In this document: positions 1 to 64,000 of the stretch, piece by piece
How the letters are laid out: every line of letters starts with the position of its first letter
How positions within the stretch are numbered: the stretch's first letter is position 1
Source: Alphaproteobacteria bacterium
GTDB taxonomy: Bacteria; Pseudomonadota; Alphaproteobacteria; Rs-D84
Assembly: GCA_031549365.1 (NCBI GenBank)
Contig: JAVBPX010000005.1
Span: 1-64,000 of the forward strand
Length of the DNA stretch: 64,000 nucleotides
Reading direction: 5' to 3'
Made by a program: the position numbers and the translations under genes
The notes under the pieces: model-generated
The model's database searches: none
Seen by the model: only the letters and a program-made list of their open reading frames with translations
What the model was told of the DNA's origin: nothing

Positions 1-1
1 A

Positions 2-597
<596 letters not shown>

Positions 598-601
<4 letters not shown>

Positions 602-960
602 GAATAACCCCACTGTTTTTATTGGGAATATTTTTTGTGGGCGCCGTCCATGCGGTCGATGATATCCAGGTTCAGATGTTAAAAAATAGATTGGAAACGC
701 TGCAAGCCGAACGTAATCAAAAAGCGGCCGAATTGCAAAAATGCGAAAAGAACGTCAGAGGGTTCAAAACGGCTGGTATCGCGACGTTATACGCGACGGG
801 TGTTGGAATTGGTGTGAATATCTCACTGGCCAGCGAACTGGCCAAGGGAAACGCGGGTGGCGGTGCGGGTGGTGGTCGTACTGACGCAGCCGCAGACATA
901 CGTAGTCCGGAACAGGTAACGCAAGATAATGCGGATTTATTCGCAGAATTGGGAATTTAA
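598..960 (+). CDS. Secreted coiled-coil protein, paralogue of the upstream gene
   Basis: Signal peptide MRITPLFLLGIFFVGAVHA, coiled coil, then CEKNVRGFKTAGIATLYATGVGIG. ATGA overlap with the upstream stop. Confidence 0.8.
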
Positions 961-994
961 AGAAACAATAAACAAAAACCAAAAGGAGAAAAAC

Positions 995-1597
995 ATGAAA
1001 ACAAAAATGATAATGGGGGCGCTGATTGCGATGACCGCGATTTCTGGCGCGAATGCATATAACCAGGCGGACAAAGACAAGTGTCTGGCCAATCCGGATA
1101 AAGTTGTTTGGATTGAATCCAAAGGCGCTTGTATCCCGGTGAATCCATGCAATAACAGTAAATATGAAGCGTATTGCAACAGAATATTCAAAGATGTTCA
1201 GGTCGCAAATAAATCCAATGCACTAGATCTAATACGGCTATATTCAGAAAAGTTTTTTGGGACACGTTATTGTGATATAGAATCTAAATGGATAGGAAAC
1301 ACTTTGTCCTCCGATGGTACTTTAATTGGCGATGATTATTATGGCTGCAAACTTAACGGAAATTACATTGTATTTCAATTTGATGACGTTTCCGAAAGCA
1401 ATGAAGCGGTAGGTTTTTATGGAATTCACCAGGGTGTATGTCTTGTGTTTGGGGGACAGCCAGATTGGAAATCAATGACTCCTCGGGAATACTTTTGTAC
1501 AGGGGTATCTGAGGCAGACTGCAAACCAGAAATTGGCAGGAAGTATGATGAATCTAATAAAAAATGCACAGGATATATGGGGATGTCTGTAGATTAA
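995..1597 (+). CDS. Cys-rich secreted hypothetical protein
   Basis: AAGGAG RBS before ATG 995, signal peptide ending ANA, 10 Cys in the mature chain. Confidence 0.8.
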   Translation: MKTKMIMGALIAMTAISGANAYNQADKDKCLANPDKVVWIESKGACIPVNPCNNSKYEAYCNRIFKDVQVANKSNALDLIRLYSEKFFGTRYCDIESKWIGNTLSSDGTLIGDDYYGCKLNGNYIVFQFDDVSESNEAVGFYGIHQGVCLVFGGQPDWKSMTPREYFCTGVSEADCKPEIGRKYDESNKKCTGYMGMSVD

Positions 1598-1766
1598 TAA
1601 AAATCCACGGGGTGAAAATCGTTGATTTTTTTACAGTATTTATAATCAGTCCCCTAATTTTGTTTTAACTATTTTTGTATGGGTTCTTCGCCATCAGAAT
1701 ACCACCCACCAGTATTCTGATGTGTCAGATACATATACGTTAAAACCCGCTAAAAAATACTACATT

Positions 1767-1789
1767 AAAACCGGCGATATGCCGGTTTT
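1767..1789. terminator. Bidirectional intrinsic terminator
   Basis: AAAACCGGC-GATAT-GCCGGTTTT between convergent genes. Confidence 0.7.
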
Positions 1790-2033
1790 ATTTTCCTATG
1801 TCTAGAAACTGATAAACTTTGGACCAGATAATTTTTCCAATATTTCTCTTTGGTTTTGGCATTTCGGCATGAATTTGTTTTTCAATTGTTTTAAGCCTTG
1901 CGTATTCCTGTTCGCCCATCGCCCACATTTTCATGACATATTTGCATTCAAAATCACCACCACTTTTAAAATTTGGGCATTGGCGAAATTTCATATTTTC
2001 GTTTTCACCCATACATACTCCGATTAATTTCAT
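1788..2033 (-). CDS. Hypothetical protein, 81 aa, three Cys
   Basis: Translationally coupled (ATGA overlap) to the HAD gene and followed by a terminator. Confidence 0.6.
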   Translation of the reverse strand: MKLIGVCMGENENMKFRQCPNFKSGGDFECKYVMKMWAMGEQEYARLKTIEKQIHAEMPKPKRNIGKIIWSKVYQFLDIGK

Positions 2034-2638
2034 ATTTGTCTCCTTTGTGTTTCTTTTACAATTTTAATTATATCTAAAATGTTTTTGGCAGGTTTAACAT
2101 GCTTGTAATCCATTTTGTCGCCAGCATGTAAATATACATTATTTTCAAACCAAATTGGTTGGGTTACAACACCAGTTGATGCGATAATATTTTTTGGATG
2201 ATCATCAACAAATGCCGTATATTCATAGTGTTCAGAATATTGTTTTAATAATGTTGATTTACATGAACCTCCGACACAGTTAATATCAGAAAATATATTT
2301 TTACCGAATACCTGTTCAATATTTTTAATACGCTTGTCCCGCACAGAGTCAGATGCCGCAGTTAAAATATGTAAATCAAAATCACGTTTTAATTTATTTA
2401 CAACCAATCTGGATCCTGGCAATGGTTTTAAATTTTCAAAAACATCAGATAATTCAAATATTTTTCCGAATTCCATATATTTGAATGGATTACGCTCGTA
2501 ATCTTTGACTATGTCAATCCAAGAATCCCCAACCAACTTCATTCCGTAGTGCTTTTCATACATATCTTTCATAGCCGTCCACATATCCAACAACACTCCG
2601 TCAACATCAAAAATTATGGCACCTGAATTATTTTTCAT
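2030..2638 (-). CDS. HAD-family phosphatase, 5'(3')-nucleotidase-like
   Basis: Motif I FDVDGVL, motif II LT, Lys in motif III, motif IV FVDDHPKN. Confidence 0.85.
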   Translation of the reverse strand: MKNNSGAIIFDVDGVLLDMWTAMKDMYEKHYGMKLVGDSWIDIVKDYERNPFKYMEFGKIFELSDVFENLKPLPGSRLVVNKLKRDFDLHILTAASDSVRDKRIKNIEQVFGKNIFSDINCVGGSCKSTLLKQYSEHYEYTAFVDDHPKNIIASTGVVTQPIWFENNVYLHAGDKMDYKHVKPAKNILDIIKIVKETQRRQI

Positions 2639-2641
2639 ATT

Positions 2642-3331
2642 TTATTTTCCCAAATATTTTTTTGTATAATTTTCAGTTATTTTAAATTTTGTTTTATCAT
2701 CAAATTTCATTGGATTTTTACCATTTAAAAACGCCAAACGATTTAACCATATTACAAAATTTGAATCCATTTCTACAATTTTTTCGTCCGCCGAGCTGCG
2801 GATTACAAAATCAATATTAATTCCCAAATCGGCATAATCGGATGGAATAACCTTTTTAAGCCTGACAGACATGTCGGATTCGGATACAGCGGAACGTTCA
2901 GAAATTGTTTTGGACGGATCGACAGACGGAACAAAATACAAAACATACATATCATAATTTAATCCACGGGACTTGACCCAATTCCACATTTGTTTTAGGT
3001 ATTTGGCCTCGTTCACATCGTAAATCATGTTTTTGCCGATATTTTTCATGAATTCCGATTCGGATACGCCATATAACCATTTATCCCCATTCGGCAATGG
3101 TTTTTCCATATCCAACCAAGTACACATTTTACCGCGACGTGCATTGAAATCGGATTCGCGGCATTTTATATAATGAACCCCGTCAATTTCGCCAGCGCGC
3201 AAACCCCGTGTGGTCATGGATAATAAAAAATTAAATAACCCGGTTTGCATCAAAATATTATTGCGAACGAATTCCTTGCCCGAACCGGACGGACCCGTAT
3301 TAAATAATAAAATTGGATTGGGCTTGCCCAT
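2642..3331 (-). CDS. Divergent guanylate kinase-like NMP kinase
   Basis: P-loop GPSGSGK and Gmk motifs SMTTR..RAGEIDGVHY and LYG. Confidence 0.75.
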   Translation of the reverse strand: MGKPNPILLFNTGPSGSGKEFVRNNILMQTGLFNFLLSMTTRGLRAGEIDGVHYIKCRESDFNARRGKMCTWLDMEKPLPNGDKWLYGVSESEFMKNIGKNMIYDVNEAKYLKQMWNWVKSRGLNYDMYVLYFVPSVDPSKTISERSAVSESDMSVRLKKVIPSDYADLGINIDFVIRSSADEKIVEMDSNFVIWLNRLAFLNGKNPMKFDDKTKFKITENYTKKYLGK

Positions 3332-3553
3332 TTTTGTGCCTCTTTGCGCTTTTCCCAATCCCCTACTCCCTATATCCTTGGGATTATGGGATTAAATTCG
3401 GGACCAAGTCAACCCAATATTCAAAAAAATTGCAAAAACGCGAAATAATTGCTTGATTTGATTAATGAAATACACTAGTATAAGGCGGCTAGTCGAAAAA
3501 ATTGCTTGCATTTTCAGAATCATGTGCTATTTTGCGCATGCGCTGGACCATAT

Positions 3554-3629
3554 AGGGGTGTAGCTCAGCTGGTAGAGCAGCGGTCTCCAAAACCGCGTGT
3601 CGGGGGTTCGATTCCTCTCGCCCCTGCCA
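3554..3629 (+). tRNA. trnW: tRNA-Trp (CCA)
   Basis: 76-nt cloverleaf, anticodon loop CTCCAAA, GGTTCGATTCC T-arm, encoded CCA, located before secE. Confidence 0.97.
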
Positions 3630-3673
3630 GAATCTGGCCCCAATGAAAACGCAGCAAAACCGCGGGATTAAAC

Positions 3674-3853
3674 ATGAAATCAATCATTCAATTTTTCAAA
3701 GGTGTTCGCGCCGAAGGCAAAAAAGTTATATGGCCTACACGCGATACAGTGATTCGTTCCACAATTATGATTTTGGTTGCGGCCGGTCTGGTTTCGCTGT
3801 TTTTATTTTCGATTGATCAGTTACTCAGCCTGATCGTCGGCTGGATTTTTTAA
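3674..3853 (+). CDS. secE: Preprotein translocase subunit SecE (59 aa, missing from the ORF track)
   Basis: Manual translation MKSIIQFFKGVRAEGKKVIWPTRD...: E-x-K-K-V-x-W-P motif plus one TM helix, between trnW and nusG. Confidence 0.95.
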   Translation: MKSIIQFFKGVRAEGKKVIWPTRDTVIRSTIMILVAAGLVSLFLFSIDQLLSLIVGWIF

Positions 3854-3881
3854 CGCAATTTAAAACAAAAGGGAACCTGGT

Positions 3882-4415
3882 ATGACAACTAATTCGTTTC
3901 AATGGTATGTTTTACATGTACATTCGTCCTGTGAAAAGAAGGTTATGGACGCTTTGCGTGAAAAAATTGAATCGTCCAAAATGAACGCTATGTTCGGCGA
4001 CATATTGATCCCAACCCGCGAAGTGATCGAAGTCAAAGCAGGCAAACGCGTTAAATCGGACAAAAAGTTTTTCCCAGGTTACATCGTCATTCAAATGATT
4101 ATGAGCGATGAAACATTTTCATTGGTTCGTTCAATCCCACGCGTAATGGGATTTTTGGGATCGAAAAACAAACCAACAGCAATTTCCGAAGAAGAAGCAA
4201 AACGCTTGTTACACCAAATCGAAGAAGGCGGCGTTGCTTCGGATACTACATTTGAAGTCGGCCAAGAAGTTCGTGTAATCGACGGACCTTTTGCCAATTT
4301 CAACGGTGTTGTGGTGGAAGCCGACAACACAAAAATGCGTTTAAAAGTTACAATTATTGTATTTGGACGCGAAACATCCGTTGATTTAGAATTTTCACAG
4401 GTTGAAAAAGTTTAA
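3882..4415 (+). CDS. nusG: Transcription termination/antitermination factor NusG
   Basis: WYVLHV, FFPGY, KOW motif VIDGPFANFNG, FGRET. Confidence 0.98.
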   Translation: MTTNSFQWYVLHVHSSCEKKVMDALREKIESSKMNAMFGDILIPTREVIEVKAGKRVKSDKKFFPGYIVIQMIMSDETFSLVRSIPRVMGFLGSKNKPTAISEEEAKRLLHQIEEGGVASDTTFEVGQEVRVIDGPFANFNGVVVEADNTKMRLKVTIIVFGRETSVDLEFSQVEKV

Positions 4416-4430
4416 TAACGGATAAAAAAT

Positions 4431-4460
4431 CTGTGGAAGATGCGCCACATTGCACCACAG
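4431..4460 (+). promoter_or_regulatory. Hairpin upstream of rplK, possible L1 autoregulatory site
   Basis: CTGTGG...CCACAG stem with an internal purine-rich loop, 35 nt before rplK. The function is inferred from position. Confidence 0.4.
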
Positions 4461-4494
4461 TCTTCTAACTCACTTATAATCATAGGAGTGAAAA

Positions 4495-4923
4495 ATGGCA
4501 AAAGAAATCAAAGGATACGTCAAATTGACCATTCCTGCGGCCAAAGCGAATCCGGCCCCTCCGGTTGGACCAGCGTTGGGTCAACAAGGATTAAACATCC
4601 AAGAATTTTGTAAACAATTTAATGATGCAACAAAAGATATGGAACCGGGCACACCAACTCCGGTTGTTATCACTGCATACACAGACAGAACGTTTGATTT
4701 TATCATGCGTTTGCCTCCTGTCAGCTATTTCATTAAAAAAGCATTGAATGCAAAAAAAGGCGGTGCAAAACCGGGTCGCGAATCAATCGGCACATTAACA
4801 TCCGCCCAGATTCGTAAAATTGCTGAAACAAAAATGCCTGATTTAAATTGCTCGGACGTCGAAGCCGCGATGAACATCGTTGCTGGACAATGCCGTTCGA
4901 TGGGCGTCAAGGTCGAGGGGTAA
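4495..4923 (+). CDS. rplK: 50S ribosomal protein L11
   Basis: ANPAPPVGPALGQQGLNIQEFCKQFN. Confidence 0.99.
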   Translation: MAKEIKGYVKLTIPAAKANPAPPVGPALGQQGLNIQEFCKQFNDATKDMEPGTPTPVVITAYTDRTFDFIMRLPPVSYFIKKALNAKKGGAKPGRESIGTLTSAQIRKIAETKMPDLNCSDVEAAMNIVAGQCRSMGVKVEG

Positions 4924-4927
4924 TATC

Positions 4928-5614
4928 ATGACATTTATTTCTAAAAAACAAAAAGTTCGTAATGCATCAATGGATAAAACCAAAGTATACGCTTTGAACG
5001 AAGCATTGGAAATTTTAAAACAAAACGCATCCAAAAAATTTGATGAATCTGTCGAAGTTTCATTCAATTTGGGCATCGATGTAACCAAGGCAGATCAAAA
5101 CATTCGTGGAATGTTGTCATTGCCACACGGAACTGGAAAAACTGTTAAAATCGCAGTATTCACCAAAGACAAAGCGGACGAAGCCAAAAAGGCCGGCGCA
5201 GATGTTGTTGGAGATACCGATTTAATCGACAAAGTTGCCGGCGGCTTCTTGGATTTCGATCGCGTTATCGCAACACCTGATATGATGCCTGCATTATCCA
5301 AAGTTGCCCGTATTTTGGGACCAAAAGGTTTAATGCCAAATCCAAAATTGGGAACTGTTACAAACAATGTAGCTGATGCAATCAAAATGGCCAAAGCTGG
5401 GCAGATTGAATACCGTGCAGAGAAAAAAGGTATCATTCATGCCGGTATTGGCAAAATGTCATTCAAATCCGAACAATTGGCCGAAAATATTTTGGCATTG
5501 TTGGACACATTAAAAAAGGCGAAACCAGCAACATCCAAAGGTCAATACATTTTGGGCATGGCTGTATCGTCAACACAAGGACCTGGATTGAAAATAGACT
5601 ATAAAAGTCTGTAA
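4928..5614 (+). CDS. rplA: 50S ribosomal protein L1
   Basis: KFDESVE, LPHGTGK, LGPKGLMPNPKLGTV. ATG 4928 follows the rplK stop. Confidence 0.99.
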   Translation: MTFISKKQKVRNASMDKTKVYALNEALEILKQNASKKFDESVEVSFNLGIDVTKADQNIRGMLSLPHGTGKTVKIAVFTKDKADEAKKAGADVVGDTDLIDKVAGGFLDFDRVIATPDMMPALSKVARILGPKGLMPNPKLGTVTNNVADAIKMAKAGQIEYRAEKKGIIHAGIGKMSFKSEQLAENILALLDTLKKAKPATSKGQYILGMAVSSTQGPGLKIDYKSL

Positions 5615-5624
5615 TCAATCCAAC

Positions 5625-5718
5625 TCTGTCCAAGACGGTGGGCGACGGAAACGTCTTAAAAATCTCAGCCAACCATAGACACGAGAGCGTAAATTTAAAT
5701 GTCCGCTCTTGGGACAGA
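5625..5718 (+). promoter_or_regulatory. L10 (rplJ) leader RNA
   Basis: TCTGTCCAAGAC...TAA...CCATAGAC...GGACAGA matches the proteobacterial L10-binding leader layout; lies in the rplA-rplJ spacer. Confidence 0.7.
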
Positions 5719-5814
5719 AACCAAGACCCCGGTTTGGGAAAAACCAATCCGGGAAATTAACAAAGTGGGTGCGATGAATTTTAATTTATCAATCCCCCAG
5801 GCGGAGAAAAGACT

Positions 5815-6291
5815 ATGAAACGTCAAGAAAAGGAAACCCTGGTTTCGGCGTTGCGTGATCAAGTTACACAAAGTTCTGGTTTATTCGTTATCGTTAATAA
5901 CGGATTAACTGTTTCCGAAATGGAAGAATTGCGTCGTAATTTGAAACCATCGACAAACATGTTCCGGGTTACCAAGAACAGACTCATGAAACTTGCTCTG
6001 AAATCAACAAATTTTGAAACAATCACTGATTTGTTCCATAAACCAACAGCTGTTGTATTTTCAAACGATTCTTTGGCAACAACCAAAGCATTGGCGAAAT
6101 TCGCAGAAAAACATCCAAATTTGGAAATTGTTGGCGGATCAATGGGTGCCGAATTAATTGATTCAGCAGGCGTTATGACTTTATCAAAACTCCCATCTCA
6201 GGCAGAAATCCGTGGCACTATTGCTCGTATCTTGGTCGAACCAGGATCACGCATTGCACGCGTATTAAATGCTTATGGGACAGCCGCTTAA
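5815..6291 (+). CDS. rplJ: 50S ribosomal protein L10
   Basis: GLTV..MEELR, VTKNRL, LSKLPS; operon position. Confidence 0.97.
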   Translation: MKRQEKETLVSALRDQVTQSSGLFVIVNNGLTVSEMEELRRNLKPSTNMFRVTKNRLMKLALKSTNFETITDLFHKPTAVVFSNDSLATTKALAKFAEKHPNLEIVGGSMGAELIDSAGVMTLSKLPSQAEIRGTIARILVEPGSRIARVLNAYGTAA

Positions 6292-6320
6292 CCGTGTTTT
6301 AAAACAAGAGGAGACACATT

Positions 6321-6683
6321 ATGGCAAATATCGAAAAATTAATTGAACAATTGTCCGAATTAACTGTTTTGGAAGCTGTTGAATTATCAAAACAATTGGA
6401 AGAAAAATGGGGCGTCAGCGCCGCTGCACCTGTTGCAGTTGCTGCTGGTCCTGCTGCTGCCGAAGAAGTCAAAGACAGCTTTGACGTTATCTTGGCTGAT
6501 GCCGGCGCAAACAAAATCGCAGTGATCAAAGAAGTTCGCGCGATCACAGGTTTGGGCTTGCCAGAATCCAAAGCTTTTGTTGAATCCGCTCCAAAAGCTG
6601 TTAAAGAAAAAGTAAAGAAAGAAGAAGCCGAAGCTTTGAAAGCACAATTAGAAGCAGCTGGCGCAAAAGTTGAACTGAAATAA
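6321..6683 (+). CDS. rplL: 50S ribosomal protein L7/L12
   Basis: [23 protein letters not shown] and [16 protein letters not shown]. Confidence 0.99.
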
Positions 6684-6697
6684 GTTCGATTTTATTG

Positions 6698-6749
6698 GTC
6701 TCAGGCCCAAGACTTTTGGGTCTGAGATTTTGGCGTATAAAAGCGCCAC
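6698..6749 (+). promoter_or_regulatory. Two hairpins in the rplL-rpoB spacer (attenuator or processing site)
   Basis: GGTCTCAGGCCCAAG/TTTGGGTCTGAGATT and TGGCG/CGCCA stems. Confidence 0.45.
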
Positions 6750-6781
6750 ATATTTAATAGAGATAACAAGGGGAACCCGCG

Positions 6782-9700
6782 ATGGCGATGATACACAGAA
6801 TCAGAAAAAATTTTGGACGCAGCTTTTTGTCAGCACCTCTGCCTAATTTAATCGAATTACAAGAAAAATCATACGCTGATTTTTTACAGGCAGACATTGC
6901 ACCAGAAAACCGCAAAGACAGTGGTTTGCAAAATGTATTCAAATCAATGTTCCCAATTCACGATTATGCTGGATTGGCGGATTTGGAATTTATTGAATAC
7001 CATTTGGATGAACCAAATTACACGGTAGAAGAATGCATGGTTCGCAATATGACATATTCCACCAGATTACGTTTGAAATTACGTTTGATCTTGTGGGAAA
7101 TTGATGCGACAACTGGCGCCAAGAGCCTCCGCGATATCAAAGACCAAGAAATTTTTATGGGCGATATCCCATTAATGACAAACCGTGGAACATTTATTTC
7201 CAATGGTTTTGAACGCGTTATTATTTCACAAATGCACCGATCCCCTGGTGTTGTGTATTCAACGGCTCGTTCTACACACGCAAATACCGACCAATTGCTG
7301 TATACTGCACGTATAATACCTGAACGCGGCAGCTGGATTGATTTCGAATTAGACCACAAAGATGTAATTTATGTTCGTATTGACCGCAAACGCAAAGTGC
7401 CTGCCACTGTATTATTGCGCGCATTGCCTGCGAAATCTGACGAATCGGCATTTAACAAAGATCCAAAACACGCACGCATTTCAGGCATGAATAATGCTGA
7501 AATTTTATCAAACTTCTATTCCGCAATTAATTTGGAATGGGATGGCAAACAATGGATTGGCGATTTATCCGTATTTTCAAACTTTCCAAATTTCCGTTTG
7601 GGTTATGATTTGTTGGATCCAAAATCTAAAAAAATCATCGCTGCAAAATCCGATCGCTTGAACCCACGCAAGGTTGAAAAATTATTGCAATCACACAAAC
7701 AATTTGCGTTGACCCCAGAATCATTGTTGGGCGAATTTTTGTTCGACAATATAATGGATGAAAAATCAGGCGAGGCATTGTTCCCATCGTGCACTGAAAT
7801 CACCGAAGAATTAATTCGCGATTTCACAAAATTAAATGTGAAAAAATTGTCATTGATTTCAATTGACCACATTAATTATGGCGCACATGTTCGTAACACT
7901 TTGGTTGCCGATCATACCGATTCACGCGACGCCGCATTGATTGAATTGTATAACGTTATCCGTCCAGGCGAACGTCCAACCGTTGAATCTGCGATGAATT
8001 TGTTCACACACATTGTATGCGATCCTGCGTATTATGATTTGTCCGCTGTTGGCCGCTTTAAAATGAACACACGTTTGCAAATCAAAAGCACAAAAAAACC
8101 CGAAGAAGAACGCATTTTAACCAAAAATGATATTTTGCGCACATTACAAGTTTTGGCCAACATCAAAGACGGCAAAGACAGCGTTGATGATATCGACCAT
8201 TTGGGAAATCGTCGCGTTCGCGCCGTTGGCGAATTATTGGAAAATCAATTCCGCATTGGTTTGACGCGAATCGAAAGATTGACACGCGAACAATTGTCTT
8301 CTCCAAACATTTCGACATTAATGCCCCAAGATGTAATGAATGCAAAACCATTGATTTCTTTGATTACAGAATTCTTTGGTTCTTCGCAATTATCGCAATT
8401 TATGGACCAAGAAAATCCATTGGCTGAATTGGAAAACAAACGTTTAATCACAGCATTGGGACCCGGCGGGTTACATCGTGAACGCGCATCATTGGATGTT
8501 CGCGACGTTCACCCAACTCATTATGGACGTATTTGCCCAATTCAAACACCCGAAGGCGCAAATATCGGATTGATTAACCATTTGTCAGTTTATGCACGCG
8601 TAAATCCTTATGGATTTATTGAAACACCATATCGCGTTGTTAAAAAAGGCAAAGTCACAGACGAAGTTATTTATTTAACTGCATCCGAAGAAGCTGGACA
8701 CAAAATCGCCCAGGGTAACACACCATTAAATAACAAAGGCGAATTTGTAGAAGAAAACGTTACAGCACGTATCGATGGCGAATTTGACATGGTTGATGCA
8801 TCTGAAATTGATTTAATCGATTATTCACCAAAACAAATTGTATCATTATCAACAGGATTAATTCCGTTCGTTGAAAACGACGACGCTAATCGCGCTTTGA
8901 TGGGATCCAACATGCAACGCCAAGGTGTTCCATTAATCCGTTCTGACGCACCATTTGTTGGAACAGGAATTGAACGCGAAGTCGCACGCGATTCACGCAG
9001 CGTTGAAATCGCATTACATTCCGGAGTTGTTGAATCTGTGGACGCAAACCGCATCGTTATTAAAAATGTAAATTCACGTGGAGTTGTAACAGGTGTTGAT
9101 ATTTATAACTTGTTAAAATTTGCACGTTCGAACCAAGAAACTTTGATCCACCAAAAACCATTGGTAAAAATTGGCGACAAAGTATCCGCTGGCGATATCA
9201 TTGCCGACGGTGCGTCGACTGACCATGGTGAATTGGCATTGGGCCGCAACGTATTGGTCGCATTTATGCCATGGCGCGGATATAATTACGAAGACTCTAT
9301 TGTTATTTCCGAACGCATTGCACGTGATGACGTATTTACATCAATTCACATCAAGGAATATTCTTTCCGCGCCCAAGATACCCAATTGGGGCCAGAAGCA
9401 TTCACACGTGATATTCCAAACGTATCCGAAGACGCCCTGAAAAACTTGGACGAATCCGGAATCATTTATATCGGCGCACATGTTAAAGCAGGCGACATTT
9501 TGGTTGGTAAAGTTTCACCAAAATCTGAAACTTTGTTGACCCCAGAAGAAAACTTGTTGCGTAACATCTTTGGCGAAAAAGCATTGAATGTAAAAGACAC
9601 ATCATTGCGCGTAAACCCTGGCGACGAAGGTATCGTTGTTGGTGTTACAATTTTATCACGCCACGGTGTTGCCAAAGACGAACGTTCACAAATGATTGAA

Positions 9701-10936
9701 TTACATGAAATCGAACGCATCAACAAAAACAGAATTGATGAATTCGACATCATGGAAAAATCTTTTGCTGATCAAATTGTTCCATTGGTACGCGGACAAA
9801 CTTTGACTGGCGGCACAGGATCATTGAAAAACTTTGTCGGTAAAAAATTATCCGATGATGTAATTGATGCTATCAAACGCAGCGACTTGAAAAAAATCGT
9901 TGTCAAAGACGCCACGATTCAGGAAAAAGTTACAGCATTGCGCGATCAACATTTGGAAACTATGAAATCCATGGAAGAACGCTTTGAACACCAAATCGAA
10001 AAAGCCCGCGAAGGAAATTCATTGGCCGCAGGTGTATTAAAAGAAGTCAAAGTGTTTATCGCACATAAAACAAAATTACAACCAGGGGACAAAATGGCCG
10101 GTCGTCACGGAAACAAGGGTATCGTATCCCGCGTTGTTCCGCTGGAAGACATGCCACACTTGGCCGACGGCACGCCAGTGGATTTGGTTTTAAATCCGTT
10201 AGGTGTTCCATCACGTATGAACGTTGGACAAATTTTGGAAACCCATTTGGGATGGGCTGCCGCCGGTTTGGGTAAACAAATCGACGCCATGTTGGATTCA
10301 ATCAAAAACAAAAAATCAACAACTGATGATTTGCGCGGATTGATGGGTAAAATTTATGGGAAATCTGTTTCTGAATCATTGGATAAAATGACAGACACAG
10401 ACGTACGTGCCCAGGCAAACTTGGTACGTCGCGGTGTTCCGATGGCAACCCCAACATTTGACGGGGCAACCGAAGAAGACATCCATAACACATTAAAAAT
10501 GGCAAAATTGGATCCATCGGGCCAGGTTACATTATACGACGGTTTAACCGGCGAACCATTTGACCGCAAAGTTACTGTTGGTTATATGTATATGATGAAA
10601 CTGTCGCACTTGGTTGACAACAAATTGCACGCGCGTTCAACTGGACCATATTCATTAATTACGCAACAGCCGTTGTCTGGTAAGGCACACTTTGGCGGAC
10701 AACGTTTGGGTGAAATGGAAGTATGGGCACTGGAAGCGCACGGCGCCGCACACGTATTGAAAGAAATGTTAACCGTTAAATCGGACGACATTACTGGACG
10801 TAATAAAATGTATGAATCTGTGATCAGTGGCAACACCGATATTCAAACGGGAACCCCCGAAGGTTTCAACGTATTGATCCGCGAACTACGCGCAATCGGT
10901 TTATCAATGACACCAAAAAAATCAATCTCTGAATAA
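6782..10936 (+). CDS. rpoB: DNA-directed RNA polymerase beta subunit
   Basis: 1384 aa; SQLSQFMDQ, GDKMAGRHGNKG, GGQRLGEMEVWALEA. Confidence 0.99.
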   Translation: MAMIHRIRKNFGRSFLSAPLPNLIELQEKSYADFLQADIAPENRKDSGLQNVFKSMFPIHDYAGLADLEFIEYHLDEPNYTVEECMVRNMTYSTRLRLKLRLILWEIDATTGAKSLRDIKDQEIFMGDIPLMTNRGTFISNGFERVIISQMHRSPGVVYSTARSTHANTDQLLYTARIIPERGSWIDFELDHKDVIYVRIDRKRKVPATVLLRALPAKSDESAFNKDPKHARISGMNNAEILSNFYSAINLEWDGKQWIGDLSVFSNFPNFRLGYDLLDPKSKKIIAAKSDRLNPRKVEKLLQSHKQFALTPESLLGEFLFDNIMDEKSGEALFPSCTEITEELIRDFTKLNVKKLSLISIDHINYGAHVRNTLVADHTDSRDAALIELYNVIRPGERPTVESAMNLFTHIVCDPAYYDLSAVGRFKMNTRLQIKSTKKPEEERILTKNDILRTLQVLANIKDGKDSVDDIDHLGNRRVRAVGELLENQFRIGLTRIERLTREQLSSPNISTLMPQDVMNAKPLISLITEFFGSSQLSQFMDQENPLAELENKRLITALGPGGLHRERASLDVRDVHPTHYGRICPIQTPEGANIGLINHLSVYARVNPYGFIETPYRVVKKGKVTDEVIYLTASEEAGHKIAQGNTPLNNKGEFVEENVTARIDGEFDMVDASEIDLIDYSPKQIVSLSTGLIPFVENDDANRALMGSNMQRQGVPLIRSDAPFVGTGIEREVARDSRSVEIALHSGVVESVDANRIVIKNVNSRGVVTGVDIYNLLKFARSNQETLIHQKPLVKIGDKVSAGDIIADGASTDHGELALGRNVLVAFMPWRGYNYEDSIVISERIARDDVFTSIHIKEYSFRAQDTQLGPEAFTRDIPNVSEDALKNLDESGIIYIGAHVKAGDILVGKVSPKSETLLTPEENLLRNIFGEKALNVKDTSLRVNPGDEGIVVGVTILSRHGVAKDERSQMIELHEIERINKNRIDEFDIMEKSFADQIVPLVRGQTLTGGTGSLKNFVGKKLSDDVIDAIKRSDLKKIVVKDATIQEKVTALRDQHLETMKSMEERFEHQIEKAREGNSLAAGVLKEVKVFIAHKTKLQPGDKMAGRHGNKGIVSRVVPLEDMPHLADGTPVDLVLNPLGVPSRMNVGQILETHLGWAAAGLGKQIDAMLDSIKNKKSTTDDLRGLMGKIYGKSVSESLDKMTDTDVRAQANLVRRGVPMATPTFDGATEEDIHNTLKMAKLDPSGQVTLYDGLTGEPFDRKVTVGYMYMMKLSHLVDNKLHARSTGPYSLITQQPLSGKAHFGGQRLGEMEVWALEAHGAAHVLKEMLTVKSDDITGRNKMYESVISGNTDIQTGTPEGFNVLIRELRAIGLSMTPKKSISE

Positions 10937-10951
10937 AGCGAGGTAGGAAAA

Positions 10952-13900
10952 ATGAGTATGCTTCAAAAAATCTTTGGCCAACTGGAAACATCCGAACCAT
11001 TTGATTCGATTCGTTTGACTGTCGCCTCGCCGGACGAGATTTTGTCCTGGTCTTTTGGCGAAGTTAAAAAGCCTGAAACGATTAATTATCGTTCTTTTAA
11101 ACCTGAAATGGACGGATTGTTCTGTACCAAAATTTTCGGACCACGCAAAGATTACGAATGTAATTGCGGAAAATACAAACGTATTAAATTCCGCGGTGTA
11201 ATTTGTGAAAAATGTCACACCGAAGTTACATTGGCATCTGTTCGTCGCGAACGTATGGGACACATTAAATTAGCGACACCTGTTGCGCACATTTGGTTTT
11301 TAAAAGAAGGCAAAATCGCAACCCTGTTAAACAACATGCCACAAAAAAAGTTGGAACAAGTTGTTTATTTCGACAGCTATATCGTGTCCGAACCCGGGTT
11401 AACATCTTTGAAATTATATGACGTAATTTCCGAAGATGACTATTACCGCGCATTGGAAGAATTCGGACCGGATTCGTTCCGCGCAGAAATGGGCGCCGAA
11501 GGAATTCGCAACATTATTAATTCTTTGGATTTGGCCGACGAAAAAGTGCGTTTGCGCAAAGATTTAAACGAAATTAAATCCGAAGCCCGCAAAGACAAAA
11601 TCATCAAACAATTAAAATTAGTTGAAAGCTTTTTGGAATCCAAAACACACCCATCATGGATGATTATGGATGTATTGCCAGTATTGCCACCAGAATTACG
11701 CCCGTTGGTACAATTGGACGCTGGCCGTGTTGCTGCATCTGATTTGAATGATTTGTATCGCCGCGTAATTATCCGTAACAATCGTTTGAAAAAATTAATC
11801 GATTTAAAAGCTCCTGAAATTATCGTACGCAATGAAAAACGTATGTTACAGGAAGCTGTGGACGCACTATTTGACAATTCACGCAAAGCCCGCCCAATGG
11901 TTGGTCAAAACAAACGTGCATTGAAATCATTGTCTGACGTATTGCGTGGAAAACAAGGTCGTTTCCGTCAAAATTTGTTGGGTAAACGCGTTGATTTCTC
12001 GGGACGTTCTGTTATCGTGTCTGGTCCAAAATTAAAATTACACCAAGTTGGATTGCCAAAAACAATGGCTTTGGAATTATTCAAACCATTCGTGTATTCG
12101 AAATTGTTATCTATGGATTACGCAAACACATTGAAAACAGCACGCAAAATGGTTGAAAACCACGAACCAATTGTTTGGGATATATTGGAAGAAGTTATTT
12201 ATCAACATCCAGTATTATTAAATCGTGCGCCAACATTGCACCGTTTATCAATTTTGGCATTTGAACCAATTTTAGTCGAAGGTAAAGCGATCCAATTACA
12301 CCCATTGGTGTGCAAAGGATTTAATGCCGACTTTGACGGGGACCAGATGGCTGTTCACGTTCCAATTTCATTGGAAGCACAATTAGAAGCGCGTACATTA
12401 ATGTTGGCGTCAAACAATATCTTATCGCCAGCGAACGGCCAACCAATGATTACACCAACCCAAGACATGGTGTTGGGCGTATATTATATTTCGTTGATTG
12501 ATGGCGAACACAAAAAAGACTCTCCTATTTTCGCGAACATGGATGAAGTAAAATTGGCAATCGAAAACAAAACCATTACATTGCATACACCGATCGTATC
12601 ACGTTTTGAAACAGTTGATGAAAATGGCAATGCCATTGTTTCAACCGTAAAAACAACGGCTGGACGCATGATGTTGGGCGAAATATTGCCAAAAAAACCA
12701 AACATGCCATTTGAATTGGTAAACCAAGTCATGACCAAGAAAAAAATCGAAGACTTGTTATCAATTACATATGATCGTTGTGGCCCAAAAGATATGATTA
12801 TCGTTGCCGATCGATTGAAAGATACAGGTTTCGAGCAGGCAGCCAAATCAGGTATTTCATTCTGTCAGGATGATATTTTGGTACCATCTGAAAAACCAAA
12901 AATTATTGCCGATGCTGAAAAGCAAGTTAATGAAATCGACGAACAGTATCAAAACGGTTTAATTTCACGCGGCGAAAAATATAACAAAGTTGTTGATTTG
13001 TGGGGACGCACAACTGCCAAAGTTGCGAACTTGGCCATGAAAACGTTGGCTGATACAACGGGCGCAAATTGGAATTCAGTTCACATGATGGCCGATTCTG
13101 GTGCCCGTGGATCCAAAACACAAATTCAACAGTTGGCCGGTATGCGCGGAACCATGGCGAAACCAAACGGTGATATTATTGAAATTCCGATTATTTCAAA
13201 CTTCAAAGAAGGTTTGACCATGTCTGAATACTTTACTTCCACCCACGGTGCCCGCAAAGGGTTGGCCGATACCGCGATGAGGACCGCTGACGCTGGATAT
13301 TTGACACGTCGTTTGGTATCTGTTGCTCAGAATACATTTATTACCGAACAAGATTGTGGAACAACTGAATTTATTGCGGCGACTCCGACATTTGACGGAT
13401 CGTTCGAAGTTGCAACAATCGACGAAGCAGTTGCAGGACGTACCGCAGCATCCGATGTAATCGATCCAAAAACAAAACAAATATTGGTACATGCTGGGGA
13501 TTTGATTTCATTGGCCATGGCTAAAAAAATAACTGCTGCCGGTGTTGAAAAAGTAAATATTCGTTCCATTTTAACTTGCCAATCCAAAAATGGATTATGT
13601 GCAAAATGTTATGGTATGGATTTGTCCAATAATGCATTGGTCCAAGTGGGCGAAGCCGTTGGTGTTATCGCGGGTCAATCAATTGGGGAACCAGGAACTC
13701 AGTTAACTTTGCGTACCTTCCATATCGGTGGTGTTGCATCTGCCGGATCTGAACGTCATTTCCTGGACACACCTGCGGATGGTATTGTTAAAATTGAATC
13801 CGGATCTGTTATCACAAACTCTGTCGGCAAAAACATCGTTATGTCACGTAATGCAGATATCGTTGTTGTTGATAAAAATGGCAATGAAAAATTGCGTCAA

Positions 13901-15094
13901 CGCTTACCATACGCTGCGACTTTGGCTGTTAATGATGGACAAACTGTTGCCCGCGGGGATCGTTTATGTGAATGGGATCCATATTCCAATTTAATCATTG
14001 CTGAAAAAGACGGACGCGTAAACTTGAATGATTTGTTGGAAAACATTTCATACAGCGACGAAACAGACGCAATGACCGGATTAACTTCACGCAAGGTTGT
14101 TAATTGGAAAAACCACACCCGTAAAACTTTGAAACCATCAATTACTTTGGTTGATGCAAAGGGCGAAGTTTTGAAATTGGGTGCAAAACGTGTTGCTGAA
14201 TACTTGTTGCCAATCCATGCGATTTTGAATGTATCGAACTCTGACGAAGTAAAAGCTGGGGACATTTTGGCTCGTATTCCGATTGAAACACAAAAGACAC
14301 GCGACATTACTGGTGGATTGCCACGCGTCGAAGAATTATTCGAAGCGCGTAATCCAAAAAAACCAGCGATTATTGCTGAAATTGATGGAGAAATCGAAAT
14401 CGAAGACAATCACCGCACAAAAATCTTGGTTCGAATTGCTCCAACCGACGGATCTGCGCCCGTGGAATATTCAATTCCAAAGGGAACACACTTGTTGGTA
14501 CAATCCGGCGACATGGTGAAAAAGGCTGATTTAATTATCGACGGATCACCTGTGCCTGCCGACATTTTGCGAGTATTGGGACCAAAAGCTTTGGCCACAT
14601 TTATGGTTAACCAAATCCAAGAAGTTTATCGTTTACAAGGCGCTGCCATTAACAATAAACACATTGAAATTGTTATCCGTCAAATGATGAAGAAAGTTGA
14701 AATCATCGATCCAAAAGATACAACATTCTTGACAGGTCAAAATGTTGATCAAACTGAATTGGACGAAGAAAATGCAAAAACTGTTCGCGATGGTGGTACA
14801 CCTGCCCTGGCCCGCCCAGTGCTGTTGGGTATTACCAAGGTTTCATTGCGTTCATCCAGCTTTATTTCCAACGCATCGTTCCAGGAAACTCCGAAAGTAT
14901 TGACCGAGGCTGCAATCGCAGGATCCGTCGATAAATTAACGGGCTTGAACGAAAACTTGGTTGTTGGACGTTTGATTCCTGTTGGAACTGGCGCTTATGT
15001 ACGTCGTGTACGTGGCATGGCCCAGGATCAGGAAAAATCCGAACGCGCTGCGATCGAACAATCGGGTCCAGAACAAACATTATTGGATCTCTAA
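10952..15094 (+). CDS. rpoC: DNA-directed RNA polymerase beta' subunit
   Basis: Catalytic NADFDGD, N-terminal Zn finger, trigger loop [12 protein letters not shown]. Confidence 0.99.
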
Positions 15095-15138
15095 CATTCC
15101 TCATTTTTTGCTTTGCAAAAAAGCTCGGGAAAAAATGT

Positions 15139-15166
15139 AAAAAACCAGGCAATTGCCTGGTTTTTT
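15139..15166 (+). terminator. rpoC intrinsic terminator
   Basis: AAAAAACCAGGC-AATT-GCCTGGTTTTTT. Confidence 0.85.
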
Positions 15167-15171
15167 ACAAT

Positions 15172-15288
15172 TGTCATCTCGGAGAAGTGACGCGGAACAA
15201 TACGTCCGGGATCCAGTCTTATAAATTTTTCACTTATGCGGCACATTATTGTATTTGTAGTCATCCTGAACTCTGTAAGAAGATCCAG
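15172..15288 (+). repeat. Two decayed GTCAT...GATCCAG REP-like elements
   Basis: TGTCATCTCGG...CCGGGATCCAG (15172-15216) and GTCATCCTGAAC...GATCCAG (15260-15288). Confidence 0.55.
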
Positions 15289-15359
15289 TAATAAAAATGG
15301 TTGCGCCGCAACGCTATATTTATGTGGACTTTGAGTTTTAAACATTTAATATTATTTAT

Positions 15360-16652
15360 ATGAATAAAACAATTTATGCTTTGTCTTCTGCTTCTGGTCG
15401 CGCCGGGGTTTCAATCATCCGGGTATCTGGGGATAATTTATTAAATGTATTCACCAAAATGGTTCATATAAAATCGCCGAAACCGCGTCATGCATATTTT
15501 GCAAATTATTATGATCATGAAACAGATGAAATTTTGGACAATGTTGTTGCGATTTATTTTTCCGCCCCAAATTCGTTTACAGGCCAAGATATAATTGAAA
15601 TTCATTGCCATGGATCGTTGGCTGTGATTAATAAAATTTTAACATCCATGGGCAAAATGGCCGGTTTTTCCGCTGCATGTCCCGGGGATTTCGCGCGTCG
15701 TGCATTTATGAATAATAAAATGGATTTAACCCAGGTTGACGGCTTAATCGATTTAATTAATGCACAAACAGAACATCAACGTCGTGCAGCATTATCAAAT
15801 TTGGATGGAGCGTTACAAAAATTATACTTAAAATGGCGCACGGACATGGTTGCGTTGTCTGCGTTGATGACTGCGTCAATTGATTTTTCGGACGATGAAT
15901 TGCCGGAAAATATTTCAAATAATATTAATGATCGATTGGATGATTTAATTGAATCAATTAATAAACATTTAAATACTTATGCTATTGGATCTGCAATCCA
16001 ACACGGATTTAATATTGCATTAATTGGATCTGTTAATGCCGGTAAATCATCGTTGTTCAATTGTTTGTTGGGACATGATCGTTCGATTATATCGGATATT
16101 CCCGGAACCACACGCGATGTTGTGGATGCGACATTGGATTTGGATGGATATCTGGTAACGATTTCTGATACAGCAGGATTGCGCGAAACAACGGATGAAA
16201 TTGAATCCATTGGAATTGAACGAACACATAAAACACGTTATAATGCACATTTGAAAATTTATGTTGTGTCGGCCGACGAAGAACCAAATCCGAAATTTTT
16301 GGATGATGATACAATTGTTGTTTATACAAAATCTGATTTATACGGAAACGATAAACCAAATTCAATATCAACCATTTGCAATGACGGGATGCCAGGATTC
16401 ATTGAATTATTAAAACGTGCGGTTCATGAACGTTTGGATACAACAGATTCTACATTGGTATCAAATGATCGTGTTAAAAAATTATTAACAGAATGCGTAT
16501 CCGAATTGGAATTGGCAAAACGCCAAAATATTTCCGATTTGCGTGCGGAACATATTCGTCGTGCAACCGACGCATTGGGCCAAATTTTGGGATTAATTAC
16601 ATTTGACGAAGTATTGAATTCAGTATTTTCACAATTGTGTTTGGGAAAATAA
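15360..16652 (+). CDS. mnmE: tRNA modification GTPase MnmE
   Basis: TIYALSS, PNSFTGQD, G1 GSVNAGKSS, PGTTRD, DTAGLR, C-terminal CLGK. Confidence 0.97.
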   Translation: MNKTIYALSSASGRAGVSIIRVSGDNLLNVFTKMVHIKSPKPRHAYFANYYDHETDEILDNVVAIYFSAPNSFTGQDIIEIHCHGSLAVINKILTSMGKMAGFSAACPGDFARRAFMNNKMDLTQVDGLIDLINAQTEHQRRAALSNLDGALQKLYLKWRTDMVALSALMTASIDFSDDELPENISNNINDRLDDLIESINKHLNTYAIGSAIQHGFNIALIGSVNAGKSSLFNCLLGHDRSIISDIPGTTRDVVDATLDLDGYLVTISDTAGLRETTDEIESIGIERTHKTRYNAHLKIYVVSADEEPNPKFLDDDTIVVYTKSDLYGNDKPNSISTICNDGMPGFIELLKRAVHERLDTTDSTLVSNDRVKKLLTECVSELELAKRQNISDLRAEHIRRATDALGQILGLITFDEVLNSVFSQLCLGK

Positions 16653-16672
16653 TTCTTTGCTAATTTCAATTA

Positions 16673-16714
16673 TGTTAAAACCAGAATAATTAAAAATTAT
16701 TTCCGGTTTTAATG
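16673..16714 (+). repeat. 44-bp-type palindromic repeat, copy 1
   Basis: TGTTAAAACC-AG-AATAATT-AAA-AATTATT-TCC-GGTTTTAATG. Confidence 0.8.
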
Positions 16715-16776
16715 CCAACAATAATCGGTTGTATTAATCTTTGTTAATTACACCTAAAATTTATTAACTGAATTAT

Positions 16777-17442
16777 TTACTTTTTCTTTTTATTCTGGAT
16801 ATCTGAAACAGCTGGACAATATTCTATCAATGGGCAAATATCACATTTCGGTCGTAACGCTGAACAGGTATAGCGTCCATGCAAAACCATTACATGGTTT
16901 ACAATTCCATGATATTTTTTTGGAATTATTTGCATTAATTCCGCTTCAACTTTATCCGGGGTATTTGCCGCGTCCGACACCCAACCATAACGATGAGCGT
17001 TACGAAACACGTGCGTATCAACACCAACCGTTGGTGCGCCATGTAACACATTCATTATAACGTTGGCTGTTTTATTACCAATTCCGGGCAATGCCACCAA
17101 TTCGGATTTTGTGCCCGGTAATGTACCATCATATTCATCAACCAAACGGCGCGATAATGCAATTATGTTTTTCGCCTTGTTGTTAAAAAACGAAATTACA
17201 CGAATATATTTTTTTAAACCCTCTTCACCCAATTTCAACATTTTTTCTGGGCTATCCACAATTTTAAATAATTCTGGCGTTACTTCGTTAACCTTTTTGT
17301 CTGTTGCTTGGGCCGATAAAATCACCGCGACCGCAAATGTAAAATCATTTACTGAATATAATTCAGACTTTAATTCCATGGGCAAAGTACGCGGCAAAAT
17401 ATCAAAATAAATATTAATAAAATCGCGCTGTTTTTTATTCAT
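16777..17442 (-). CDS. nth: Endonuclease III
   Basis: ILSAQATD, HhH LPGIGNKTAN, VDTHVFR, Fe-S motif C-x6-C-x2-C-x5-C. Confidence 0.97.
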   Translation of the reverse strand: MNKKQRDFINIYFDILPRTLPMELKSELYSVNDFTFAVAVILSAQATDKKVNEVTPELFKIVDSPEKMLKLGEEGLKKYIRVISFFNNKAKNIIALSRRLVDEYDGTLPGTKSELVALPGIGNKTANVIMNVLHGAPTVGVDTHVFRNAHRYGWVSDAANTPDKVEAELMQIIPKKYHGIVNHVMVLHGRYTCSALRPKCDICPLIEYCPAVSDIQNKKKK

Positions 17443-19267
17443 CGTGCCCGGCCTTGATCATTCGCAATAAAACCATTAATGCCGCCGGCGTCATACCAGA
17501 AATTCGCGCTGCTGACGCCATGTTTTCAGGCCGTGTTTTATTTAATTTTTCAATCAATTCATTCGTTAAACCCGGCATTTTGTCGTATTTTATATGCAAT
17601 GGTATTTTCAATTCCAAATCCCGTCGATACGAATTTATATCATCCATTTGGCGTTTGATATATCCAGAATAAACAACATCGGTAATCGCCGAATCAATTG
17701 CGCGTTCTGAATAATTTTGCATGAAAGATTCACGAATTTCCGGAATATGTTCATCGGATATTTTTATCCAATCGGACAATGATTTTTTGCCAGTATCATC
17801 CCGGCGAATTTTTGTATTATTTAATGCGTTTTTAATTTCATTTATTTCAGATTTGTGGCGTTCAAAATATTCCCGTCGAGCATTCGAACACATTCCCAGT
17901 TCAATTGCCAATGGCGTTAATCGCAATGTTGCGTTGTCGGAACGTACAGTTAATCTGTATTCGGAACGCGCAGTAAACATGCGATACGGCTCATCAACAC
18001 CCAATGTTGTAATATCATCAATCAATACACCAATATATGAATTTGTTCGATCCAAAACTAATGGCGCCACACCCAATGCATAGGCGGCGGCATTTGCGCC
18101 GGCCACGATACCTTGGGCTGCGGCCTCTTCGTATCCCGATGTGCCATTAATTTGTCCGGCAAAAAATAATCCGTTTATATCCTTGGCCTCTAACGTTTTT
18201 TTTAATACCCGCGCATCAATCGCATCATATTCAATTGCATATCCGTATTGTGAGATTTCACAATTTTCCAATCCAGGGATTGACCGAATCCATTTATCTT
18301 GAACATCCGTACCAAACGAAGTCGAAATTCCATTTGGGTAAATTAAATCTGAATTTATACCCTCGGGTTCCAAAAATACATGATGAGTATTGTGATGGGG
18401 GAATCTCATTACTTTGTCCTCTAACGAGGGGCAATAACGAACACCAACACCTGTTATTTCGCCATTATACATTGGTGCAGATTTTATATTTTCACGAATT
18501 ATTTCATGCGTTGTTTCATTTGTATGCGTTAAATGACAAACCATTTGTGGCAACATTTTACATTTGCTAGGCAACATTGAAAATTGTGGAACTGGGACAT
18601 CGCCCGACTGAATACTGCATACAGAAAAATCAATTGAACCCTGTTTAATACGTGCTGGCGTACCGGTTTTTAAACGCATTAATGAAAATCCAGCGCGCGT
18701 TAAAATATTCGATATAAATTTATCGTTTGATTGCGGTTTCCCAAAATCATCCAGCCGCCCAGATTCGATTGTTTTGTTGCCTTGGTAAATTAATCCCCTG
18801 GTGAAAGTACCGGTTGTTATAACAATTGATTTTGAAAAATATTTATCACCATTTGAACAAGCAATCAATTTTATATCCGAATTTAAATCAATATCAATAA
18901 CATCTGAAAATACAAAGTCTATACTTTCGTATTCCGATAACATTTTTTTAATTATTTTGTGATATTCATTTCGATCAATTTGGGCCCGAACTGCACGAAC
19001 GGCCATACCATGCGACGCATTTAATGTTCGAAACTGAATGCCCGCACAATCCGCGGCAACACCCATAATTCCGTCCAATGCATCAATTTCGGCCACCAAT
19101 TGCGATTTACCAACTCCGCCAATACTGGGATTACAGGACATTGCCCCAATATCTGATTCTGATTTAGTAATAACCAATGTTTTGGCACCACGGCGACATG
19201 ACGCGGCGGCGGCCTCGGCCCCGGCGTGTCCACAACCAATAATGATGACATCATACGTTTTTTTCAT
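17435..19267 (-). CDS. mnmG: tRNA U34 carboxymethylaminomethyl modification enzyme MnmG
   Basis: GCGHAG FAD motif, MSCNPSIGG, RYCPSLEDK, GQINGTSGYEEAAAQG. The likely start is MKKTYD. Confidence 0.97.
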   Translation of the reverse strand: MKKTYDVIIIGCGHAGAEAAAASCRRGAKTLVITKSESDIGAMSCNPSIGGVGKSQLVAEIDALDGIMGVAADCAGIQFRTLNASHGMAVRAVRAQIDRNEYHKIIKKMLSEYESIDFVFSDVIDIDLNSDIKLIACSNGDKYFSKSIVITTGTFTRGLIYQGNKTIESGRLDDFGKPQSNDKFISNILTRAGFSLMRLKTGTPARIKQGSIDFSVCSIQSGDVPVPQFSMLPSKCKMLPQMVCHLTHTNETTHEIIRENIKSAPMYNGEITGVGVRYCPSLEDKVMRFPHHNTHHVFLEPEGINSDLIYPNGISTSFGTDVQDKWIRSIPGLENCEISQYGYAIEYDAIDARVLKKTLEAKDINGLFFAGQINGTSGYEEAAAQGIVAGANAAAYALGVAPLVLDRTNSYIGVLIDDITTLGVDEPYRMFTARSEYRLTVRSDNATLRLTPLAIELGMCSNARREYFERHKSEINEIKNALNNTKIRRDDTGKKSLSDWIKISDEHIPEIRESFMQNYSERAIDSAITDVVYSGYIKRQMDDINSYRRDLELKIPLHIKYDKMPGLTNELIEKLNKTRPENMASAARISGMTPAALMVLLRMIKAGHDE

Positions 19268-19358
19268 AGGTTTAATTTTATCATTCCAATCAGTGATTTC
19301 AACTTGAAAATCAAAAAAATCGCAAATATAATGGATACACTTTAACAAAGGGATAAAT

Positions 19359-22300
19359 ATGAATAAAAAATACAACGCGACTACCGCCAAAGCAGACTTT
19401 CCAAATTTAGAACAATCCGTATTAAAAATGTGGTCGGATCGCGGAACTTTCAAAAAAACGTTGAAACAAACTGAAAATGGCCAACCTTTCAGCTTCTATG
19501 ACGGGCCCCCATTTGCAAATAATACCCCGCATTTGGGCCATTTGTCGGTCAGTGCGATGAAAGATATGGTTGCCCGCTTTCAAACAATGAACGGCAAACA
19601 TGTTGTTCGCGAATTGGGTTGGGATTGCCATGGATTGCCCGCAGAATTGAGCGTTGAAAAACAATTCAAAAAACCGGCTTTGGACTATGTTCGCGAAAAC
19701 GGCATTGCTGACTTTTGTGAAAAATGTAGTTTGGATGTTACAAAATACGCAGGCATGTGGGTTGAATATATCGATCGTTTGGGCCGTTGGGTTGATACAG
19801 ACAATGGCACAGGATACCGCACCATGGATAAAAATTTCATGGAATCTGTAATCTGGACGATCAAGGAATTATACAAAAAAGATTTAATTTTCCAAGACGT
19901 TCGCATTAATCCATTATCTTGGAAATTGGGAACTGTGTTATCCAATTTCGAAGCAAACCAAGATTATCGGGATGTTACAGATGATGCAATCACTGTTGCT
20001 TTGGACTTATCGAATGGCATGCGCGCTTTGGTTTGGACAACAACACCGTGGACATTGCCTGCGAATTCTGCGTTGGCCGTTAATCCAAATTTAAATTATG
20101 CCGTTTATCACGATGTGGATGGAAATGATTATGTTTTGGTTGAAACACGTGTCAAAGCATATGAAAAACAATTGGTAAATGCGACATTTGTTAAAACAAT
20201 TCCTGGTTCTGAATTGGTTGGTTTAACATATACTCCTCTATTCCCATATTATTTGGACCATGAAAAGAGGGACCACTTATTTACCATTCTGGGCGGTGAT
20301 TTTGTAACCGATTCTGACGGCACGGGGATTGTTCACATTGCGCCCGCATTTGGCGAGGATGACTTTCAAATCGCACGTAACCATAACGCGGCTTTCCCAG
20401 TGATTTGCAATGTTGATGATAATGGAAATTTCACAGCAGACGTATTGGATTGGGCGAATAAAAACATTTTTGAATCGCAACCTGAAATCATGTCAAAATT
20501 ACGTGAAATGGGGCGCTTGGTCAAAAAGGAATCATACACCCATTCATATCCATATTGTGCACGTGCTGGCGAAAAATTAATTTACAAGGCAACAAACAGT
20601 TTTTACGTTGATGTTCCAAAAATTCGGGAACAACTAATCGCAAATAATAAAAAAGTTAATTGGATAACTGGCGGCGGCCGTTTTGAAAAATGGATCGAAG
20701 GTGCTCGCGCTTGGTCGATTTCGCGCAACCGTTATTTCGGTGTTCCGATTCCTGTTTGGGTTTCCGACAATCCACAATATCCACGTATGGATGTTTATGG
20801 ATCGATTGCTGAAATTGAAAATGATTTTGATGTTAAATTGAATGATTTACACCGACCTTCTCTGGATCCATTAACTCGTCCAAATCCCGATGATCCAACG
20901 GGATCATCCACAATGCGTCGTGTAACAGATGTTTTGGATTGCTGGTTTGAATCTGGTTCAATGCCATGGGCATCGTTACATTATCCATTTGAAAATGTGG
21001 ATCGTTTCGAAAAAACATTCCCTGCTGATTATATTATCGAGGGGATGGATCAAACACGTGGATGGTTTTATACTTTGATGGTGTTGGCGACAGCCTTGTT
21101 TGATAAACCAGCGTTTATGACGGTTACTGCAAATGGTTTAACATTGGATGAAAACAAGAAAAAAATGTCCAAGAGCTTGGGCAATTATTCAGATCCATCC
21201 GAAATGTTTAAAAAATATGGCGCTGATTCAATTCGTTTATACGTATTGGGATCCCCATTATTCAAGGGCGAACCAATCAGTATAGACAAGGCCGGATCCG
21301 TATTCGCAAAAACATTACAATCAACATTAATTCCATTGTGGAATGCATACCATTTGTTCACATTGTATGCGAATGCTGACAATGTTGTGGCAAATGAAAA
21401 TTATAATTCATCGGATGTTTTGGATCGATACATTTTAAATAAAATGAATGATTTGATTAATGATGTTACATCGTCATTATCCGCATATTCAACCGATACT
21501 GCGGTTCGTCAAATCACAACTTTTATCGATGTGTTAAACAATTGGTATATTCGTCGTTCCCGCGAACGTTTCTGGAATGGGGATCAATCCGCATTTGATA
21601 CGTTATACACAGTATTAATTACATTGTGTAAATTGATGGCACCATTAACACCATTTATTACCGAATCTATTTATACAAATTTAACTGGTTTGGAATCGGT
21701 TCATTTGTGCAAATGGCCAGTCGCAAATAAAATGAGTGAATTTGACCATAAATTGGTAATGGATATGGATCGTGTTCAAATGATTTCAGCCACGGCGAAA
21801 GCATTGCGTGAACAATTTGGATTACGCAATCGTCTGCCATTATCGTCAATGACGGTTGCCGGATGGAATGCGCCGGAATATACTGAAATTTTGGCGGATG
21901 AATTGAATGTTAAAAATGTGATTTTCACAGAAACATATGAAACCGTTGCCGATCCATTTTTGTATTTGATTACTCCGAAAATTGGTGCCAGACTGGGCGC
22001 ACATTTGTCCAAAATTATTCCGGCATCGAAATCGGGTGATTATAAATTGGTTGGCGATAAATTGGAAATTGCTGGACAAACATTGAATTCGGATGAATTT
22101 GAAATTCGTTTAAATGTTAAACCAAATGTATCGGGCGCAACATTGCCTGATAATACCGCAGTTGTTATATTGGATACATTTGTAACTCCGGAATTGGCCG
22201 CCGAAGGAATGGCCCGCGATACAATTCGTTTTATCCAGGATACTCGCAAAGAAATGAATTTAAATGTATCCGATCGAATTTCGATTGTTTATGAAACCGA

Positions 22301-22445
22301 CGACGAATTATCAAATGCTATTAATACGCATTTAGATATGATTTCTGAAAACGTGTTGGCAACCGCCATTTCGGCCGGAAAATCCGACGCATTTACAACC
22401 GAAATCGAAGGTCATAAATTATCAATTTCGATTACGAAAAATTGA
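19359..22445 (+). CDS. ileS: Isoleucine-tRNA ligase, type 2
   Basis: GPPFAN..PHLGH, WTTTPWTLP, WSISRNRYFG, DCWFESGSMP, KMSKS; long C-terminus without a Zn finger. Confidence 0.97.
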   Translation: MNKKYNATTAKADFPNLEQSVLKMWSDRGTFKKTLKQTENGQPFSFYDGPPFANNTPHLGHLSVSAMKDMVARFQTMNGKHVVRELGWDCHGLPAELSVEKQFKKPALDYVRENGIADFCEKCSLDVTKYAGMWVEYIDRLGRWVDTDNGTGYRTMDKNFMESVIWTIKELYKKDLIFQDVRINPLSWKLGTVLSNFEANQDYRDVTDDAITVALDLSNGMRALVWTTTPWTLPANSALAVNPNLNYAVYHDVDGNDYVLVETRVKAYEKQLVNATFVKTIPGSELVGLTYTPLFPYYLDHEKRDHLFTILGGDFVTDSDGTGIVHIAPAFGEDDFQIARNHNAAFPVICNVDDNGNFTADVLDWANKNIFESQPEIMSKLREMGRLVKKESYTHSYPYCARAGEKLIYKATNSFYVDVPKIREQLIANNKKVNWITGGGRFEKWIEGARAWSISRNRYFGVPIPVWVSDNPQYPRMDVYGSIAEIENDFDVKLNDLHRPSLDPLTRPNPDDPTGSSTMRRVTDVLDCWFESGSMPWASLHYPFENVDRFEKTFPADYIIEGMDQTRGWFYTLMVLATALFDKPAFMTVTANGLTLDENKKKMSKSLGNYSDPSEMFKKYGADSIRLYVLGSPLFKGEPISIDKAGSVFAKTLQSTLIPLWNAYHLFTLYANADNVVANENYNSSDVLDRYILNKMNDLINDVTSSLSAYSTDTAVRQITTFIDVLNNWYIRRSRERFWNGDQSAFDTLYTVLITLCKLMAPLTPFITESIYTNLTGLESVHLCKWPVANKMSEFDHKLVMDMDRVQMISATAKALREQFGLRNRLPLSSMTVAGWNAPEYTEILADELNVKNVIFTETYETVADPFLYLITPKIGARLGAHLSKIIPASKSGDYKLVGDKLEIAGQTLNSDEFEIRLNVKPNVSGATLPDNTAVVILDTFVTPELAAEGMARDTIRFIQDTRKEMNLNVSDRISIVYETDDELSNAINTHLDMISENVLATAISAGKSDAFTTEIEGHKLSISITKN

Positions 22446-22457
22446 TTTGTTTGTGCA

Positions 22458-22501
22458 TTGTTAATTCGAGAATAAAATTTCGTTATTTCCCGAATTAACA
22501 A
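22458..22501 (+). repeat. 44-bp palindromic repeat, copy 2
   Basis: TTGTTAATTCG-AG-AATAA...TTATT-TCC-CGAATTAACAA. Confidence 0.85.
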
Positions 22502-22577
22502 TGGAACTATAATTTTTGTTTTATAAAAATGAGAAAAATACTCTTATGAAATAAAATCCTCAATTTGGGGATTTTAT

Positions 22578-23192
22578 TTATGCTGATTTAATCTTTCGTT
22601 TATTCAAAATCAAATTTATATTATTTTGGATACTTTCGACTGAATCGCCGGCATTTACGTAATTAACTCGACCCACTTTTTCAAAATGTTTTATAACCGG
22701 TCTGGTTTTTTCATTGTATTCAAAAAACCGCTGATTAATAATGTCATTGTTGATATCATCCAATCGCCCCGAATTTTTTCCGCGTGAAATTATTCGCTGT
22801 TGGCTCATTTCATCGGAAATCGCAAAATAAAATACTATCAATTGATTATGAAAAACGTTTCTCTGACTGACTTTTTTAAATAATCTTGTTAATAATTTCG
22901 CCTGATCCATTGTACGTGGTGCGCCGTCCATAATAACACCGTTTTTGCAATCTGGTTGATTTACACGCGCAATTATTAATTTTGCAATAATTTCATCCGG
23001 CACCAATTTTCCCATTGCCATATATATTTTTGCAATGCGTCCCAAATTTGTTCCCAACGCAATATTTTCACGCAATAATTCACCCACATCAATATGCGGA
23101 TAATTGATATGTTTTGATAACAAATTTGCCTGGGTTCCTTTGCCCGAACCGGGCGCACCCATAAATAAAATTAAATTTTTCGAACTTTCCAT
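22578..23192 (-). CDS. adk: Adenylate kinase, short-LID type
   Basis: GAPGSGKGTQA, GELLR, GKLVPD, MDGAPRT, R.DD. Confidence 0.95.
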   Translation of the reverse strand: MESSKNLILFMGAPGSGKGTQANLLSKHINYPHIDVGELLRENIALGTNLGRIAKIYMAMGKLVPDEIIAKLIIARVNQPDCKNGVIMDGAPRTMDQAKLLTRLFKKVSQRNVFHNQLIVFYFAISDEMSQQRIISRGKNSGRLDDINNDIINQRFFEYNEKTRPVIKHFEKVGRVNYVNAGDSVESIQNNINLILNKRKIKSA

Positions 23193-23269
23193 TTTACAAT
23201 TTTCCAACTTAAAATGGGGGCATACCGAAGTTAATCGGATTGCCCCCCTGATCAAATTTAACAACTGGA

Positions 23270-24553
23270 TTATTTTGCGTCGTGCGACTTAAATAATTCG
23301 GTTGCTTCAACTTTTTTCTCTTTGGTTTTAACCAATTCCAACATTTTATCCAATACTTTTTGTTCATACAAAATTCCACGCAACATTGATACTGCTTGGC
23401 GATTTTTGGAATAGTAATCAAACACAGCTTCGTGTTGGCCTGGATATTTCATCGCTTCTTGGAAAATTGCTTGTTGGATTTCATCCTGAGTTACTTCAAT
23501 TTTGTTTTGATTTCCCCATTCTGCCAAAATTAACCCCAATTTAACACGACGTTCCGCTTCTTTTTTCGCAGATTTTTCATCGAATTTTTCGCCATCGTGT
23601 TCCGATTGATGCTTTGCCATTTCAACTTCTTGGGATACCAATGTTTCTGGCACATCCATTTTTACTTTGTCTGACAATGTTTCCAACAATTCTTCTTTCA
23701 TGTCGCGAATTGATGCCAATTTATATTGTTCTGCCAAAATTTTGCGAATGTGTTCCATCAAAGCATCCAATGATTCTTGGCCCACTTCTTTGGCCAAGGC
23801 ATCGTTGATTTCTGGAATTACATTTTTGCGCAATCCGTGCAGTACGATTTCGAATTTAACTTGTTTGCCCGCCAATTCTTTGGAATGATAATCGGATGGA
23901 AAAGTTACATTAATATCAAATTTTCCACGTTTTTTTCCAACGATTGCTTCTTCGAATCCTGGGATAAAACTATTTGATCCCAATTCCAGCATGTGATGTT
24001 TGGCTTCGCCGCCTTCGAATGGCGTGTCGCCCAAAAATCCCTTGAAATCGATGTCGGCAACATGGCCAATTTCAGCCGAAATATCTTCTTCGATTTTTTC
24101 AGAAACACGACGTGATTTCGCCAAATTGATTAATCCGCGTTGAACTTCTTCTTCGTCAATGTCGGCAACTTTTTTGGTAAGCGTTATTTTTTCCAATTCA
24201 ATTTTTGGCAATGGTGGCAAAATATCAAATTCCAGAGTGTATTCGACGTCTTTACCCTCTTCCATTTTTTCAACTTTGGCATCCGGAGATCCCGCCAAAC
24301 GAATTTTATGCTCGGTTGCATATGCATCCATATCGGCATTCATCATATTGTTGATTGTTTCATGCATAACTGATGAGCCGTATTTTTGGCGCAATACATC
24401 CAACGGAATATGTCCAGGGCGAAAACCAGCAATTTTAGCTGTTTTGCCATGTTCCATTAAAATTTTATCTGATTCTGCTTGGATGTCGGCAACAGACAAA
24501 ACACCATGAACAACATAATGCAAGTCTTTGATTTTATCTTTTTTGATGGCCAT
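23270..24553 (-). CDS. tig: Trigger factor
   Basis: GFRPGHIP ribosome-binding motif and FKBP domain FEGG...FIPGFEE. Confidence 0.97.
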   Translation of the reverse strand: MAIKKDKIKDLHYVVHGVLSVADIQAESDKILMEHGKTAKIAGFRPGHIPLDVLRQKYGSSVMHETINNMMNADMDAYATEHKIRLAGSPDAKVEKMEEGKDVEYTLEFDILPPLPKIELEKITLTKKVADIDEEEVQRGLINLAKSRRVSEKIEEDISAEIGHVADIDFKGFLGDTPFEGGEAKHHMLELGSNSFIPGFEEAIVGKKRGKFDINVTFPSDYHSKELAGKQVKFEIVLHGLRKNVIPEINDALAKEVGQESLDALMEHIRKILAEQYKLASIRDMKEELLETLSDKVKMDVPETLVSQEVEMAKHQSEHDGEKFDEKSAKKEAERRVKLGLILAEWGNQNKIEVTQDEIQQAIFQEAMKYPGQHEAVFDYYSKNRQAVSMLRGILYEQKVLDKMLELVKTKEKKVEATELFKSHDAK

Positions 24554-24653
24554 GATTTTATCCTTAAAATTTTATATATTATATAAATTGCAAAATCCCC
24601 GTTGGCAATATTGCGTCCATGAATGAACACTCTGCCAATGGGGATAATTGTTT

Positions 24654-25088
24654 TTATCGTTTCGAGAACTGAGTCGATCTACGCGCTTTTCTGAATCCGT
24701 AATGTTTACGTTCAACAGTACGTGAATCGCGGGTCAAGAAACCTTCTTTCTTTAATGATGTGCGCAACTCTGGTTCAATCAAAGTCAAAGCTTTGGAAAT
24801 ACCGTGTTTAACGGCACCGGCTTGACCTGATAATCCACCGCCAACAACGGTTGCGAATACATCATATTGTCCTTCGCGTTTTGCAATGCCAAATGGTTGG
24901 CGCAAAATCATTTGCAATACTGGACGTTTAAAATATTCGTTCATATCACGATCGTTTACAACAATGTTTCCTTTGCCTGGGGCCAAGAATACGCGAGCAA
25001 CTGAATCTTTGCGTTTTCCGGTTGCATAAACTTTCATTTTGTTTGTTGTTACTTTTGCAACAGCAACTGTTTCTTTTTTGGCAACCAT
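24654..25088 (-). CDS. rpsI: 30S ribosomal protein S9
   Basis: [17 protein letters not shown]-terminal QFSKR. Confidence 0.99.
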
Positions 25089-25558
25089 TATGCGCTCCTT
25101 TTATTTTTAACGTTCAAGCTTGCGAAATCAACAACAACTGGCTTTTGCGCAGTGTGTTTGTGTTCAGCGCCGGCGTAAATATGCAATTTTGTTAAACGCA
25201 AATCGGATAAAGCTGTTGAATTACGGCGTCCCATCATGCGTTTCACAGCATTGAATACCAATTCAGTTGGTTTTTCAGCGCGCATTTGACCCAATGTACG
25301 GGATTTCAAACCGCCAGTCCAACCAGAATGCCAATGAAACTCGTCTTTGTCTGCTTTGTTACCAGTCAATGCGATTTTATCAGCATTAATGATAACAACG
25401 TGATCGCCACCATCCATGTGTGGCGTGTATGTTGCTTTGTTTTTACCGCGTAAAACGTTTGCAGCGTATGCTGCCAAACGTCCCAACACGATATCCGTGG
25501 CGTCAATCAAAATCCATTGTGGATTTAAATCGCCCTTTTTCAGATTCGGTGTACCCAT
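25088..25558 (-). CDS. rplM: 50S ribosomal protein L13
   Basis: [20 protein letters not shown]. Confidence 0.99.
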
Positions 25559-25585
25559 TGTTTTTTCCTCTTGGTTAACGGGTGT

Positions 25586-25613
25586 ATTTTATGAATAATT
25601 TTACACAAGTCAA
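25586..25613 (-). promoter_or_regulatory. Sigma70 promoter of rplM-rpsI
   Basis: TTGACT-16 bp-TAAAAT on the minus strand. Confidence 0.65.
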
Positions 25614-25693
25614 GAAAAAACGCAAAAATCCGCACAAATTTCGTATATGGTATTTTAATACCGCATTTAAAACCAACAACTTTATGCTGCTTA

Positions 25694-25729
25694 TGTCATT
25701 GCTTGGGGTCGCGACTCTGCGGCAATGAC
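25694..25729 (+). repeat. GTCATTGC...GCAATGAC REP-like palindrome
   Basis: 8-bp terminal inverted repeat with an inner GGGGTC/GACTCT stem; related to 27140 and 55036. Confidence 0.55.
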
Positions 25730-25770
25730 TGCAATTGATGTTATATACCGCTAAACCCTTTCTCGCACCT

Positions 25771-25813
25771 AGTTAATTTCAGGAAAATTTCAAATTTTCT
25801 CTGGAATTAACAA
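25771..25813 (+). repeat. 44-bp-type palindromic repeat, copy 3
   Basis: AGTTAATTTC-AG-GAAAATT-TCA-AATTTTC-TCT-GGAATTAACAA. Confidence 0.85.
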
Positions 25814-25884
25814 TATCAACCATAATTATTGAATTAAAATATAATTTTTGTTATCATTGTCGGGTAATCCAAGGGGAATAAATT

Positions 25885-26022
25885 ATGAAAAAATTATTAA
25901 TATTATTTGCAATCGTGCTGCCTTTGGCCGCATGCTGTAATTGTTCGCGCGAACCAATCGTTGCTGAAAATGCTGCGTTAATAATACCGCCACATGTTGA
26001 ACAGACGCCGGACGCCAATTAA
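25885..26022 (+). CDS. Small lipoprotein, 45 aa, possibly DUF3035-like (missing from the ORF track)
   Basis: AAGGGG RBS; MKKLLILFAIVLPLAAC with lipobox LAAC; ALIIPP motif. Confidence 0.7.
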   Translation: MKKLLILFAIVLPLAACCNCSREPIVAENAALIIPPHVEQTPDAN

Positions 26023-26079
26023 ACTTGCGCGCGCACCAAAATTGTGGTATAATTAGCCGTATAAGTGAAGGAGATCACC

Positions 26080-26427
26080 ATGAAATTTACAAATAAATAC
26101 TTAAAACCAATGGCTTTGGCCGCATTTGTAATGGCTGCAACCGTATCAACCGGGTACGCCGATGTGCCAGATGTTCAGGTTGGCAAATTAAGCGCCGAAA
26201 TGTTCAAAATTTTCAAAATTCTGCGCAGCTTGGCCTTTATTGGCGCTGCATTCATCCTGGCTGGCAAGGCATGGGGCTGGATCAAAGCGGGTAAAGTTGA
26301 ATGGGAAAACGAAATGAAAGGATCTGGTATGGCCATGATCGTTGGATTCTTTGTTCTGTTTTCAATCGGAATGATTATTGGCCTGTTTATCCCCGAGGGC
26401 GGAAACGTTGTATCAGCTTGGAAATAA
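26080..26427 (+). CDS. VirB2/TrbC pilin-like membrane protein
   Basis: AAGGAG RBS, signal peptide ending GYA, two hydrophobic helices separated by a short charged loop. Has an upstream TATAAT and a terminator at about 26445-26468. Confidence 0.55.
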   Translation: MKFTNKYLKPMALAAFVMAATVSTGYADVPDVQVGKLSAEMFKIFKILRSLAFIGAAFILAGKAWGWIKAGKVEWENEMKGSGMAMIVGFFVLFSIGMIIGLFIPEGGNVVSAWK

Positions 26428-26488
26428 ATGGCACGCAATTCTTAAAAACCCCGATAATCGGGGTTTTTATTTATAAAGGGGATAACAT

Positions 26489-27043
26489 ATGACATTATTA
26501 CAATTATTGGATATTATAAATATTGTTTGTTGGGTGTTTTTGGCTGTTTTTTTGATTACAACTGTTGTGCCCAGTACAATTTTTAAAATGACCCCACCAT
26601 ATCCATCGCAACACGTTATGCGTCAAGCCCTGATTGACGCCATTAAAAAATATTATCCCAATGCAAAAACATTAATTGATATTGGCTCTGGCTGGGGTGG
26701 ATTGGCACGAATGGTTGGAAAACAAAACCCAAATATGCGTATTGTTGGTTTGGAATATTTACCATTACCGTGGGCGTGTTCCAAAATTGTACGTTTTTTT
26801 ATGGGGCCCCGTAATGTTCGATTTATTTACGCGAATGCGTTCAAATATATCCCTAAACATCCGTCTGATATCGGCGTTTCATACTTGTTGAAAAAATCAA
26901 TGCCTCGCGTTAATGAAATGTCCAAATATTTCCGAGTTTTAATTGTTTTGGATTTTCCGATACCGGATCGAGAACCAACACATGTCATTGATTTACATCA
27001 TGACGAATTGGGAAAACACCGGATTTTTGTTTATGAAAATTAA
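26489..27043 (+). CDS. Membrane-anchored class I SAM-dependent methyltransferase
   Basis: N-terminal TM helix, LIDIGSGWG motif I, GLE motif II. Confidence 0.85.
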   Translation: MTLLQLLDIINIVCWVFLAVFLITTVVPSTIFKMTPPYPSQHVMRQALIDAIKKYYPNAKTLIDIGSGWGGLARMVGKQNPNMRIVGLEYLPLPWACSKIVRFFMGPRNVRFIYANAFKYIPKHPSDIGVSYLLKKSMPRVNEMSKYFRVLIVLDFPIPDREPTHVIDLHHDELGKHRIFVYEN

Positions 27044-27053
27044 TAGCGAGTTA

Positions 27054-27097
27054 TTGTTAATTTCAGAATAATTAAAAACTATTTCCGAAATCAACAA
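27054..27097 (+). repeat. 44-bp palindromic repeat, copy 4
   Basis: TTGTTAATTTC-AG-AATAATT-AAA-AACTATT-TCC-GAAATCAACAA. Confidence 0.85.
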
Positions 27098-27230
27098 GAT
27101 TCGCAATAACAAAAAAATGATATTTTGCTGGGGCGTTTGTGTCATCGAGAGTCAATTTATTGACACGGCAATCTTTGCAATTTGATTTAATTAGTGATAT
27201 AATGTTCATGTATAACCACAGGAATTTAAT

Positions 27231-27359
27231 ATGCCATTAAAACGTAAAAACAACACAAAAAAATACTTAATTATCGGCGTTTTGATAATTTTGGTCGTAT
27301 TGATGATTGTATCAATGCCGGCACCCGATCATGTAACCGAAGTTGTGTTGCATCAATAG
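27231..27359 (+). CDS. 42-aa single-pass membrane protein (missing from the ORF track)
   Basis: Upstream TGATATAAT and AGGA RBS; MPLKRKNNTKKYLIIGVLIILVVLMIVSMPAP... (basic N-terminus plus TM helix). Confidence 0.7.
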   Translation: MPLKRKNNTKKYLIIGVLIILVVLMIVSMPAPDHVTEVVLHQ

Positions 27360-27368
27360 ATATTAATG

Positions 27369-27412
27369 TTGTTAATTTCAGGAAAATTGAAAATTTTCTC
27401 CGAAATTAACAA
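27369..27412 (+). repeat. 44-bp palindromic repeat, copy 5
   Basis: TTGTTAATTTC-AG-GAAAATT-GAA-AATTTTC-TCC-GAAATTAACAA. Confidence 0.9.
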
Positions 27413-27457
27413 TGATAAAAACAATGGGCAATAAATATAAAATTATTGAATTTATAA

Positions 27458-28339
27458 ATGAATGCGATTGAATTGTTTTTGGAAATGTTGTCGGCAGAAC
27501 GTGGTCGCGCAAAATTAACATTGGAATCATACGAATCCGATTTAACCGCAATTTATAATGAATTGGGCGATTTGACCCAGCTATCCACACACGATATTCA
27601 AAATTATTTCATGAAATTATTAAATGAAAATATGGCCGCAACTTCCATCGCACGCAAGGCTTCGGCATTGCGCCAATTTTATAAATTTATGAATTTGGAA
27701 AAATGGATGGATAAAAATCCAATGGCCGGCGTTGAACTACCAAAACGCCAAAAATCATTACCAAAATATTTGGATGAATCCGACATTACATCATTAATAA
27801 ATTCAGCCGAAGACATTAAAAACACCAAACGTTTGCGCGCCATGATCGAATTATTATACGCATCGGGATTGCGGGTTTCCGAACTGGTATCCTTGCCCAT
27901 GTCTGCTGTATTAAATGATAAATTATTAATACACGGCAAGGGATCCAAAGAACGCATGGTCCCAATTCACAACACCGCGCGTCGCGCATTGGATGAATAT
28001 TTTGTTGTGCGCCCTGCATTTATTCCAAATGGACGCAAAGCATCCCCATTTGTATTCCCCAGTGCATCCGAATCCGGGCATTTGACCCGTGATGGTTTTT
28101 ATAAAATTTTAAAAAAGTGCGCGGTACTGTCCGGCATTGACCCATTGCGCGTATCGCCCCACGTTTTACGACATTCTTTTGCTTCGCATTTATTGGCCCA
28201 TGGTGCAAATTTGCGCGCAATTCAAACTATGCTCGGGCACGAAGATATTGCAACAACGCAAATTTATACCCATGTATTGCCGCAACATTTGGTTGATGCC
28301 GTTCAATCGCATCATCCGTTATCTGGGAAAAAATTATGA
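27458..28339 (+). CDS. xerD: Tyrosine recombinase XerD
   Basis: LYASGLRVSELV, GKGSKER, SPHVLRHSFASHLL..GA.LRAIQTMLGH.DIATTQIYTHV: all catalytic residues are present. Confidence 0.92.
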   Translation: MNAIELFLEMLSAERGRAKLTLESYESDLTAIYNELGDLTQLSTHDIQNYFMKLLNENMAATSIARKASALRQFYKFMNLEKWMDKNPMAGVELPKRQKSLPKYLDESDITSLINSAEDIKNTKRLRAMIELLYASGLRVSELVSLPMSAVLNDKLLIHGKGSKERMVPIHNTARRALDEYFVVRPAFIPNGRKASPFVFPSASESGHLTRDGFYKILKKCAVLSGIDPLRVSPHVLRHSFASHLLAHGANLRAIQTMLGHEDIATTQIYTHVLPQHLVDAVQSHHPLSGKKL

Positions 28340-28824
28340 AAGTACAAAAATGCGATTTTCCAAATTGTACAAAATTGGGCAACTGTCGCGCGCCCAAGGA
28401 TCGCAAATTAAACGAATATTATATGTTTTGTTCAAAACATGCCGCCGAATATAATAAAAATTGGAATTATTATTCGGGGATGAGCGAATCTGAAATAAAC
28501 GCAGATTGGGAACGACAAACATTTGGTCCACATCCATTCGAATCATTTCATGATGATCATCATTTGGATTTTTTACGCGCTTATCTATCCGATTCGCGTG
28601 CTGGGACAAAAAAAATATTATCCCCAAACGCCGCACAAAACCGTGCATTAAAAACACTGGAACTAAATTGGCCAACTACAATGGTTGACATTCAAAAACA
28701 ATACCGAAAACTGGCAAAAAAATATCATCCTGATACTTCTGCTTCTGCCAATTCTCAAAAAATATTCCAAGAGATTGCGGCCGCATACGACACATTATCA
28801 AAATGGTTAAAACCAGTAAAATAG
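28336..28824 (+). CDS. J-domain protein with N-terminal Cys/His motif
   Basis: C..P.C...G..RAPK...FC..H...YNK.WNYY.GMS and C-terminal KKYHPD. Confidence 0.9.
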   Translation: MKVQKCDFPNCTKLGNCRAPKDRKLNEYYMFCSKHAAEYNKNWNYYSGMSESEINADWERQTFGPHPFESFHDDHHLDFLRAYLSDSRAGTKKILSPNAAQNRALKTLELNWPTTMVDIQKQYRKLAKKYHPDTSASANSQKIFQEIAAAYDTLSKWLKPVK

Positions 28825-28861
28825 CCTTGTTTTTTTTCGTTATATTTCCTAGAATATTCAC

Positions 28862-29680
28862 ATGAGAAAAATTATTCCATTTTTATTATCCGCCATTATT
28901 GCAATGCCCGCCATTGCGTTGGAACCGTTTTTTTTGGACGAAATGGAAGATACTACATCAGATCAACCATCCGCCACTATTATTGACGAGCCAACATTTG
29001 TTGATCAATTTTCGGATGATCAGTTGCCAGATATAATGTATTTGGATGACGGTCAAGATTTTGCAAACGTTCGCATGTTTGATATTGCCGGAATATTTTT
29101 GGGCATGCAATTCGAAGATGTACAAACATTATTTTATAAAACCCGGGGTTTGTATGCGCCCGTGGATAAAAATTCAATCAAATATTCAATACCAAAAGAA
29201 TGGCGATATAATTTGGATTATGAATGTCGCCAGGGCGGAATTTACATCCCGGCCGAGGTTGAACGTTGTATCCAATCGTCCGCCAAAAAACGTGGATTTT
29301 TGTATCCCGCAGAAATGCATTTGGTTCGTAAAAAAACCGGCGAAAACATATATGTTTATTTCACATCAAATTTAACGAATAATAATGTGTGGAAAATTGT
29401 ATACCAAAACGATGTGGACGAGGTTGAGGGGTTGGACGAAAAATTTGAATACCAACGGGAAAAGAAAATATTAACATTTTGGCAATCAGTATTGGATAAA
29501 TATGGCGCGCCAAATTCTGGAACTGCCGCTTGGATTTCATCCGACAACCCGTTCGATCCGATGATGGAGGCCGCATACGGCGAATTAATACTCCAAGATC
29601 GTTCAATGCATGCCAATGATATTAACGAAAATACGCTGGATTCACGGGCCAGATTCCAATCCAAACCTTATGCTTTCTGA
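28862..29680 (+). CDS. Secreted hypothetical protein with acidic N-terminus
   Basis: Signal peptide ending AIA; 272 aa. Confidence 0.8.
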   Translation: MRKIIPFLLSAIIAMPAIALEPFFLDEMEDTTSDQPSATIIDEPTFVDQFSDDQLPDIMYLDDGQDFANVRMFDIAGIFLGMQFEDVQTLFYKTRGLYAPVDKNSIKYSIPKEWRYNLDYECRQGGIYIPAEVERCIQSSAKKRGFLYPAEMHLVRKKTGENIYVYFTSNLTNNNVWKIVYQNDVDEVEGLDEKFEYQREKKILTFWQSVLDKYGAPNSGTAAWISSDNPFDPMMEAAYGELILQDRSMHANDINENTLDSRARFQSKPYAF

Positions 29681-29682
29681 TA

Positions 29683-29726
29683 ATGTTAATTTCAGGAAAA
29701 TTAAAAATTTACTACGAAATTAACAA
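29683..29726 (+). repeat. 44-bp palindromic repeat, copy 6
   Basis: ATGTTAATTTC-AG-GAAAATT-AAA-AATTTAC-TAC-GAAATTAACAA. Confidence 0.85.
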
Positions 29727-29792
29727 ATGTAACAAAAAAACAAACACATTTATATTTTAGTTGTCATTGATGACAATTACAGCTATACAAAA

Positions 29793-30116
29793 CTATTGTT
29801 TGAATACTATTTTTTTGATTGTTTCCGAACCATAATAATTATTAATTTTTTCCAACAATTCGCGTTGCCGAAACGATAAAACCATGGCGGATGCAGGCGT
29901 TGTTAATTTTAAAGTTAATGTTCGCCCATCTTTGTTCGATGATAATTTATCAACAACCATTTGTAATGCCAGATCGGGTCCAACAATTGTTTCCCAATGA
30001 TTTTTTAAATCGAAATCACCAATATTACCGCCCAATTCCCGAACAACATGATTTAATCGTGACGCCAGTGTCATTGGCCGGGATTTACGTTGATCAAAAT
30101 CCGGCTTTTTTGCCAT
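29793..30116 (-). CDS. dciA: DciA/DUF721-family helicase loader
   Basis: W..IVG..LA and ELLEKIN.YYG...IKKI pattern. Confidence 0.75.
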   Translation of the reverse strand: MAKKPDFDQRKSRPMTLASRLNHVVRELGGNIGDFDLKNHWETIVGPDLALQMVVDKLSSNKDGRTLTLKLTTPASAMVLSFRQRELLEKINNYYGSETIKKIVFKQ

Positions 30117-31057
30117 TATTCGTCCCCCTCGATCAAAGCGACCGGGCCATCGGTTACATATAAACTCTTTTTATTCTCGGCGTCATCCAAAACCAATTTT
30201 TGTAATTTTTCGAATGCGCGTTCTTCAATTTGACGAACACGTTCGCGTGAAATATTATATTTTTCGGATAATTGTTCCAACGTTTGAACAGGATCGGAAA
30301 GTCGTCTGGATTTTAAAATATCCTGTTCCCGATCAGTCAATTTTTTCATATTATTTTTTAATAACTCTGCCCCCAACGTAGCCAATTCTTTTTGGTCCAA
30401 ACGTTCATCAATTGTAATATTATCGCCCGCCAAATTATCAATCATTTCGGACGCATCATCGCCGGACCCACGTGGCGAATTTAATGACACATCGCGACCC
30501 ATCCGAGATGCCATGCGTTCAACATCGGATTCAGACACATTTAAATAATTTGCGATTTGTCCAACAGATTCATTCGACAAACGATTATCCATAATTCCCA
30601 ATTCACGTTTTGCCCGTGCCAGGTTGAAAAACAACCTTTTTTGATTACTGCTGCTGCCGATTTTAACAATCGACCAATTGTTTAAAATCGTTTCGTAAAT
30701 CGCAGCACGAATCCACCATAACGCATACGTTGTTAAACGAAATCCGCGTTCGGGGTCGAATTTTTTAACGGCCTGCATTAATCCCATGTTGCCCTCGGCA
30801 ATTAGATCGGACATTGGAATACCGTAATTTTTGAATTCATACGCAACGGACACAACCAATCGCAAATGCGAAGTAACCAAACGTTCGGCCGCCATTGTGT
30901 CATGATCCCGCTGCCAACGGGTTGCCATTGTGTATTCTTCCTCGGCTGACAATATGGGGAAGCGCTGAATATCACGAATATATTGTTCCAAACCAACTTC
31001 GTCGCTGACACCGCGAACGGCCATCAACGATTGATTCGGATTGTTCTTTTTGCTCAT
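30116..31057 (-). CDS. rpoH: RNA polymerase sigma-32 factor
   Basis: LVTSHLRLVV, DLIAEGNMGLMQAVKKFDP, RpoH box QKRLFFNL, SRERVRQIE. Confidence 0.93.
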   Translation of the reverse strand: MSKKNNPNQSLMAVRGVSDEVGLEQYIRDIQRFPILSAEEEYTMATRWQRDHDTMAAERLVTSHLRLVVSVAYEFKNYGIPMSDLIAEGNMGLMQAVKKFDPERGFRLTTYALWWIRAAIYETILNNWSIVKIGSSSNQKRLFFNLARAKRELGIMDNRLSNESVGQIANYLNVSESDVERMASRMGRDVSLNSPRGSGDDASEMIDNLAGDNITIDERLDQKELATLGAELLKNNMKKLTDREQDILKSRRLSDPVQTLEQLSEKYNISRERVRQIEERAFEKLQKLVLDDAENKKSLYVTDGPVALIEGDE

Positions 31058-31110
31058 AGATATATTATAGCACAAAACGCCAAATTTTCAATTGGTATAA
31101 AGTCTTAAAG

Positions 31111-31227
31111 TTAATTAACGGGATAAGTCCGGGGGAAATTCTTGCCACTTGGATGATCTGGGGCCGATTTAACACCGCACCCAACCACAATAAACGCCAA
31201 TAAAATCAGTAATAATGCCTTTTTCAT
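31111..31227 (-). CDS. Small lipoprotein, LptM/YifL-like (38 aa)
   Basis: MKKALLLILLAFIVVG-CGVKSAPDHP: lipobox plus CG.K...P motif. Confidence 0.7.
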   Translation of the reverse strand: MKKALLLILLAFIVVGCGVKSAPDHPSGKNFPRTYPVN

Positions 31228-31250
31228 GTATATATATTGCATTACTTTTA

Positions 31251-31325
31251 TTGTTAATTCAAGAAAAATCCAAGATTTCACTCTCGTTAAAACCAGAATA
31301 ATTGAAATTATTTTTGGTTTTAACA
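31251..31325 (+). repeat. Palindromic repeat copy 7 (31285-31325) preceded by a truncated copy
   Basis: TTGTTAATTCAAG... half copy, then GTTAAAACC-AG-AATAATT-GA-AATTATT-TTT-GGTTTTAAC. Confidence 0.8.
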
Positions 31326-31500
31326 GCCGTGCAATTATAAATATCTTGAAATTTCGATAAAATTCTTTATTATGTCGGTACATTGCCCGGATGGTGAGGC
31401 ATAAAATGAATGTTAATAATATTCATTTTTGCGTAATAGAAACAACAAATTTTTAATTTGCATGTTTCGTTGCGAACCTTTTGGACAAAAAAGTAAATCG

Positions 31501-31587
31501 GCCCGGATGGCGGAATTGGTAGACGCGCTAGTTTCAGGTACTAGTGAACGCAAGTTCATGGAGGTTCGAGTCCTCTTTCGGGCACCA
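31501..31587 (+). tRNA. trnL: tRNA-Leu (CAG)
   Basis: 87 nt, long variable arm, anticodon loop TTCAGGT, CCA end, terminator at 31597-31620. Confidence 0.96.
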
Positions 31588-31627
31588 TCAATAGTAAAAA
31601 CCGGCAATCTGCCGGTTTTTTATTTAC

Positions 31628-32170
31628 TTATTTTTTAGCAATATCCGAACGCATTTTTATAATTTTGTCCGGATTTGTTACAGTGCCGCTGCCGGGTGCG
31701 CCACGTTTGATTTTATCAACGTATTCCATGCCGGATGTAACATTACCCCAAACGGTATATTGCCCATCCAAAAATATTGCATCATCAAAACAGATGAAAA
31801 ATTGGCTGTCCCCGCTGTTTACATCGTTTGAACGCGCCATTGAAACAGTTCCGCGGACGTGTGGTTCGCGTGAAAATTCGGCCTTTAACTTTTTTCCGGA
31901 TCCGCCCATGCCGGTTCCCGTTGGATCACCGGTTTGGGCCATAAATCCATCAATCACACGGTGAAAAACAATGCCATCATAAAATCCAGAATCCGCCAAT
32001 TCAACAATACGTTTTACGTGTTCCGGTGCCAAATCCGGGCGTAATTTAATTTCAACAGTTCCGTCTTTTAATTCCAGGTATAACATTTTTGCCTCCGTCG
32101 TTTTTGCAAATGCATTTGTTGATATAAATATTGCGACAATTAATGCCAATATGTATTTTAAATATTTCAT
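31628..32170 (-). CDS. ppiA: Periplasmic cyclophilin-type peptidyl-prolyl isomerase
   Basis: FYDGIVFHRVIDGFMAQTGDP, SQFFI, signal peptide. Confidence 0.93.
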   Translation of the reverse strand: MKYLKYILALIVAIFISTNAFAKTTEAKMLYLELKDGTVEIKLRPDLAPEHVKRIVELADSGFYDGIVFHRVIDGFMAQTGDPTGTGMGGSGKKLKAEFSREPHVRGTVSMARSNDVNSGDSQFFICFDDAIFLDGQYTVWGNVTSGMEYVDKIKRGAPGSGTVTNPDKIIKMRSDIAKK

Positions 32171-32246
32171 TTTATCCCCCCGTTTAATCCATGCCAACAC
32201 TGTACAATTATTTATATAATTGGTCAATTAAATTAATAATACATTT

Positions 32247-32290
32247 ATGTTAATTCCAGAATAATTAAAAATTATTTCCGGAATTAACAA
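32247..32290 (+). repeat. 44-bp palindromic repeat, copy 8
   Basis: ATGTTAATTCC-AG-AATAATT-AAA-AATTATT-TCC-GGAATTAACAA. Confidence 0.9.
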
Positions 32291-32398
32291 TATAAAAAAC
32301 AGATAAAAATACAAATTAAATATGTCACAACCATTAAAAAACCGGCCAAATGACCGGTTATCCCTCAGGGTCAAAACCCCATGGCAATCATTGCAATA

Positions 32399-33100
32399 CT
32401 ACAATGTATTCAAATATTCGCGATAACGTTGGTCGCATATTTGTTTAATTTTTTCTTGGCCACGTTCGTTTAAATGAATTCCATCCACACACATATAGTC
32501 GCTATATTTTGGAATCGCCAATAATGTTTCACGAACAGGCACAGTCGCCAAATTATATGACGCTGCAATATTTTCCAACGCGCTTGCATACAATTCTTGG
32601 TGACGATAAATTCGACTCTTGTCCCCCAAAAATTCCATTAAGCGTGCGGCGCGTCCATGATCAGCGCCAACAATCCAATTAAAATAACGATCCGAATCAA
32701 TTGGTGGCAAAGTCATAATAACCGGGCGCTTTCCTGAATTTAAAACACGTTCGATTATTTCACGTACGTTTTTCTTGAATTCCGCATATGGTGTGTTTGG
32801 CAAATGTTCCGCGTAAGGTTTTTCACAAACTGCATCCCAATTATAATCACAATCATTTCCGCCCAATTCCAATAATACTATGTCCGATTCATCTTCCAAT
32901 ACGCGGGGCAATTTTTCCATCGCTTTGGCGGTTGTGCATCCGAATGCAGCCTGATTATTGATTTCGACTTGATTGCTGCTGCCGAATAAATTTGCAGCAC
33001 TATCCTTTAAAAAACGGTATTTGCCAATCAATTCGTCAAATATAACGCCTTTTAAAATGGAATCCCCAATGATTCCTATTTTCTTTCTGATGTTTTCCAT
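32399..33100 (-). CDS. SGNH/GDSL hydrolase
   Basis: GDSI block I, GGND block III, DGIH block V. Confidence 0.92.
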   Translation of the reverse strand: MENIRKKIGIIGDSILKGVIFDELIGKYRFLKDSAANLFGSSNQVEINNQAAFGCTTAKAMEKLPRVLEDESDIVLLELGGNDCDYNWDAVCEKPYAEHLPNTPYAEFKKNVREIIERVLNSGKRPVIMTLPPIDSDRYFNWIVGADHGRAARLMEFLGDKSRIYRHQELYASALENIAASYNLATVPVRETLLAIPKYSDYMCVDGIHLNERGQEKIKQICDQRYREYLNTL

Positions 33101-33233
33101 ATTTTCCCCTATGGTTTTGGTCAACGGTATATTATATAACCCAAAATACCAATAAAACAAGTTTGTTTTTAAATTCCGCTTTGCTTTTTATTTGGCTTTT
33201 GTAATAATCATCCGGCAACAAATGGAAAATGAT

Positions 33234-34121
33234 ATGAATTTCGATGAAATAATTTTAAAATTAAAACCACAAAATCCGAAAAAAATCGCCGTGGTGGCCG
33301 CACACGATGACACAGTATTGAATGCGATTAACAATGGATATAAATTGGGATTTATCACACCAATTTTGTGCGGAAATGCGGAAAAAATCGTGAAAATCGC
33401 GGACGCCCAAAATATCGATATTTCAAATTTTGAAATTATAAATTGTGAAAATGATTCTGAATGCGCAAATATCGCCGTTGAATTAATTCGAAACAAACGC
33501 GCCGATATTTTAATGAAAGGATTAATCCCAACCGCCGATCTGTTACGCGCTGTATTAAATCGCGAAACCGGGATACGAGGAAATGGAATTTTATCGCATG
33601 TATCTGTTTTACAATCACCGTTACGCGATAAACCAATTTTTATGACAGACGTTGCAATGGTTACATATCCTGATTTATCAACCAAGGTCGAATTAATAAA
33701 CAATGCTGTTAAATTTGCCCGCGCAATGGGGCTTGAAACACCATTGGTGGCGGCATTGGCCGCGGTCGAGGTTGTAAACCCAAATATGCCAGCAACAATT
33801 GAAGCAAACGAATTAAAACAAATGAATAAACTAGGCGAAATTAAAAACTGTATCGTTGATGGCCCATTGGCGTTTGATTTGGCCGTATCGTCGGACGCAG
33901 CGGAACACAAGGGCTATAAATCAGATGTTGCCGGAAATGCCGACGTATTATTATTTCATAATATCGAGGCCGGAAATTCAACGTTAAAGGCCATGACCCA
34001 TTTCGGAGGGTGTTTATTTGGCGGTATCGTAATGGGTGCTTTGGCCCCAATCGTATTGAATTCACGATCTGATTCCGAACAATCAAAATTGTATTCGATT
34101 GCCTGTGCCTGTTCCCTGTAA
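33234..34121 (+). CDS. ptb: Phosphate butyryltransferase / phosphate acyltransferase
   Basis: ADILMKG, DGPLAFDLA, IEAGN...K, PIVLNSRSDS. Confidence 0.88.
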   Translation: MNFDEIILKLKPQNPKKIAVVAAHDDTVLNAINNGYKLGFITPILCGNAEKIVKIADAQNIDISNFEIINCENDSECANIAVELIRNKRADILMKGLIPTADLLRAVLNRETGIRGNGILSHVSVLQSPLRDKPIFMTDVAMVTYPDLSTKVELINNAVKFARAMGLETPLVAALAAVEVVNPNMPATIEANELKQMNKLGEIKNCIVDGPLAFDLAVSSDAAEHKGYKSDVAGNADVLLFHNIEAGNSTLKAMTHFGGCLFGGIVMGALAPIVLNSRSDSEQSKLYSIACACSL

Positions 34122-34228
34122 ATTTATGCAATTTATACGCGAAAAATATCTTTTTGAGGAAACCGTGGAAAACGCATAAAAAGTGTGATATAATCAGCAC
34201 GATATTCAAAAAATATGGGGTATTTATT

Positions 34229-34807
34229 ATGGCCGCAAAACCAGTACAAAAATTAACTTTCAAAAAGGATCAATTCGTCGTGTATCCAACACACGGGGTT
34301 GGTAAAATATTAAAGATAGAAGAGCAAAACATTGCCGGGCAAAAGGTTGAATTGATTGTAATTGAATTCGAAAAAAACCGCATGATTCTGCGCGTCCCCG
34401 TGGAAAAGGCCGAAGTAGCGGGACTGCGCCCATTGGTTACCGCCAAAAATATGGACGAAGCAATTCAATCCGCCAAAAAATCGGCATCTGCCAAACGCGT
34501 AATTTGGTCCCGACGCGCCCAACAATACGAAGAAAAAATCAATTCGGGCAACCCAATGGAATTGGCCGATGTGATTCGCGATTTACAAAGACGCGATTCG
34601 ACCGATATACAAACTTTTTCTGGTCGTCAAATTTATATGCGTGCCCTGGAACGCATGGCCCAAGAATTTGCAGCAATTCATAAAATCCCGGTTGATGACG
34701 CCGAAGAAAAGATTGAAAAAATATTGGGCGTGCCCAAGGAAATCGATCTGGACGCCGTTGGATTGGATGACGAAGATGGTATTGATTCCAGCGCGGACGA
34801 GGAATAA
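34229..34807 (+). CDS. carD: CarD/CdnL RNA polymerase-binding regulator
   Basis: VVYPTHGVG and WSRRAQQYEEKINSG. Confidence 0.93.
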   Translation: MAAKPVQKLTFKKDQFVVYPTHGVGKILKIEEQNIAGQKVELIVIEFEKNRMILRVPVEKAEVAGLRPLVTAKNMDEAIQSAKKSASAKRVIWSRRAQQYEEKINSGNPMELADVIRDLQRRDSTDIQTFSGRQIYMRALERMAQEFAAIHKIPVDDAEEKIEKILGVPKEIDLDAVGLDDEDGIDSSADEE

Positions 34808-34898
34808 TTGATTCTTTTTGTGTGATCGTTATAGCAAATCATTAATTTTTTCTGGATTTTTTGAAAAATATCGCCAAAATATGCGTATTCGTTAACAT

Positions 34899-34973
34899 GT
34901 CCCCATCGTCTAGGGGTTAGGACGCCAGATTCTCATTCTGGAAACACGGGTTCAATTCCCGTTGGGGATGCCA
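34899..34973 (+). tRNA. trnE: tRNA-Glu (CTC)
   Basis: 75-nt cloverleaf, CCAGA-TTCTCAT-TCTGG anticodon arm, CCA end. Confidence 0.93.
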
Positions 34974-35120
34974 ATTATTTTAAACATGCCCGAAATGGGC
35001 ATTTTAAAATAAATTATATCCAACCCGGGAAACAACGCACCCACCATCTGGCGACACTGCGTTTGCCAGAATGGATGTGCTATTTCGAACTATATGATTG
35101 TTAATCATATAGTTACTACA

Positions 35121-35134
35121 CGTTGGGGATGCCA
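35121..35134 (+). repeat. 14-bp direct repeat of the tRNA-Glu 3' end
   Basis: CGTTGGGGATGCCA is identical to 34960-34973. Confidence 0.9.
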
Positions 35135-35136
35135 CT

Positions 35137-35261
35137 AAATTTATCTAAATTCATTATCTAAACACATTTCTCATTTTTTGCGCGGGTCACGTACCGCGTG
35201 TACGCTCCGCCGCGTCAAAAAATTTCGGAAATGCGCTTATCTAATAAATTTTTATAAATTT
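35137..35261 (+). mobile_element. ~125-bp imperfect palindrome, ERIC/RPE-like MITE candidate, copy 1
   Basis: ~45-nt inverted arms around the core GGTCACGTAC-CGCGT-GTACGCTCC. Confidence 0.65.
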
Positions 35262-35410
35262 AAGTTGATTAGCTCTAAAAAACCAATATAAAATTAAAAC
35301 TATCCAACCCGGGAAAACAACAAAGTATATAACTTTTCTTTCTGCTTGAAAAAAAATCATGTTATCTATTATAATGCCGGGACTTATTAATCAAGCAAAG
35401 GAGCAGTCCC

Positions 35411-36649
35411 ATGAAAATTAAACCTTTCGCCGCTGTGCGACCACCACGTGAATTGGCATCCGAAGTGGCATCTCGTCCATACGATGTTTTAAATTCAGCC
35501 GAGGCCCAGGCCGAAGCAGGTGAAAAATCATTATTACACATCATCAAACCGGAAATTGATTTTAACCCAATTATTGATGAACATTCCCAGGCCGCGTACG
35601 ACAAAGCAGTTGAAAACTTTCATCTGTGGCAAGATCGCAAATGGCTGGTCCAAGACAACAAAGAAATGTATTATATTTATGCCCAAACAATGGATGGTCG
35701 CACACAATACGGCTTGGTTGCTGCTGCAAATGTTGCAGATTATTTGGATGGAAAAATTAAAAAACACGAATTAACACGCAAAGACAAAGAAGAAGATCGC
35801 ATGATCCATGTTCGTATCCAAGACGCGAATATTGAACCTGTATTCTTTGCATATCCAGATGTAAGCGAGATGAATGAATTGGTTGAAAATGTTGTTAAAT
35901 CAAAATCTCCTGAATATGATTTTGTGGCCGAAGACGGCTTTGGGCACCATTTTTGGGTAATTGACGACCAAGCAACAAATGAACGTATTACTGAAATTTT
36001 CGAAAAAATTCCAGCATTATATGTTGCCGACGGACATCACCGCACAGCGGCGGCGGCATTGGTTGGTCAGGAAAAAGCCAAAAACAATCCAAACCATAAT
36101 GGAACGGAAGAATACAATTTTTTCCTGGCTGTTATATTCCCAGAATCACATTTGAAAGTAATTGATTACAATCGCTTGGTCAAAGATTTGAATGGAATGA
36201 CTGCTGAACAATTCATCGAAAAATTGAATGAATCATTTGATGTTTCCGAAATTGGATCTGAAATTTATACACCAAATAAATTGCATAATTTTTCAATGTA
36301 TATTGATTCTAAATGGTATTCATTGACTGCAAAATCTGGCACATACAACGACAATGACCCATTGGGGGTATTGGACGTTACCGTTTTGTCTAATTTAGTA
36401 TTTGATAAAATTTTGGATTTGGGCGATTTGCGTACATCAAAACGAATTGATTTCGTTGGTGGGATTCGTGGATTGGGCGAATTAAAACGTCGCGTTGATT
36501 CCGGTGAAATGGCCGCTGCTTTTGCATTGTATCCAGTATCAATGAAACAAATTATTGATATCGCGGATACAGGCAATATTATGCCGCCAAAAACCACATG
36601 GTTTGAACCAAAATTGCGTTCGGGTTTGGCAATTCATAAATTGAAATAA
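35411..36649 (+). CDS. DUF1015-family protein
   Basis: PYDV, IKKHELTR, YVADGHHRTAAA, MPPKTTWFEPKLRSGL. Confidence 0.92.
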   Translation: MKIKPFAAVRPPRELASEVASRPYDVLNSAEAQAEAGEKSLLHIIKPEIDFNPIIDEHSQAAYDKAVENFHLWQDRKWLVQDNKEMYYIYAQTMDGRTQYGLVAAANVADYLDGKIKKHELTRKDKEEDRMIHVRIQDANIEPVFFAYPDVSEMNELVENVVKSKSPEYDFVAEDGFGHHFWVIDDQATNERITEIFEKIPALYVADGHHRTAAAALVGQEKAKNNPNHNGTEEYNFFLAVIFPESHLKVIDYNRLVKDLNGMTAEQFIEKLNESFDVSEIGSEIYTPNKLHNFSMYIDSKWYSLTAKSGTYNDNDPLGVLDVTVLSNLVFDKILDLGDLRTSKRIDFVGGIRGLGELKRRVDSGEMAAAFALYPVSMKQIIDIADTGNIMPPKTTWFEPKLRSGLAIHKLK

Positions 36650-36702
36650 TCCGCACACAAACCACATAAAACCCTGGTATTTACCGGGGTTTTGTTTATT
36701 TC

Positions 36703-36731
36703 TTGACTTTTTGATATTTCCAACGTATATT
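36703..36731 (+). promoter_or_regulatory. Sigma70 promoter of the valS leader transcript
   Basis: TTGACT-17 bp-TATATT just after the DUF1015 terminator (about 36668-36693). Confidence 0.7.
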
Positions 36732-36737
36732 GTACTT

Positions 36738-36800
36738 ATGACATATTTAAATCATTCTTTATCAAAATTATTTGTCGCATTTGCTGTCGTCGTGCGCTGA
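36738..36800 (+). CDS. Putative Val-rich leader peptide of valS (20 aa)
   Basis: MTYLNHSLSKLFVAFAVVVR*: 4 Val in the last 8 codons, 75 nt upstream of valS. Confidence 0.7.
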   Translation: MTYLNHSLSKLFVAFAVVVR

Positions 36801-36875
36801 CGCGCATATACTATATTCCAATTGATTTTTTAACACACAAACTTTACAATATCCCATTAATCAAAGGATAAAACT

Positions 36876-39296
36876 ATGGATATTAATAATTTACAATCAA
36901 AACCTTTTTCTGAACTAGAAAATGGAATTTTGGATTTTTGGGCCGATAATGATTTTTATTCTGCAAATCCAAAATCAGACAAAAAACCATTTTGCATTAT
37001 GATGCCTCCGCCAAACATCACAGGATCATTACATGCAGGGCACGCATTAAACAATGGATTAATTGATTTTATTGTTCGATACAAACGAATGGATGGATTT
37101 GATGTATTATGGCAACCAGGGACGGATCACGCATCAATCGCAACCCAAATGATGGTTGAACGCGACTTATCGAAACGCGGAATTAACCCGAAATCTTTGA
37201 CGAACGACGAATTATTAAATCATGCCTGGGAATGGAAAGAAAAATACGGAAACACAATTGTATCGCAATTAAAACGTTTGGGTTATTCCGCTGATTGGAA
37301 ACGTGAACGCTTTACGATGGATCCTGAATTATCATCTGCTGTTCAAAAAGTATTTATTAAATTATACAATGACGGATTAATTTATCGCGACACACGATTG
37401 GTAAATTGGTGCCCAAAACAAAAGACTGCCGTTTCTGATTTGGAAGTAATTTCCCGCGAAGAAAAAGGTAAATTTTATTACATTAAATATCCTTTGGTTG
37501 ACGGAGGGTTTATTGAATTGGCAACAACGCGTCCGGAAACTTTGTTTGGGGACACTGCAATTGCTGTTCATCCAGAATCCCAAAAATACGGGCATTTAAT
37601 TGGAAAAATGGCAATGATCCCCTTAACAGATCGCATCATTCCAATTATTGGCGATGAACATGCAGATCCGGACAAGGGAACTGGCGCTGTTAAAATTACA
37701 CCAGCACATGATTTTAATGATTTTGAAGTTGGACGTCGCCATAATTTGCCAATGATTAATATTTTGACTGCGGACGCTAAATTAAATGAAAATGTTCCGG
37801 AAAAATATCGTGGGATGGATCGCTTTGATGCACGAAAATCGGTTGTTTCAGATTTATCGGAATCCGGCTTATTAATTAAAACAGATGATCATTTAATGCA
37901 AGTTCCATATTCCGAACGCGGCGATGTTGTTATTGAACCGTATATGACTGAACAATGGTATGTTCGTGCAGAAACATTGGCTAAACGTGCAATTGACGTT
38001 GCTGAAAATGGGGAAATATCATTTTTACCCGCACATCGTAAAAATTTATATATGGCATGGATGTCTGATATTCGTCCATGGTGTATTTCGCGCCAATTAT
38101 GGTGGGGGCATAAAATACCCGCTTGGTATGACGAAGCTGGCAATATTTATGTTGCAGAAAATGAATCGGATGCAGTAAAACAATCCGGCGGCAAAAAGTT
38201 GATCCAAGATAACGACGTTCTGGACACTTGGTTTTCATCGGCATTATGGCCATTTGCAACATTGGGCTGGCCGCGTGACACCGCAGAATTAATGCGTTAT
38301 TATCCAACCGATATTTTAATTACTGCTCCGGATATTATATTTTTCTGGGTTGCGCGGATGGTTATGATGGGATGTTATATTATGAATGATATTCCCTTTA
38401 AAACTGCATATTTCCACGGCTTGGTACGCGATGCTTCCGGTCAAAAATTTTCAAAGACCAAGGGCAATGGTGTTGACCCAATTGATGTTGTAAATAAATA
38501 TGGGGCGGATGCGATGCGTTATTGGATTTCGACTGCACCAATTGGAACAGATTTACGATACAACGAAGAAGATGTTAAAAAAGGCTCCAAATTCATAAAC
38601 AAATTATGGAATGTTACAAAATTTGTATTGATGAATTTATCCGACTTTGATCCAAAAACTGCGACCGAAATTAATGTATCCGATCGTAATTTAATGGATC
38701 GTTGGGCGTTATCTGAAATGAACCAAACAATCCGTGATGTTCGCAAACATTTGGATTCGTATGATACATTTAATGCACGCGAATCCATGGATAAATTTTT
38801 CTGGCAAATATTTTGCGATCAATACACAGAATACGTAAAAGAAAGATTTTGGCAGGTTGAACGTTTTGGGAATGAATCAAAATTGTCTGCGCAATGGACA
38901 TTGTTTGAAATATTGCAAAACATAATAAAAATGTATGCAATATTTATTCCATTTGTAACCGAAGAAATTTATCAAAAAACATTTGCTGAATTTGATGATT
39001 CGAAATCAATTCATATATCCGCGTACCCCGCGGAATCTATGGATTTGGATACAAATGTTGATGATATGAAAATTGCATTATCAATACTTAAAGCTGTGCG
39101 TCAATTACGTACAGAAAAACAGATTGGCGCAACAGCAAAATTAAAATCAATTACGATTGATGGAAAAATTCCAGAATCATTGAATGATATTATTTTAATG
39201 GCCGCACGATCGAATGAAATTATTTTTGGAAATGCTTCAACATCTGTTGAAAATATTGATTTAAAAATTGATATAGTTCCATCGGAAGTAAAATAA
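36876..39296 (+). CDS. valS: Valine-tRNA ligase, short form
   Basis: PPPNITGSLHAGH, ATTRPET, WCISRQLWWGH, DVLDTWFSS; KMSKS appears as KFSKT. Confidence 0.96.
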   Translation: MDINNLQSKPFSELENGILDFWADNDFYSANPKSDKKPFCIMMPPPNITGSLHAGHALNNGLIDFIVRYKRMDGFDVLWQPGTDHASIATQMMVERDLSKRGINPKSLTNDELLNHAWEWKEKYGNTIVSQLKRLGYSADWKRERFTMDPELSSAVQKVFIKLYNDGLIYRDTRLVNWCPKQKTAVSDLEVISREEKGKFYYIKYPLVDGGFIELATTRPETLFGDTAIAVHPESQKYGHLIGKMAMIPLTDRIIPIIGDEHADPDKGTGAVKITPAHDFNDFEVGRRHNLPMINILTADAKLNENVPEKYRGMDRFDARKSVVSDLSESGLLIKTDDHLMQVPYSERGDVVIEPYMTEQWYVRAETLAKRAIDVAENGEISFLPAHRKNLYMAWMSDIRPWCISRQLWWGHKIPAWYDEAGNIYVAENESDAVKQSGGKKLIQDNDVLDTWFSSALWPFATLGWPRDTAELMRYYPTDILITAPDIIFFWVARMVMMGCYIMNDIPFKTAYFHGLVRDASGQKFSKTKGNGVDPIDVVNKYGADAMRYWISTAPIGTDLRYNEEDVKKGSKFINKLWNVTKFVLMNLSDFDPKTATEINVSDRNLMDRWALSEMNQTIRDVRKHLDSYDTFNARESMDKFFWQIFCDQYTEYVKERFWQVERFGNESKLSAQWTLFEILQNIIKMYAIFIPFVTEEIYQKTFAEFDDSKSIHISAYPAESMDLDTNVDDMKIALSILKAVRQLRTEKQIGATAKLKSITIDGKIPESLNDIILMAARSNEIIFGNASTSVENIDLKIDIVPSEVK

Positions 39297-39313
39297 TTAA
39301 TAACAACCCTCAA

Positions 39314-39348
39314 TAAAAAACCGACTATTTACTAATAGTCGGTTTTTT
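39314..39348. terminator. Bidirectional terminator between valS and pyk
   Basis: AAAAAACCGACTATT-TACT-AATAGTCGGTTTTTT. Confidence 0.85.
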
Positions 39349-39427
39349 ATTTTTTATCTAAATTGACTCTGATTTCATTGCCGCAAGTTTGACATTTTAT
39401 CCAATGTTGTCAATCATGACTTTTGCC

Positions 39428-40858
39428 CTAGCCTATTTTGATAACGCATGTAATTCTGGTTTCGCGTTCGAATCCTTCTCGCAATCCCCCACGCGTAACA
39501 ACAACGATGTGGTCCCCAGATTTTACAACACCCAATTTTTGCGCGATATCAGATGCAACACTTTCGTATTTTTGGCCTTTGATAACCGACGCATCAAACA
39601 CAGGGATAACAGCATGGGACAGACATAATTGATTTGCAATAATTTCTTCGTCGCAAACAGCAATGATCGGAATCATCGAACGACGAGCCGATAATTCACG
39701 TGCCGATTTTCCAGAATCTGAAAATACAACAATTGCTTTGGCATCGTTTAATTCCGCCATGTATGCGATCGATTCAGACAAACTGGATTCGTCTGAAATA
39801 TCTGGGACTCCGCTTTCTGATTCGCATGAATTTTCAATTTGATCCCATTCCGCGGACGCTAAAATACGCGCCATCGCATCAACCGTTTCAATTGGATAAT
39901 CACCCATTGTTGTTTCCATTGATAACATTGTTGCGTCTGTCTTTTGATATGATGCTGTCGCAACATCGGACACTTCGGCGCGCGTTGGATATAATGCATG
40001 AGTCATACCTTCCATCATTTGCGTTGCAACAATAATCGGTTTGTTTTTTTGACGACACATACGTATCATTTGACGTTGAACAACAGGTACCTGTTCATAT
40101 GGAATTTCAACACCCAAATCTCCGCGTGCAACCATGGCGCCATCACATGCATCAATGATTGATTCCAAACGTTCAACTGCTTGGGGGCGCTCCAATTTTG
40201 CAATAATTAAAACTGGACGATCTGTGTGCTGTTTAATAAATTCGCGAACTTCGGCAATGTCGGATGCTTTTTGAACAAACGAAACCGCAATTAAATCAAC
40301 GTTTTTTGATAATGCGTACACTAAATCTTTTTTGTCTTTTTCTGTTAATACAGATGTATTGATTTCGGCATTTGGAATATTGAACGCCCGGCGATCCCAA
40401 ATATCATCCCCACGAACCACAGTGGTTTCAACAGATTTATCCATTTTTTTTGTAACCAATAATTCCATTTTACCGTCATTTAATAAAACTCGGGTGCCTG
40501 GCACCAAAGCCTCCATAACATCTGGATCCGGCAATTGAACACGTGTTTCATCTCCCAATTTTGGATCCAAATCCAATATGAATTTTTGTCCTGGTACCAA
40601 CTTATATTTTTTACCATCCGCCCCGCCAACAAAATCGCCAATTCTGTGTTTTGGGCCCTGCATGTCGGCCATGATCGCAATTGGTTTTCCAATTTTTTTT
40701 GAAACAGCACGAATTTTATCAATATTTTGACCGTGAAATTCATGCGCGTCGTGGCTGAAATTCAATCTGCATACATCCATACCGTGTTCGACCAATTCTT
40801 CTATGCGGTCGCACGATGCCGGCCCGATGCTGGCCACGATTTTTGTTAATTTTTTCAT
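39428..40858 (-). CDS. pyk: Pyruvate kinase
   Basis: TKIVASIGPAS, RLNFSH, DMQGPK, MVARGDLGVE, ATQM, PTRAEVSDVA. Confidence 0.97.
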   Translation of the reverse strand: MKKLTKIVASIGPASCDRIEELVEHGMDVCRLNFSHDAHEFHGQNIDKIRAVSKKIGKPIAIMADMQGPKHRIGDFVGGADGKKYKLVPGQKFILDLDPKLGDETRVQLPDPDVMEALVPGTRVLLNDGKMELLVTKKMDKSVETTVVRGDDIWDRRAFNIPNAEINTSVLTEKDKKDLVYALSKNVDLIAVSFVQKASDIAEVREFIKQHTDRPVLIIAKLERPQAVERLESIIDACDGAMVARGDLGVEIPYEQVPVVQRQMIRMCRQKNKPIIVATQMMEGMTHALYPTRAEVSDVATASYQKTDATMLSMETTMGDYPIETVDAMARILASAEWDQIENSCESESGVPDISDESSLSESIAYMAELNDAKAIVVFSDSGKSARELSARRSMIPIIAVCDEEIIANQLCLSHAVIPVFDASVIKGQKYESVASDIAQKLGVVKSGDHIVVVTRGGLREGFERETRITCVIKIG

Positions 40859-40992
40859 CTTTTTAATCCTTTTTTATTTTTGCAAGATTTCCTCTTTAAT
40901 TTTCTTGCAATTTCGTTATTTTTAGCCTATTATAGCACGCACAAACTATACATCAATATCGCACATAAAATCAAGGACAAAGGAGGTCCCAT

Positions 40993-41235
40993 ATGGCAAA
41001 AGAAACAGGAATCGCAGGCGATCAATTAAAATCCTTGGTCGAACGAATCGAAAGACTGGAAGAAGAAGTATCCAACATCCGTGCGGACGTTCGCGAAATT
41101 TACGGCGAGGCCAAAGGCATGGGATTTGAACCAAAATACATCCGCCAAATCATTAAATTACGCAAAATGGATCCGGATGAACGCGAAGAATCCGAAGAAA
41201 TTTTGTCCCTGTATCGTCAAGCAATTGGATTGTAA
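40993..41235 (+). CDS. gapR: GapR/DUF2312 nucleoid-associated protein
   Basis: QLKSLVERIERLEEE...EIYGEAKGMGFE. Confidence 0.92.
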   Translation: MAKETGIAGDQLKSLVERIERLEEEVSNIRADVREIYGEAKGMGFEPKYIRQIIKLRKMDPDEREESEEILSLYRQAIGL

Positions 41236-41324
41236 TTTAAAATACATTAAAATCCCCCAATCGGGGGATTTTTTAATTAATTCTGGATTTTTATTAAAAC
41301 ACCCTTATAATGGACTTGTTATAG

Positions 41325-41409
41325 GCGGGTATGGCGAAATTGGCAGACGCACTGGATTTAGGTTCCAGCGAGGCAACTCATGTGGGTTCAAGTCCCTCTA
41401 CCCGCACCA
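41325..41409 (+). tRNA. trnL: tRNA-Leu (TAG)
   Basis: 85 nt, anticodon loop TTTAGGT, long variable arm, CCA end. Confidence 0.96.
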
Positions 41410-41411
41410 TT

Positions 41412-41534
41412 AAATCCATGAAAATGGAATCCTAAATCTGTTTTGAATTTGCTTCCCTCGGTCATGTACCAATGCGTACACTCCCTGCGGGCTCAAAATC
41501 AAAATATCTTTATTATTCTCATTTTGATGAATTT
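41412..41534 (+). mobile_element. ~123-bp imperfect palindrome, ERIC/RPE-like MITE candidate, copy 2
   Basis: ~40-nt inverted arms around the core GGTCATGTAC-CAATGC-GTACACTCC. Confidence 0.65.
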
Positions 41535-41608
41535 CAAAACTTATGAGATAGTTATTAGAATATCTATCGCGAAACATTAAAATTATTTCACTGACGTTTA
41601 TAATTAAA

Positions 41609-42862
41609 TTAATCTAAATATGGTTTTATTTGATTTATTATATTATCCAAAACATGGCTCTTTTTGGCCAAAAATGACGATATTTTTTTGGATTGTTTTG
41701 CAATTTCATGCGGATTATCCAAATAATACATTACACGTGATGTTAATTCGTCCGAATCATTGATTCGATCAATTATTTTCGCATCATCCATTTCATTATA
41801 TAATTCCGCAAATGTTGATGTGTTTTTACCAACGATTACAACGTTACCCAATTGCATTGCTTCCAATGGCGAAGACCCACGCATGTCGGATAACATGGAC
41901 CGACCCATAAACACAATGTTTGATGAACGGTAAAAAATACCCATTTCACCCAATGTATCGGCAACATATATATTTGTTTTTGATTTTGGAATTTTATTTT
42001 CCGAACGGCACGCTATTGACCCACTATTCATTGCCGCGATTTTCTTTAATTCATCCCGCATTGATGGATGACGTGGTGTAATTATCAATAATGCGTCTTT
42101 GTGCTTTTTTAAAATATTTTTATGAACATCAATTGCGATGCGTTCTTCACCTTCACCCAATACAGCGGCATGCCATGTTGGACGTTTGCCAATCCATTTT
42201 TCAAATGCCAAACGTTCAGATTTATTGTCCGCGGACGGTGGATTGCCGTATTTCATATTATCGGATACAATTACGTTGCCCGCGCCCATTTTCCCTAGAT
42301 TTTCGGCATCATGATCCGATTTTGCAATTGCCAAATTAATTGAATCCATCATGTTTTTTGTAAACGATCTGGATTTTTGATATTTTTTAAATGCACGTTC
42401 TGTTACAGATCCATTAACCAAAATTTGTGGAATTTTATGACGACGCAAATAATCCATTTGAACAGGCCAAAAATCTGAATCAATTCGTATCATTGCATCC
42501 GGGCGCCAATGTTTCATAAACCGATTTATAATAAATGGCACGTCAACCGGCGAATATTGATGGATTATATCCGGATAATTTTTGTCTGCAATTGATGCCG
42601 CCGTCACGGTGCCATACGTTAATAATATTTTATATTTTGGAAATTTTAATTTCAGTTCAGATATTAATTGTTTAACAGATAAAACTTCACCAACCGACGC
42701 GCCATGAATCCAAATTAATTTTCCATTCGGACGTTTTGCTTTTGGTTTTCCCAAACGTTCATTAAAGCGTAATTTATCCTCTTTGCCGCGACGCATACGA
42801 CGCCGCAAATAAATATAAATTAATGGATAAAATAACGTTATTAATATTTTATACAAAAACAT
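41609..42862 (-). CDS. waaA: Kdo transferase
   Basis: ERLG, IWIHGASVGE, PRHP, DTLGEM, PLEA. Confidence 0.95.
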   Translation of the reverse strand: MFLYKILITLFYPLIYIYLRRRMRRGKEDKLRFNERLGKPKAKRPNGKLIWIHGASVGEVLSVKQLISELKLKFPKYKILLTYGTVTAASIADKNYPDIIHQYSPVDVPFIINRFMKHWRPDAMIRIDSDFWPVQMDYLRRHKIPQILVNGSVTERAFKKYQKSRSFTKNMMDSINLAIAKSDHDAENLGKMGAGNVIVSDNMKYGNPPSADNKSERLAFEKWIGKRPTWHAAVLGEGEERIAIDVHKNILKKHKDALLIITPRHPSMRDELKKIAAMNSGSIACRSENKIPKSKTNIYVADTLGEMGIFYRSSNIVFMGRSMLSDMRGSSPLEAMQLGNVVIVGKNTSTFAELYNEMDDAKIIDRINDSDELTSRVMYYLDNPHEIAKQSKKISSFLAKKSHVLDNIINQIKPYLD

Positions 42863-43835
42863 TTTTAAACCTTTTTTTAATAATGGATGCCAGCCGATCC
42901 GATTCCAAAATTAATTTTGTTTTATTTTTAATTTTTGGTGTTTTATTAATTAAACTGATTGCCCAACCGTTTTTATAAAAACCGTCCAGAAATTTAATGT
43001 TTTTATCCCTTATTAAATCCGGGTTATCATATACAAATACCGGCTTTTTTGTCGTTGCGCATTCACCAATCATTGAAATTGAATCCCCAGTTACAGCCAA
43101 TAAATCAGAACAAGAATAAATTCCAAAAATTGGGTTTTTTTCACCGGATTTATAGTCGTGAAAATAATATGGAACTGTTAATTTTGATAAAATTATTTTG
43201 GTTTGATTATCGCCTGTGCGTCGTGAATTTGTCATAATAATATTTGCATTATTTTTTAATGCCAAATCATTTATTTTTTCACCAAAATCGTCCGCCATTT
43301 CATTTGTAAAAATTGTACCCGGTGTTGACCCGCCAATCAATACTCCCAAATATGGTTGTTTAACCAATTTTTTAAATTTTGGCATCCATTCTTTTTTATT
43401 ATCTGACAAAAATTTATCCGATAATTGATTAATCGCCATTTCTGAAATTATTGTATTTTTGGAAACGGACCCACGAACATCATGACGATTCATAATAACC
43501 AAATCAATGTTTCGAATCCCACCAAAATCCGGCGCCATAATTGTAATGGTTTTGGTTTTTGGAAATTTATTTTTAATCCACCATAAAACAGGGGATAAAC
43601 GCCGTCCCGATCCAATCACTATATCAGGCTCCGATTGCGATGACAATGCGCGTTTTAATTCAGATGGTATTCCAATATATTTCAATGGGCCAAAACGCAA
43701 GAAATTCGGCCATTTTCCCCATTTATTTAATTCAATTTTTTGTTCAACAACGTCGTTGGATAATGCATAGCCCAGCCCTTGGGACTGACGCCATGATCCG
43801 ACGCGATCATCAATTAAAATCCAAACTTTTACCAT
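42849..43835 (-). CDS. ELM1-like putative glycosyltransferase / nucleotide-sugar-binding protein
   Basis: D.R.G...QS.GL, VLIGG, SRRT, VTGDSISMIGE. Confidence 0.85.
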   Translation of the reverse strand: MVKVWILIDDRVGSWRQSQGLGYALSNDVVEQKIELNKWGKWPNFLRFGPLKYIGIPSELKRALSSQSEPDIVIGSGRRLSPVLWWIKNKFPKTKTITIMAPDFGGIRNIDLVIMNRHDVRGSVSKNTIISEMAINQLSDKFLSDNKKEWMPKFKKLVKQPYLGVLIGGSTPGTIFTNEMADDFGEKINDLALKNNANIIMTNSRRTGDNQTKIILSKLTVPYYFHDYKSGEKNPIFGIYSCSDLLAVTGDSISMIGECATTKKPVFVYDNPDLIRDKNIKFLDGFYKNGWAISLINKTPKIKNKTKLILESDRLASIIKKRFKNVFV

Positions 43836-43943
43836 TTTATTCTCCGTATTGGTAAAACATAGCAAATTATTCGAAAAAAATCCAGTCTGTACTTTTATTT
43901 TGACTTTTAATAATTGCCCGTTATAATACGGCGTATGAATTAT

Positions 43944-44020
43944 GGGTGTATAGCTCAGTTGGCTAGAGCGTTACGTTGACATCGTAGAGGTCGTTGGTTC
44001 GAGCCCAATTACACCCACCA
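43944..44020 (+). tRNA. trnV: tRNA-Val (GAC)
   Basis: 77 nt, anticodon loop TTGACAT, CCA end; promoter TTGACT..TATAAT at 43900-43927 and terminator at about 44026-44060. Confidence 0.96.
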
Positions 44021-44118
44021 TGATTAAAAATGTGGAATGTTAATAACATTCCACATTTTTTGATTATCTGTACAGAATTTGCAATTTGAGCCAGCGAGAA
44101 AACTCTCCCATTAATAAT

Positions 44119-44802
44119 TTAGCAAAATTTATCCCAACGTTTTTTAACTGATTTAAAAAATCTCTGCAAACGGTTTGTTGTGTGTGTTGCATAATCAAAC
44201 CGAACCGCAACGCGTGGTAATTTTAAATCCAACGCCATCATCATGCGATGATGACCCTGATTCAAGCTGTCGAATGTGCCGAAATTTCTGTGTAATAAAA
44301 TTTCAATTGGATATTTATCATCAAAACCATTTTTTTCAAATGATTTTTTTAATTCATTATATCGGCGAAGACGTTCTTCATCCGACATTTTCCACTGTTT
44401 ACTGGTTAAAATATATGCATTTTCGGGTGTTCGATGCGCACGTTCCAAACCCATTTTACGAATTTCAAACGGATCCATGTGATAGATGTTTGACCCCTGT
44501 TTAATAAAGTTTTTTCGTAATACCCGAATAAACGGGGTAATTAAATCAAACCAAAAATTTTGGCGACGAAATGCCAACCGAACCGGCCAATATGTGTGTT
44601 TTGATTTTTTTGCATTTTCCAAAATACGACGCCCAGAAATCAGTTGATCCGATATATTATTTTTTTTATTCCCCAATAAAATTATAACTTTGTTATCAGA
44701 TTTTTTATTTTTTTTTGACTTTAAATCCGGCAATGCCAAGACATCATTAATATCCAGCATATAACGTTCCGAAGACAAAGCAGTATATAATTTTTTCACC
44801 AA
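44119..44802 (-). CDS. Basic hypothetical protein with C-terminal ParB/Srx-like motif (start uncertain)
   Basis: LKKSFEKNGF...PIEI...QGHHRM..A..L.L..V.V resembles the ParB N-terminal (D)GHHR motif. Confidence 0.6.
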   Translation of the reverse strand: MVKKLYTALSSERYMLDINDVLALPDLKSKKNKKSDNKVIILLGNKKNNISDQLISGRRILENAKKSKHTYWPVRLAFRRQNFWFDLITPFIRVLRKNFIKQGSNIYHMDPFEIRKMGLERAHRTPENAYILTSKQWKMSDEERLRRYNELKKSFEKNGFDDKYPIEILLHRNFGTFDSLNQGHHRMMMALDLKLPRVAVRFDYATHTTNRLQRFFKSVKKRWDKFC

Positions 44803-44864
44803 GAAAATAATCCCATTTGTTATAAATGGGATTATACAAATATTTTTGCAAAAGTCCAGTAATA

Positions 44865-45560
44865 CTATGCCTTTTTGGCACGAAACCGTACCGTTGGATG
44901 GGCATGCATGCCGTTACAAAATGGCTTGTTTGACGAAGCACCACAACGACATAATGTTTGTTTTGGACGAACTTCGTAACTTTGCCCATCGGCGCTTTCA
45001 ACACGAATTCCACCGCGAATCCACAACGGACCGGATAATTTTAATCCAGAATCTTCGATTGTTGAGATTTCCGTTGGTTGAGGCGCATCCACCGATTTTC
45101 CAAATTTATCGAACATTAACAGGCGGCCCGATGGGCATAAATCAGCCTCGGCAATTGCCCATTTATCGGCTTGTTTATCACCAACTGTTACCAAATTCCA
45201 GATTTTACCATGAGCATCACAAAAACGTGCAAACGCACAATAATCACGATTATCCATCAATGTTAAATTTGGTCCGTCTGTGCGTTCTGCATTTTTTAAA
45301 ATTGGTTCAAAAGACGCTGTTTCCGTTCCATCAAACCCAACGGGAGTATGCGACCCATCGCAAAACGGCGCCGTTTTGGATTTTCCGCAACGACATAATG
45401 CTATTGGATCCGATTTGATTTCAAAAGTTTCCCCATCGCCATATTTCACAGAAATACCATTCGTATCTGTTAATATAATTTTTTCGGAAACGGATGAAAT
45501 TCCGTAAACCAAATACGGTCCGTCTTTGCTAACCTTAATGTATGGTTTTTTATCTGTCAT
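44865..45560 (-). CDS. CDGSH iron-sulfur domain protein
   Basis: LCRCGKSKTAPFCDGSH and LCRCGASSNKPFCNGMH, with a central CAFARFC...CPSGRL. Confidence 0.92.
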   Translation of the reverse strand: MTDKKPYIKVSKDGPYLVYGISSVSEKIILTDTNGISVKYGDGETFEIKSDPIALCRCGKSKTAPFCDGSHTPVGFDGTETASFEPILKNAERTDGPNLTLMDNRDYCAFARFCDAHGKIWNLVTVGDKQADKWAIAEADLCPSGRLLMFDKFGKSVDAPQPTEISTIEDSGLKLSGPLWIRGGIRVESADGQSYEVRPKQTLCRCGASSNKPFCNGMHAHPTVRFRAKKA

Positions 45561-45608
45561 TTATTCATCCTTTGCGCTTTTAATTTTTATATATAACTAG
45601 TATTTAAA

Positions 45609-46157
45609 TTAAAACACTTTGATAACACCAACAAATGCGCCCATGCGATCAACATTATTCATGCTTTGCAAATCTGTATCTTTGAAATTCAATACCGCCC
45701 GAGTATATTCCATACCAACGTTTAAATTCCACCCAGAATTAAATGGAACGCGAACGCCAAACGTTGAACCCCAAACCCATCCAACCTGGACGTCTGCATC
45801 TTTTGGATCATATGCAACGGCACCAATTCCAACCAATAAATATGGAATTAATTTTGCTTCGGACGGAGCAACCTCGAACCCGGATTTTATCATCATATTT
45901 GAATAATTCGTACTTGGGTCTGTTTTATATCCAAAATTATACGCACCTTCGGTACGCCAAATCCAGTTATCTGACATTCTGATCATAGCGCCAGAATGCA
46001 ACTGAAACCCAGGCATAAAATTTGTATCAACATTTTGTTCGCGCACATTATGTAATCCATAAAATGCGTTCAAACCGGCATAACTATCCGTTTCATATCC
46101 TGCATTTGCAGACGTCACAGCTAAAATTGCAATAATTGATAATGTGATTTTTTTCAT
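45609..46157 (-). CDS. Small outer-membrane beta-barrel protein
   Basis: Signal peptide, PYLLVGIG strand, C-terminal Phe. Confidence 0.75.
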   Translation of the reverse strand: MKKITLSIIAILAVTSANAGYETDSYAGLNAFYGLHNVREQNVDTNFMPGFQLHSGAMIRMSDNWIWRTEGAYNFGYKTDPSTNYSNMMIKSGFEVAPSEAKLIPYLLVGIGAVAYDPKDADVQVGWVWGSTFGVRVPFNSGWNLNVGMEYTRAVLNFKDTDLQSMNNVDRMGAFVGVIKVF

Positions 46158-46265
46158 TTAAATCTCCTTGGGATTTGTTTGATATTAATAATCATAGAAA
46201 AAACTAGAACATAAAGCAACAGGATAAAATCCAAAATTTTAATAATATTATGATATAATGTATTC

Positions 46266-47423
46266 ATGAAAAGATATGATATAATTATTATTGGTGGCGG
46301 AGCGGCAGGAATTATGTGCGCCATTTCCGCATTATCTAGTAAAAAATCGATTTTAATCGTTGATATGGGGCCCAAATTATTGCGGCGAGTTTTAATTTCT
46401 GGGGGCGGACGTTGTAATTTTACAAACATTCATGCCATATACAAAAATTATCATGGAAATGATCCAAAATTTGCAATTGACGCATTGTCTGAATTTGGAC
46501 CAAATGATATTTTAAATTATGTAAAAAAACATAAAATTGAATGGTATGAAAAAACAGACGGGCAGTTATTTTGTAAAAACACTTCGGCCGATTTGGTAAA
46601 TGCATTATTAAGCGATGCACGAGGCGCTGATATTTTATTAAATACATCTGTTTCCGCTGTTCATAAACGCAATGATATTTTTTCAATATACGATAACAAG
46701 CAAAAATTAATTGCGACTTCAAATAAACTGGTTATTGCAACAGGCGGATTGGCATATCCACAAATAATGGTTTCCAGCCTTTCGGCCAGCGTTTCAAAAA
46801 CATTTAAACATACTATTATTCCTTTGAAACCTGCATTAACTGGACTCAAAACCCGGGTTTTTTCATCATTGTCTGGGATTTCAGTGAATGTTGATTTAAA
46901 TGTTAATAATAAAAAATTAAACGGATATTTATTGTTTACACATAATGGAATTTCTGGACCTGTTGTATTTAATTCTTCGCTATTATTTCCATTTGAAAAA
47001 TATGAAATAAATTTTTTACCAAAATGTAATTTATTTGATGAATTAATTAAATTAAAAAAGAATAAATCAAAAAAAACAATTTCTGGTTTTTTATCAACAA
47101 AAATGCCCTCGCGATTGTCCAAATTTTTAACAGAAAAAACAAGCAACAATGCTATTGAAAAAATATCAGATGAAGAATTAAAAAAAATATCAAATAATGT
47201 TCAAAAATATCTTTTGGAAAAACTGGAATTAAATTCATATGAACGGGCCGAAGTTATGTCTGGTGGGATATCAACAAATGAAATTAATCCGAAAACAATG
47301 GAATCAAAAAAAATATCTGGATTATATTTTATTGGTGAATGCTTGGATATCGCTGGGGATTTGGGTGGGTTTAATTTAACATGGGCATTTTCTTCGGGAA
47401 ATGTTTGTGGAAAAAACATTTGA
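46266..47423 (+). CDS. HI0933/BaiN-family flavoprotein
   Basis: GGGAAG, ISGGGRCNFTN, ATGG, LFTH.GISGP, G.LGGFNL..AFSSG. Confidence 0.92.
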   Translation: MKRYDIIIIGGGAAGIMCAISALSSKKSILIVDMGPKLLRRVLISGGGRCNFTNIHAIYKNYHGNDPKFAIDALSEFGPNDILNYVKKHKIEWYEKTDGQLFCKNTSADLVNALLSDARGADILLNTSVSAVHKRNDIFSIYDNKQKLIATSNKLVIATGGLAYPQIMVSSLSASVSKTFKHTIIPLKPALTGLKTRVFSSLSGISVNVDLNVNNKKLNGYLLFTHNGISGPVVFNSSLLFPFEKYEINFLPKCNLFDELIKLKKNKSKKTISGFLSTKMPSRLSKFLTEKTSNNAIEKISDEELKKISNNVQKYLLEKLELNSYERAEVMSGGISTNEINPKTMESKKISGLYFIGECLDIAGDLGGFNLTWAFSSGNVCGKNI

Positions 47424-47460
47424 TGTTTGTTATTATTTTGCTGTTAAAAAAGGAAATACC

Positions 47461-48198
47461 ATGAAAAAAATGGAAAAACATATTGTAAACCGCACTGTGC
47501 GCGCCTACCAAGTTGATAGGCACGGTCTGTTACGGCCTGTAATTTTAATGAATTTGTTACAAGATATGGCGGATATTCATGCGGAAAAGATTGGTGTGGG
47601 ATATACTTTTTGCCGTGAAAAAAATCTGGCGTGGGTTGTAACACACTATGCTATTGAAATTGAGCGCATGCCTCGCGTTAATCAAGTTTTAACCCTTGCA
47701 ACATGGCCATCCGGCCAGGATGCATTAAGGGCAACGCGTGATTTTGAAGTATTTGATGACCACGGAAATGTTTGCTTTCGCGCAACAAGTCAATGGATAT
47801 TAATCGATCTTGAATCTCGTCGTCCATTAATATTAGCACGAAATATCCCTGAATTCCCAGTATTGGAAGAGAGATCATTGGACATTAAATTTGAATCGTT
47901 TCCTGAATTTGAAACACAAAAAACCCAAGAATTCGAACCACGATTTGACGACATTGATGTAAATCAGCATGTAAACAACGCAATATACACCGTGTGGGCC
48001 ACTGAATCCCTGGGTTTTGACTTTCGCAATGCTCACTCATTAAAATCTATTTCCATTCAGTTCAAAAAGGAAATTCCTGATTCAGTTCGCAAAATTAGCG
48101 TAGAATCCCGATTAAACAACAAAACATCAATGCATCGATTAATGTCTTTGGATGGATTATTTCATGCCGGGATTAAATGCGAATGGACTGATGCGTAA
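47461..48198 (+). CDS. Acyl-ACP thioesterase
   Basis: Double hot-dog fold pattern; DIDVNQHVNN. Confidence 0.9.
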   Translation: MKKMEKHIVNRTVRAYQVDRHGLLRPVILMNLLQDMADIHAEKIGVGYTFCREKNLAWVVTHYAIEIERMPRVNQVLTLATWPSGQDALRATRDFEVFDDHGNVCFRATSQWILIDLESRRPLILARNIPEFPVLEERSLDIKFESFPEFETQKTQEFEPRFDDIDVNQHVNNAIYTVWATESLGFDFRNAHSLKSISIQFKKEIPDSVRKISVESRLNNKTSMHRLMSLDGLFHAGIKCEWTDA

Positions 48199-48261
48199 AA
48201 CAAACTTGACTTTTGATTTCATTGTTGTAAAATTACGGCAATGAAATCAGGGTCAAAAAAT

Positions 48262-49329
48262 ATGACAAAATCTTTTTTTTATTTTACTCCATTTTTTATC
48301 GATGCATTACAAATTCCAAGCCATGGATATACGACACATTATGATACGGACGTTTCAGACTTGCGTCTGTACGTAACATCGCGAGGCGCAAAAACTTTTT
48401 TTGTCAGAAAACGCATTAACGGTCGCGACCAAAGAATAATTCTTGGATCGTATCCGGACACTTCGATTGATGCTGCTAGGGAATACGCAATACAAAAGAT
48501 GGCTGCACTTAAAAAAAAGCCAACCACCAAAAAGAAACATTCGATAAATCAAATTTCTTTGCGCGAATTCGTCCCAATTTATATTCGCAAAAAGATCCGG
48601 CGCAGGCCTGAATCCCGTGCGAAATTGGTTAAAACAATCAATCGGTTATGGGAATCATTGTTCCCATTTAATTTAAACGATATTACCGACGAACATGTGT
48701 TAACACTCCATCGATATTTGGAAAAGCATCACGGGCCATCCATTGCCAACCGAATGTTAGAAATCATGCGCGGATTGTACAGATATGCAAATTTGAACAA
48801 TTACGCAGATCATAATCCTGCCATATCCGTATCGAAATTTATCGAGGTTCGCCGCCAACGCAGGTTAAACTCATCCGAAATTCAAACATTGGTTCGAGCC
48901 ATTAAATCCGAAAAAAACTCAACATTTCGGGCAGCATTATTGATGATGATTTATACAGGGGAAAAGAAATCTCGTGTTTTTTCAATGCGTTGGTCCGATT
49001 TGGACTTTAACCAAAGTTTATGGGAAACATCTGCTGGACCACGCGCATTGGGTGATTTGGCTGTGGTTTTGCTGGAAAAATTACCACAACGATCCGCATG
49101 GGTGTTCCCAAACAAAAAATCATCGTCTGGGCATATCGTTGACCCCAAGCGTCCCTGGAAACGCATTTTAAAAAATACAAATATAAACAATGTTCAATTG
49201 GATGATATCAATAAAACTTTAAAACAAATTTTTGATAAAGCAATGCGTTCTTTGGAAACCCAATATCCAACACTGGAAGACGAACGCCGCATAATTAATC
49301 AAACACTATCAAAATTAAAGATTTCATAA
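48262..49329 (+). CDS. Integrase-derived protein (Arm, core-binding and degenerate catalytic domains), predicted inactive
   Basis: Arm domain LRLYVTSRGAKTF...LGSYP..SIDAAR. Catalytic boxes appear as TGEKKS and LDDINKT; the LGH/Tyr box is absent. Confidence 0.85.
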   Translation: MTKSFFYFTPFFIDALQIPSHGYTTHYDTDVSDLRLYVTSRGAKTFFVRKRINGRDQRIILGSYPDTSIDAAREYAIQKMAALKKKPTTKKKHSINQISLREFVPIYIRKKIRRRPESRAKLVKTINRLWESLFPFNLNDITDEHVLTLHRYLEKHHGPSIANRMLEIMRGLYRYANLNNYADHNPAISVSKFIEVRRQRRLNSSEIQTLVRAIKSEKNSTFRAALLMMIYTGEKKSRVFSMRWSDLDFNQSLWETSAGPRALGDLAVVLLEKLPQRSAWVFPNKKSSSGHIVDPKRPWKRILKNTNINNVQLDDINKTLKQIFDKAMRSLETQYPTLEDERRIINQTLSKLKIS

Positions 49330-49331
49330 AA

Positions 49332-49814
49332 ATGCCAAAACATACACCAGAAATGATTCATTTTTATGAAAATTATTTAAAATCACATATTGATTTGGTA
49401 AACAAATACGCAAAAAAATACGATGAACAATTATCATTTTCAGAGCATGATAAATCAAAATTTATGGAACCTGAAAAATCAGCTTATATTTTCTTATTTT
49501 GGTACGGATTTCATCCTGAAATTAAATGGGACTCGGACGAAAAAGCAAAATATTTAAAATATCAAATAAATCACTATAAAAACAATTCACATCATGTCGG
49601 ATTTTATGATGATATAACCAAAATGCCGGAAATTGCAATAATTGAAATGTGTTGTGATTGGTGTGCTGTGGCAGAATATAAAAACAAAAATTGCGGCCCA
49701 GAATACCAAAATCCATATGATTTTTTAAATAAATTTATTGTTAAAAAAATTCCATTTACGGATGAACAAATTAATATAATTCACCGAGTTTTAAATAAAA
49801 TTTGGACTGATTAA
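49332..49814 (+). CDS. HD-like protein (DUF5662-like)
   Basis: H..LV, HDKSK, HYKNNSHH, EMCCDW. Confidence 0.7.
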   Translation: MPKHTPEMIHFYENYLKSHIDLVNKYAKKYDEQLSFSEHDKSKFMEPEKSAYIFLFWYGFHPEIKWDSDEKAKYLKYQINHYKNNSHHVGFYDDITKMPEIAIIEMCCDWCAVAEYKNKNCGPEYQNPYDFLNKFIVKKIPFTDEQINIIHRVLNKIWTD

Positions 49815-49869
49815 ACACAATCAAAAACTGGATTATCAGTAACCCAGTTTTTGATTGTTGTATTGTTTA

Positions 49870-50181
49870 TTAATAACCAGATACGACTGTACAACTTTTC
49901 GCATAAATACTTAAAATACTTTCGTTTTCAAGATTTACTGACGAAATGGTTTTAATATTCCCGTTTTTCTGGGCTGCTGTAATTGATGCATCGCCTCGTG
50001 TAATCCACCCTAAAAAGCTTTCCGCGCATGCACGTCCCGTTTTTGATCCGGCACTGTTGGATGTTGCCATTACTGGCGCAATTGTTTCTGTGTATAAAAT
50101 TCCAGGGCCAACAGGCTGATAAGTTCCCGCCATACATCCAGACAGAACAACGACCGAACCCATTACTATTAATTTTTTCAT
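49870..50181 (-). CDS. TRL-like lipoprotein
   Basis: Lipobox LSGC; G.ACA.SFLG....GDASI.AA; C-terminal CTVV.G. Confidence 0.85.
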   Translation of the reverse strand: MKKLIVMGSVVVLSGCMAGTYQPVGPGILYTETIAPVMATSNSAGSKTGRACAESFLGWITRGDASITAAQKNGNIKTISSVNLENESILSIYAKSCTVVSGY

Positions 50182-50270
50182 TTAAACTCCTTTTGATTTC
50201 TATATATACATAGAATAACACCCTCGATAATGATTAATCAAGGGTGTTTTACAATGCAATCAAAAACTGA

Positions 50271-51161
50271 TCAGATCGCTTGGATAAATATTTTATGCTT
50301 GTTGGCAGTATCAATAACTTCATCCATATCAATCATAAAACAATATTTTGCATCTAAAACAATGCCGCGGATATTTGCGCCAACAATGGTTTTCATTGTT
50401 CCCATACCAAAAGCTGGCAAATCAACACGCAAATCTTGTTGCGGCTTTTTTAATTTCGCAAATACACCTGAACGATTTTTTGATTTAATCATGGCTCCAC
50501 AGCGATTGATTAATGCATCTGTACCATCAGCCCCCTCTAAACCCAACACCAACCTATCTACAACAACTGCTTGACCTATATCGGCACGGCCAATTAAATG
50601 AGAAGCTTCAACAGCACGATTAATGTTTTTCCAATCTTGTTTGTTTGGTTTGGTTTTTGTGACTGTTCCTTTTTGCAATACCAAATCCGGACACAATTCA
50701 TGAGCGCCAACAACTTTAAATCCTTTCTTTTCAATTTCGCGCAATAAAGCATCAAACAATGTACTGTATCCGCGATCGCTCATCATTACTTTGGCCACAA
50801 TTTTCATAGACCACCAATCAGGGCGAATATCTGAAAAATTTGGGTGCCCTATTGCTCCTACCATTGTCATTTTTGTAATACCGCGTTTTTTCATTTCACG
50901 TGTTGCGGTCCCGCCTTCCCCTAAACGAATTGTTATATCTGGTTTTAATTTTGGATCTACGAAATTTTTTAACCCAACAACAAATACTTCGTACCCAGAT
51001 TTAATCAAACTTTCTTTGACATAAAAAGGAAGTTTATAAGCCCCCGCAATCAAGGCTATTTTTTTATCATTATTTTTTATGACCACTTTATCAATTTTTT
51101 TGATTGCTGTTTTTTTTGTTACTTTTTTTATAGTCTTCTTGGGACCCCTTTCATCTTTCAT
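50271..51161 (-). CDS. lpxI: UDP-2,3-diacylglucosamine diphosphatase LpxI
   Basis: ALIAG...LP, DIGQAVVV, EGADGTDALI.R, K.PQQDLRVDLP; Lys-rich N-terminal extension. Confidence 0.92.
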   Translation of the reverse strand: MKDERGPKKTIKKVTKKTAIKKIDKVVIKNNDKKIALIAGAYKLPFYVKESLIKSGYEVFVVGLKNFVDPKLKPDITIRLGEGGTATREMKKRGITKMTMVGAIGHPNFSDIRPDWWSMKIVAKVMMSDRGYSTLFDALLREIEKKGFKVVGAHELCPDLVLQKGTVTKTKPNKQDWKNINRAVEASHLIGRADIGQAVVVDRLVLGLEGADGTDALINRCGAMIKSKNRSGVFAKLKKPQQDLRVDLPAFGMGTMKTIVGANIRGIVLDAKYCFMIDMDEVIDTANKHKIFIQAI

Positions 51162-51615
51162 CGTTGACACTCCTTTTGCTCAACAAGTATCATTTTAATT
51201 ATTTTTATCCCATATGCAAATATTTTATTAAAAACTGACTTGAAATTGGCCATTTTACACCAATAACGTCCCAAAAATAGGCCTTTTTCTAATTATACTC
51301 TTTTCAATAAAATTTACCCAAAAACTTGTAAATAATCACAATATCAACTCTATTTTTTGGGAAATATAAATATAAGAAATTCTCGGATTAAACCGTTTTT
51401 CAATACATAAAACCGAATGAAACACTGCGTTTATTAACATGCGTGTTACTTACAAATACACTAATGCTTTATTTACCAGACAGCATGATTACATCTTACT
51501 TTTTTTAAACTAAATAAATATTGGTATATTAAGTACTGCATCAGTGATAAATTTAAAATCTTTTATAGTTTTTTAAATTTAAACTACAAAACCCGCCGAA
51601 CTCGGCGGGTTTTAT

Positions 51616-51692
<77 letters not shown>

Positions 51693-51877
51693 TTAAACTT
51701 TGTGTGGTCATACTACGCCCATTAACATTGATTGTCAAGAAAAAACCACGGATATTAATATTTATCTGAATGTCCACACATTAAATCTGGGAGATTGACC
51801 CATTTTCTGCGAGATACAACAGAGAAAATTTAATCAAAAACCCGGCAATTGCCGGGTTTTTTAATTGATTTTATGAA

Positions 51878-52870
51878 TTAAAATTCAAATCGTACACCCA
51901 CATATGCTGTCCCATAAAAATTGTTATGGGATGATACGATATCGCGTGACGATTCCGCCACTGTTTCATCAATTGATGCTGCTTTTTCATTATTTACAGC
52001 CCATTGAATTTTATCAATATACGCAACCTTTAACCCAACGTCAAAGAATTGACCAACGCCAAATCCATACGATGCGCCCAAGGATCCGGCCAATGCCACA
52101 GTTTGGGTTTTTGTGTCGGATTTATAAAAATGAACAACCTTGTCTGCACCAACAGGCGGGCCATACGATTGCATATTGGCGTCTTCGGATAAATTACCAT
52201 AAATATCATTTAACTGCATGGTTGTTGTAATATCGGCATACCCAAACCCCAAACCAACGTATGGAATGAACGTATTTAATGGTTTTGTAACACCTCGGAA
52301 AAAATCGCGATAAAACATCAACATATACATATCGGTTTGAACAGTGGATGACATACTGCCCGATTTAATTGTGAACACACCAGAATCTGAATCGGAACCA
52401 ACTGTATAATTCCATGGCTCTTGGTCCCTGAATAATGTTGGTGCATCGGCACTGAATTTTGCATAATGGTCCCATGAGCCCTCGACCCTCCATTGGGTGG
52501 CGTTTGGCAAAACAAATCCCAAGCCAATTGACGCAAACATTGTTACGTTTGATAATTTTTCAACCGCGTCCAAAGCGCCCATGTCATAAAATCCGATTAC
52601 CACCGAATTTCCGGCGCCTGCAGTACTTGGCGCTGAAATTGGTGTCCAAAATGCACCCTCTAGCCCATCGCCAGTACCCGTAAAATATTCAACTGTCAAC
52701 GAACCCATATCGTTTTCCATCTTGGCCGCTTGGATATAAGTGGCACCGCCCTTGGCCGTAACGTAAAAACGGGCCCCGTTGTCGCGATCCGTAACAGACG
52801 ACCAATTTGCATTGGCTGCAACCGTTGTAAACGCCAACATGACAAACGCACTGGTTAAAATTTTTTGCAT
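51878..52870 (-). CDS. Outer-membrane beta-barrel surface protein with large loops
   Basis: Signal peptide ending ANA, PYVGLGFGYA, C-terminal GVRFEF. Confidence 0.82.
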   Translation of the reverse strand: MQKILTSAFVMLAFTTVAANANWSSVTDRDNGARFYVTAKGGATYIQAAKMENDMGSLTVEYFTGTGDGLEGAFWTPISAPSTAGAGNSVVIGFYDMGALDAVEKLSNVTMFASIGLGFVLPNATQWRVEGSWDHYAKFSADAPTLFRDQEPWNYTVGSDSDSGVFTIKSGSMSSTVQTDMYMLMFYRDFFRGVTKPLNTFIPYVGLGFGYADITTTMQLNDIYGNLSEDANMQSYGPPVGADKVVHFYKSDTKTQTVALAGSLGASYGFGVGQFFDVGLKVAYIDKIQWAVNNEKAASIDETVAESSRDIVSSHNNFYGTAYVGVRFEF

Positions 52871-52983
52871 ATTCTTTCTCCGACTATTTTTATATACGCC
52901 CTTATTATACGGCATTTGCACAAAAAAGAAAAGTATAAAATCGCTTGAATGGTGGTGATATACGTGTTAATGTCTTTGGTGTG

Positions 52984-53535
52984 ATGAGCGTGAATATAAC
53001 CTGCCCTTTTTGCCAAACAACATACCGATTGGATCAACCAGAATCCCGTCGCTCTGTGCAGTGCAGCGTTTGCGGACATGTTTGGGATTCAAAAATAAAA
53101 CCAAAATCCCGGTTTAACATATCAATTCGTGGAATTTTAATCGTTTTATCGATTGTTTTTTCTATATCAATGACTGGATTTTTAATTATTAACCCCGAAC
53201 CTATTAAAAATTTGATTGAATCGGTTGCAAACAATGACGACACTCCATTAAAAATTGGATTAAATCCATTGCAAACATCAATGGACGAAAATGATCAGAT
53301 TAAATGGTTAATAACCGGATCAATTAAAAACCCAACTGATAAAATGTTCAGCGTGCCGGGGGTTAACATCATTTTACATGCCCGCGATGGTCAAATATTG
53401 GATGTGTTTTCGTTCTATCCGCCCGCACCAATATTGGATTCGGGTGCTGAAATTGAATTTTCATATACTATCACCCCCATGACTGACATGGCGCATCATA
53501 TTTCGGTCATATTTAAATCAGGAGAGAACAAATGA
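52984..53535 (+). CDS. MJ0042-type zinc-ribbon / DUF3426-like membrane protein
   Basis: ITCPFC..YRL...VQCSVCGHVW, one TM helix, ITGSIKN..VP periplasmic domain. Confidence 0.85.
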   Translation: MSVNITCPFCQTTYRLDQPESRRSVQCSVCGHVWDSKIKPKSRFNISIRGILIVLSIVFSISMTGFLIINPEPIKNLIESVANNDDTPLKIGLNPLQTSMDENDQIKWLITGSIKNPTDKMFSVPGVNIILHARDGQILDVFSFYPPAPILDSGAEIEFSYTITPMTDMAHHISVIFKSGENK

Positions 53536-53981
53536 AAAAAATAAAACAATCTATTATCGGCGCCACACTGGCTGTTTTATGCGCATTTTCTGCAAATGCC
53601 GCGACCCAGGGAACTTCGGATGACTGGGAACGAATTGCCGGGAAAAAGTTTGCAGAATATCAATTAATTTTGTCATTGGATTACAATGTTCCAGATGGAA
53701 TTGGCATTTATATGTTGGATTCATTCCCATGCGTTGGTCAAGTTAATAGAACACGAGTATTTTTGGAAAACCAACGCGATTATCCATTATTCATCAGCTG
53801 TTTATTTCCTCCAAAAACAATTACACTGGGGTACAGGATGAGCAAAAATGTCCAAAAGAAAAACGAAGGCCTGGCCGAAGGAATAATGGTATGCACCCCG
53901 CAAATAAACGACAAAGATCGTGTAGACGACAGGTATTATATATATCTGTCAAAATGCGCGACAACCCCTATTGGTTATTAA
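53532..53981 (+). CDS. Secreted hypothetical protein
   Basis: GGAG RBS, signal peptide ending ANA, coupled to both neighbours. Confidence 0.75.
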   Translation: MKKIKQSIIGATLAVLCAFSANAATQGTSDDWERIAGKKFAEYQLILSLDYNVPDGIGIYMLDSFPCVGQVNRTRVFLENQRDYPLFISCLFPPKTITLGYRMSKNVQKKNEGLAEGIMVCTPQINDKDRVDDRYYIYLSKCATTPIGY

Positions 53982-53982
53982 T

Positions 53983-54963
53983 ATGCAAAAACATGAATTT
54001 ATTATTGATGAAACAAACGTTGGCGTTCGAATGGACCGGGTTTTGGCCGGGTTATTACCCGATTTATCCCGGACCGAAATTCAAAATTTGGCGCCAATTG
54101 GTAATATAAAATTAAATGGAAATGTTGTATCCAGATTGTCTGTTAAATTGGCGTTAAACGACAAAATTGAAATTGATGTCCCGATCCAAGCCGCACTGGA
54201 TTTAGCGGGCCAAGAAATGGATTTAAATATATTATTCGAAGATGATGACATAATCGTTGTAAATAAACCACGCGGTATGCCCATGTATCCAGGACCGGGA
54301 CACAAAAAAGACACTTTGGTCCAAGGTTTAATCCATCACACCAACGGTCATTTATCATCACTTGGGGGCGAACATCGTCCCGGCATTGTTCATCGTTTGG
54401 ATATGAATACATCCGGCGTTGTAATTGTTGCAAAAACTGATATTGCGTTTCATAAATTATCGGAATTATTTTCAAAACACACGTTGGTCCGTAAATATAT
54501 TGCATTTTGTTGGAATATTCCAAAACATGATGCCGCTATAATTACTGGGAATATTGGGCGTCATTTCAAAAATCGTCAAAAAATGAGCATGGTTAAAACT
54601 GGCGGCAAAGAGGCCGAAACCCACATAGATTTAATGCACATATGGACCCGCCCAAATGTATCACAAATTCATTGCACCTTGAAAACCGGACGCACACATC
54701 AAATCCGTGTTCATTTATCGGCGCATGGATATCCCGTCATGATGGACCCGCTGTACGGAAAAGACAGAAACTTTGTTCACGCATTACAACCATCGTTTTT
54801 ATTGGATTTTTGTAATGAACATCATGGCCAAATGCTGCATGCGGATACACTGGAAATCGAACATCCAATTAATGGGAAAACACTGAAATTTCGGGCTCCG
54901 TTACCAGATGATATGACCGAGTTACAGACAGCATTGGATGATTACCAAGAAACTTTTGGCTAA
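53983..54963 (+). CDS. rluD: RluA/RluD-family pseudouridine synthase
   Basis: S4 domain, VNKP, RPGIVHRLD, TGRTHQIRVH. Confidence 0.9.
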   Translation: MQKHEFIIDETNVGVRMDRVLAGLLPDLSRTEIQNLAPIGNIKLNGNVVSRLSVKLALNDKIEIDVPIQAALDLAGQEMDLNILFEDDDIIVVNKPRGMPMYPGPGHKKDTLVQGLIHHTNGHLSSLGGEHRPGIVHRLDMNTSGVVIVAKTDIAFHKLSELFSKHTLVRKYIAFCWNIPKHDAAIITGNIGRHFKNRQKMSMVKTGGKEAETHIDLMHIWTRPNVSQIHCTLKTGRTHQIRVHLSAHGYPVMMDPLYGKDRNFVHALQPSFLLDFCNEHHGQMLHADTLEIEHPINGKTLKFRAPLPDDMTELQTALDDYQETFG

Positions 54964-55035
54964 TATTTTCTCGTCGGTCCGCATTGGACACAACGAATAA
55001 AATATTTTTAATAATTTATTTCTTTAAAAAATCAA

Positions 55036-55068
55036 TGTCATTGCGAGGAGTAACGACTCGGTGGTAAT
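55036..55068 (+). repeat. Decayed TGTCATTGCGAGGAG REP-like element
   Basis: TGTCATTGCGAGGAGTAACGACTCGGTGGTAAT; related to 25694 and 27140. Confidence 0.55.
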
Positions 55069-55081
55069 TATTACAATTTAA

Positions 55082-56239
55082 TTATGAATTTAAAATTTTA
55101 TAAATATCTTTGGAGATCATTGTCGATGGTGTTTTATTTGGTTTTGACCAAAAATTATCCGCCATGTGTAATTCATTAATCATTTTTTCACTAATGCGTT
55201 TATTTTTCAATAATTTCAATATACAATTGGTCAAATTACCGGGATTTACATCACTTTGCACAATTTCAGGGTATATTGTTTTTTTGGATAAAATATTGAC
55301 CAATGAAATCCATTTCAAATTAACAAACTGTTTTGCCAACCAAAACGTTAGCCCATTCATTCTGTAAACAATTATTGCAGGGATATGCAATATTGCCAAT
55401 TCAACGGATACTGTACCGGATGCTGCCAATGCAACATCGGTTGCTGCAAATGCATCATATCTTTCGTTTGTCCCGCGAATAATTAATGGTTTAATTTTCC
55501 AATTTTTAATTTCCGATTCAACCATATCCGCCATTGTTTCAACAACCGGCATAACCGGCACCAAATGTGGAATTTTTCGCGATAAATTATCCAACACCAC
55601 TTTGTAGTCTGATATTAATTTTTCAACTTCTGTTTTGCGCGACCCTGGAATAAAAGTAACAACAGTTGCATCATTTGAAATTTTATATTTTTTTAAAAAA
55701 CGGGTTTTGCTGGCCGTTTTAATTCCGCCCTCGATAATTGGATGACCGACCGACATTGTCTTTAATCCGTATTTTGTAAAAAACGGAACTTCAAAATCAA
55801 AAAAACAATATAATTTATCAAAAATTTCTGCAAACGATTTTGCGCGCGATGGACGCCATGCCCAAACCGCAGGCGCAACAACATGAACCGCCGTACCGCA
55901 ATATCCGGCTTTTTTGGCATTTTTTACCACGCGTTTGGCAAATCCCGGCGCGTCAATTGTAATTACAATATCTGGATGACATTCAACAATTTTTGATGCA
56001 GTTTCGTTAATTCGTGATGTTAATAATTTTGCACGTTTCAAAACTTCTATGAAACCCATCACAGCAATATCGCGCATTGGAAAAATGGATTTTAATCCAT
56101 TTTTAATCATGTTTTCACCACCAACACCGATAAATTCAACATTTTTAAATTCACGTTTAATCGCATTAATAATATTTGCCCCCAAAACGTCGCCAGACAC
56201 TTCGCCCGCCACTATAAAAACACGATATGTTTGTTTCAT
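55082..56239 (-). CDS. lpxB: Lipid-A-disaccharide synthase
   Basis: AGEVSGD, IDAPGF, PAVWAWRP, PGSR, SGT..ELA. Confidence 0.96.
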   Translation of the reverse strand: MKQTYRVFIVAGEVSGDVLGANIINAIKREFKNVEFIGVGGENMIKNGLKSIFPMRDIAVMGFIEVLKRAKLLTSRINETASKIVECHPDIVITIDAPGFAKRVVKNAKKAGYCGTAVHVVAPAVWAWRPSRAKSFAEIFDKLYCFFDFEVPFFTKYGLKTMSVGHPIIEGGIKTASKTRFLKKYKISNDATVVTFIPGSRKTEVEKLISDYKVVLDNLSRKIPHLVPVMPVVETMADMVESEIKNWKIKPLIIRGTNERYDAFAATDVALAASGTVSVELAILHIPAIIVYRMNGLTFWLAKQFVNLKWISLVNILSKKTIYPEIVQSDVNPGNLTNCILKLLKNKRISEKMINELHMADNFWSKPNKTPSTMISKDIYKILNS

Positions 56240-57042
56240 CTTTTTGAATTTTCCGCATTAATTCCGCGAGTGGAACGATTTTCAATAAAATCAATAGCAT
56301 CCAGCGCGTATGGGTTTTTACCAACTTCGTGTCGCACACGTTTTAAACGTTCCGCCATTGTATCGTCGTTGTTCTTGTCGAATGCAGCGGTATAAACCTT
56401 GTAAATTGCGTGAATATCCTCGTTTGTGAAACCGCGACGGGATAATCCAACACGATTGATACTGCGGTATTGGGCTGGCATTCCGGTTGAAATACTGTAT
56501 GGCAATATATCTGTGCCAGCACCCGACATTCCGCCAACCATGGCATGTTTACCAATGCGCGAAAATTGATGTACAGCGGATAATCCACCAATGATTGCCC
56601 AATCTTCGATTTCAACGTGCCCTGCAATTTGAACAACATTTGATAAAATAATATTATTTCCCAAATGGCAATCGTGCGCAATGTGTGCGTTAATCATAAT
56701 TTGATTGTCATCACCAATAATCGTCCCGGTTGATGCAGGTGTTCCAGATTGAATTGTAACATATTCGCGGATACGATTGCGTTTTCCGATGACAACACCA
56801 GTCATGGTTTCGTCATCTTGGAATTTTAAATCTTGGCCCTTGGTTCCAATAGCAGCAAAAGGATATACGATTGTGTCGTCCCCAATGGATGTTTTGCCGT
56901 CAACCACAACATGGGACATTAATTCAACACGATCGCCCAATGTAACTTCGGGTCCAATAACGCAATATGGCCCAATTTTAACGTCAGATCCCAATTTTGC
57001 AGAATCAGCCACAATTGCAGTTGAATGAATTTGATTCGACAC
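56236..57042 (-). CDS. lpxA: UDP-GlcNAc O-acyltransferase
   Basis: Hexapeptide repeats, QDLKF, HIAHDC, GHVEI, VHQFSRIG. Confidence 0.97.
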   Translation of the reverse strand: MSNQIHSTAIVADSAKLGSDVKIGPYCVIGPEVTLGDRVELMSHVVVDGKTSIGDDTIVYPFAAIGTKGQDLKFQDDETMTGVVIGKRNRIREYVTIQSGTPASTGTIIGDDNQIMINAHIAHDCHLGNNIILSNVVQIAGHVEIEDWAIIGGLSAVHQFSRIGKHAMVGGMSGAGTDILPYSISTGMPAQYRSINRVGLSRRGFTNEDIHAIYKVYTAAFDKNNDDTMAERLKRVRHEVGKNPYALDAIDFIENRSTRGINAENSKR

Positions 57043-57179
57043 GATATACCCCTTTTTGATATAAAAATGAACAGGGTTTTATTATATATAATAATTACCA
57101 AAACCCGAATCAAAACTTATAACGAAATATAACGGAAATATCGCATAAAAAAACGGACCAAATGGTCCGTTTTATAACA

Positions 57180-58253
<1,074 letters not shown>

Positions 58254-58300
58254 TTAACTTTTGAATTATAAATAAAAAATGGCAATAATCAAGCGGTGAT

Positions 58301-60439
58301 TTAGGTTATTTTTCGTATAAATTCAGCTGATACTTTTTTAATGCCTGTTCGCTGAAACGCAATTGTTAAAAAATCACCGTCTTGTTCAATTACAACACCG
58401 CGTCCCAAATCGTCATGTTCAACCAGCGACCCAACAACAGAATTGGAAATCTTTTGTTTTGGTTTATAAACAGCTGGTTTTGGTGTAAATGTTTTTGGTT
58501 TTTGATTATAAAATCCGGTTTTTTCGATAAATTGGTCATCAATTTCATCCAAAAATATTGATGGCAAATTATTTTGGCGTTGCCCAAAAACCAGGCGAGA
58601 TGATGTTGTTGAAATAATTAATTTTTTACGTGCGCGTGTAATTCCAACATATGCCAGACGTCGCTCTTCTTCTAAACCCTTTTCGCCCTCTTCTTTTAAT
58701 GTGCGTTCTGATGGGAAAATCCCCTCTTCCCATGCGGGTAAAAACACTGTATCAAATTCCAATCCCTTGGCCGCATGTAATGTCATAATTGATACGTGAT
58801 CTGTGTTTGATTCTTCGTCATTCATAGTCATTAATGCTACTTGTTCCAAGAATCCCTCCAATGATGTATGCTGATCATTAATCAATCCAATTAATTCGCG
58901 TAAATGTTCCAATCGCTCTTTGGCGTCCAAATCCTTGGATTCTTGCCACATTTTGATATATCCAGATTGATCCAATAATGTTTGAAAAACCTCGGCCGGT
59001 TCTTTTTTCCCAATTAATTCACGAATTGACTCAAATAATTTAACGAATGATTGACATGATTCTTTCATGCGTTTTGGCATAGCATTGGTTTCAATCATAT
59101 CGCGCATTGCATCAAATAATGATAAATTACGAGATTTGGCATAATCACGAATATGGGCCAATGCAACATCGCCCAAACCACGTTTCGGCGTATTTAAAAT
59201 CCGAGCCATTGATACATCGTCGTACGGATATACCAATAATCGTGCGTATGCGACAGAATCCTTGATTTCGGTGCGATCATAAAACCGTGTACCACCAATT
59301 AATTTATATGGAATTTTTCGCATCATTAATTCTTCTTCGAATAAACGCGATAAACTTGCATTTCGAATTAAAATTGCAAATTCATGATATGGTTGCCCAG
59401 ACATATGTCCCGATTCAATTTCATCCGCAATCATGTTTGATTCCATGTGATCGGAATATAATTGAACAATTTGAACCAAGTCATGAGAATCGTTTGAATT
59501 TGTTTTTAAATCTTTGCCTAAACGCCCCTTGTTATGCTTGATTAATGAACTGGCAACACCCAAAATAGCCGGCGTTGATCGATAATTTGTTTCCAACCTA
59601 ATTATTTTTGTTCCGGTATATTCGCGATCAAATCCCAATATGTTTTGGATTTCAGCGCCTCGCCATGAATAAATGGATTGATCATCGTCGCCGACACAAC
59701 AAATGTTTCTGTGATGCGATGCCAACAATCGCAACAACATGTATTGAGCCATGTTTGTATCTTGGTATTCGTCAACCAAAATGTATTTAAATTGTTGTTG
59801 ATATTTTCGTAAAATATCAGGTTCGTGCAATAATAAATCCAGAGGTTTTAAAATTAAATCACCATAATCAACCCCGTTGAGTCTGGATAACTCTATCTGA
59901 TACAAAGTATAAATTTCAGACAGCCTGCCATCCGCAAAACCATTGGCGCTTGATGATGTCGACCCTGTATGTGTTTCCGCTTGATCATATCGAATTGCGC
60001 GATCTTTCAGACGTGAAATTTGTTCCACAGCATCAATTGGCGGCCATTTTTTCAGATCAATCGACATATTTTGCATAATATTTTTTAACACCGCCTTTTG
60101 ATCATCTTCGCCCAATATCAAAAATGGATTTTTTAATCCAGCGCGTTCAGCATTTGCCCGTAATATCTTGACCCCAATTGCATGAAATGTTCCCATCCAA
60201 ACAGCACCTGCCATACCACCAATCATTTGTTGCAAACGATCTTTCATTTCATTTGCTGCTTTGTTGGTAAAGGTCAGGGCCAAAACCTCCCACGGGTTTG
60301 CAAGTCCGCTGGATAAAATATGTGCTATACGCGTGGTCAAAACCCGGGTTTTTCCCGTTCCAGCACCAGATAATATTAATACCGGCCCCTCGGTTGTTTC
60401 GACCCCAATACGCTGTTCTGGATTTAAATTTGTTAACAT
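58301..60439 (-). CDS. uvrD: UvrD/PcrA DNA helicase
   Basis: GAGTGKT, TFTNKAA, DEYQD, GDDDQSIY, TLHAAKGLEF, EERRLAYVGITRA. Confidence 0.96.
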   Translation of the reverse strand: MLTNLNPEQRIGVETTEGPVLILSGAGTGKTRVLTTRIAHILSSGLANPWEVLALTFTNKAANEMKDRLQQMIGGMAGAVWMGTFHAIGVKILRANAERAGLKNPFLILGEDDQKAVLKNIMQNMSIDLKKWPPIDAVEQISRLKDRAIRYDQAETHTGSTSSSANGFADGRLSEIYTLYQIELSRLNGVDYGDLILKPLDLLLHEPDILRKYQQQFKYILVDEYQDTNMAQYMLLRLLASHHRNICCVGDDDQSIYSWRGAEIQNILGFDREYTGTKIIRLETNYRSTPAILGVASSLIKHNKGRLGKDLKTNSNDSHDLVQIVQLYSDHMESNMIADEIESGHMSGQPYHEFAILIRNASLSRLFEEELMMRKIPYKLIGGTRFYDRTEIKDSVAYARLLVYPYDDVSMARILNTPKRGLGDVALAHIRDYAKSRNLSLFDAMRDMIETNAMPKRMKESCQSFVKLFESIRELIGKKEPAEVFQTLLDQSGYIKMWQESKDLDAKERLEHLRELIGLINDQHTSLEGFLEQVALMTMNDEESNTDHVSIMTLHAAKGLEFDTVFLPAWEEGIFPSERTLKEEGEKGLEEERRLAYVGITRARKKLIISTTSSRLVFGQRQNNLPSIFLDEIDDQFIEKTGFYNQKPKTFTPKPAVYKPKQKISNSVVGSLVEHDDLGRGVVIEQDGDFLTIAFQRTGIKKVSAEFIRKIT

Positions 60440-60518
60440 GATTTATATCCGTTTTTCTTGCTTTTTTGATTATGATTCAGCATAATGCAATTATCATTAA
60501 AAGAAAAGGAGAAAAACA

Positions 60519-60818
60519 ATGGGTTTAATTTTTGTACCAATCATCAGCTTGGCAACTCTGTTAATTAATATTTATGCGCTGGCCGTATTTGTGGCGGTTA
60601 TTTTGGCCTGGTTGGTGGCGTTTGATATCGTTACATTAAATCACCCAGCCATGCGCAGCTTTTCAAAAACATTGTTCATGATAACAGAACCTGTATTTGA
60701 ACGCGTGCGTCGTGTAATCCCTCCATTTAATAATATCGATTTTTCGCCTGCGATTGTGTTGATTTTGCTGTTTGTAATATCTTCGTTTTTGAATCAATTG
60801 TTAAAATTGATGATGTAA
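60519..60818 (+). CDS. yggT: YggT-family membrane protein
   Basis: ITEPV..RVRRVIP....IDFSP. Confidence 0.92.
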   Translation: MGLIFVPIISLATLLINIYALAVFVAVILAWLVAFDIVTLNHPAMRSFSKTLFMITEPVFERVRRVIPPFNNIDFSPAIVLILLFVISSFLNQLLKLMM

Positions 60819-60819
60819 T

Positions 60820-61512
60820 ATGACGAATCGTATCGTATGCTTTGATATTGAAACTACTGGTTTTTCCTGGTCCAATGGCGAACGAATTATTGAAATCGGC
60901 GCAGTTGAAATAATCGACGGCGTTATAACCGACAATAAATTTCATTCGTATGTTTCGAACCAAGGCCGTCCAATCCCCAAAGAATCATATGATGTCCATA
61001 AATTATCCGAAAGCTTTTTGTCCGATAAACCAAAATTTGATGAAATAGCAAATGATTTAATGAATTTTATTGGGACTTCACCAGTCGTTGCACATAACGG
61101 AATTGATTTTGACTTTCCATTTTTAAATTATGAATTAAAACAAATTGGAATTAATGGAATTCCAAATGAACAACAGCTTGATTCATTATTATTGGCAAGA
61201 AATCGTGTATTTGGCCCAAAAAGTTACAGTTTGGATTCCTTGGCCCAATGGTTCGGAGTAAATTTATCAGCCCGTGCGGACGCGCATGGCGCGTTAATTG
61301 ACGCATTAATTCTGGCCGAGGTTTATTTATTTTTAAACCAAGCCACAGATCAAAAATCAATAAAACAAGTTATCGAAGAATCACAAATAAAATTATCCGG
61401 ATTACCGCGTCAAAACCGGCAAATTCGCACATTTACATTATCAGACGATGAATTAAAAAATCATTCTGAATTTATTGAAAAAAATATTAACGACGCCTTG
61501 TGGCACGATTAA
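60820..61512 (+). CDS. dnaQ: DNA polymerase III epsilon subunit
   Basis: DIETTG, AHN..FD, HGALIDA. Confidence 0.93.
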   Translation: MTNRIVCFDIETTGFSWSNGERIIEIGAVEIIDGVITDNKFHSYVSNQGRPIPKESYDVHKLSESFLSDKPKFDEIANDLMNFIGTSPVVAHNGIDFDFPFLNYELKQIGINGIPNEQQLDSLLLARNRVFGPKSYSLDSLAQWFGVNLSARADAHGALIDALILAEVYLFLNQATDQKSIKQVIEESQIKLSGLPRQNRQIRTFTLSDDELKNHSEFIEKNINDALWHD

Positions 61513-61807
61513 TCATTGCCCTACGAACCATCATAACACCAGGATCATCAAATATTTGAATTTGTAATATATTTTCAATATATTGAATTCTTTCTGTTGT
61601 TTCTTGGTCCACTGAAATATCCAACGCTATTAAACATTTTAAATTCGATTTAATTCTTTTTATTTTTTGTTTGAATGATTCCAACGGTTTGTTTTCTTTC
61701 ACCTTGCGCAATAAATACCAGTAAAAGTTTGTAATATCTTTTTTAAAGTGCATCCATTGTAATTGGATGTATTCTTCGAATGGTCGGTCGCTGTATTTTT
61801 TTGCCAC
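61487..61807 (-). CDS. Hypothetical protein
   Basis: 106 aa, AAGG RBS, upstream TTGACT-16-TATAAT promoter; overlaps the dnaQ 3' end by 26 bp. Confidence 0.6.
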   Translation of the reverse strand: MAKKYSDRPFEEYIQLQWMHFKKDITNFYWYLLRKVKENKPLESFKQKIKRIKSNLKCLIALDISVDQETTERIQYIENILQIQIFDDPGVMMVRRAMINRATRRR

Positions 61808-61943
61808 TGATTACGCCTTTTATTTTCGCCTTCCCTCTCTCTATGTAAGACATGATTATAATCATACAAAAATTTAAGTCAATATTTAAAAGCGCAAAAA
61901 AAAGCCCGCAATTTATGCGGGCTTTGATTGATTTCTATTTATT

Positions 61944-62387
61944 TTAATTGGCTGGTTTGTTTTGATTTGATTGATATAATTGTTCGAAATCAACCATACC
62001 CATAACAAACGGAGGATATCCAGATTCACCTGTCATATGCATTACCAACGAACGCACAGATGGGTATAAACTGGTTGGAATATCAACCAATAATTTATGT
62101 TGTAATTCTTTTTCATCCGATGCTGTTACAGCGGCCAATCCAGAATAAGTCATTTCAATCATGAAAATTGTTTTTTTATCTTCTTCGGCTTGGTTGTGAA
62201 TTTTAACTATTAAATCAACCATATACAGGTTGTTTTCTGTTCCCTTGACCTGGATGTCCATATTTACACTTACGTTGGCTTTGACCCCTTCTTTTCTGAA
62301 AAATAATTCTGGTGAATTTGGGCTTTCAAAGGAACAGTCCTTTAAAAATTGGGCCATTAAACGCATTTCTGTATCTGGTTTGTTCAT
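61944..62387 (-). CDS. secB: Protein export chaperone SecB
   Basis: QFLKDCSFESPNSP, LYP..R, GYPP...VDF..LY. Confidence 0.95.
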   Translation of the reverse strand: MNKPDTEMRLMAQFLKDCSFESPNSPELFFRKEGVKANVSVNMDIQVKGTENNLYMVDLIVKIHNQAEEDKKTIFMIEMTYSGLAAVTASDEKELQHKLLVDIPTSLYPSVRSLVMHMTGESGYPPFVMGMVDFEQLYQSNQNKPAN

Positions 62388-62483
62388 AACGTCTCCTTTT
62401 TATTGAACGATGGGCTTAATTTTGATATAATGTTCTGGTGTCATGTTTTCAAGTATAGCTTATAACAAACGGAATTGCAACAA

Positions 62484-63059
62484 ATGTCAATTTGGCCTAT
62501 TATTTTTATTATTATCGCATTGGTCGTGCTGATTTTATTAAATACGCGCATGCGACCTGTTATAAAAATTGAAAAAAAGCTTCGATTTTCGCCAATTGCA
62601 ATCGGGATGCAATTAAATATAGCAAATGATTTGATGCCAAAATTTATGGAAATGTGCAAACGATATCCTCATTTGGATGGGCAAAATTTGGCCCACAGTT
62701 TATCCAATATGGTGATTGATGTTATGAATTCATATGTTGTTGGGAAAATTCCAAATTCAATTTCCGAAAAATTGGCTTTGTTATGGGAAAAAACATGGAA
62801 TCATAATAATAAAAATGGTATTAAATCGCACGCCGATTTAAAACATTTGAATTCTATATTTGTTGATGATGTTAAATTTAACGATGATGTTTTAAAAATG
62901 AAAATTTTAATAAACAGCGATCAGGTTCGATACACAAAACAAAATGGTAAATTAATATCCGGGGACCCAAAAACAATAGATACCATTACTGACGTTTGGG
63001 AAATCCGCACAAATCCAAAAGAAAGGGAGCTTTTATGGCAAATTACAGAAACTTATTAA
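62484..63059 (+). CDS. Tim44-like domain membrane protein
   Basis: SDQ.RY....G.LISGDP......TDVW...N......W; conserved secB/Tim44/mltA context. Confidence 0.8.
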   Translation: MSIWPIIFIIIALVVLILLNTRMRPVIKIEKKLRFSPIAIGMQLNIANDLMPKFMEMCKRYPHLDGQNLAHSLSNMVIDVMNSYVVGKIPNSISEKLALLWEKTWNHNNKNGIKSHADLKHLNSIFVDDVKFNDDVLKMKILINSDQVRYTKQNGKLISGDPKTIDTITDVWEIRTNPKERELLWQITETY

Positions 63060-64000
63060 TGGCGAGTATGGTATTTTTGGCCAGTTGTTCATGGTTTGAT
63101 CAGCCAACCGTTTCATCCAAAAACAATCAAGTTACATCAAATTTAACAGCTGTTTCGTATAATTCATTACCTGGGTGGCAAAATGACGATTTGCGATATG
63201 CTTTGAAATCGTTCCGCCAATCATGCAAATCCAAAAGTTTTAAAGATGGGACCAGATATTATGCAAAAATTCGACCCAATGCTGAATTAATTGCTGAAAA
63301 ATGTGCGTTTTTACCATCAGAATCCGCTGATAATGCGACCGTACGCGCTTGGTTTGAATCGCACTTTCAGCCATATCAAATTCGTGCCGATGGCGGTAAA
63401 AACACCGGCGTTTTCACAGGTTATTATTCACCAACAATTATGGCATCCCGGTATAAAAGCGCAAAATATAATGAACCCATTATGATGGCACCATCAAACA
63501 TGAATTCGTACAAAGGTGTTGACCGTAAAACAATCGTTTCAAAACAAATTGGCACTCCATTATATTGGGCAAACAAGGTTGATGTTCAAAATTTACAGAT
63601 CCAAGGTTCGGGACTTTTGAAACTGGATGATGGAACTGTCGCAAAAATGAATTTTGGAGCGCACAACGATATGACTTTTAAAAGCATTGGCGAACAATTA
63701 AAGCAAAAAGGTATTCGCCCAGACGAAGGTTATAAATCAGCCGCTGTGTGGAAACATTTAAAAGCCCATCCAGCATTGGCAGACGAAGTAATTGATAAAA
63801 ATCCACGTTATATTTATTTTGTCGAGGCCAAAGACCACGATGCAATTGGAAAATTAGGTGTTCCTTTGACCAAGATTCGTTCGATTGCTGTCGATGATTC
63901 TATTTATACGCTGGGACTGCCAATGTATGTTGATACGCAATTATCAAACGGACAAAAATTCCAACGTTTGATGGTTGGTCAAGATCGCGGATCTGCAATC
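63035..64000 (+). CDS. mltA: Membrane-bound lytic transglycosylase MltA, 3'-partial (missing from the ORF track)
   Basis: Manual translation gives lipobox LASC, LPGW..DD...AL.SF..SC, FTGYY, IQGSG, NPRYIYF and QDRGSAI at the window end. Confidence 0.92.
   Translation, partial: MANYRNLLMASMVFLASCSWFDQPTVSSKNNQVTSNLTAVSYNSLPGWQNDDLRYALKSFRQSCKSKSFKDGTRYYAKIRPNAELIAEKCAFLPSESADNATVRAWFESHFQPYQIRADGGKNTGVFTGYYSPTIMASRYKSAKYNEPIMMAPSNMNSYKGVDRKTIVSKQIGTPLYWANKVDVQNLQIQGSGLLKLDDGTVAKMNFGAHNDMTFKSIGEQLKQKGIRPDEGYKSAAVWKHLKAHPALADEVIDKNPRYIYFVEAKDHDAIGKLGVPLTKIRSIAVDDSIYTLGLPMYVDTQLSNGQKFQRLMVGQDRGSAI

Follow-up and report, generated by a model that had tools for sequence, protein, structure and literature searches.

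The question raised by this locus is what kind of element can occur eight times between housekeeping genes, always in the same orientation, and what sets that orientation. Bacteria commonly carry short palindromic repeats, whose spread and role are settled for few families. The case examined here comes from an uncultured alphaproteobacterium, in a stretch of 64 kb that was analysed over its whole length (the window), where eight full copies of an imperfect palindrome of about 44 nt lie at 16672–32292. A single bulge distinguishes the strands of this family, all copies lie on one strand, the cluster is local, and the slot used by terminators is filled only behind + strand genes. Should the pattern hold genome-wide, replication, transcription and local copying could be cleanly told apart here as causes of polarity; should it fail, this is one further species-specific REP-like family.

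Eight copies in one orientation

A covariance model (R1) was built from the eight copies and run over both strands of the 64-kb window with scan filters off. It scores 58–73 bits at the copies on the + strand and 29–41 bits at the same loci on the − strand, a gap of 17–34 bits. Since R1 recovers its own training copies by construction, the informative parts of the scan are this strand gap and the absence of further matches: all eight full copies are in + orientation, the window holds none in − orientation, and the top match outside the eight loci, on either strand, reaches 16.3 bits (E 0.56). An IUPAC consensus pattern likewise gives eight matches in the 64-kb window, all on the + strand, and none in 100 shuffles. 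A previous sequence-only reading had placed eight full copies here and seen no clear copy past 32.3 kb, and both statements are borne out. A strict pattern finds no copy in 185,579 species genomes (two matches, both at chance level), a collection in which the source genome is apparently not included. In Rfam, only tRNAs reach the gathering score, and no match at E 1 across 16.5–32.5 kb falls on a copy.

All copies are intergenic and 44–46 nt long. Copy 1 (16672..16717; 63.9 bits on +, 29.5 bits on −), an AAAACC/GGTTTT variant of the outer stem, starts 20 nt past the stop codon of mnmE (16652), which is convergent with nth. Copy 2 (22458..22503; 62.7 bits on +, 37.2 bits on −), a TTCG/CGAA variant, is separated by a 12-nt gap from the stop of ileS (22445), convergent with adk. 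Copy 3 (25771..25815; 59.8 bits on +, 34.0 bits on −) has no adjoining stop codon and lies between two divergent genes, rplM (−) and a small one predicted to encode a lipoprotein (25885–26022, +). Copy 4 (27054..27099, +; 66.2 bits) follows the stop of a methyltransferase-like ORF (26489–27043, +) after 10 nt, and copy 5 (27369..27414, +; 70.0 bits) that of a predicted 42-aa ORF (27231–27359, +) after 9 nt; a protein database search with this small ORF returns a self-match only and no homologue. The end of copy 5 lies 43 nt upstream of the xerD start. Copy 6 (29683..29728, +; 63.2 bits) is 2 nt from the stop of a secreted-protein ORF (28862–29680, +) that is convergent with dciA. Copy 7 (31284..31328, +; 58.0 bits), again of the AAAACC/GGTTTT variant and with a loop shorter by one base, lies in a divergent region between a small lipoprotein ORF (31111–31228, −) and tRNA-Leu (31501, +). 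Copy 8 (32247..32292, +; 73.2 bits), the nearest to consensus, has a − strand gene on either side, and is downstream of a GDSL-lipase gene's canonical terminator (32359–32340, −) and upstream of the PPIase promoter region.

Three fragments had also been proposed, none of which is matched by R1 at E 10. Two of them carry the stem-foot 9-mer beside full copies and hold up as probable remnants. The first (31251..31283, +) shows the outer arm of the left side, AAG and a short hairpin further in, with copy 7 in place of the right arm; the second (16741..16770), a probable decayed copy of undeterminable strand, has the foot GTTAAT...ATTAAC around a 16-nt spacer and reaches to within a few nt of the nth stop. 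The third, directly 5′ of copy 1 (16657..16671, +), is a weak left-arm-like stretch picked out by eye, without statistical support. Throughout the window, 4.2 occurrences of the 9-mer are expected and 16 are present: eight in full copies, two in the remnants and six elsewhere.

Structure and covariation

The hairpin combines a stem of 11–13 bp, a bulge of 1 nt, a second stem of 7 bp and a loop of 3 nt. Sequence is conserved at the stem foot (TTGTTAA/TTAACAA), at an AG and at the one-base bulge, while the mid-portions of both stems conserve pairing only. Stem positions are paired in 93% of cells, compared with 82 ± 2% in shuffles (none of 500 equals the observed value) and 32–55% in slid-alignment controls, and six stem pairs show changes on both sides; over all analyses of the stem, the figures are 89–93% pairing and 6–8 compensated pairs. 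The claim that the stems covary is thereby confirmed. The flanks hold neither information nor a conserved motif, and the repeat unit is the hairpin alone. That this is a real hairpin family under structural constraint is supported.

The asymmetry of the hairpin had been described as a fixed loop in which AG faces TCC. It is indeed uniform, with A12, G13 and T31 invariant across copies, but the loop itself does not stand: G13 and C32 pair in six of the eight copies, and what is left is a single bulged nucleotide (T on the + strand, A on the −) plus one position that is A·C on + and G·T on −. The better reading is one continuous stem with a 1-nt bulge. On the − strand, the pair 14–35 is formed in every copy (six G·T, two A-T). 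Together, the bulge and the A·C/G·T position make the strands unequal, so that a reader of the folded single strand could tell orientation. Folding as DNA gives z values of −4.5 to −6.8 for the + strand in seven of the eight copies and of −3.8 to −7.3 for the − strand in all eight; the poorest + strand folder is copy 4 (z −1.04, with −3.81 on the − strand). The − strand is the stabler one in six copies as DNA and in five as RNA.

Compensatory changes in both stems, and an AG and bulge that stay invariant across subtypes, point to selection on the folded form or its recognition and not to drift alone. This weighs against a neutral origin, in which local template switching or gene conversion would carry a palindrome from one intergenic region to another close by, in direct orientation, and neither a dedicated enzyme nor a function would be involved. 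Such a process would fit the tight cluster and the uniform orientation, and also the partial left arm that both AAAACC-type copies (1 and 7) have in common on their 5′ sides, together with short flank matches; given the signs of selection, we regard it as quite improbable.

Gene context and terminators

Five of the eight copies (1, 2, 4, 5 and 6) start 2–20 nt past a + strand stop codon, in sense orientation, and none lies beside a − strand stop. Adjacency to a + stop (within ≤21 nt after it) has an expected fraction of 0.107 (P 5.9 × 10−4 for 5/8; P 0.006 for the 4/8 that remain without the 42-aa ORF), and of the gene ends that leave enough space, a stop-adjacent copy is found at 5/6 + ends and 0/5 − ends (Fisher P 0.013), where the gene list behind these statistics includes three small ORFs chosen by eye. 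The five usable − strand gene ends in the cluster have no stop-adjacent copy in either orientation. The remaining three copies are not behind + genes and are located upstream of promoters.

Polarity had been taken to follow the chromosome and to ignore transcription. One strand is indeed kept whatever the direction of the neighbours, but five copies behind + stops mean that polarity is not simply independent of transcription. Equally, since none of the usable − ends has a stop-adjacent copy and no copy is − oriented, transcription alone is insufficient for the pattern.

The slot 2–20 nt past + stops, which most copies fill, holds GC-rich, T-tailed terminators at other genes of the same genome. 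The usual terminators in the window, found at rpoC, valS, tRNA-Val and other gene ends, are GC-cored hairpins flanked by runs of A and T. In being stem-loops directly past stop codons, the copies resemble such intrinsic (Rho-independent) terminators; these, however, have a GC-rich stem followed by a T-tract, whereas the copies are AT-rich (GC content 0.17–0.27), show 1–3 T in the 10 nt 3′ of the stem (+ strand rows), and are absent from the list of terminator-like hairpins. On these grounds they are not canonical terminators, in agreement with the earlier view of these AT-rich hairpins without a U-tract. The invariant foot and AG, the three copies off terminator sites and the remnants beside copies speak for common descent and not for convergence.

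A different RNA-level role would be that of a 3′-UTR element oriented by the upstream gene, stabilising against 3′ exonucleases, causing a pause or Rho-linked stop, or offering an RNA-binding protein a bulge to read. The five sense copies past + stops and their occupation of the terminator slot fit this, and REPs, as described in PMC3733652, mostly follow coding regions, so that their transcription is plausible. It is left with three copies that are not behind a + gene, of which the one at 32247 sits between two − genes and past their own terminator, with the bare − gene ends, and with the lack of a T-tract. In addition, the stabler RNA fold on the − strand means that transcripts of + genes carry the less stable version, which argues against a useful mRNA hairpin. 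We consider this role possible, if on the unlikely side.

Clustering and replication

When eight placements are drawn at random from intergenic DNA, they span ≤15.6 kb in 0.16% of 200,000 trials (P 0.0016). The cluster extends over about 20 genes; the copies are separated by housekeeping genes of both strands (ileS, adk, tig, rpsI, rplM, xerD, rpoH), and a tetranucleotide correlation of 0.96–0.99 between the inside and the outside of the cluster indicates the same genome signature.

Orientation could also be set by replication. In that case, the copies would be polar single-strand elements, either HUH substrates or landmarks, whose hairpin is formed at the fork by one of the template strands, and whose orientation follows the replichore and flips at ori and ter. 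All copies lying on one strand regardless of neighbouring gene direction, and the absence of stop-adjacent copies from the five usable − ends and of any − oriented copy, which would be unexpected under pure transcription tracking, are consistent with this, as are the better DNA folding of the − strand and its complete pairing at 14–35. Skew can be read in the same direction: both GC3 and intergenic skew on the + strand are weakly negative, about −0.07, along the entire window. By the usual rule, the lagging-strand template is then the − strand, and it is on that template that the hairpins of IS200/IS605 act according to PMC6006769. The same assignment, however, would have replication meet rpoBC and rplKAJL head-on, an unusual arrangement, so that the direction of replication is uncertain, and the 64-kb window has no skew switch. 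Moreover, the five copies beside + stops are left unexplained, and a co-occurring HUH nuclease, for which a search had been proposed, is absent from the window: neither 62 ORFs searched against NCBIfam nor 33 ORFs (nearly the same set) searched against Pfam give a hit to HUH/Y1_Tnp or any other transposase. Replication-set polarity has a real but minor share of the probability.

Proposed origin

The explanation we favour, tentatively and at a little short of an even chance, is that the eight elements are a lineage-specific, non-coding hairpin repeat of the REP-like kind, which is recognised when folded and whose local spread is in direct orientation. Copying would be short-range and orientation-preserving and would proceed via a single-stranded folded intermediate. 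A structure-specific enzyme, with its gene outside the window, would act on this intermediate; the best precedent for such an enzyme is a Y1 HUH transposase of the RAYT or IS200/IS605 type. Copies may then be kept where they are harmless or useful, mainly as transcribed 3′-UTR hairpins of the upstream gene.

A further reading, which we think unlikely, sees the copies as substrates or landmarks of a strand-specific ssDNA system distinct from REP/RAYT, IS200/IS605 and integrons. An untagged, AT-rich hairpin would be read via three features, namely its foot, the AG and a single flipped-out base; copies would be placed in local runs and oriented by the replichore. If true, this would amount to a new polar chromosome mark or a new enzyme–hairpin pair in an uncultured alphaproteobacterial lineage.

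Comparison with known systems

An intact xerD by family models (27458–28339) lies within the cluster, and the TGTTAA of the foot is shared with the XerD-side arm of certain sites listed as 'classical dif' in PMC2731167 (two epsilonproteobacterial rows). That the copies are XerD-binding or dif-like sites, for instance polar terminus markers or Xer-driven module sites, is nevertheless very improbable. In a dif site, arms of 11 bp enclose a centre of 6 bp and the inner TTATG is conserved (PMC2731167), whereas TTATG precedes the foot in only two of the eight copies, and the half-sites here are about 24 nt apart and outward-facing. The alphaproteobacterial dif arms given in Table 1 of the same source (TTATGGAAAAT, TTATGTAAAGT and the like) are unlike the stem foot. 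Covariation in the mid-stems is incompatible with a recombinase arm that is read by sequence, a loose dif pattern matches the window 75 times against 75 expected (chance level), and in a cluster of some 20 genes closeness to xerD is weak evidence. The link to XerD, put forward as speculative, is not supported, and neither is one to the inactive integrase: this degenerate gene, at 48241, is separated from the last copy by 16 kb.

Integron attC sites are recognised as folded single strands, with an extrahelical base setting strand choice and a uniform orientation in the array. Their inverse core (ending AAC) lies 5′ and their core (starting GTT) 3′, and the cassette array stands beside intI/attI. 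The copies, too, are single-strand hairpins with an extrahelical base, a uniform orientation and an outer stem containing the triplets GTT and AAC, but they have GTTAA 5′ and TTAAC 3′, the reverse of the attC order. There are no cassettes; the housekeeping genes on both strands between copies already contradict this reading, and there is no integron integrase (XerD scores 117.7 against a family cut-off of 265). An attC identity is barely credible.

Rickettsia palindromic elements of the long types (about 100–150 bp, often in frame within genes) differ from the repeat in size and location, the latter being intergenic here; they are set apart by description only. The subterminal hairpins of IS200/IS605 resemble the repeat as imperfect hairpins read on one strand only, in which the transposase reads an extrahelical base. 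Ends or derivatives of such elements are rejected: these have distinct subterminal hairpins on the left and right, a fixed target motif of four or five nucleotides 5′ of the left end and, usually, tnpA, whereas the repeat is a single 44-nt hairpin and the window holds no tnpA. The strand polarity of IS200/IS605 is tied to the lagging-strand template, as set out in PMC6006769.

The CGTC-tagged alphaproteobacterial REPs, which according to PMC3733652 include RPE-4 and RPE-6 of Rickettsia conorii, share the host class and the small intergenic palindrome with the repeat, and the same source has some such families clustered (Wolbachia, Neisseria). As described there, they have an unpaired CGTC, TGTC or CCTC end, a stem of 8–9 bp, a loop of 4–5 nt and a CCA tail, and occur mostly as head-to-head dimers (PMC3733652). 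In contrast, the stems of the repeat measure 11 + 7 bp, its loop is 3 nt and it forms no dimers; CGTC is found at 0/16 ends, and neither TGTC nor CCTC is present in the flanks read by eye.

RAYT-mobilised REPs and REPINs differ from the repeat in several respects. They have at least three G/C among the first four basal stem bases, as opposed to one of four in the AT-rich foot (TGTT or GTTA); a GTAG/GTGG tag, which in REPs lies 0–2 nt 5′ of the hairpin, is absent from all 16 ends (eight copies, both strands); and REPs reach high copy numbers, often as inverted doublets, of which there are none among the eight copies, these being single units in one orientation on one contig. A RAYT gene flanked by copies, also a REP feature, is not seen within the 64-kb window. 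The likeness lies in the short (20–60 nt) intergenic imperfect palindrome whose pairing is kept among copies, in the mostly downstream position relative to genes, and in the 'long hairpin' REP form, with two paired stems, a 1–3 nt bulge between them and a loop of 2–5 nt (PMC6006769), a rule that the repeat matches with its 11–13 bp stem, 1-nt bulge, 7-bp stem and 3-nt loop. As had been proposed, the copies fit none of the catalogued families tested, with no Rfam match and without the tags of the catalogued REP super-families, but they do resemble bacterial palindromic repeats; if the pattern holds, they could point to a hairpin-reading enzyme new to repeats without GTAG or CGTC tags.

Eight hairpin copies on one strand

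The eight full copies described in the sequence-only reading are all present in the window, starting at 16672, 22458, 25771, 27054, 27369, 29683, 31284 and 32247 (copies 1 to 8). A consensus pattern retrieves exactly these eight matches, all on the + strand, and none in 100 shuffled sequences. A covariance model built from the eight copies (R1) was applied without filters to the whole 64 kb on both strands. It scores the eight loci at 58–73 bits on the + strand and at 29–41 bits on the − strand, and its best score elsewhere is 16.3 bits (E 0.56); as R1 matches its own training copies by construction, the informative results are the gap between the strands and the absence of other copies. On either strand, R1 finds no further copy in 1–16.6 kb or in 32.3–64 kb, in agreement with the earlier statement that no clear copy follows 32.3 kb. 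It also finds neither a − oriented copy in the 64-kb window nor an inverted pair among the eight. All readings given here are based on these eight copies on one contig.

Sequence conservation does not extend into the flanks, and neither target-site duplications nor a longer repeat unit were found; the repeat unit is therefore the hairpin alone. In front of both copies with an AAAACC/GGTTTT outer stem (16657–16717 and 31251–31328) stands a partial left arm that belongs to the other subtype; both also have ATTTCA a few nt upstream and GCC within a few nt downstream. In these two cases, copy and preceding partial arm may have been copied whole, as a composite unit.

Hairpin structure and folding

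Under the two-stem structure proposed earlier, 93.0% of cells are paired, compared with 81.9 ± 1.9% in shuffles (reached by 0 of 500); slid controls reach 32–55%. Six stem pairs have changes on both sides, which bears out the covariation that had been claimed. An AG facing a TCC loop had also been proposed. The asymmetry stands, in the form of a bulged T31 and the A12 position, but the separate loop is better read as a continuation of the stem. G13 is paired with C32 in six of the eight copies, and T31 bulges out as a single base. A12 lies opposite C33 in six copies and opposite T in two; on the − strand, the same position offers G·T in six copies and A–T in two, and thus pairs in all eight.

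The better-folding strand is the − strand. Folded as DNA, it is the more stable one in six of the eight copies, with z-scores of −3.8 to −7.3 throughout; on the + strand, z-scores are −4.5 to −6.8 in seven copies and only −1.04 in the copy at 27054. Folded as RNA, five copies are more stable on the − strand and two on the + strand, with one tie.

Genomic setting

The window is a gene-dense part of the genome of an uncultured alphaproteobacterium, with a GC content of about 0.38. Its genes include nusG-rplKAJL-rpoBC, mnmE, nth, mnmG, ileS, adk, tig, rpsI-rplM and xerD, as well as dciA, rpoH, valS, lipid A genes, mreB and pcrA. XerD is 72% identical to its best non-self relative and 69–72% identical across the nearest ones, and its named relatives are metagenome-assembled genomes labelled Rickettsiales or Alphaproteobacteria bacterium. 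The tetranucleotide signature of the cluster matches that of the rest of the window (0.96–0.99) and gives no sign that this region is foreign or chimeric; such an origin was rejected.

Several products encoded here deserve a brief comment. The ileS product (19359–22445, +) is an isoleucine-tRNA ligase of 1028 aa that matches the general ileS model and also aligns end to end with the MupA and MupB models (629 and 603 bits; cut-off 1900). Because of this end-to-end alignment, it is assigned to the long IleRS type, as are those models; the alignment is no evidence of resistance. Inside the cluster, ORF 26065–26427 (+; 120 aa, signal-like start, hydrophobic stretches) and ORF 28862–29680 (+; 272 aa, signal peptide) are both without family match, and neither product is DNA-binding in appearance, as judged by eye. 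Three small ORFs lie in copy-holding intergenic regions (25885–26022, +; 27231–27359, +; 31111–31228, −); two have lipoprotein-like signal sequences, and the third encodes a 42-aa membrane-like peptide.

Position relative to genes

With a gene list that includes these three small ORFs, picked by eye, the intergenic regions of 46 nt or more in the window number 39 and total 6,636 nt. Only 23% of possible start positions fall within 16.6–32.4 kb. When eight copies are placed at random, a span of no more than 15.6 kb results in 0.16% of 200,000 trials.

Five of the eight copies start 2–20 nt past a + strand stop codon (those of mnmE, ileS, ORF 26489–27043, the 42-aa ORF and ORF 28862–29680), where the expected fraction is 0.107 (P 5.9e-4); none abuts a − strand stop. 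The 42-aa ORF is without homologue, as it matches only itself in the protein database; if it is left out, four of eight copies are stop-adjacent (P 0.006). Of the gene ends in the cluster that could accommodate a copy, five of six + ends and none of five − ends have a stop-adjacent one (Fisher P 0.013).

The remaining three copies lie upstream of promoters: copy 3 (25771, +) with rplM on one side and a small lipoprotein ORF on the other, copy 7 (31284, +) between a small lipoprotein ORF and tRNA-Leu, and copy 8 (32247, +) between two genes of the − strand, past the canonical terminator 32359–32340. No convincing unannotated + strand ORF ends just before any of these three.

Terminators and promoters

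Ordinary gene ends carry GC-cored hairpins between runs of A and T, as found at rpoC, valS, tRNA-Val, 49817, 51581, 51825 and the end of mreB; the terminator scan overall does not exceed shuffles (22 found versus 21.8 expected), and the strongest entries alone are cited. The family hairpins occupy the place of a terminator without its hallmarks. Their GC content is 0.17–0.27, and only 1–3 T occur in the 10 nt after the stem (+ strand rows), just as the sequence-only reading had described them (AT-rich, no U-tracts).

The ordinary terminators at 15133–15172, 31596–31620, 32340–32359, 39312–39351, 49817–49858, 51581–51620 and 51825–51872 resemble one another. In each, a short GC core (often CCGG or CCNGG) stands between an A-run and a T-run, and many can serve either direction; they are a second, quite different hairpin class of the same genome.

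The TTAACA of the stem was also considered as a −35 box. This was rejected on inspection by eye: ATAAT-like motifs in the flanks lie too close to it (at 7 nt in copy 2) and are not conserved.

Meaning of the polarity

Polarity had been said to follow the chromosome and not transcription. All copies do lie on one strand, but full independence from transcription does not hold, as five of the eight are sense copies tied to + strand stops. If transcription alone set the orientation, these five would be accounted for; it would leave unexplained the lack of stop-adjacent copies at − strand gene ends, the absence of − oriented copies, and the + orientation that the three promoter-side copies share with the others. 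Orientation set by the chromosome alone accounts for the uniform strand, but not for the association with + strand stops. The data are best fitted by a process in which copies would have been laid down in a single orientation over a short range and retained mainly behind genes of matching strand.

GC skew, at third codon positions and in intergenic regions, is weakly negative on the + strand (about −0.07) in all four quarters of the window, with no switch. This would make the − strand the lagging-strand template. By the usual rule, nusG-rplKAJL-rpoBC on the + strand would then run head-on to the fork; such an orientation is unusual for rpoBC and a ribosomal protein operon.

XerD, dif and a probable integrase remnant

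The suggested link to XerD is unsupported. The alphaproteobacterial XerD-side dif arms in Table 1 of PMC2731167 are unlike the stem foot (TTGTTAA/TTAACAA), and the conserved inner TTATG precedes only two of the eight copies. A reading of the copies as dif was rejected: a loose dif pattern matches at chance level, and no site in the window is conspicuously dif-like. A short XerD-arm-like motif has one match in the window, at copy 8.

Elsewhere, a dif-like palindrome at about 51907–51934, with inverted arms ending CATAA/TTATG around a 6-nt centre, is the only exact inner-arm match of the loose pattern in the window. It lies inside the 3′ end of ORF 51878–52921 (−), which is without family match, and could be chance or a real site.

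The integrase-like ORF at 48241–49329 (+; 362 aa) has arm-binding and central domains, with its catalytic domain matched only at positions 2–124 of 172 (E 1.8e-5). The ORF falls where the GC content of the window is lowest (0.34–0.36; 44000–50000), a few kb beyond tRNA-Val (43944), and is probably what is left of an integrated element. There is no hairpin copy near it.

Occurrence elsewhere

A strict consensus pattern run against 185,579 species genomes, apparently excluding the source genome, gave two loci, both chance: one in a Formosa genome and one in a Campylobacteraceae metagenome-assembled genome, of which R1 scores one at 14.2 bits (E 0.95) and does not match the other at E 1. At that pattern's stringency, the family is therefore lineage-specific. 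An intergenic region with two copies, searched in distant mode against a plasmid collection, gave one 31-nt chance match outside the hairpins. Rfam has no match at the copies, whether the threshold is the gathering score or E 1. Word-based literature searches on strand-biased REP-like families and on such repeats in Rickettsiales returned nothing describing the family; as sequences are not searchable by words, this is weak evidence of its being unpublished.

Comparison with known repeat systems

Compared with attC sites, the copies have the reverse box order, housekeeping genes on both strands lie between them, and the window holds no integron integrase. REPs are closer. The search rule given in PMC6006769 (basal stem, bulge of 1–3 nt, second stem, short loop) fits the family hairpins, and REPs are described in PMC3733652 as lying mostly downstream of genes. 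The tags that define REPs (GTAG, GTGG and CGTC) are absent from all 16 ends of the copies, and the AT-rich stem foot runs counter to REP. The CGTC families typical of Alphaproteobacteria have 8–9 bp stems, 4–5 nt loops and CCA tails, and form mostly head-to-head dimers (PMC3733652); none of these features is seen in the copies. Unlike REPINs, characterised in PMC3116915 as inverted doublets, the eight copies include no inverted pair.

The window contains no Y1/HUH or other transposase gene. By precedent, a hairpin read on one strand could point to an HUH-type enzyme or to a replication-polar landmark. The original observation is confirmed and sharpened, and the element is best filed as an untagged, AT-rich, single-unit REP-like hairpin repeat with a built-in strand mark.
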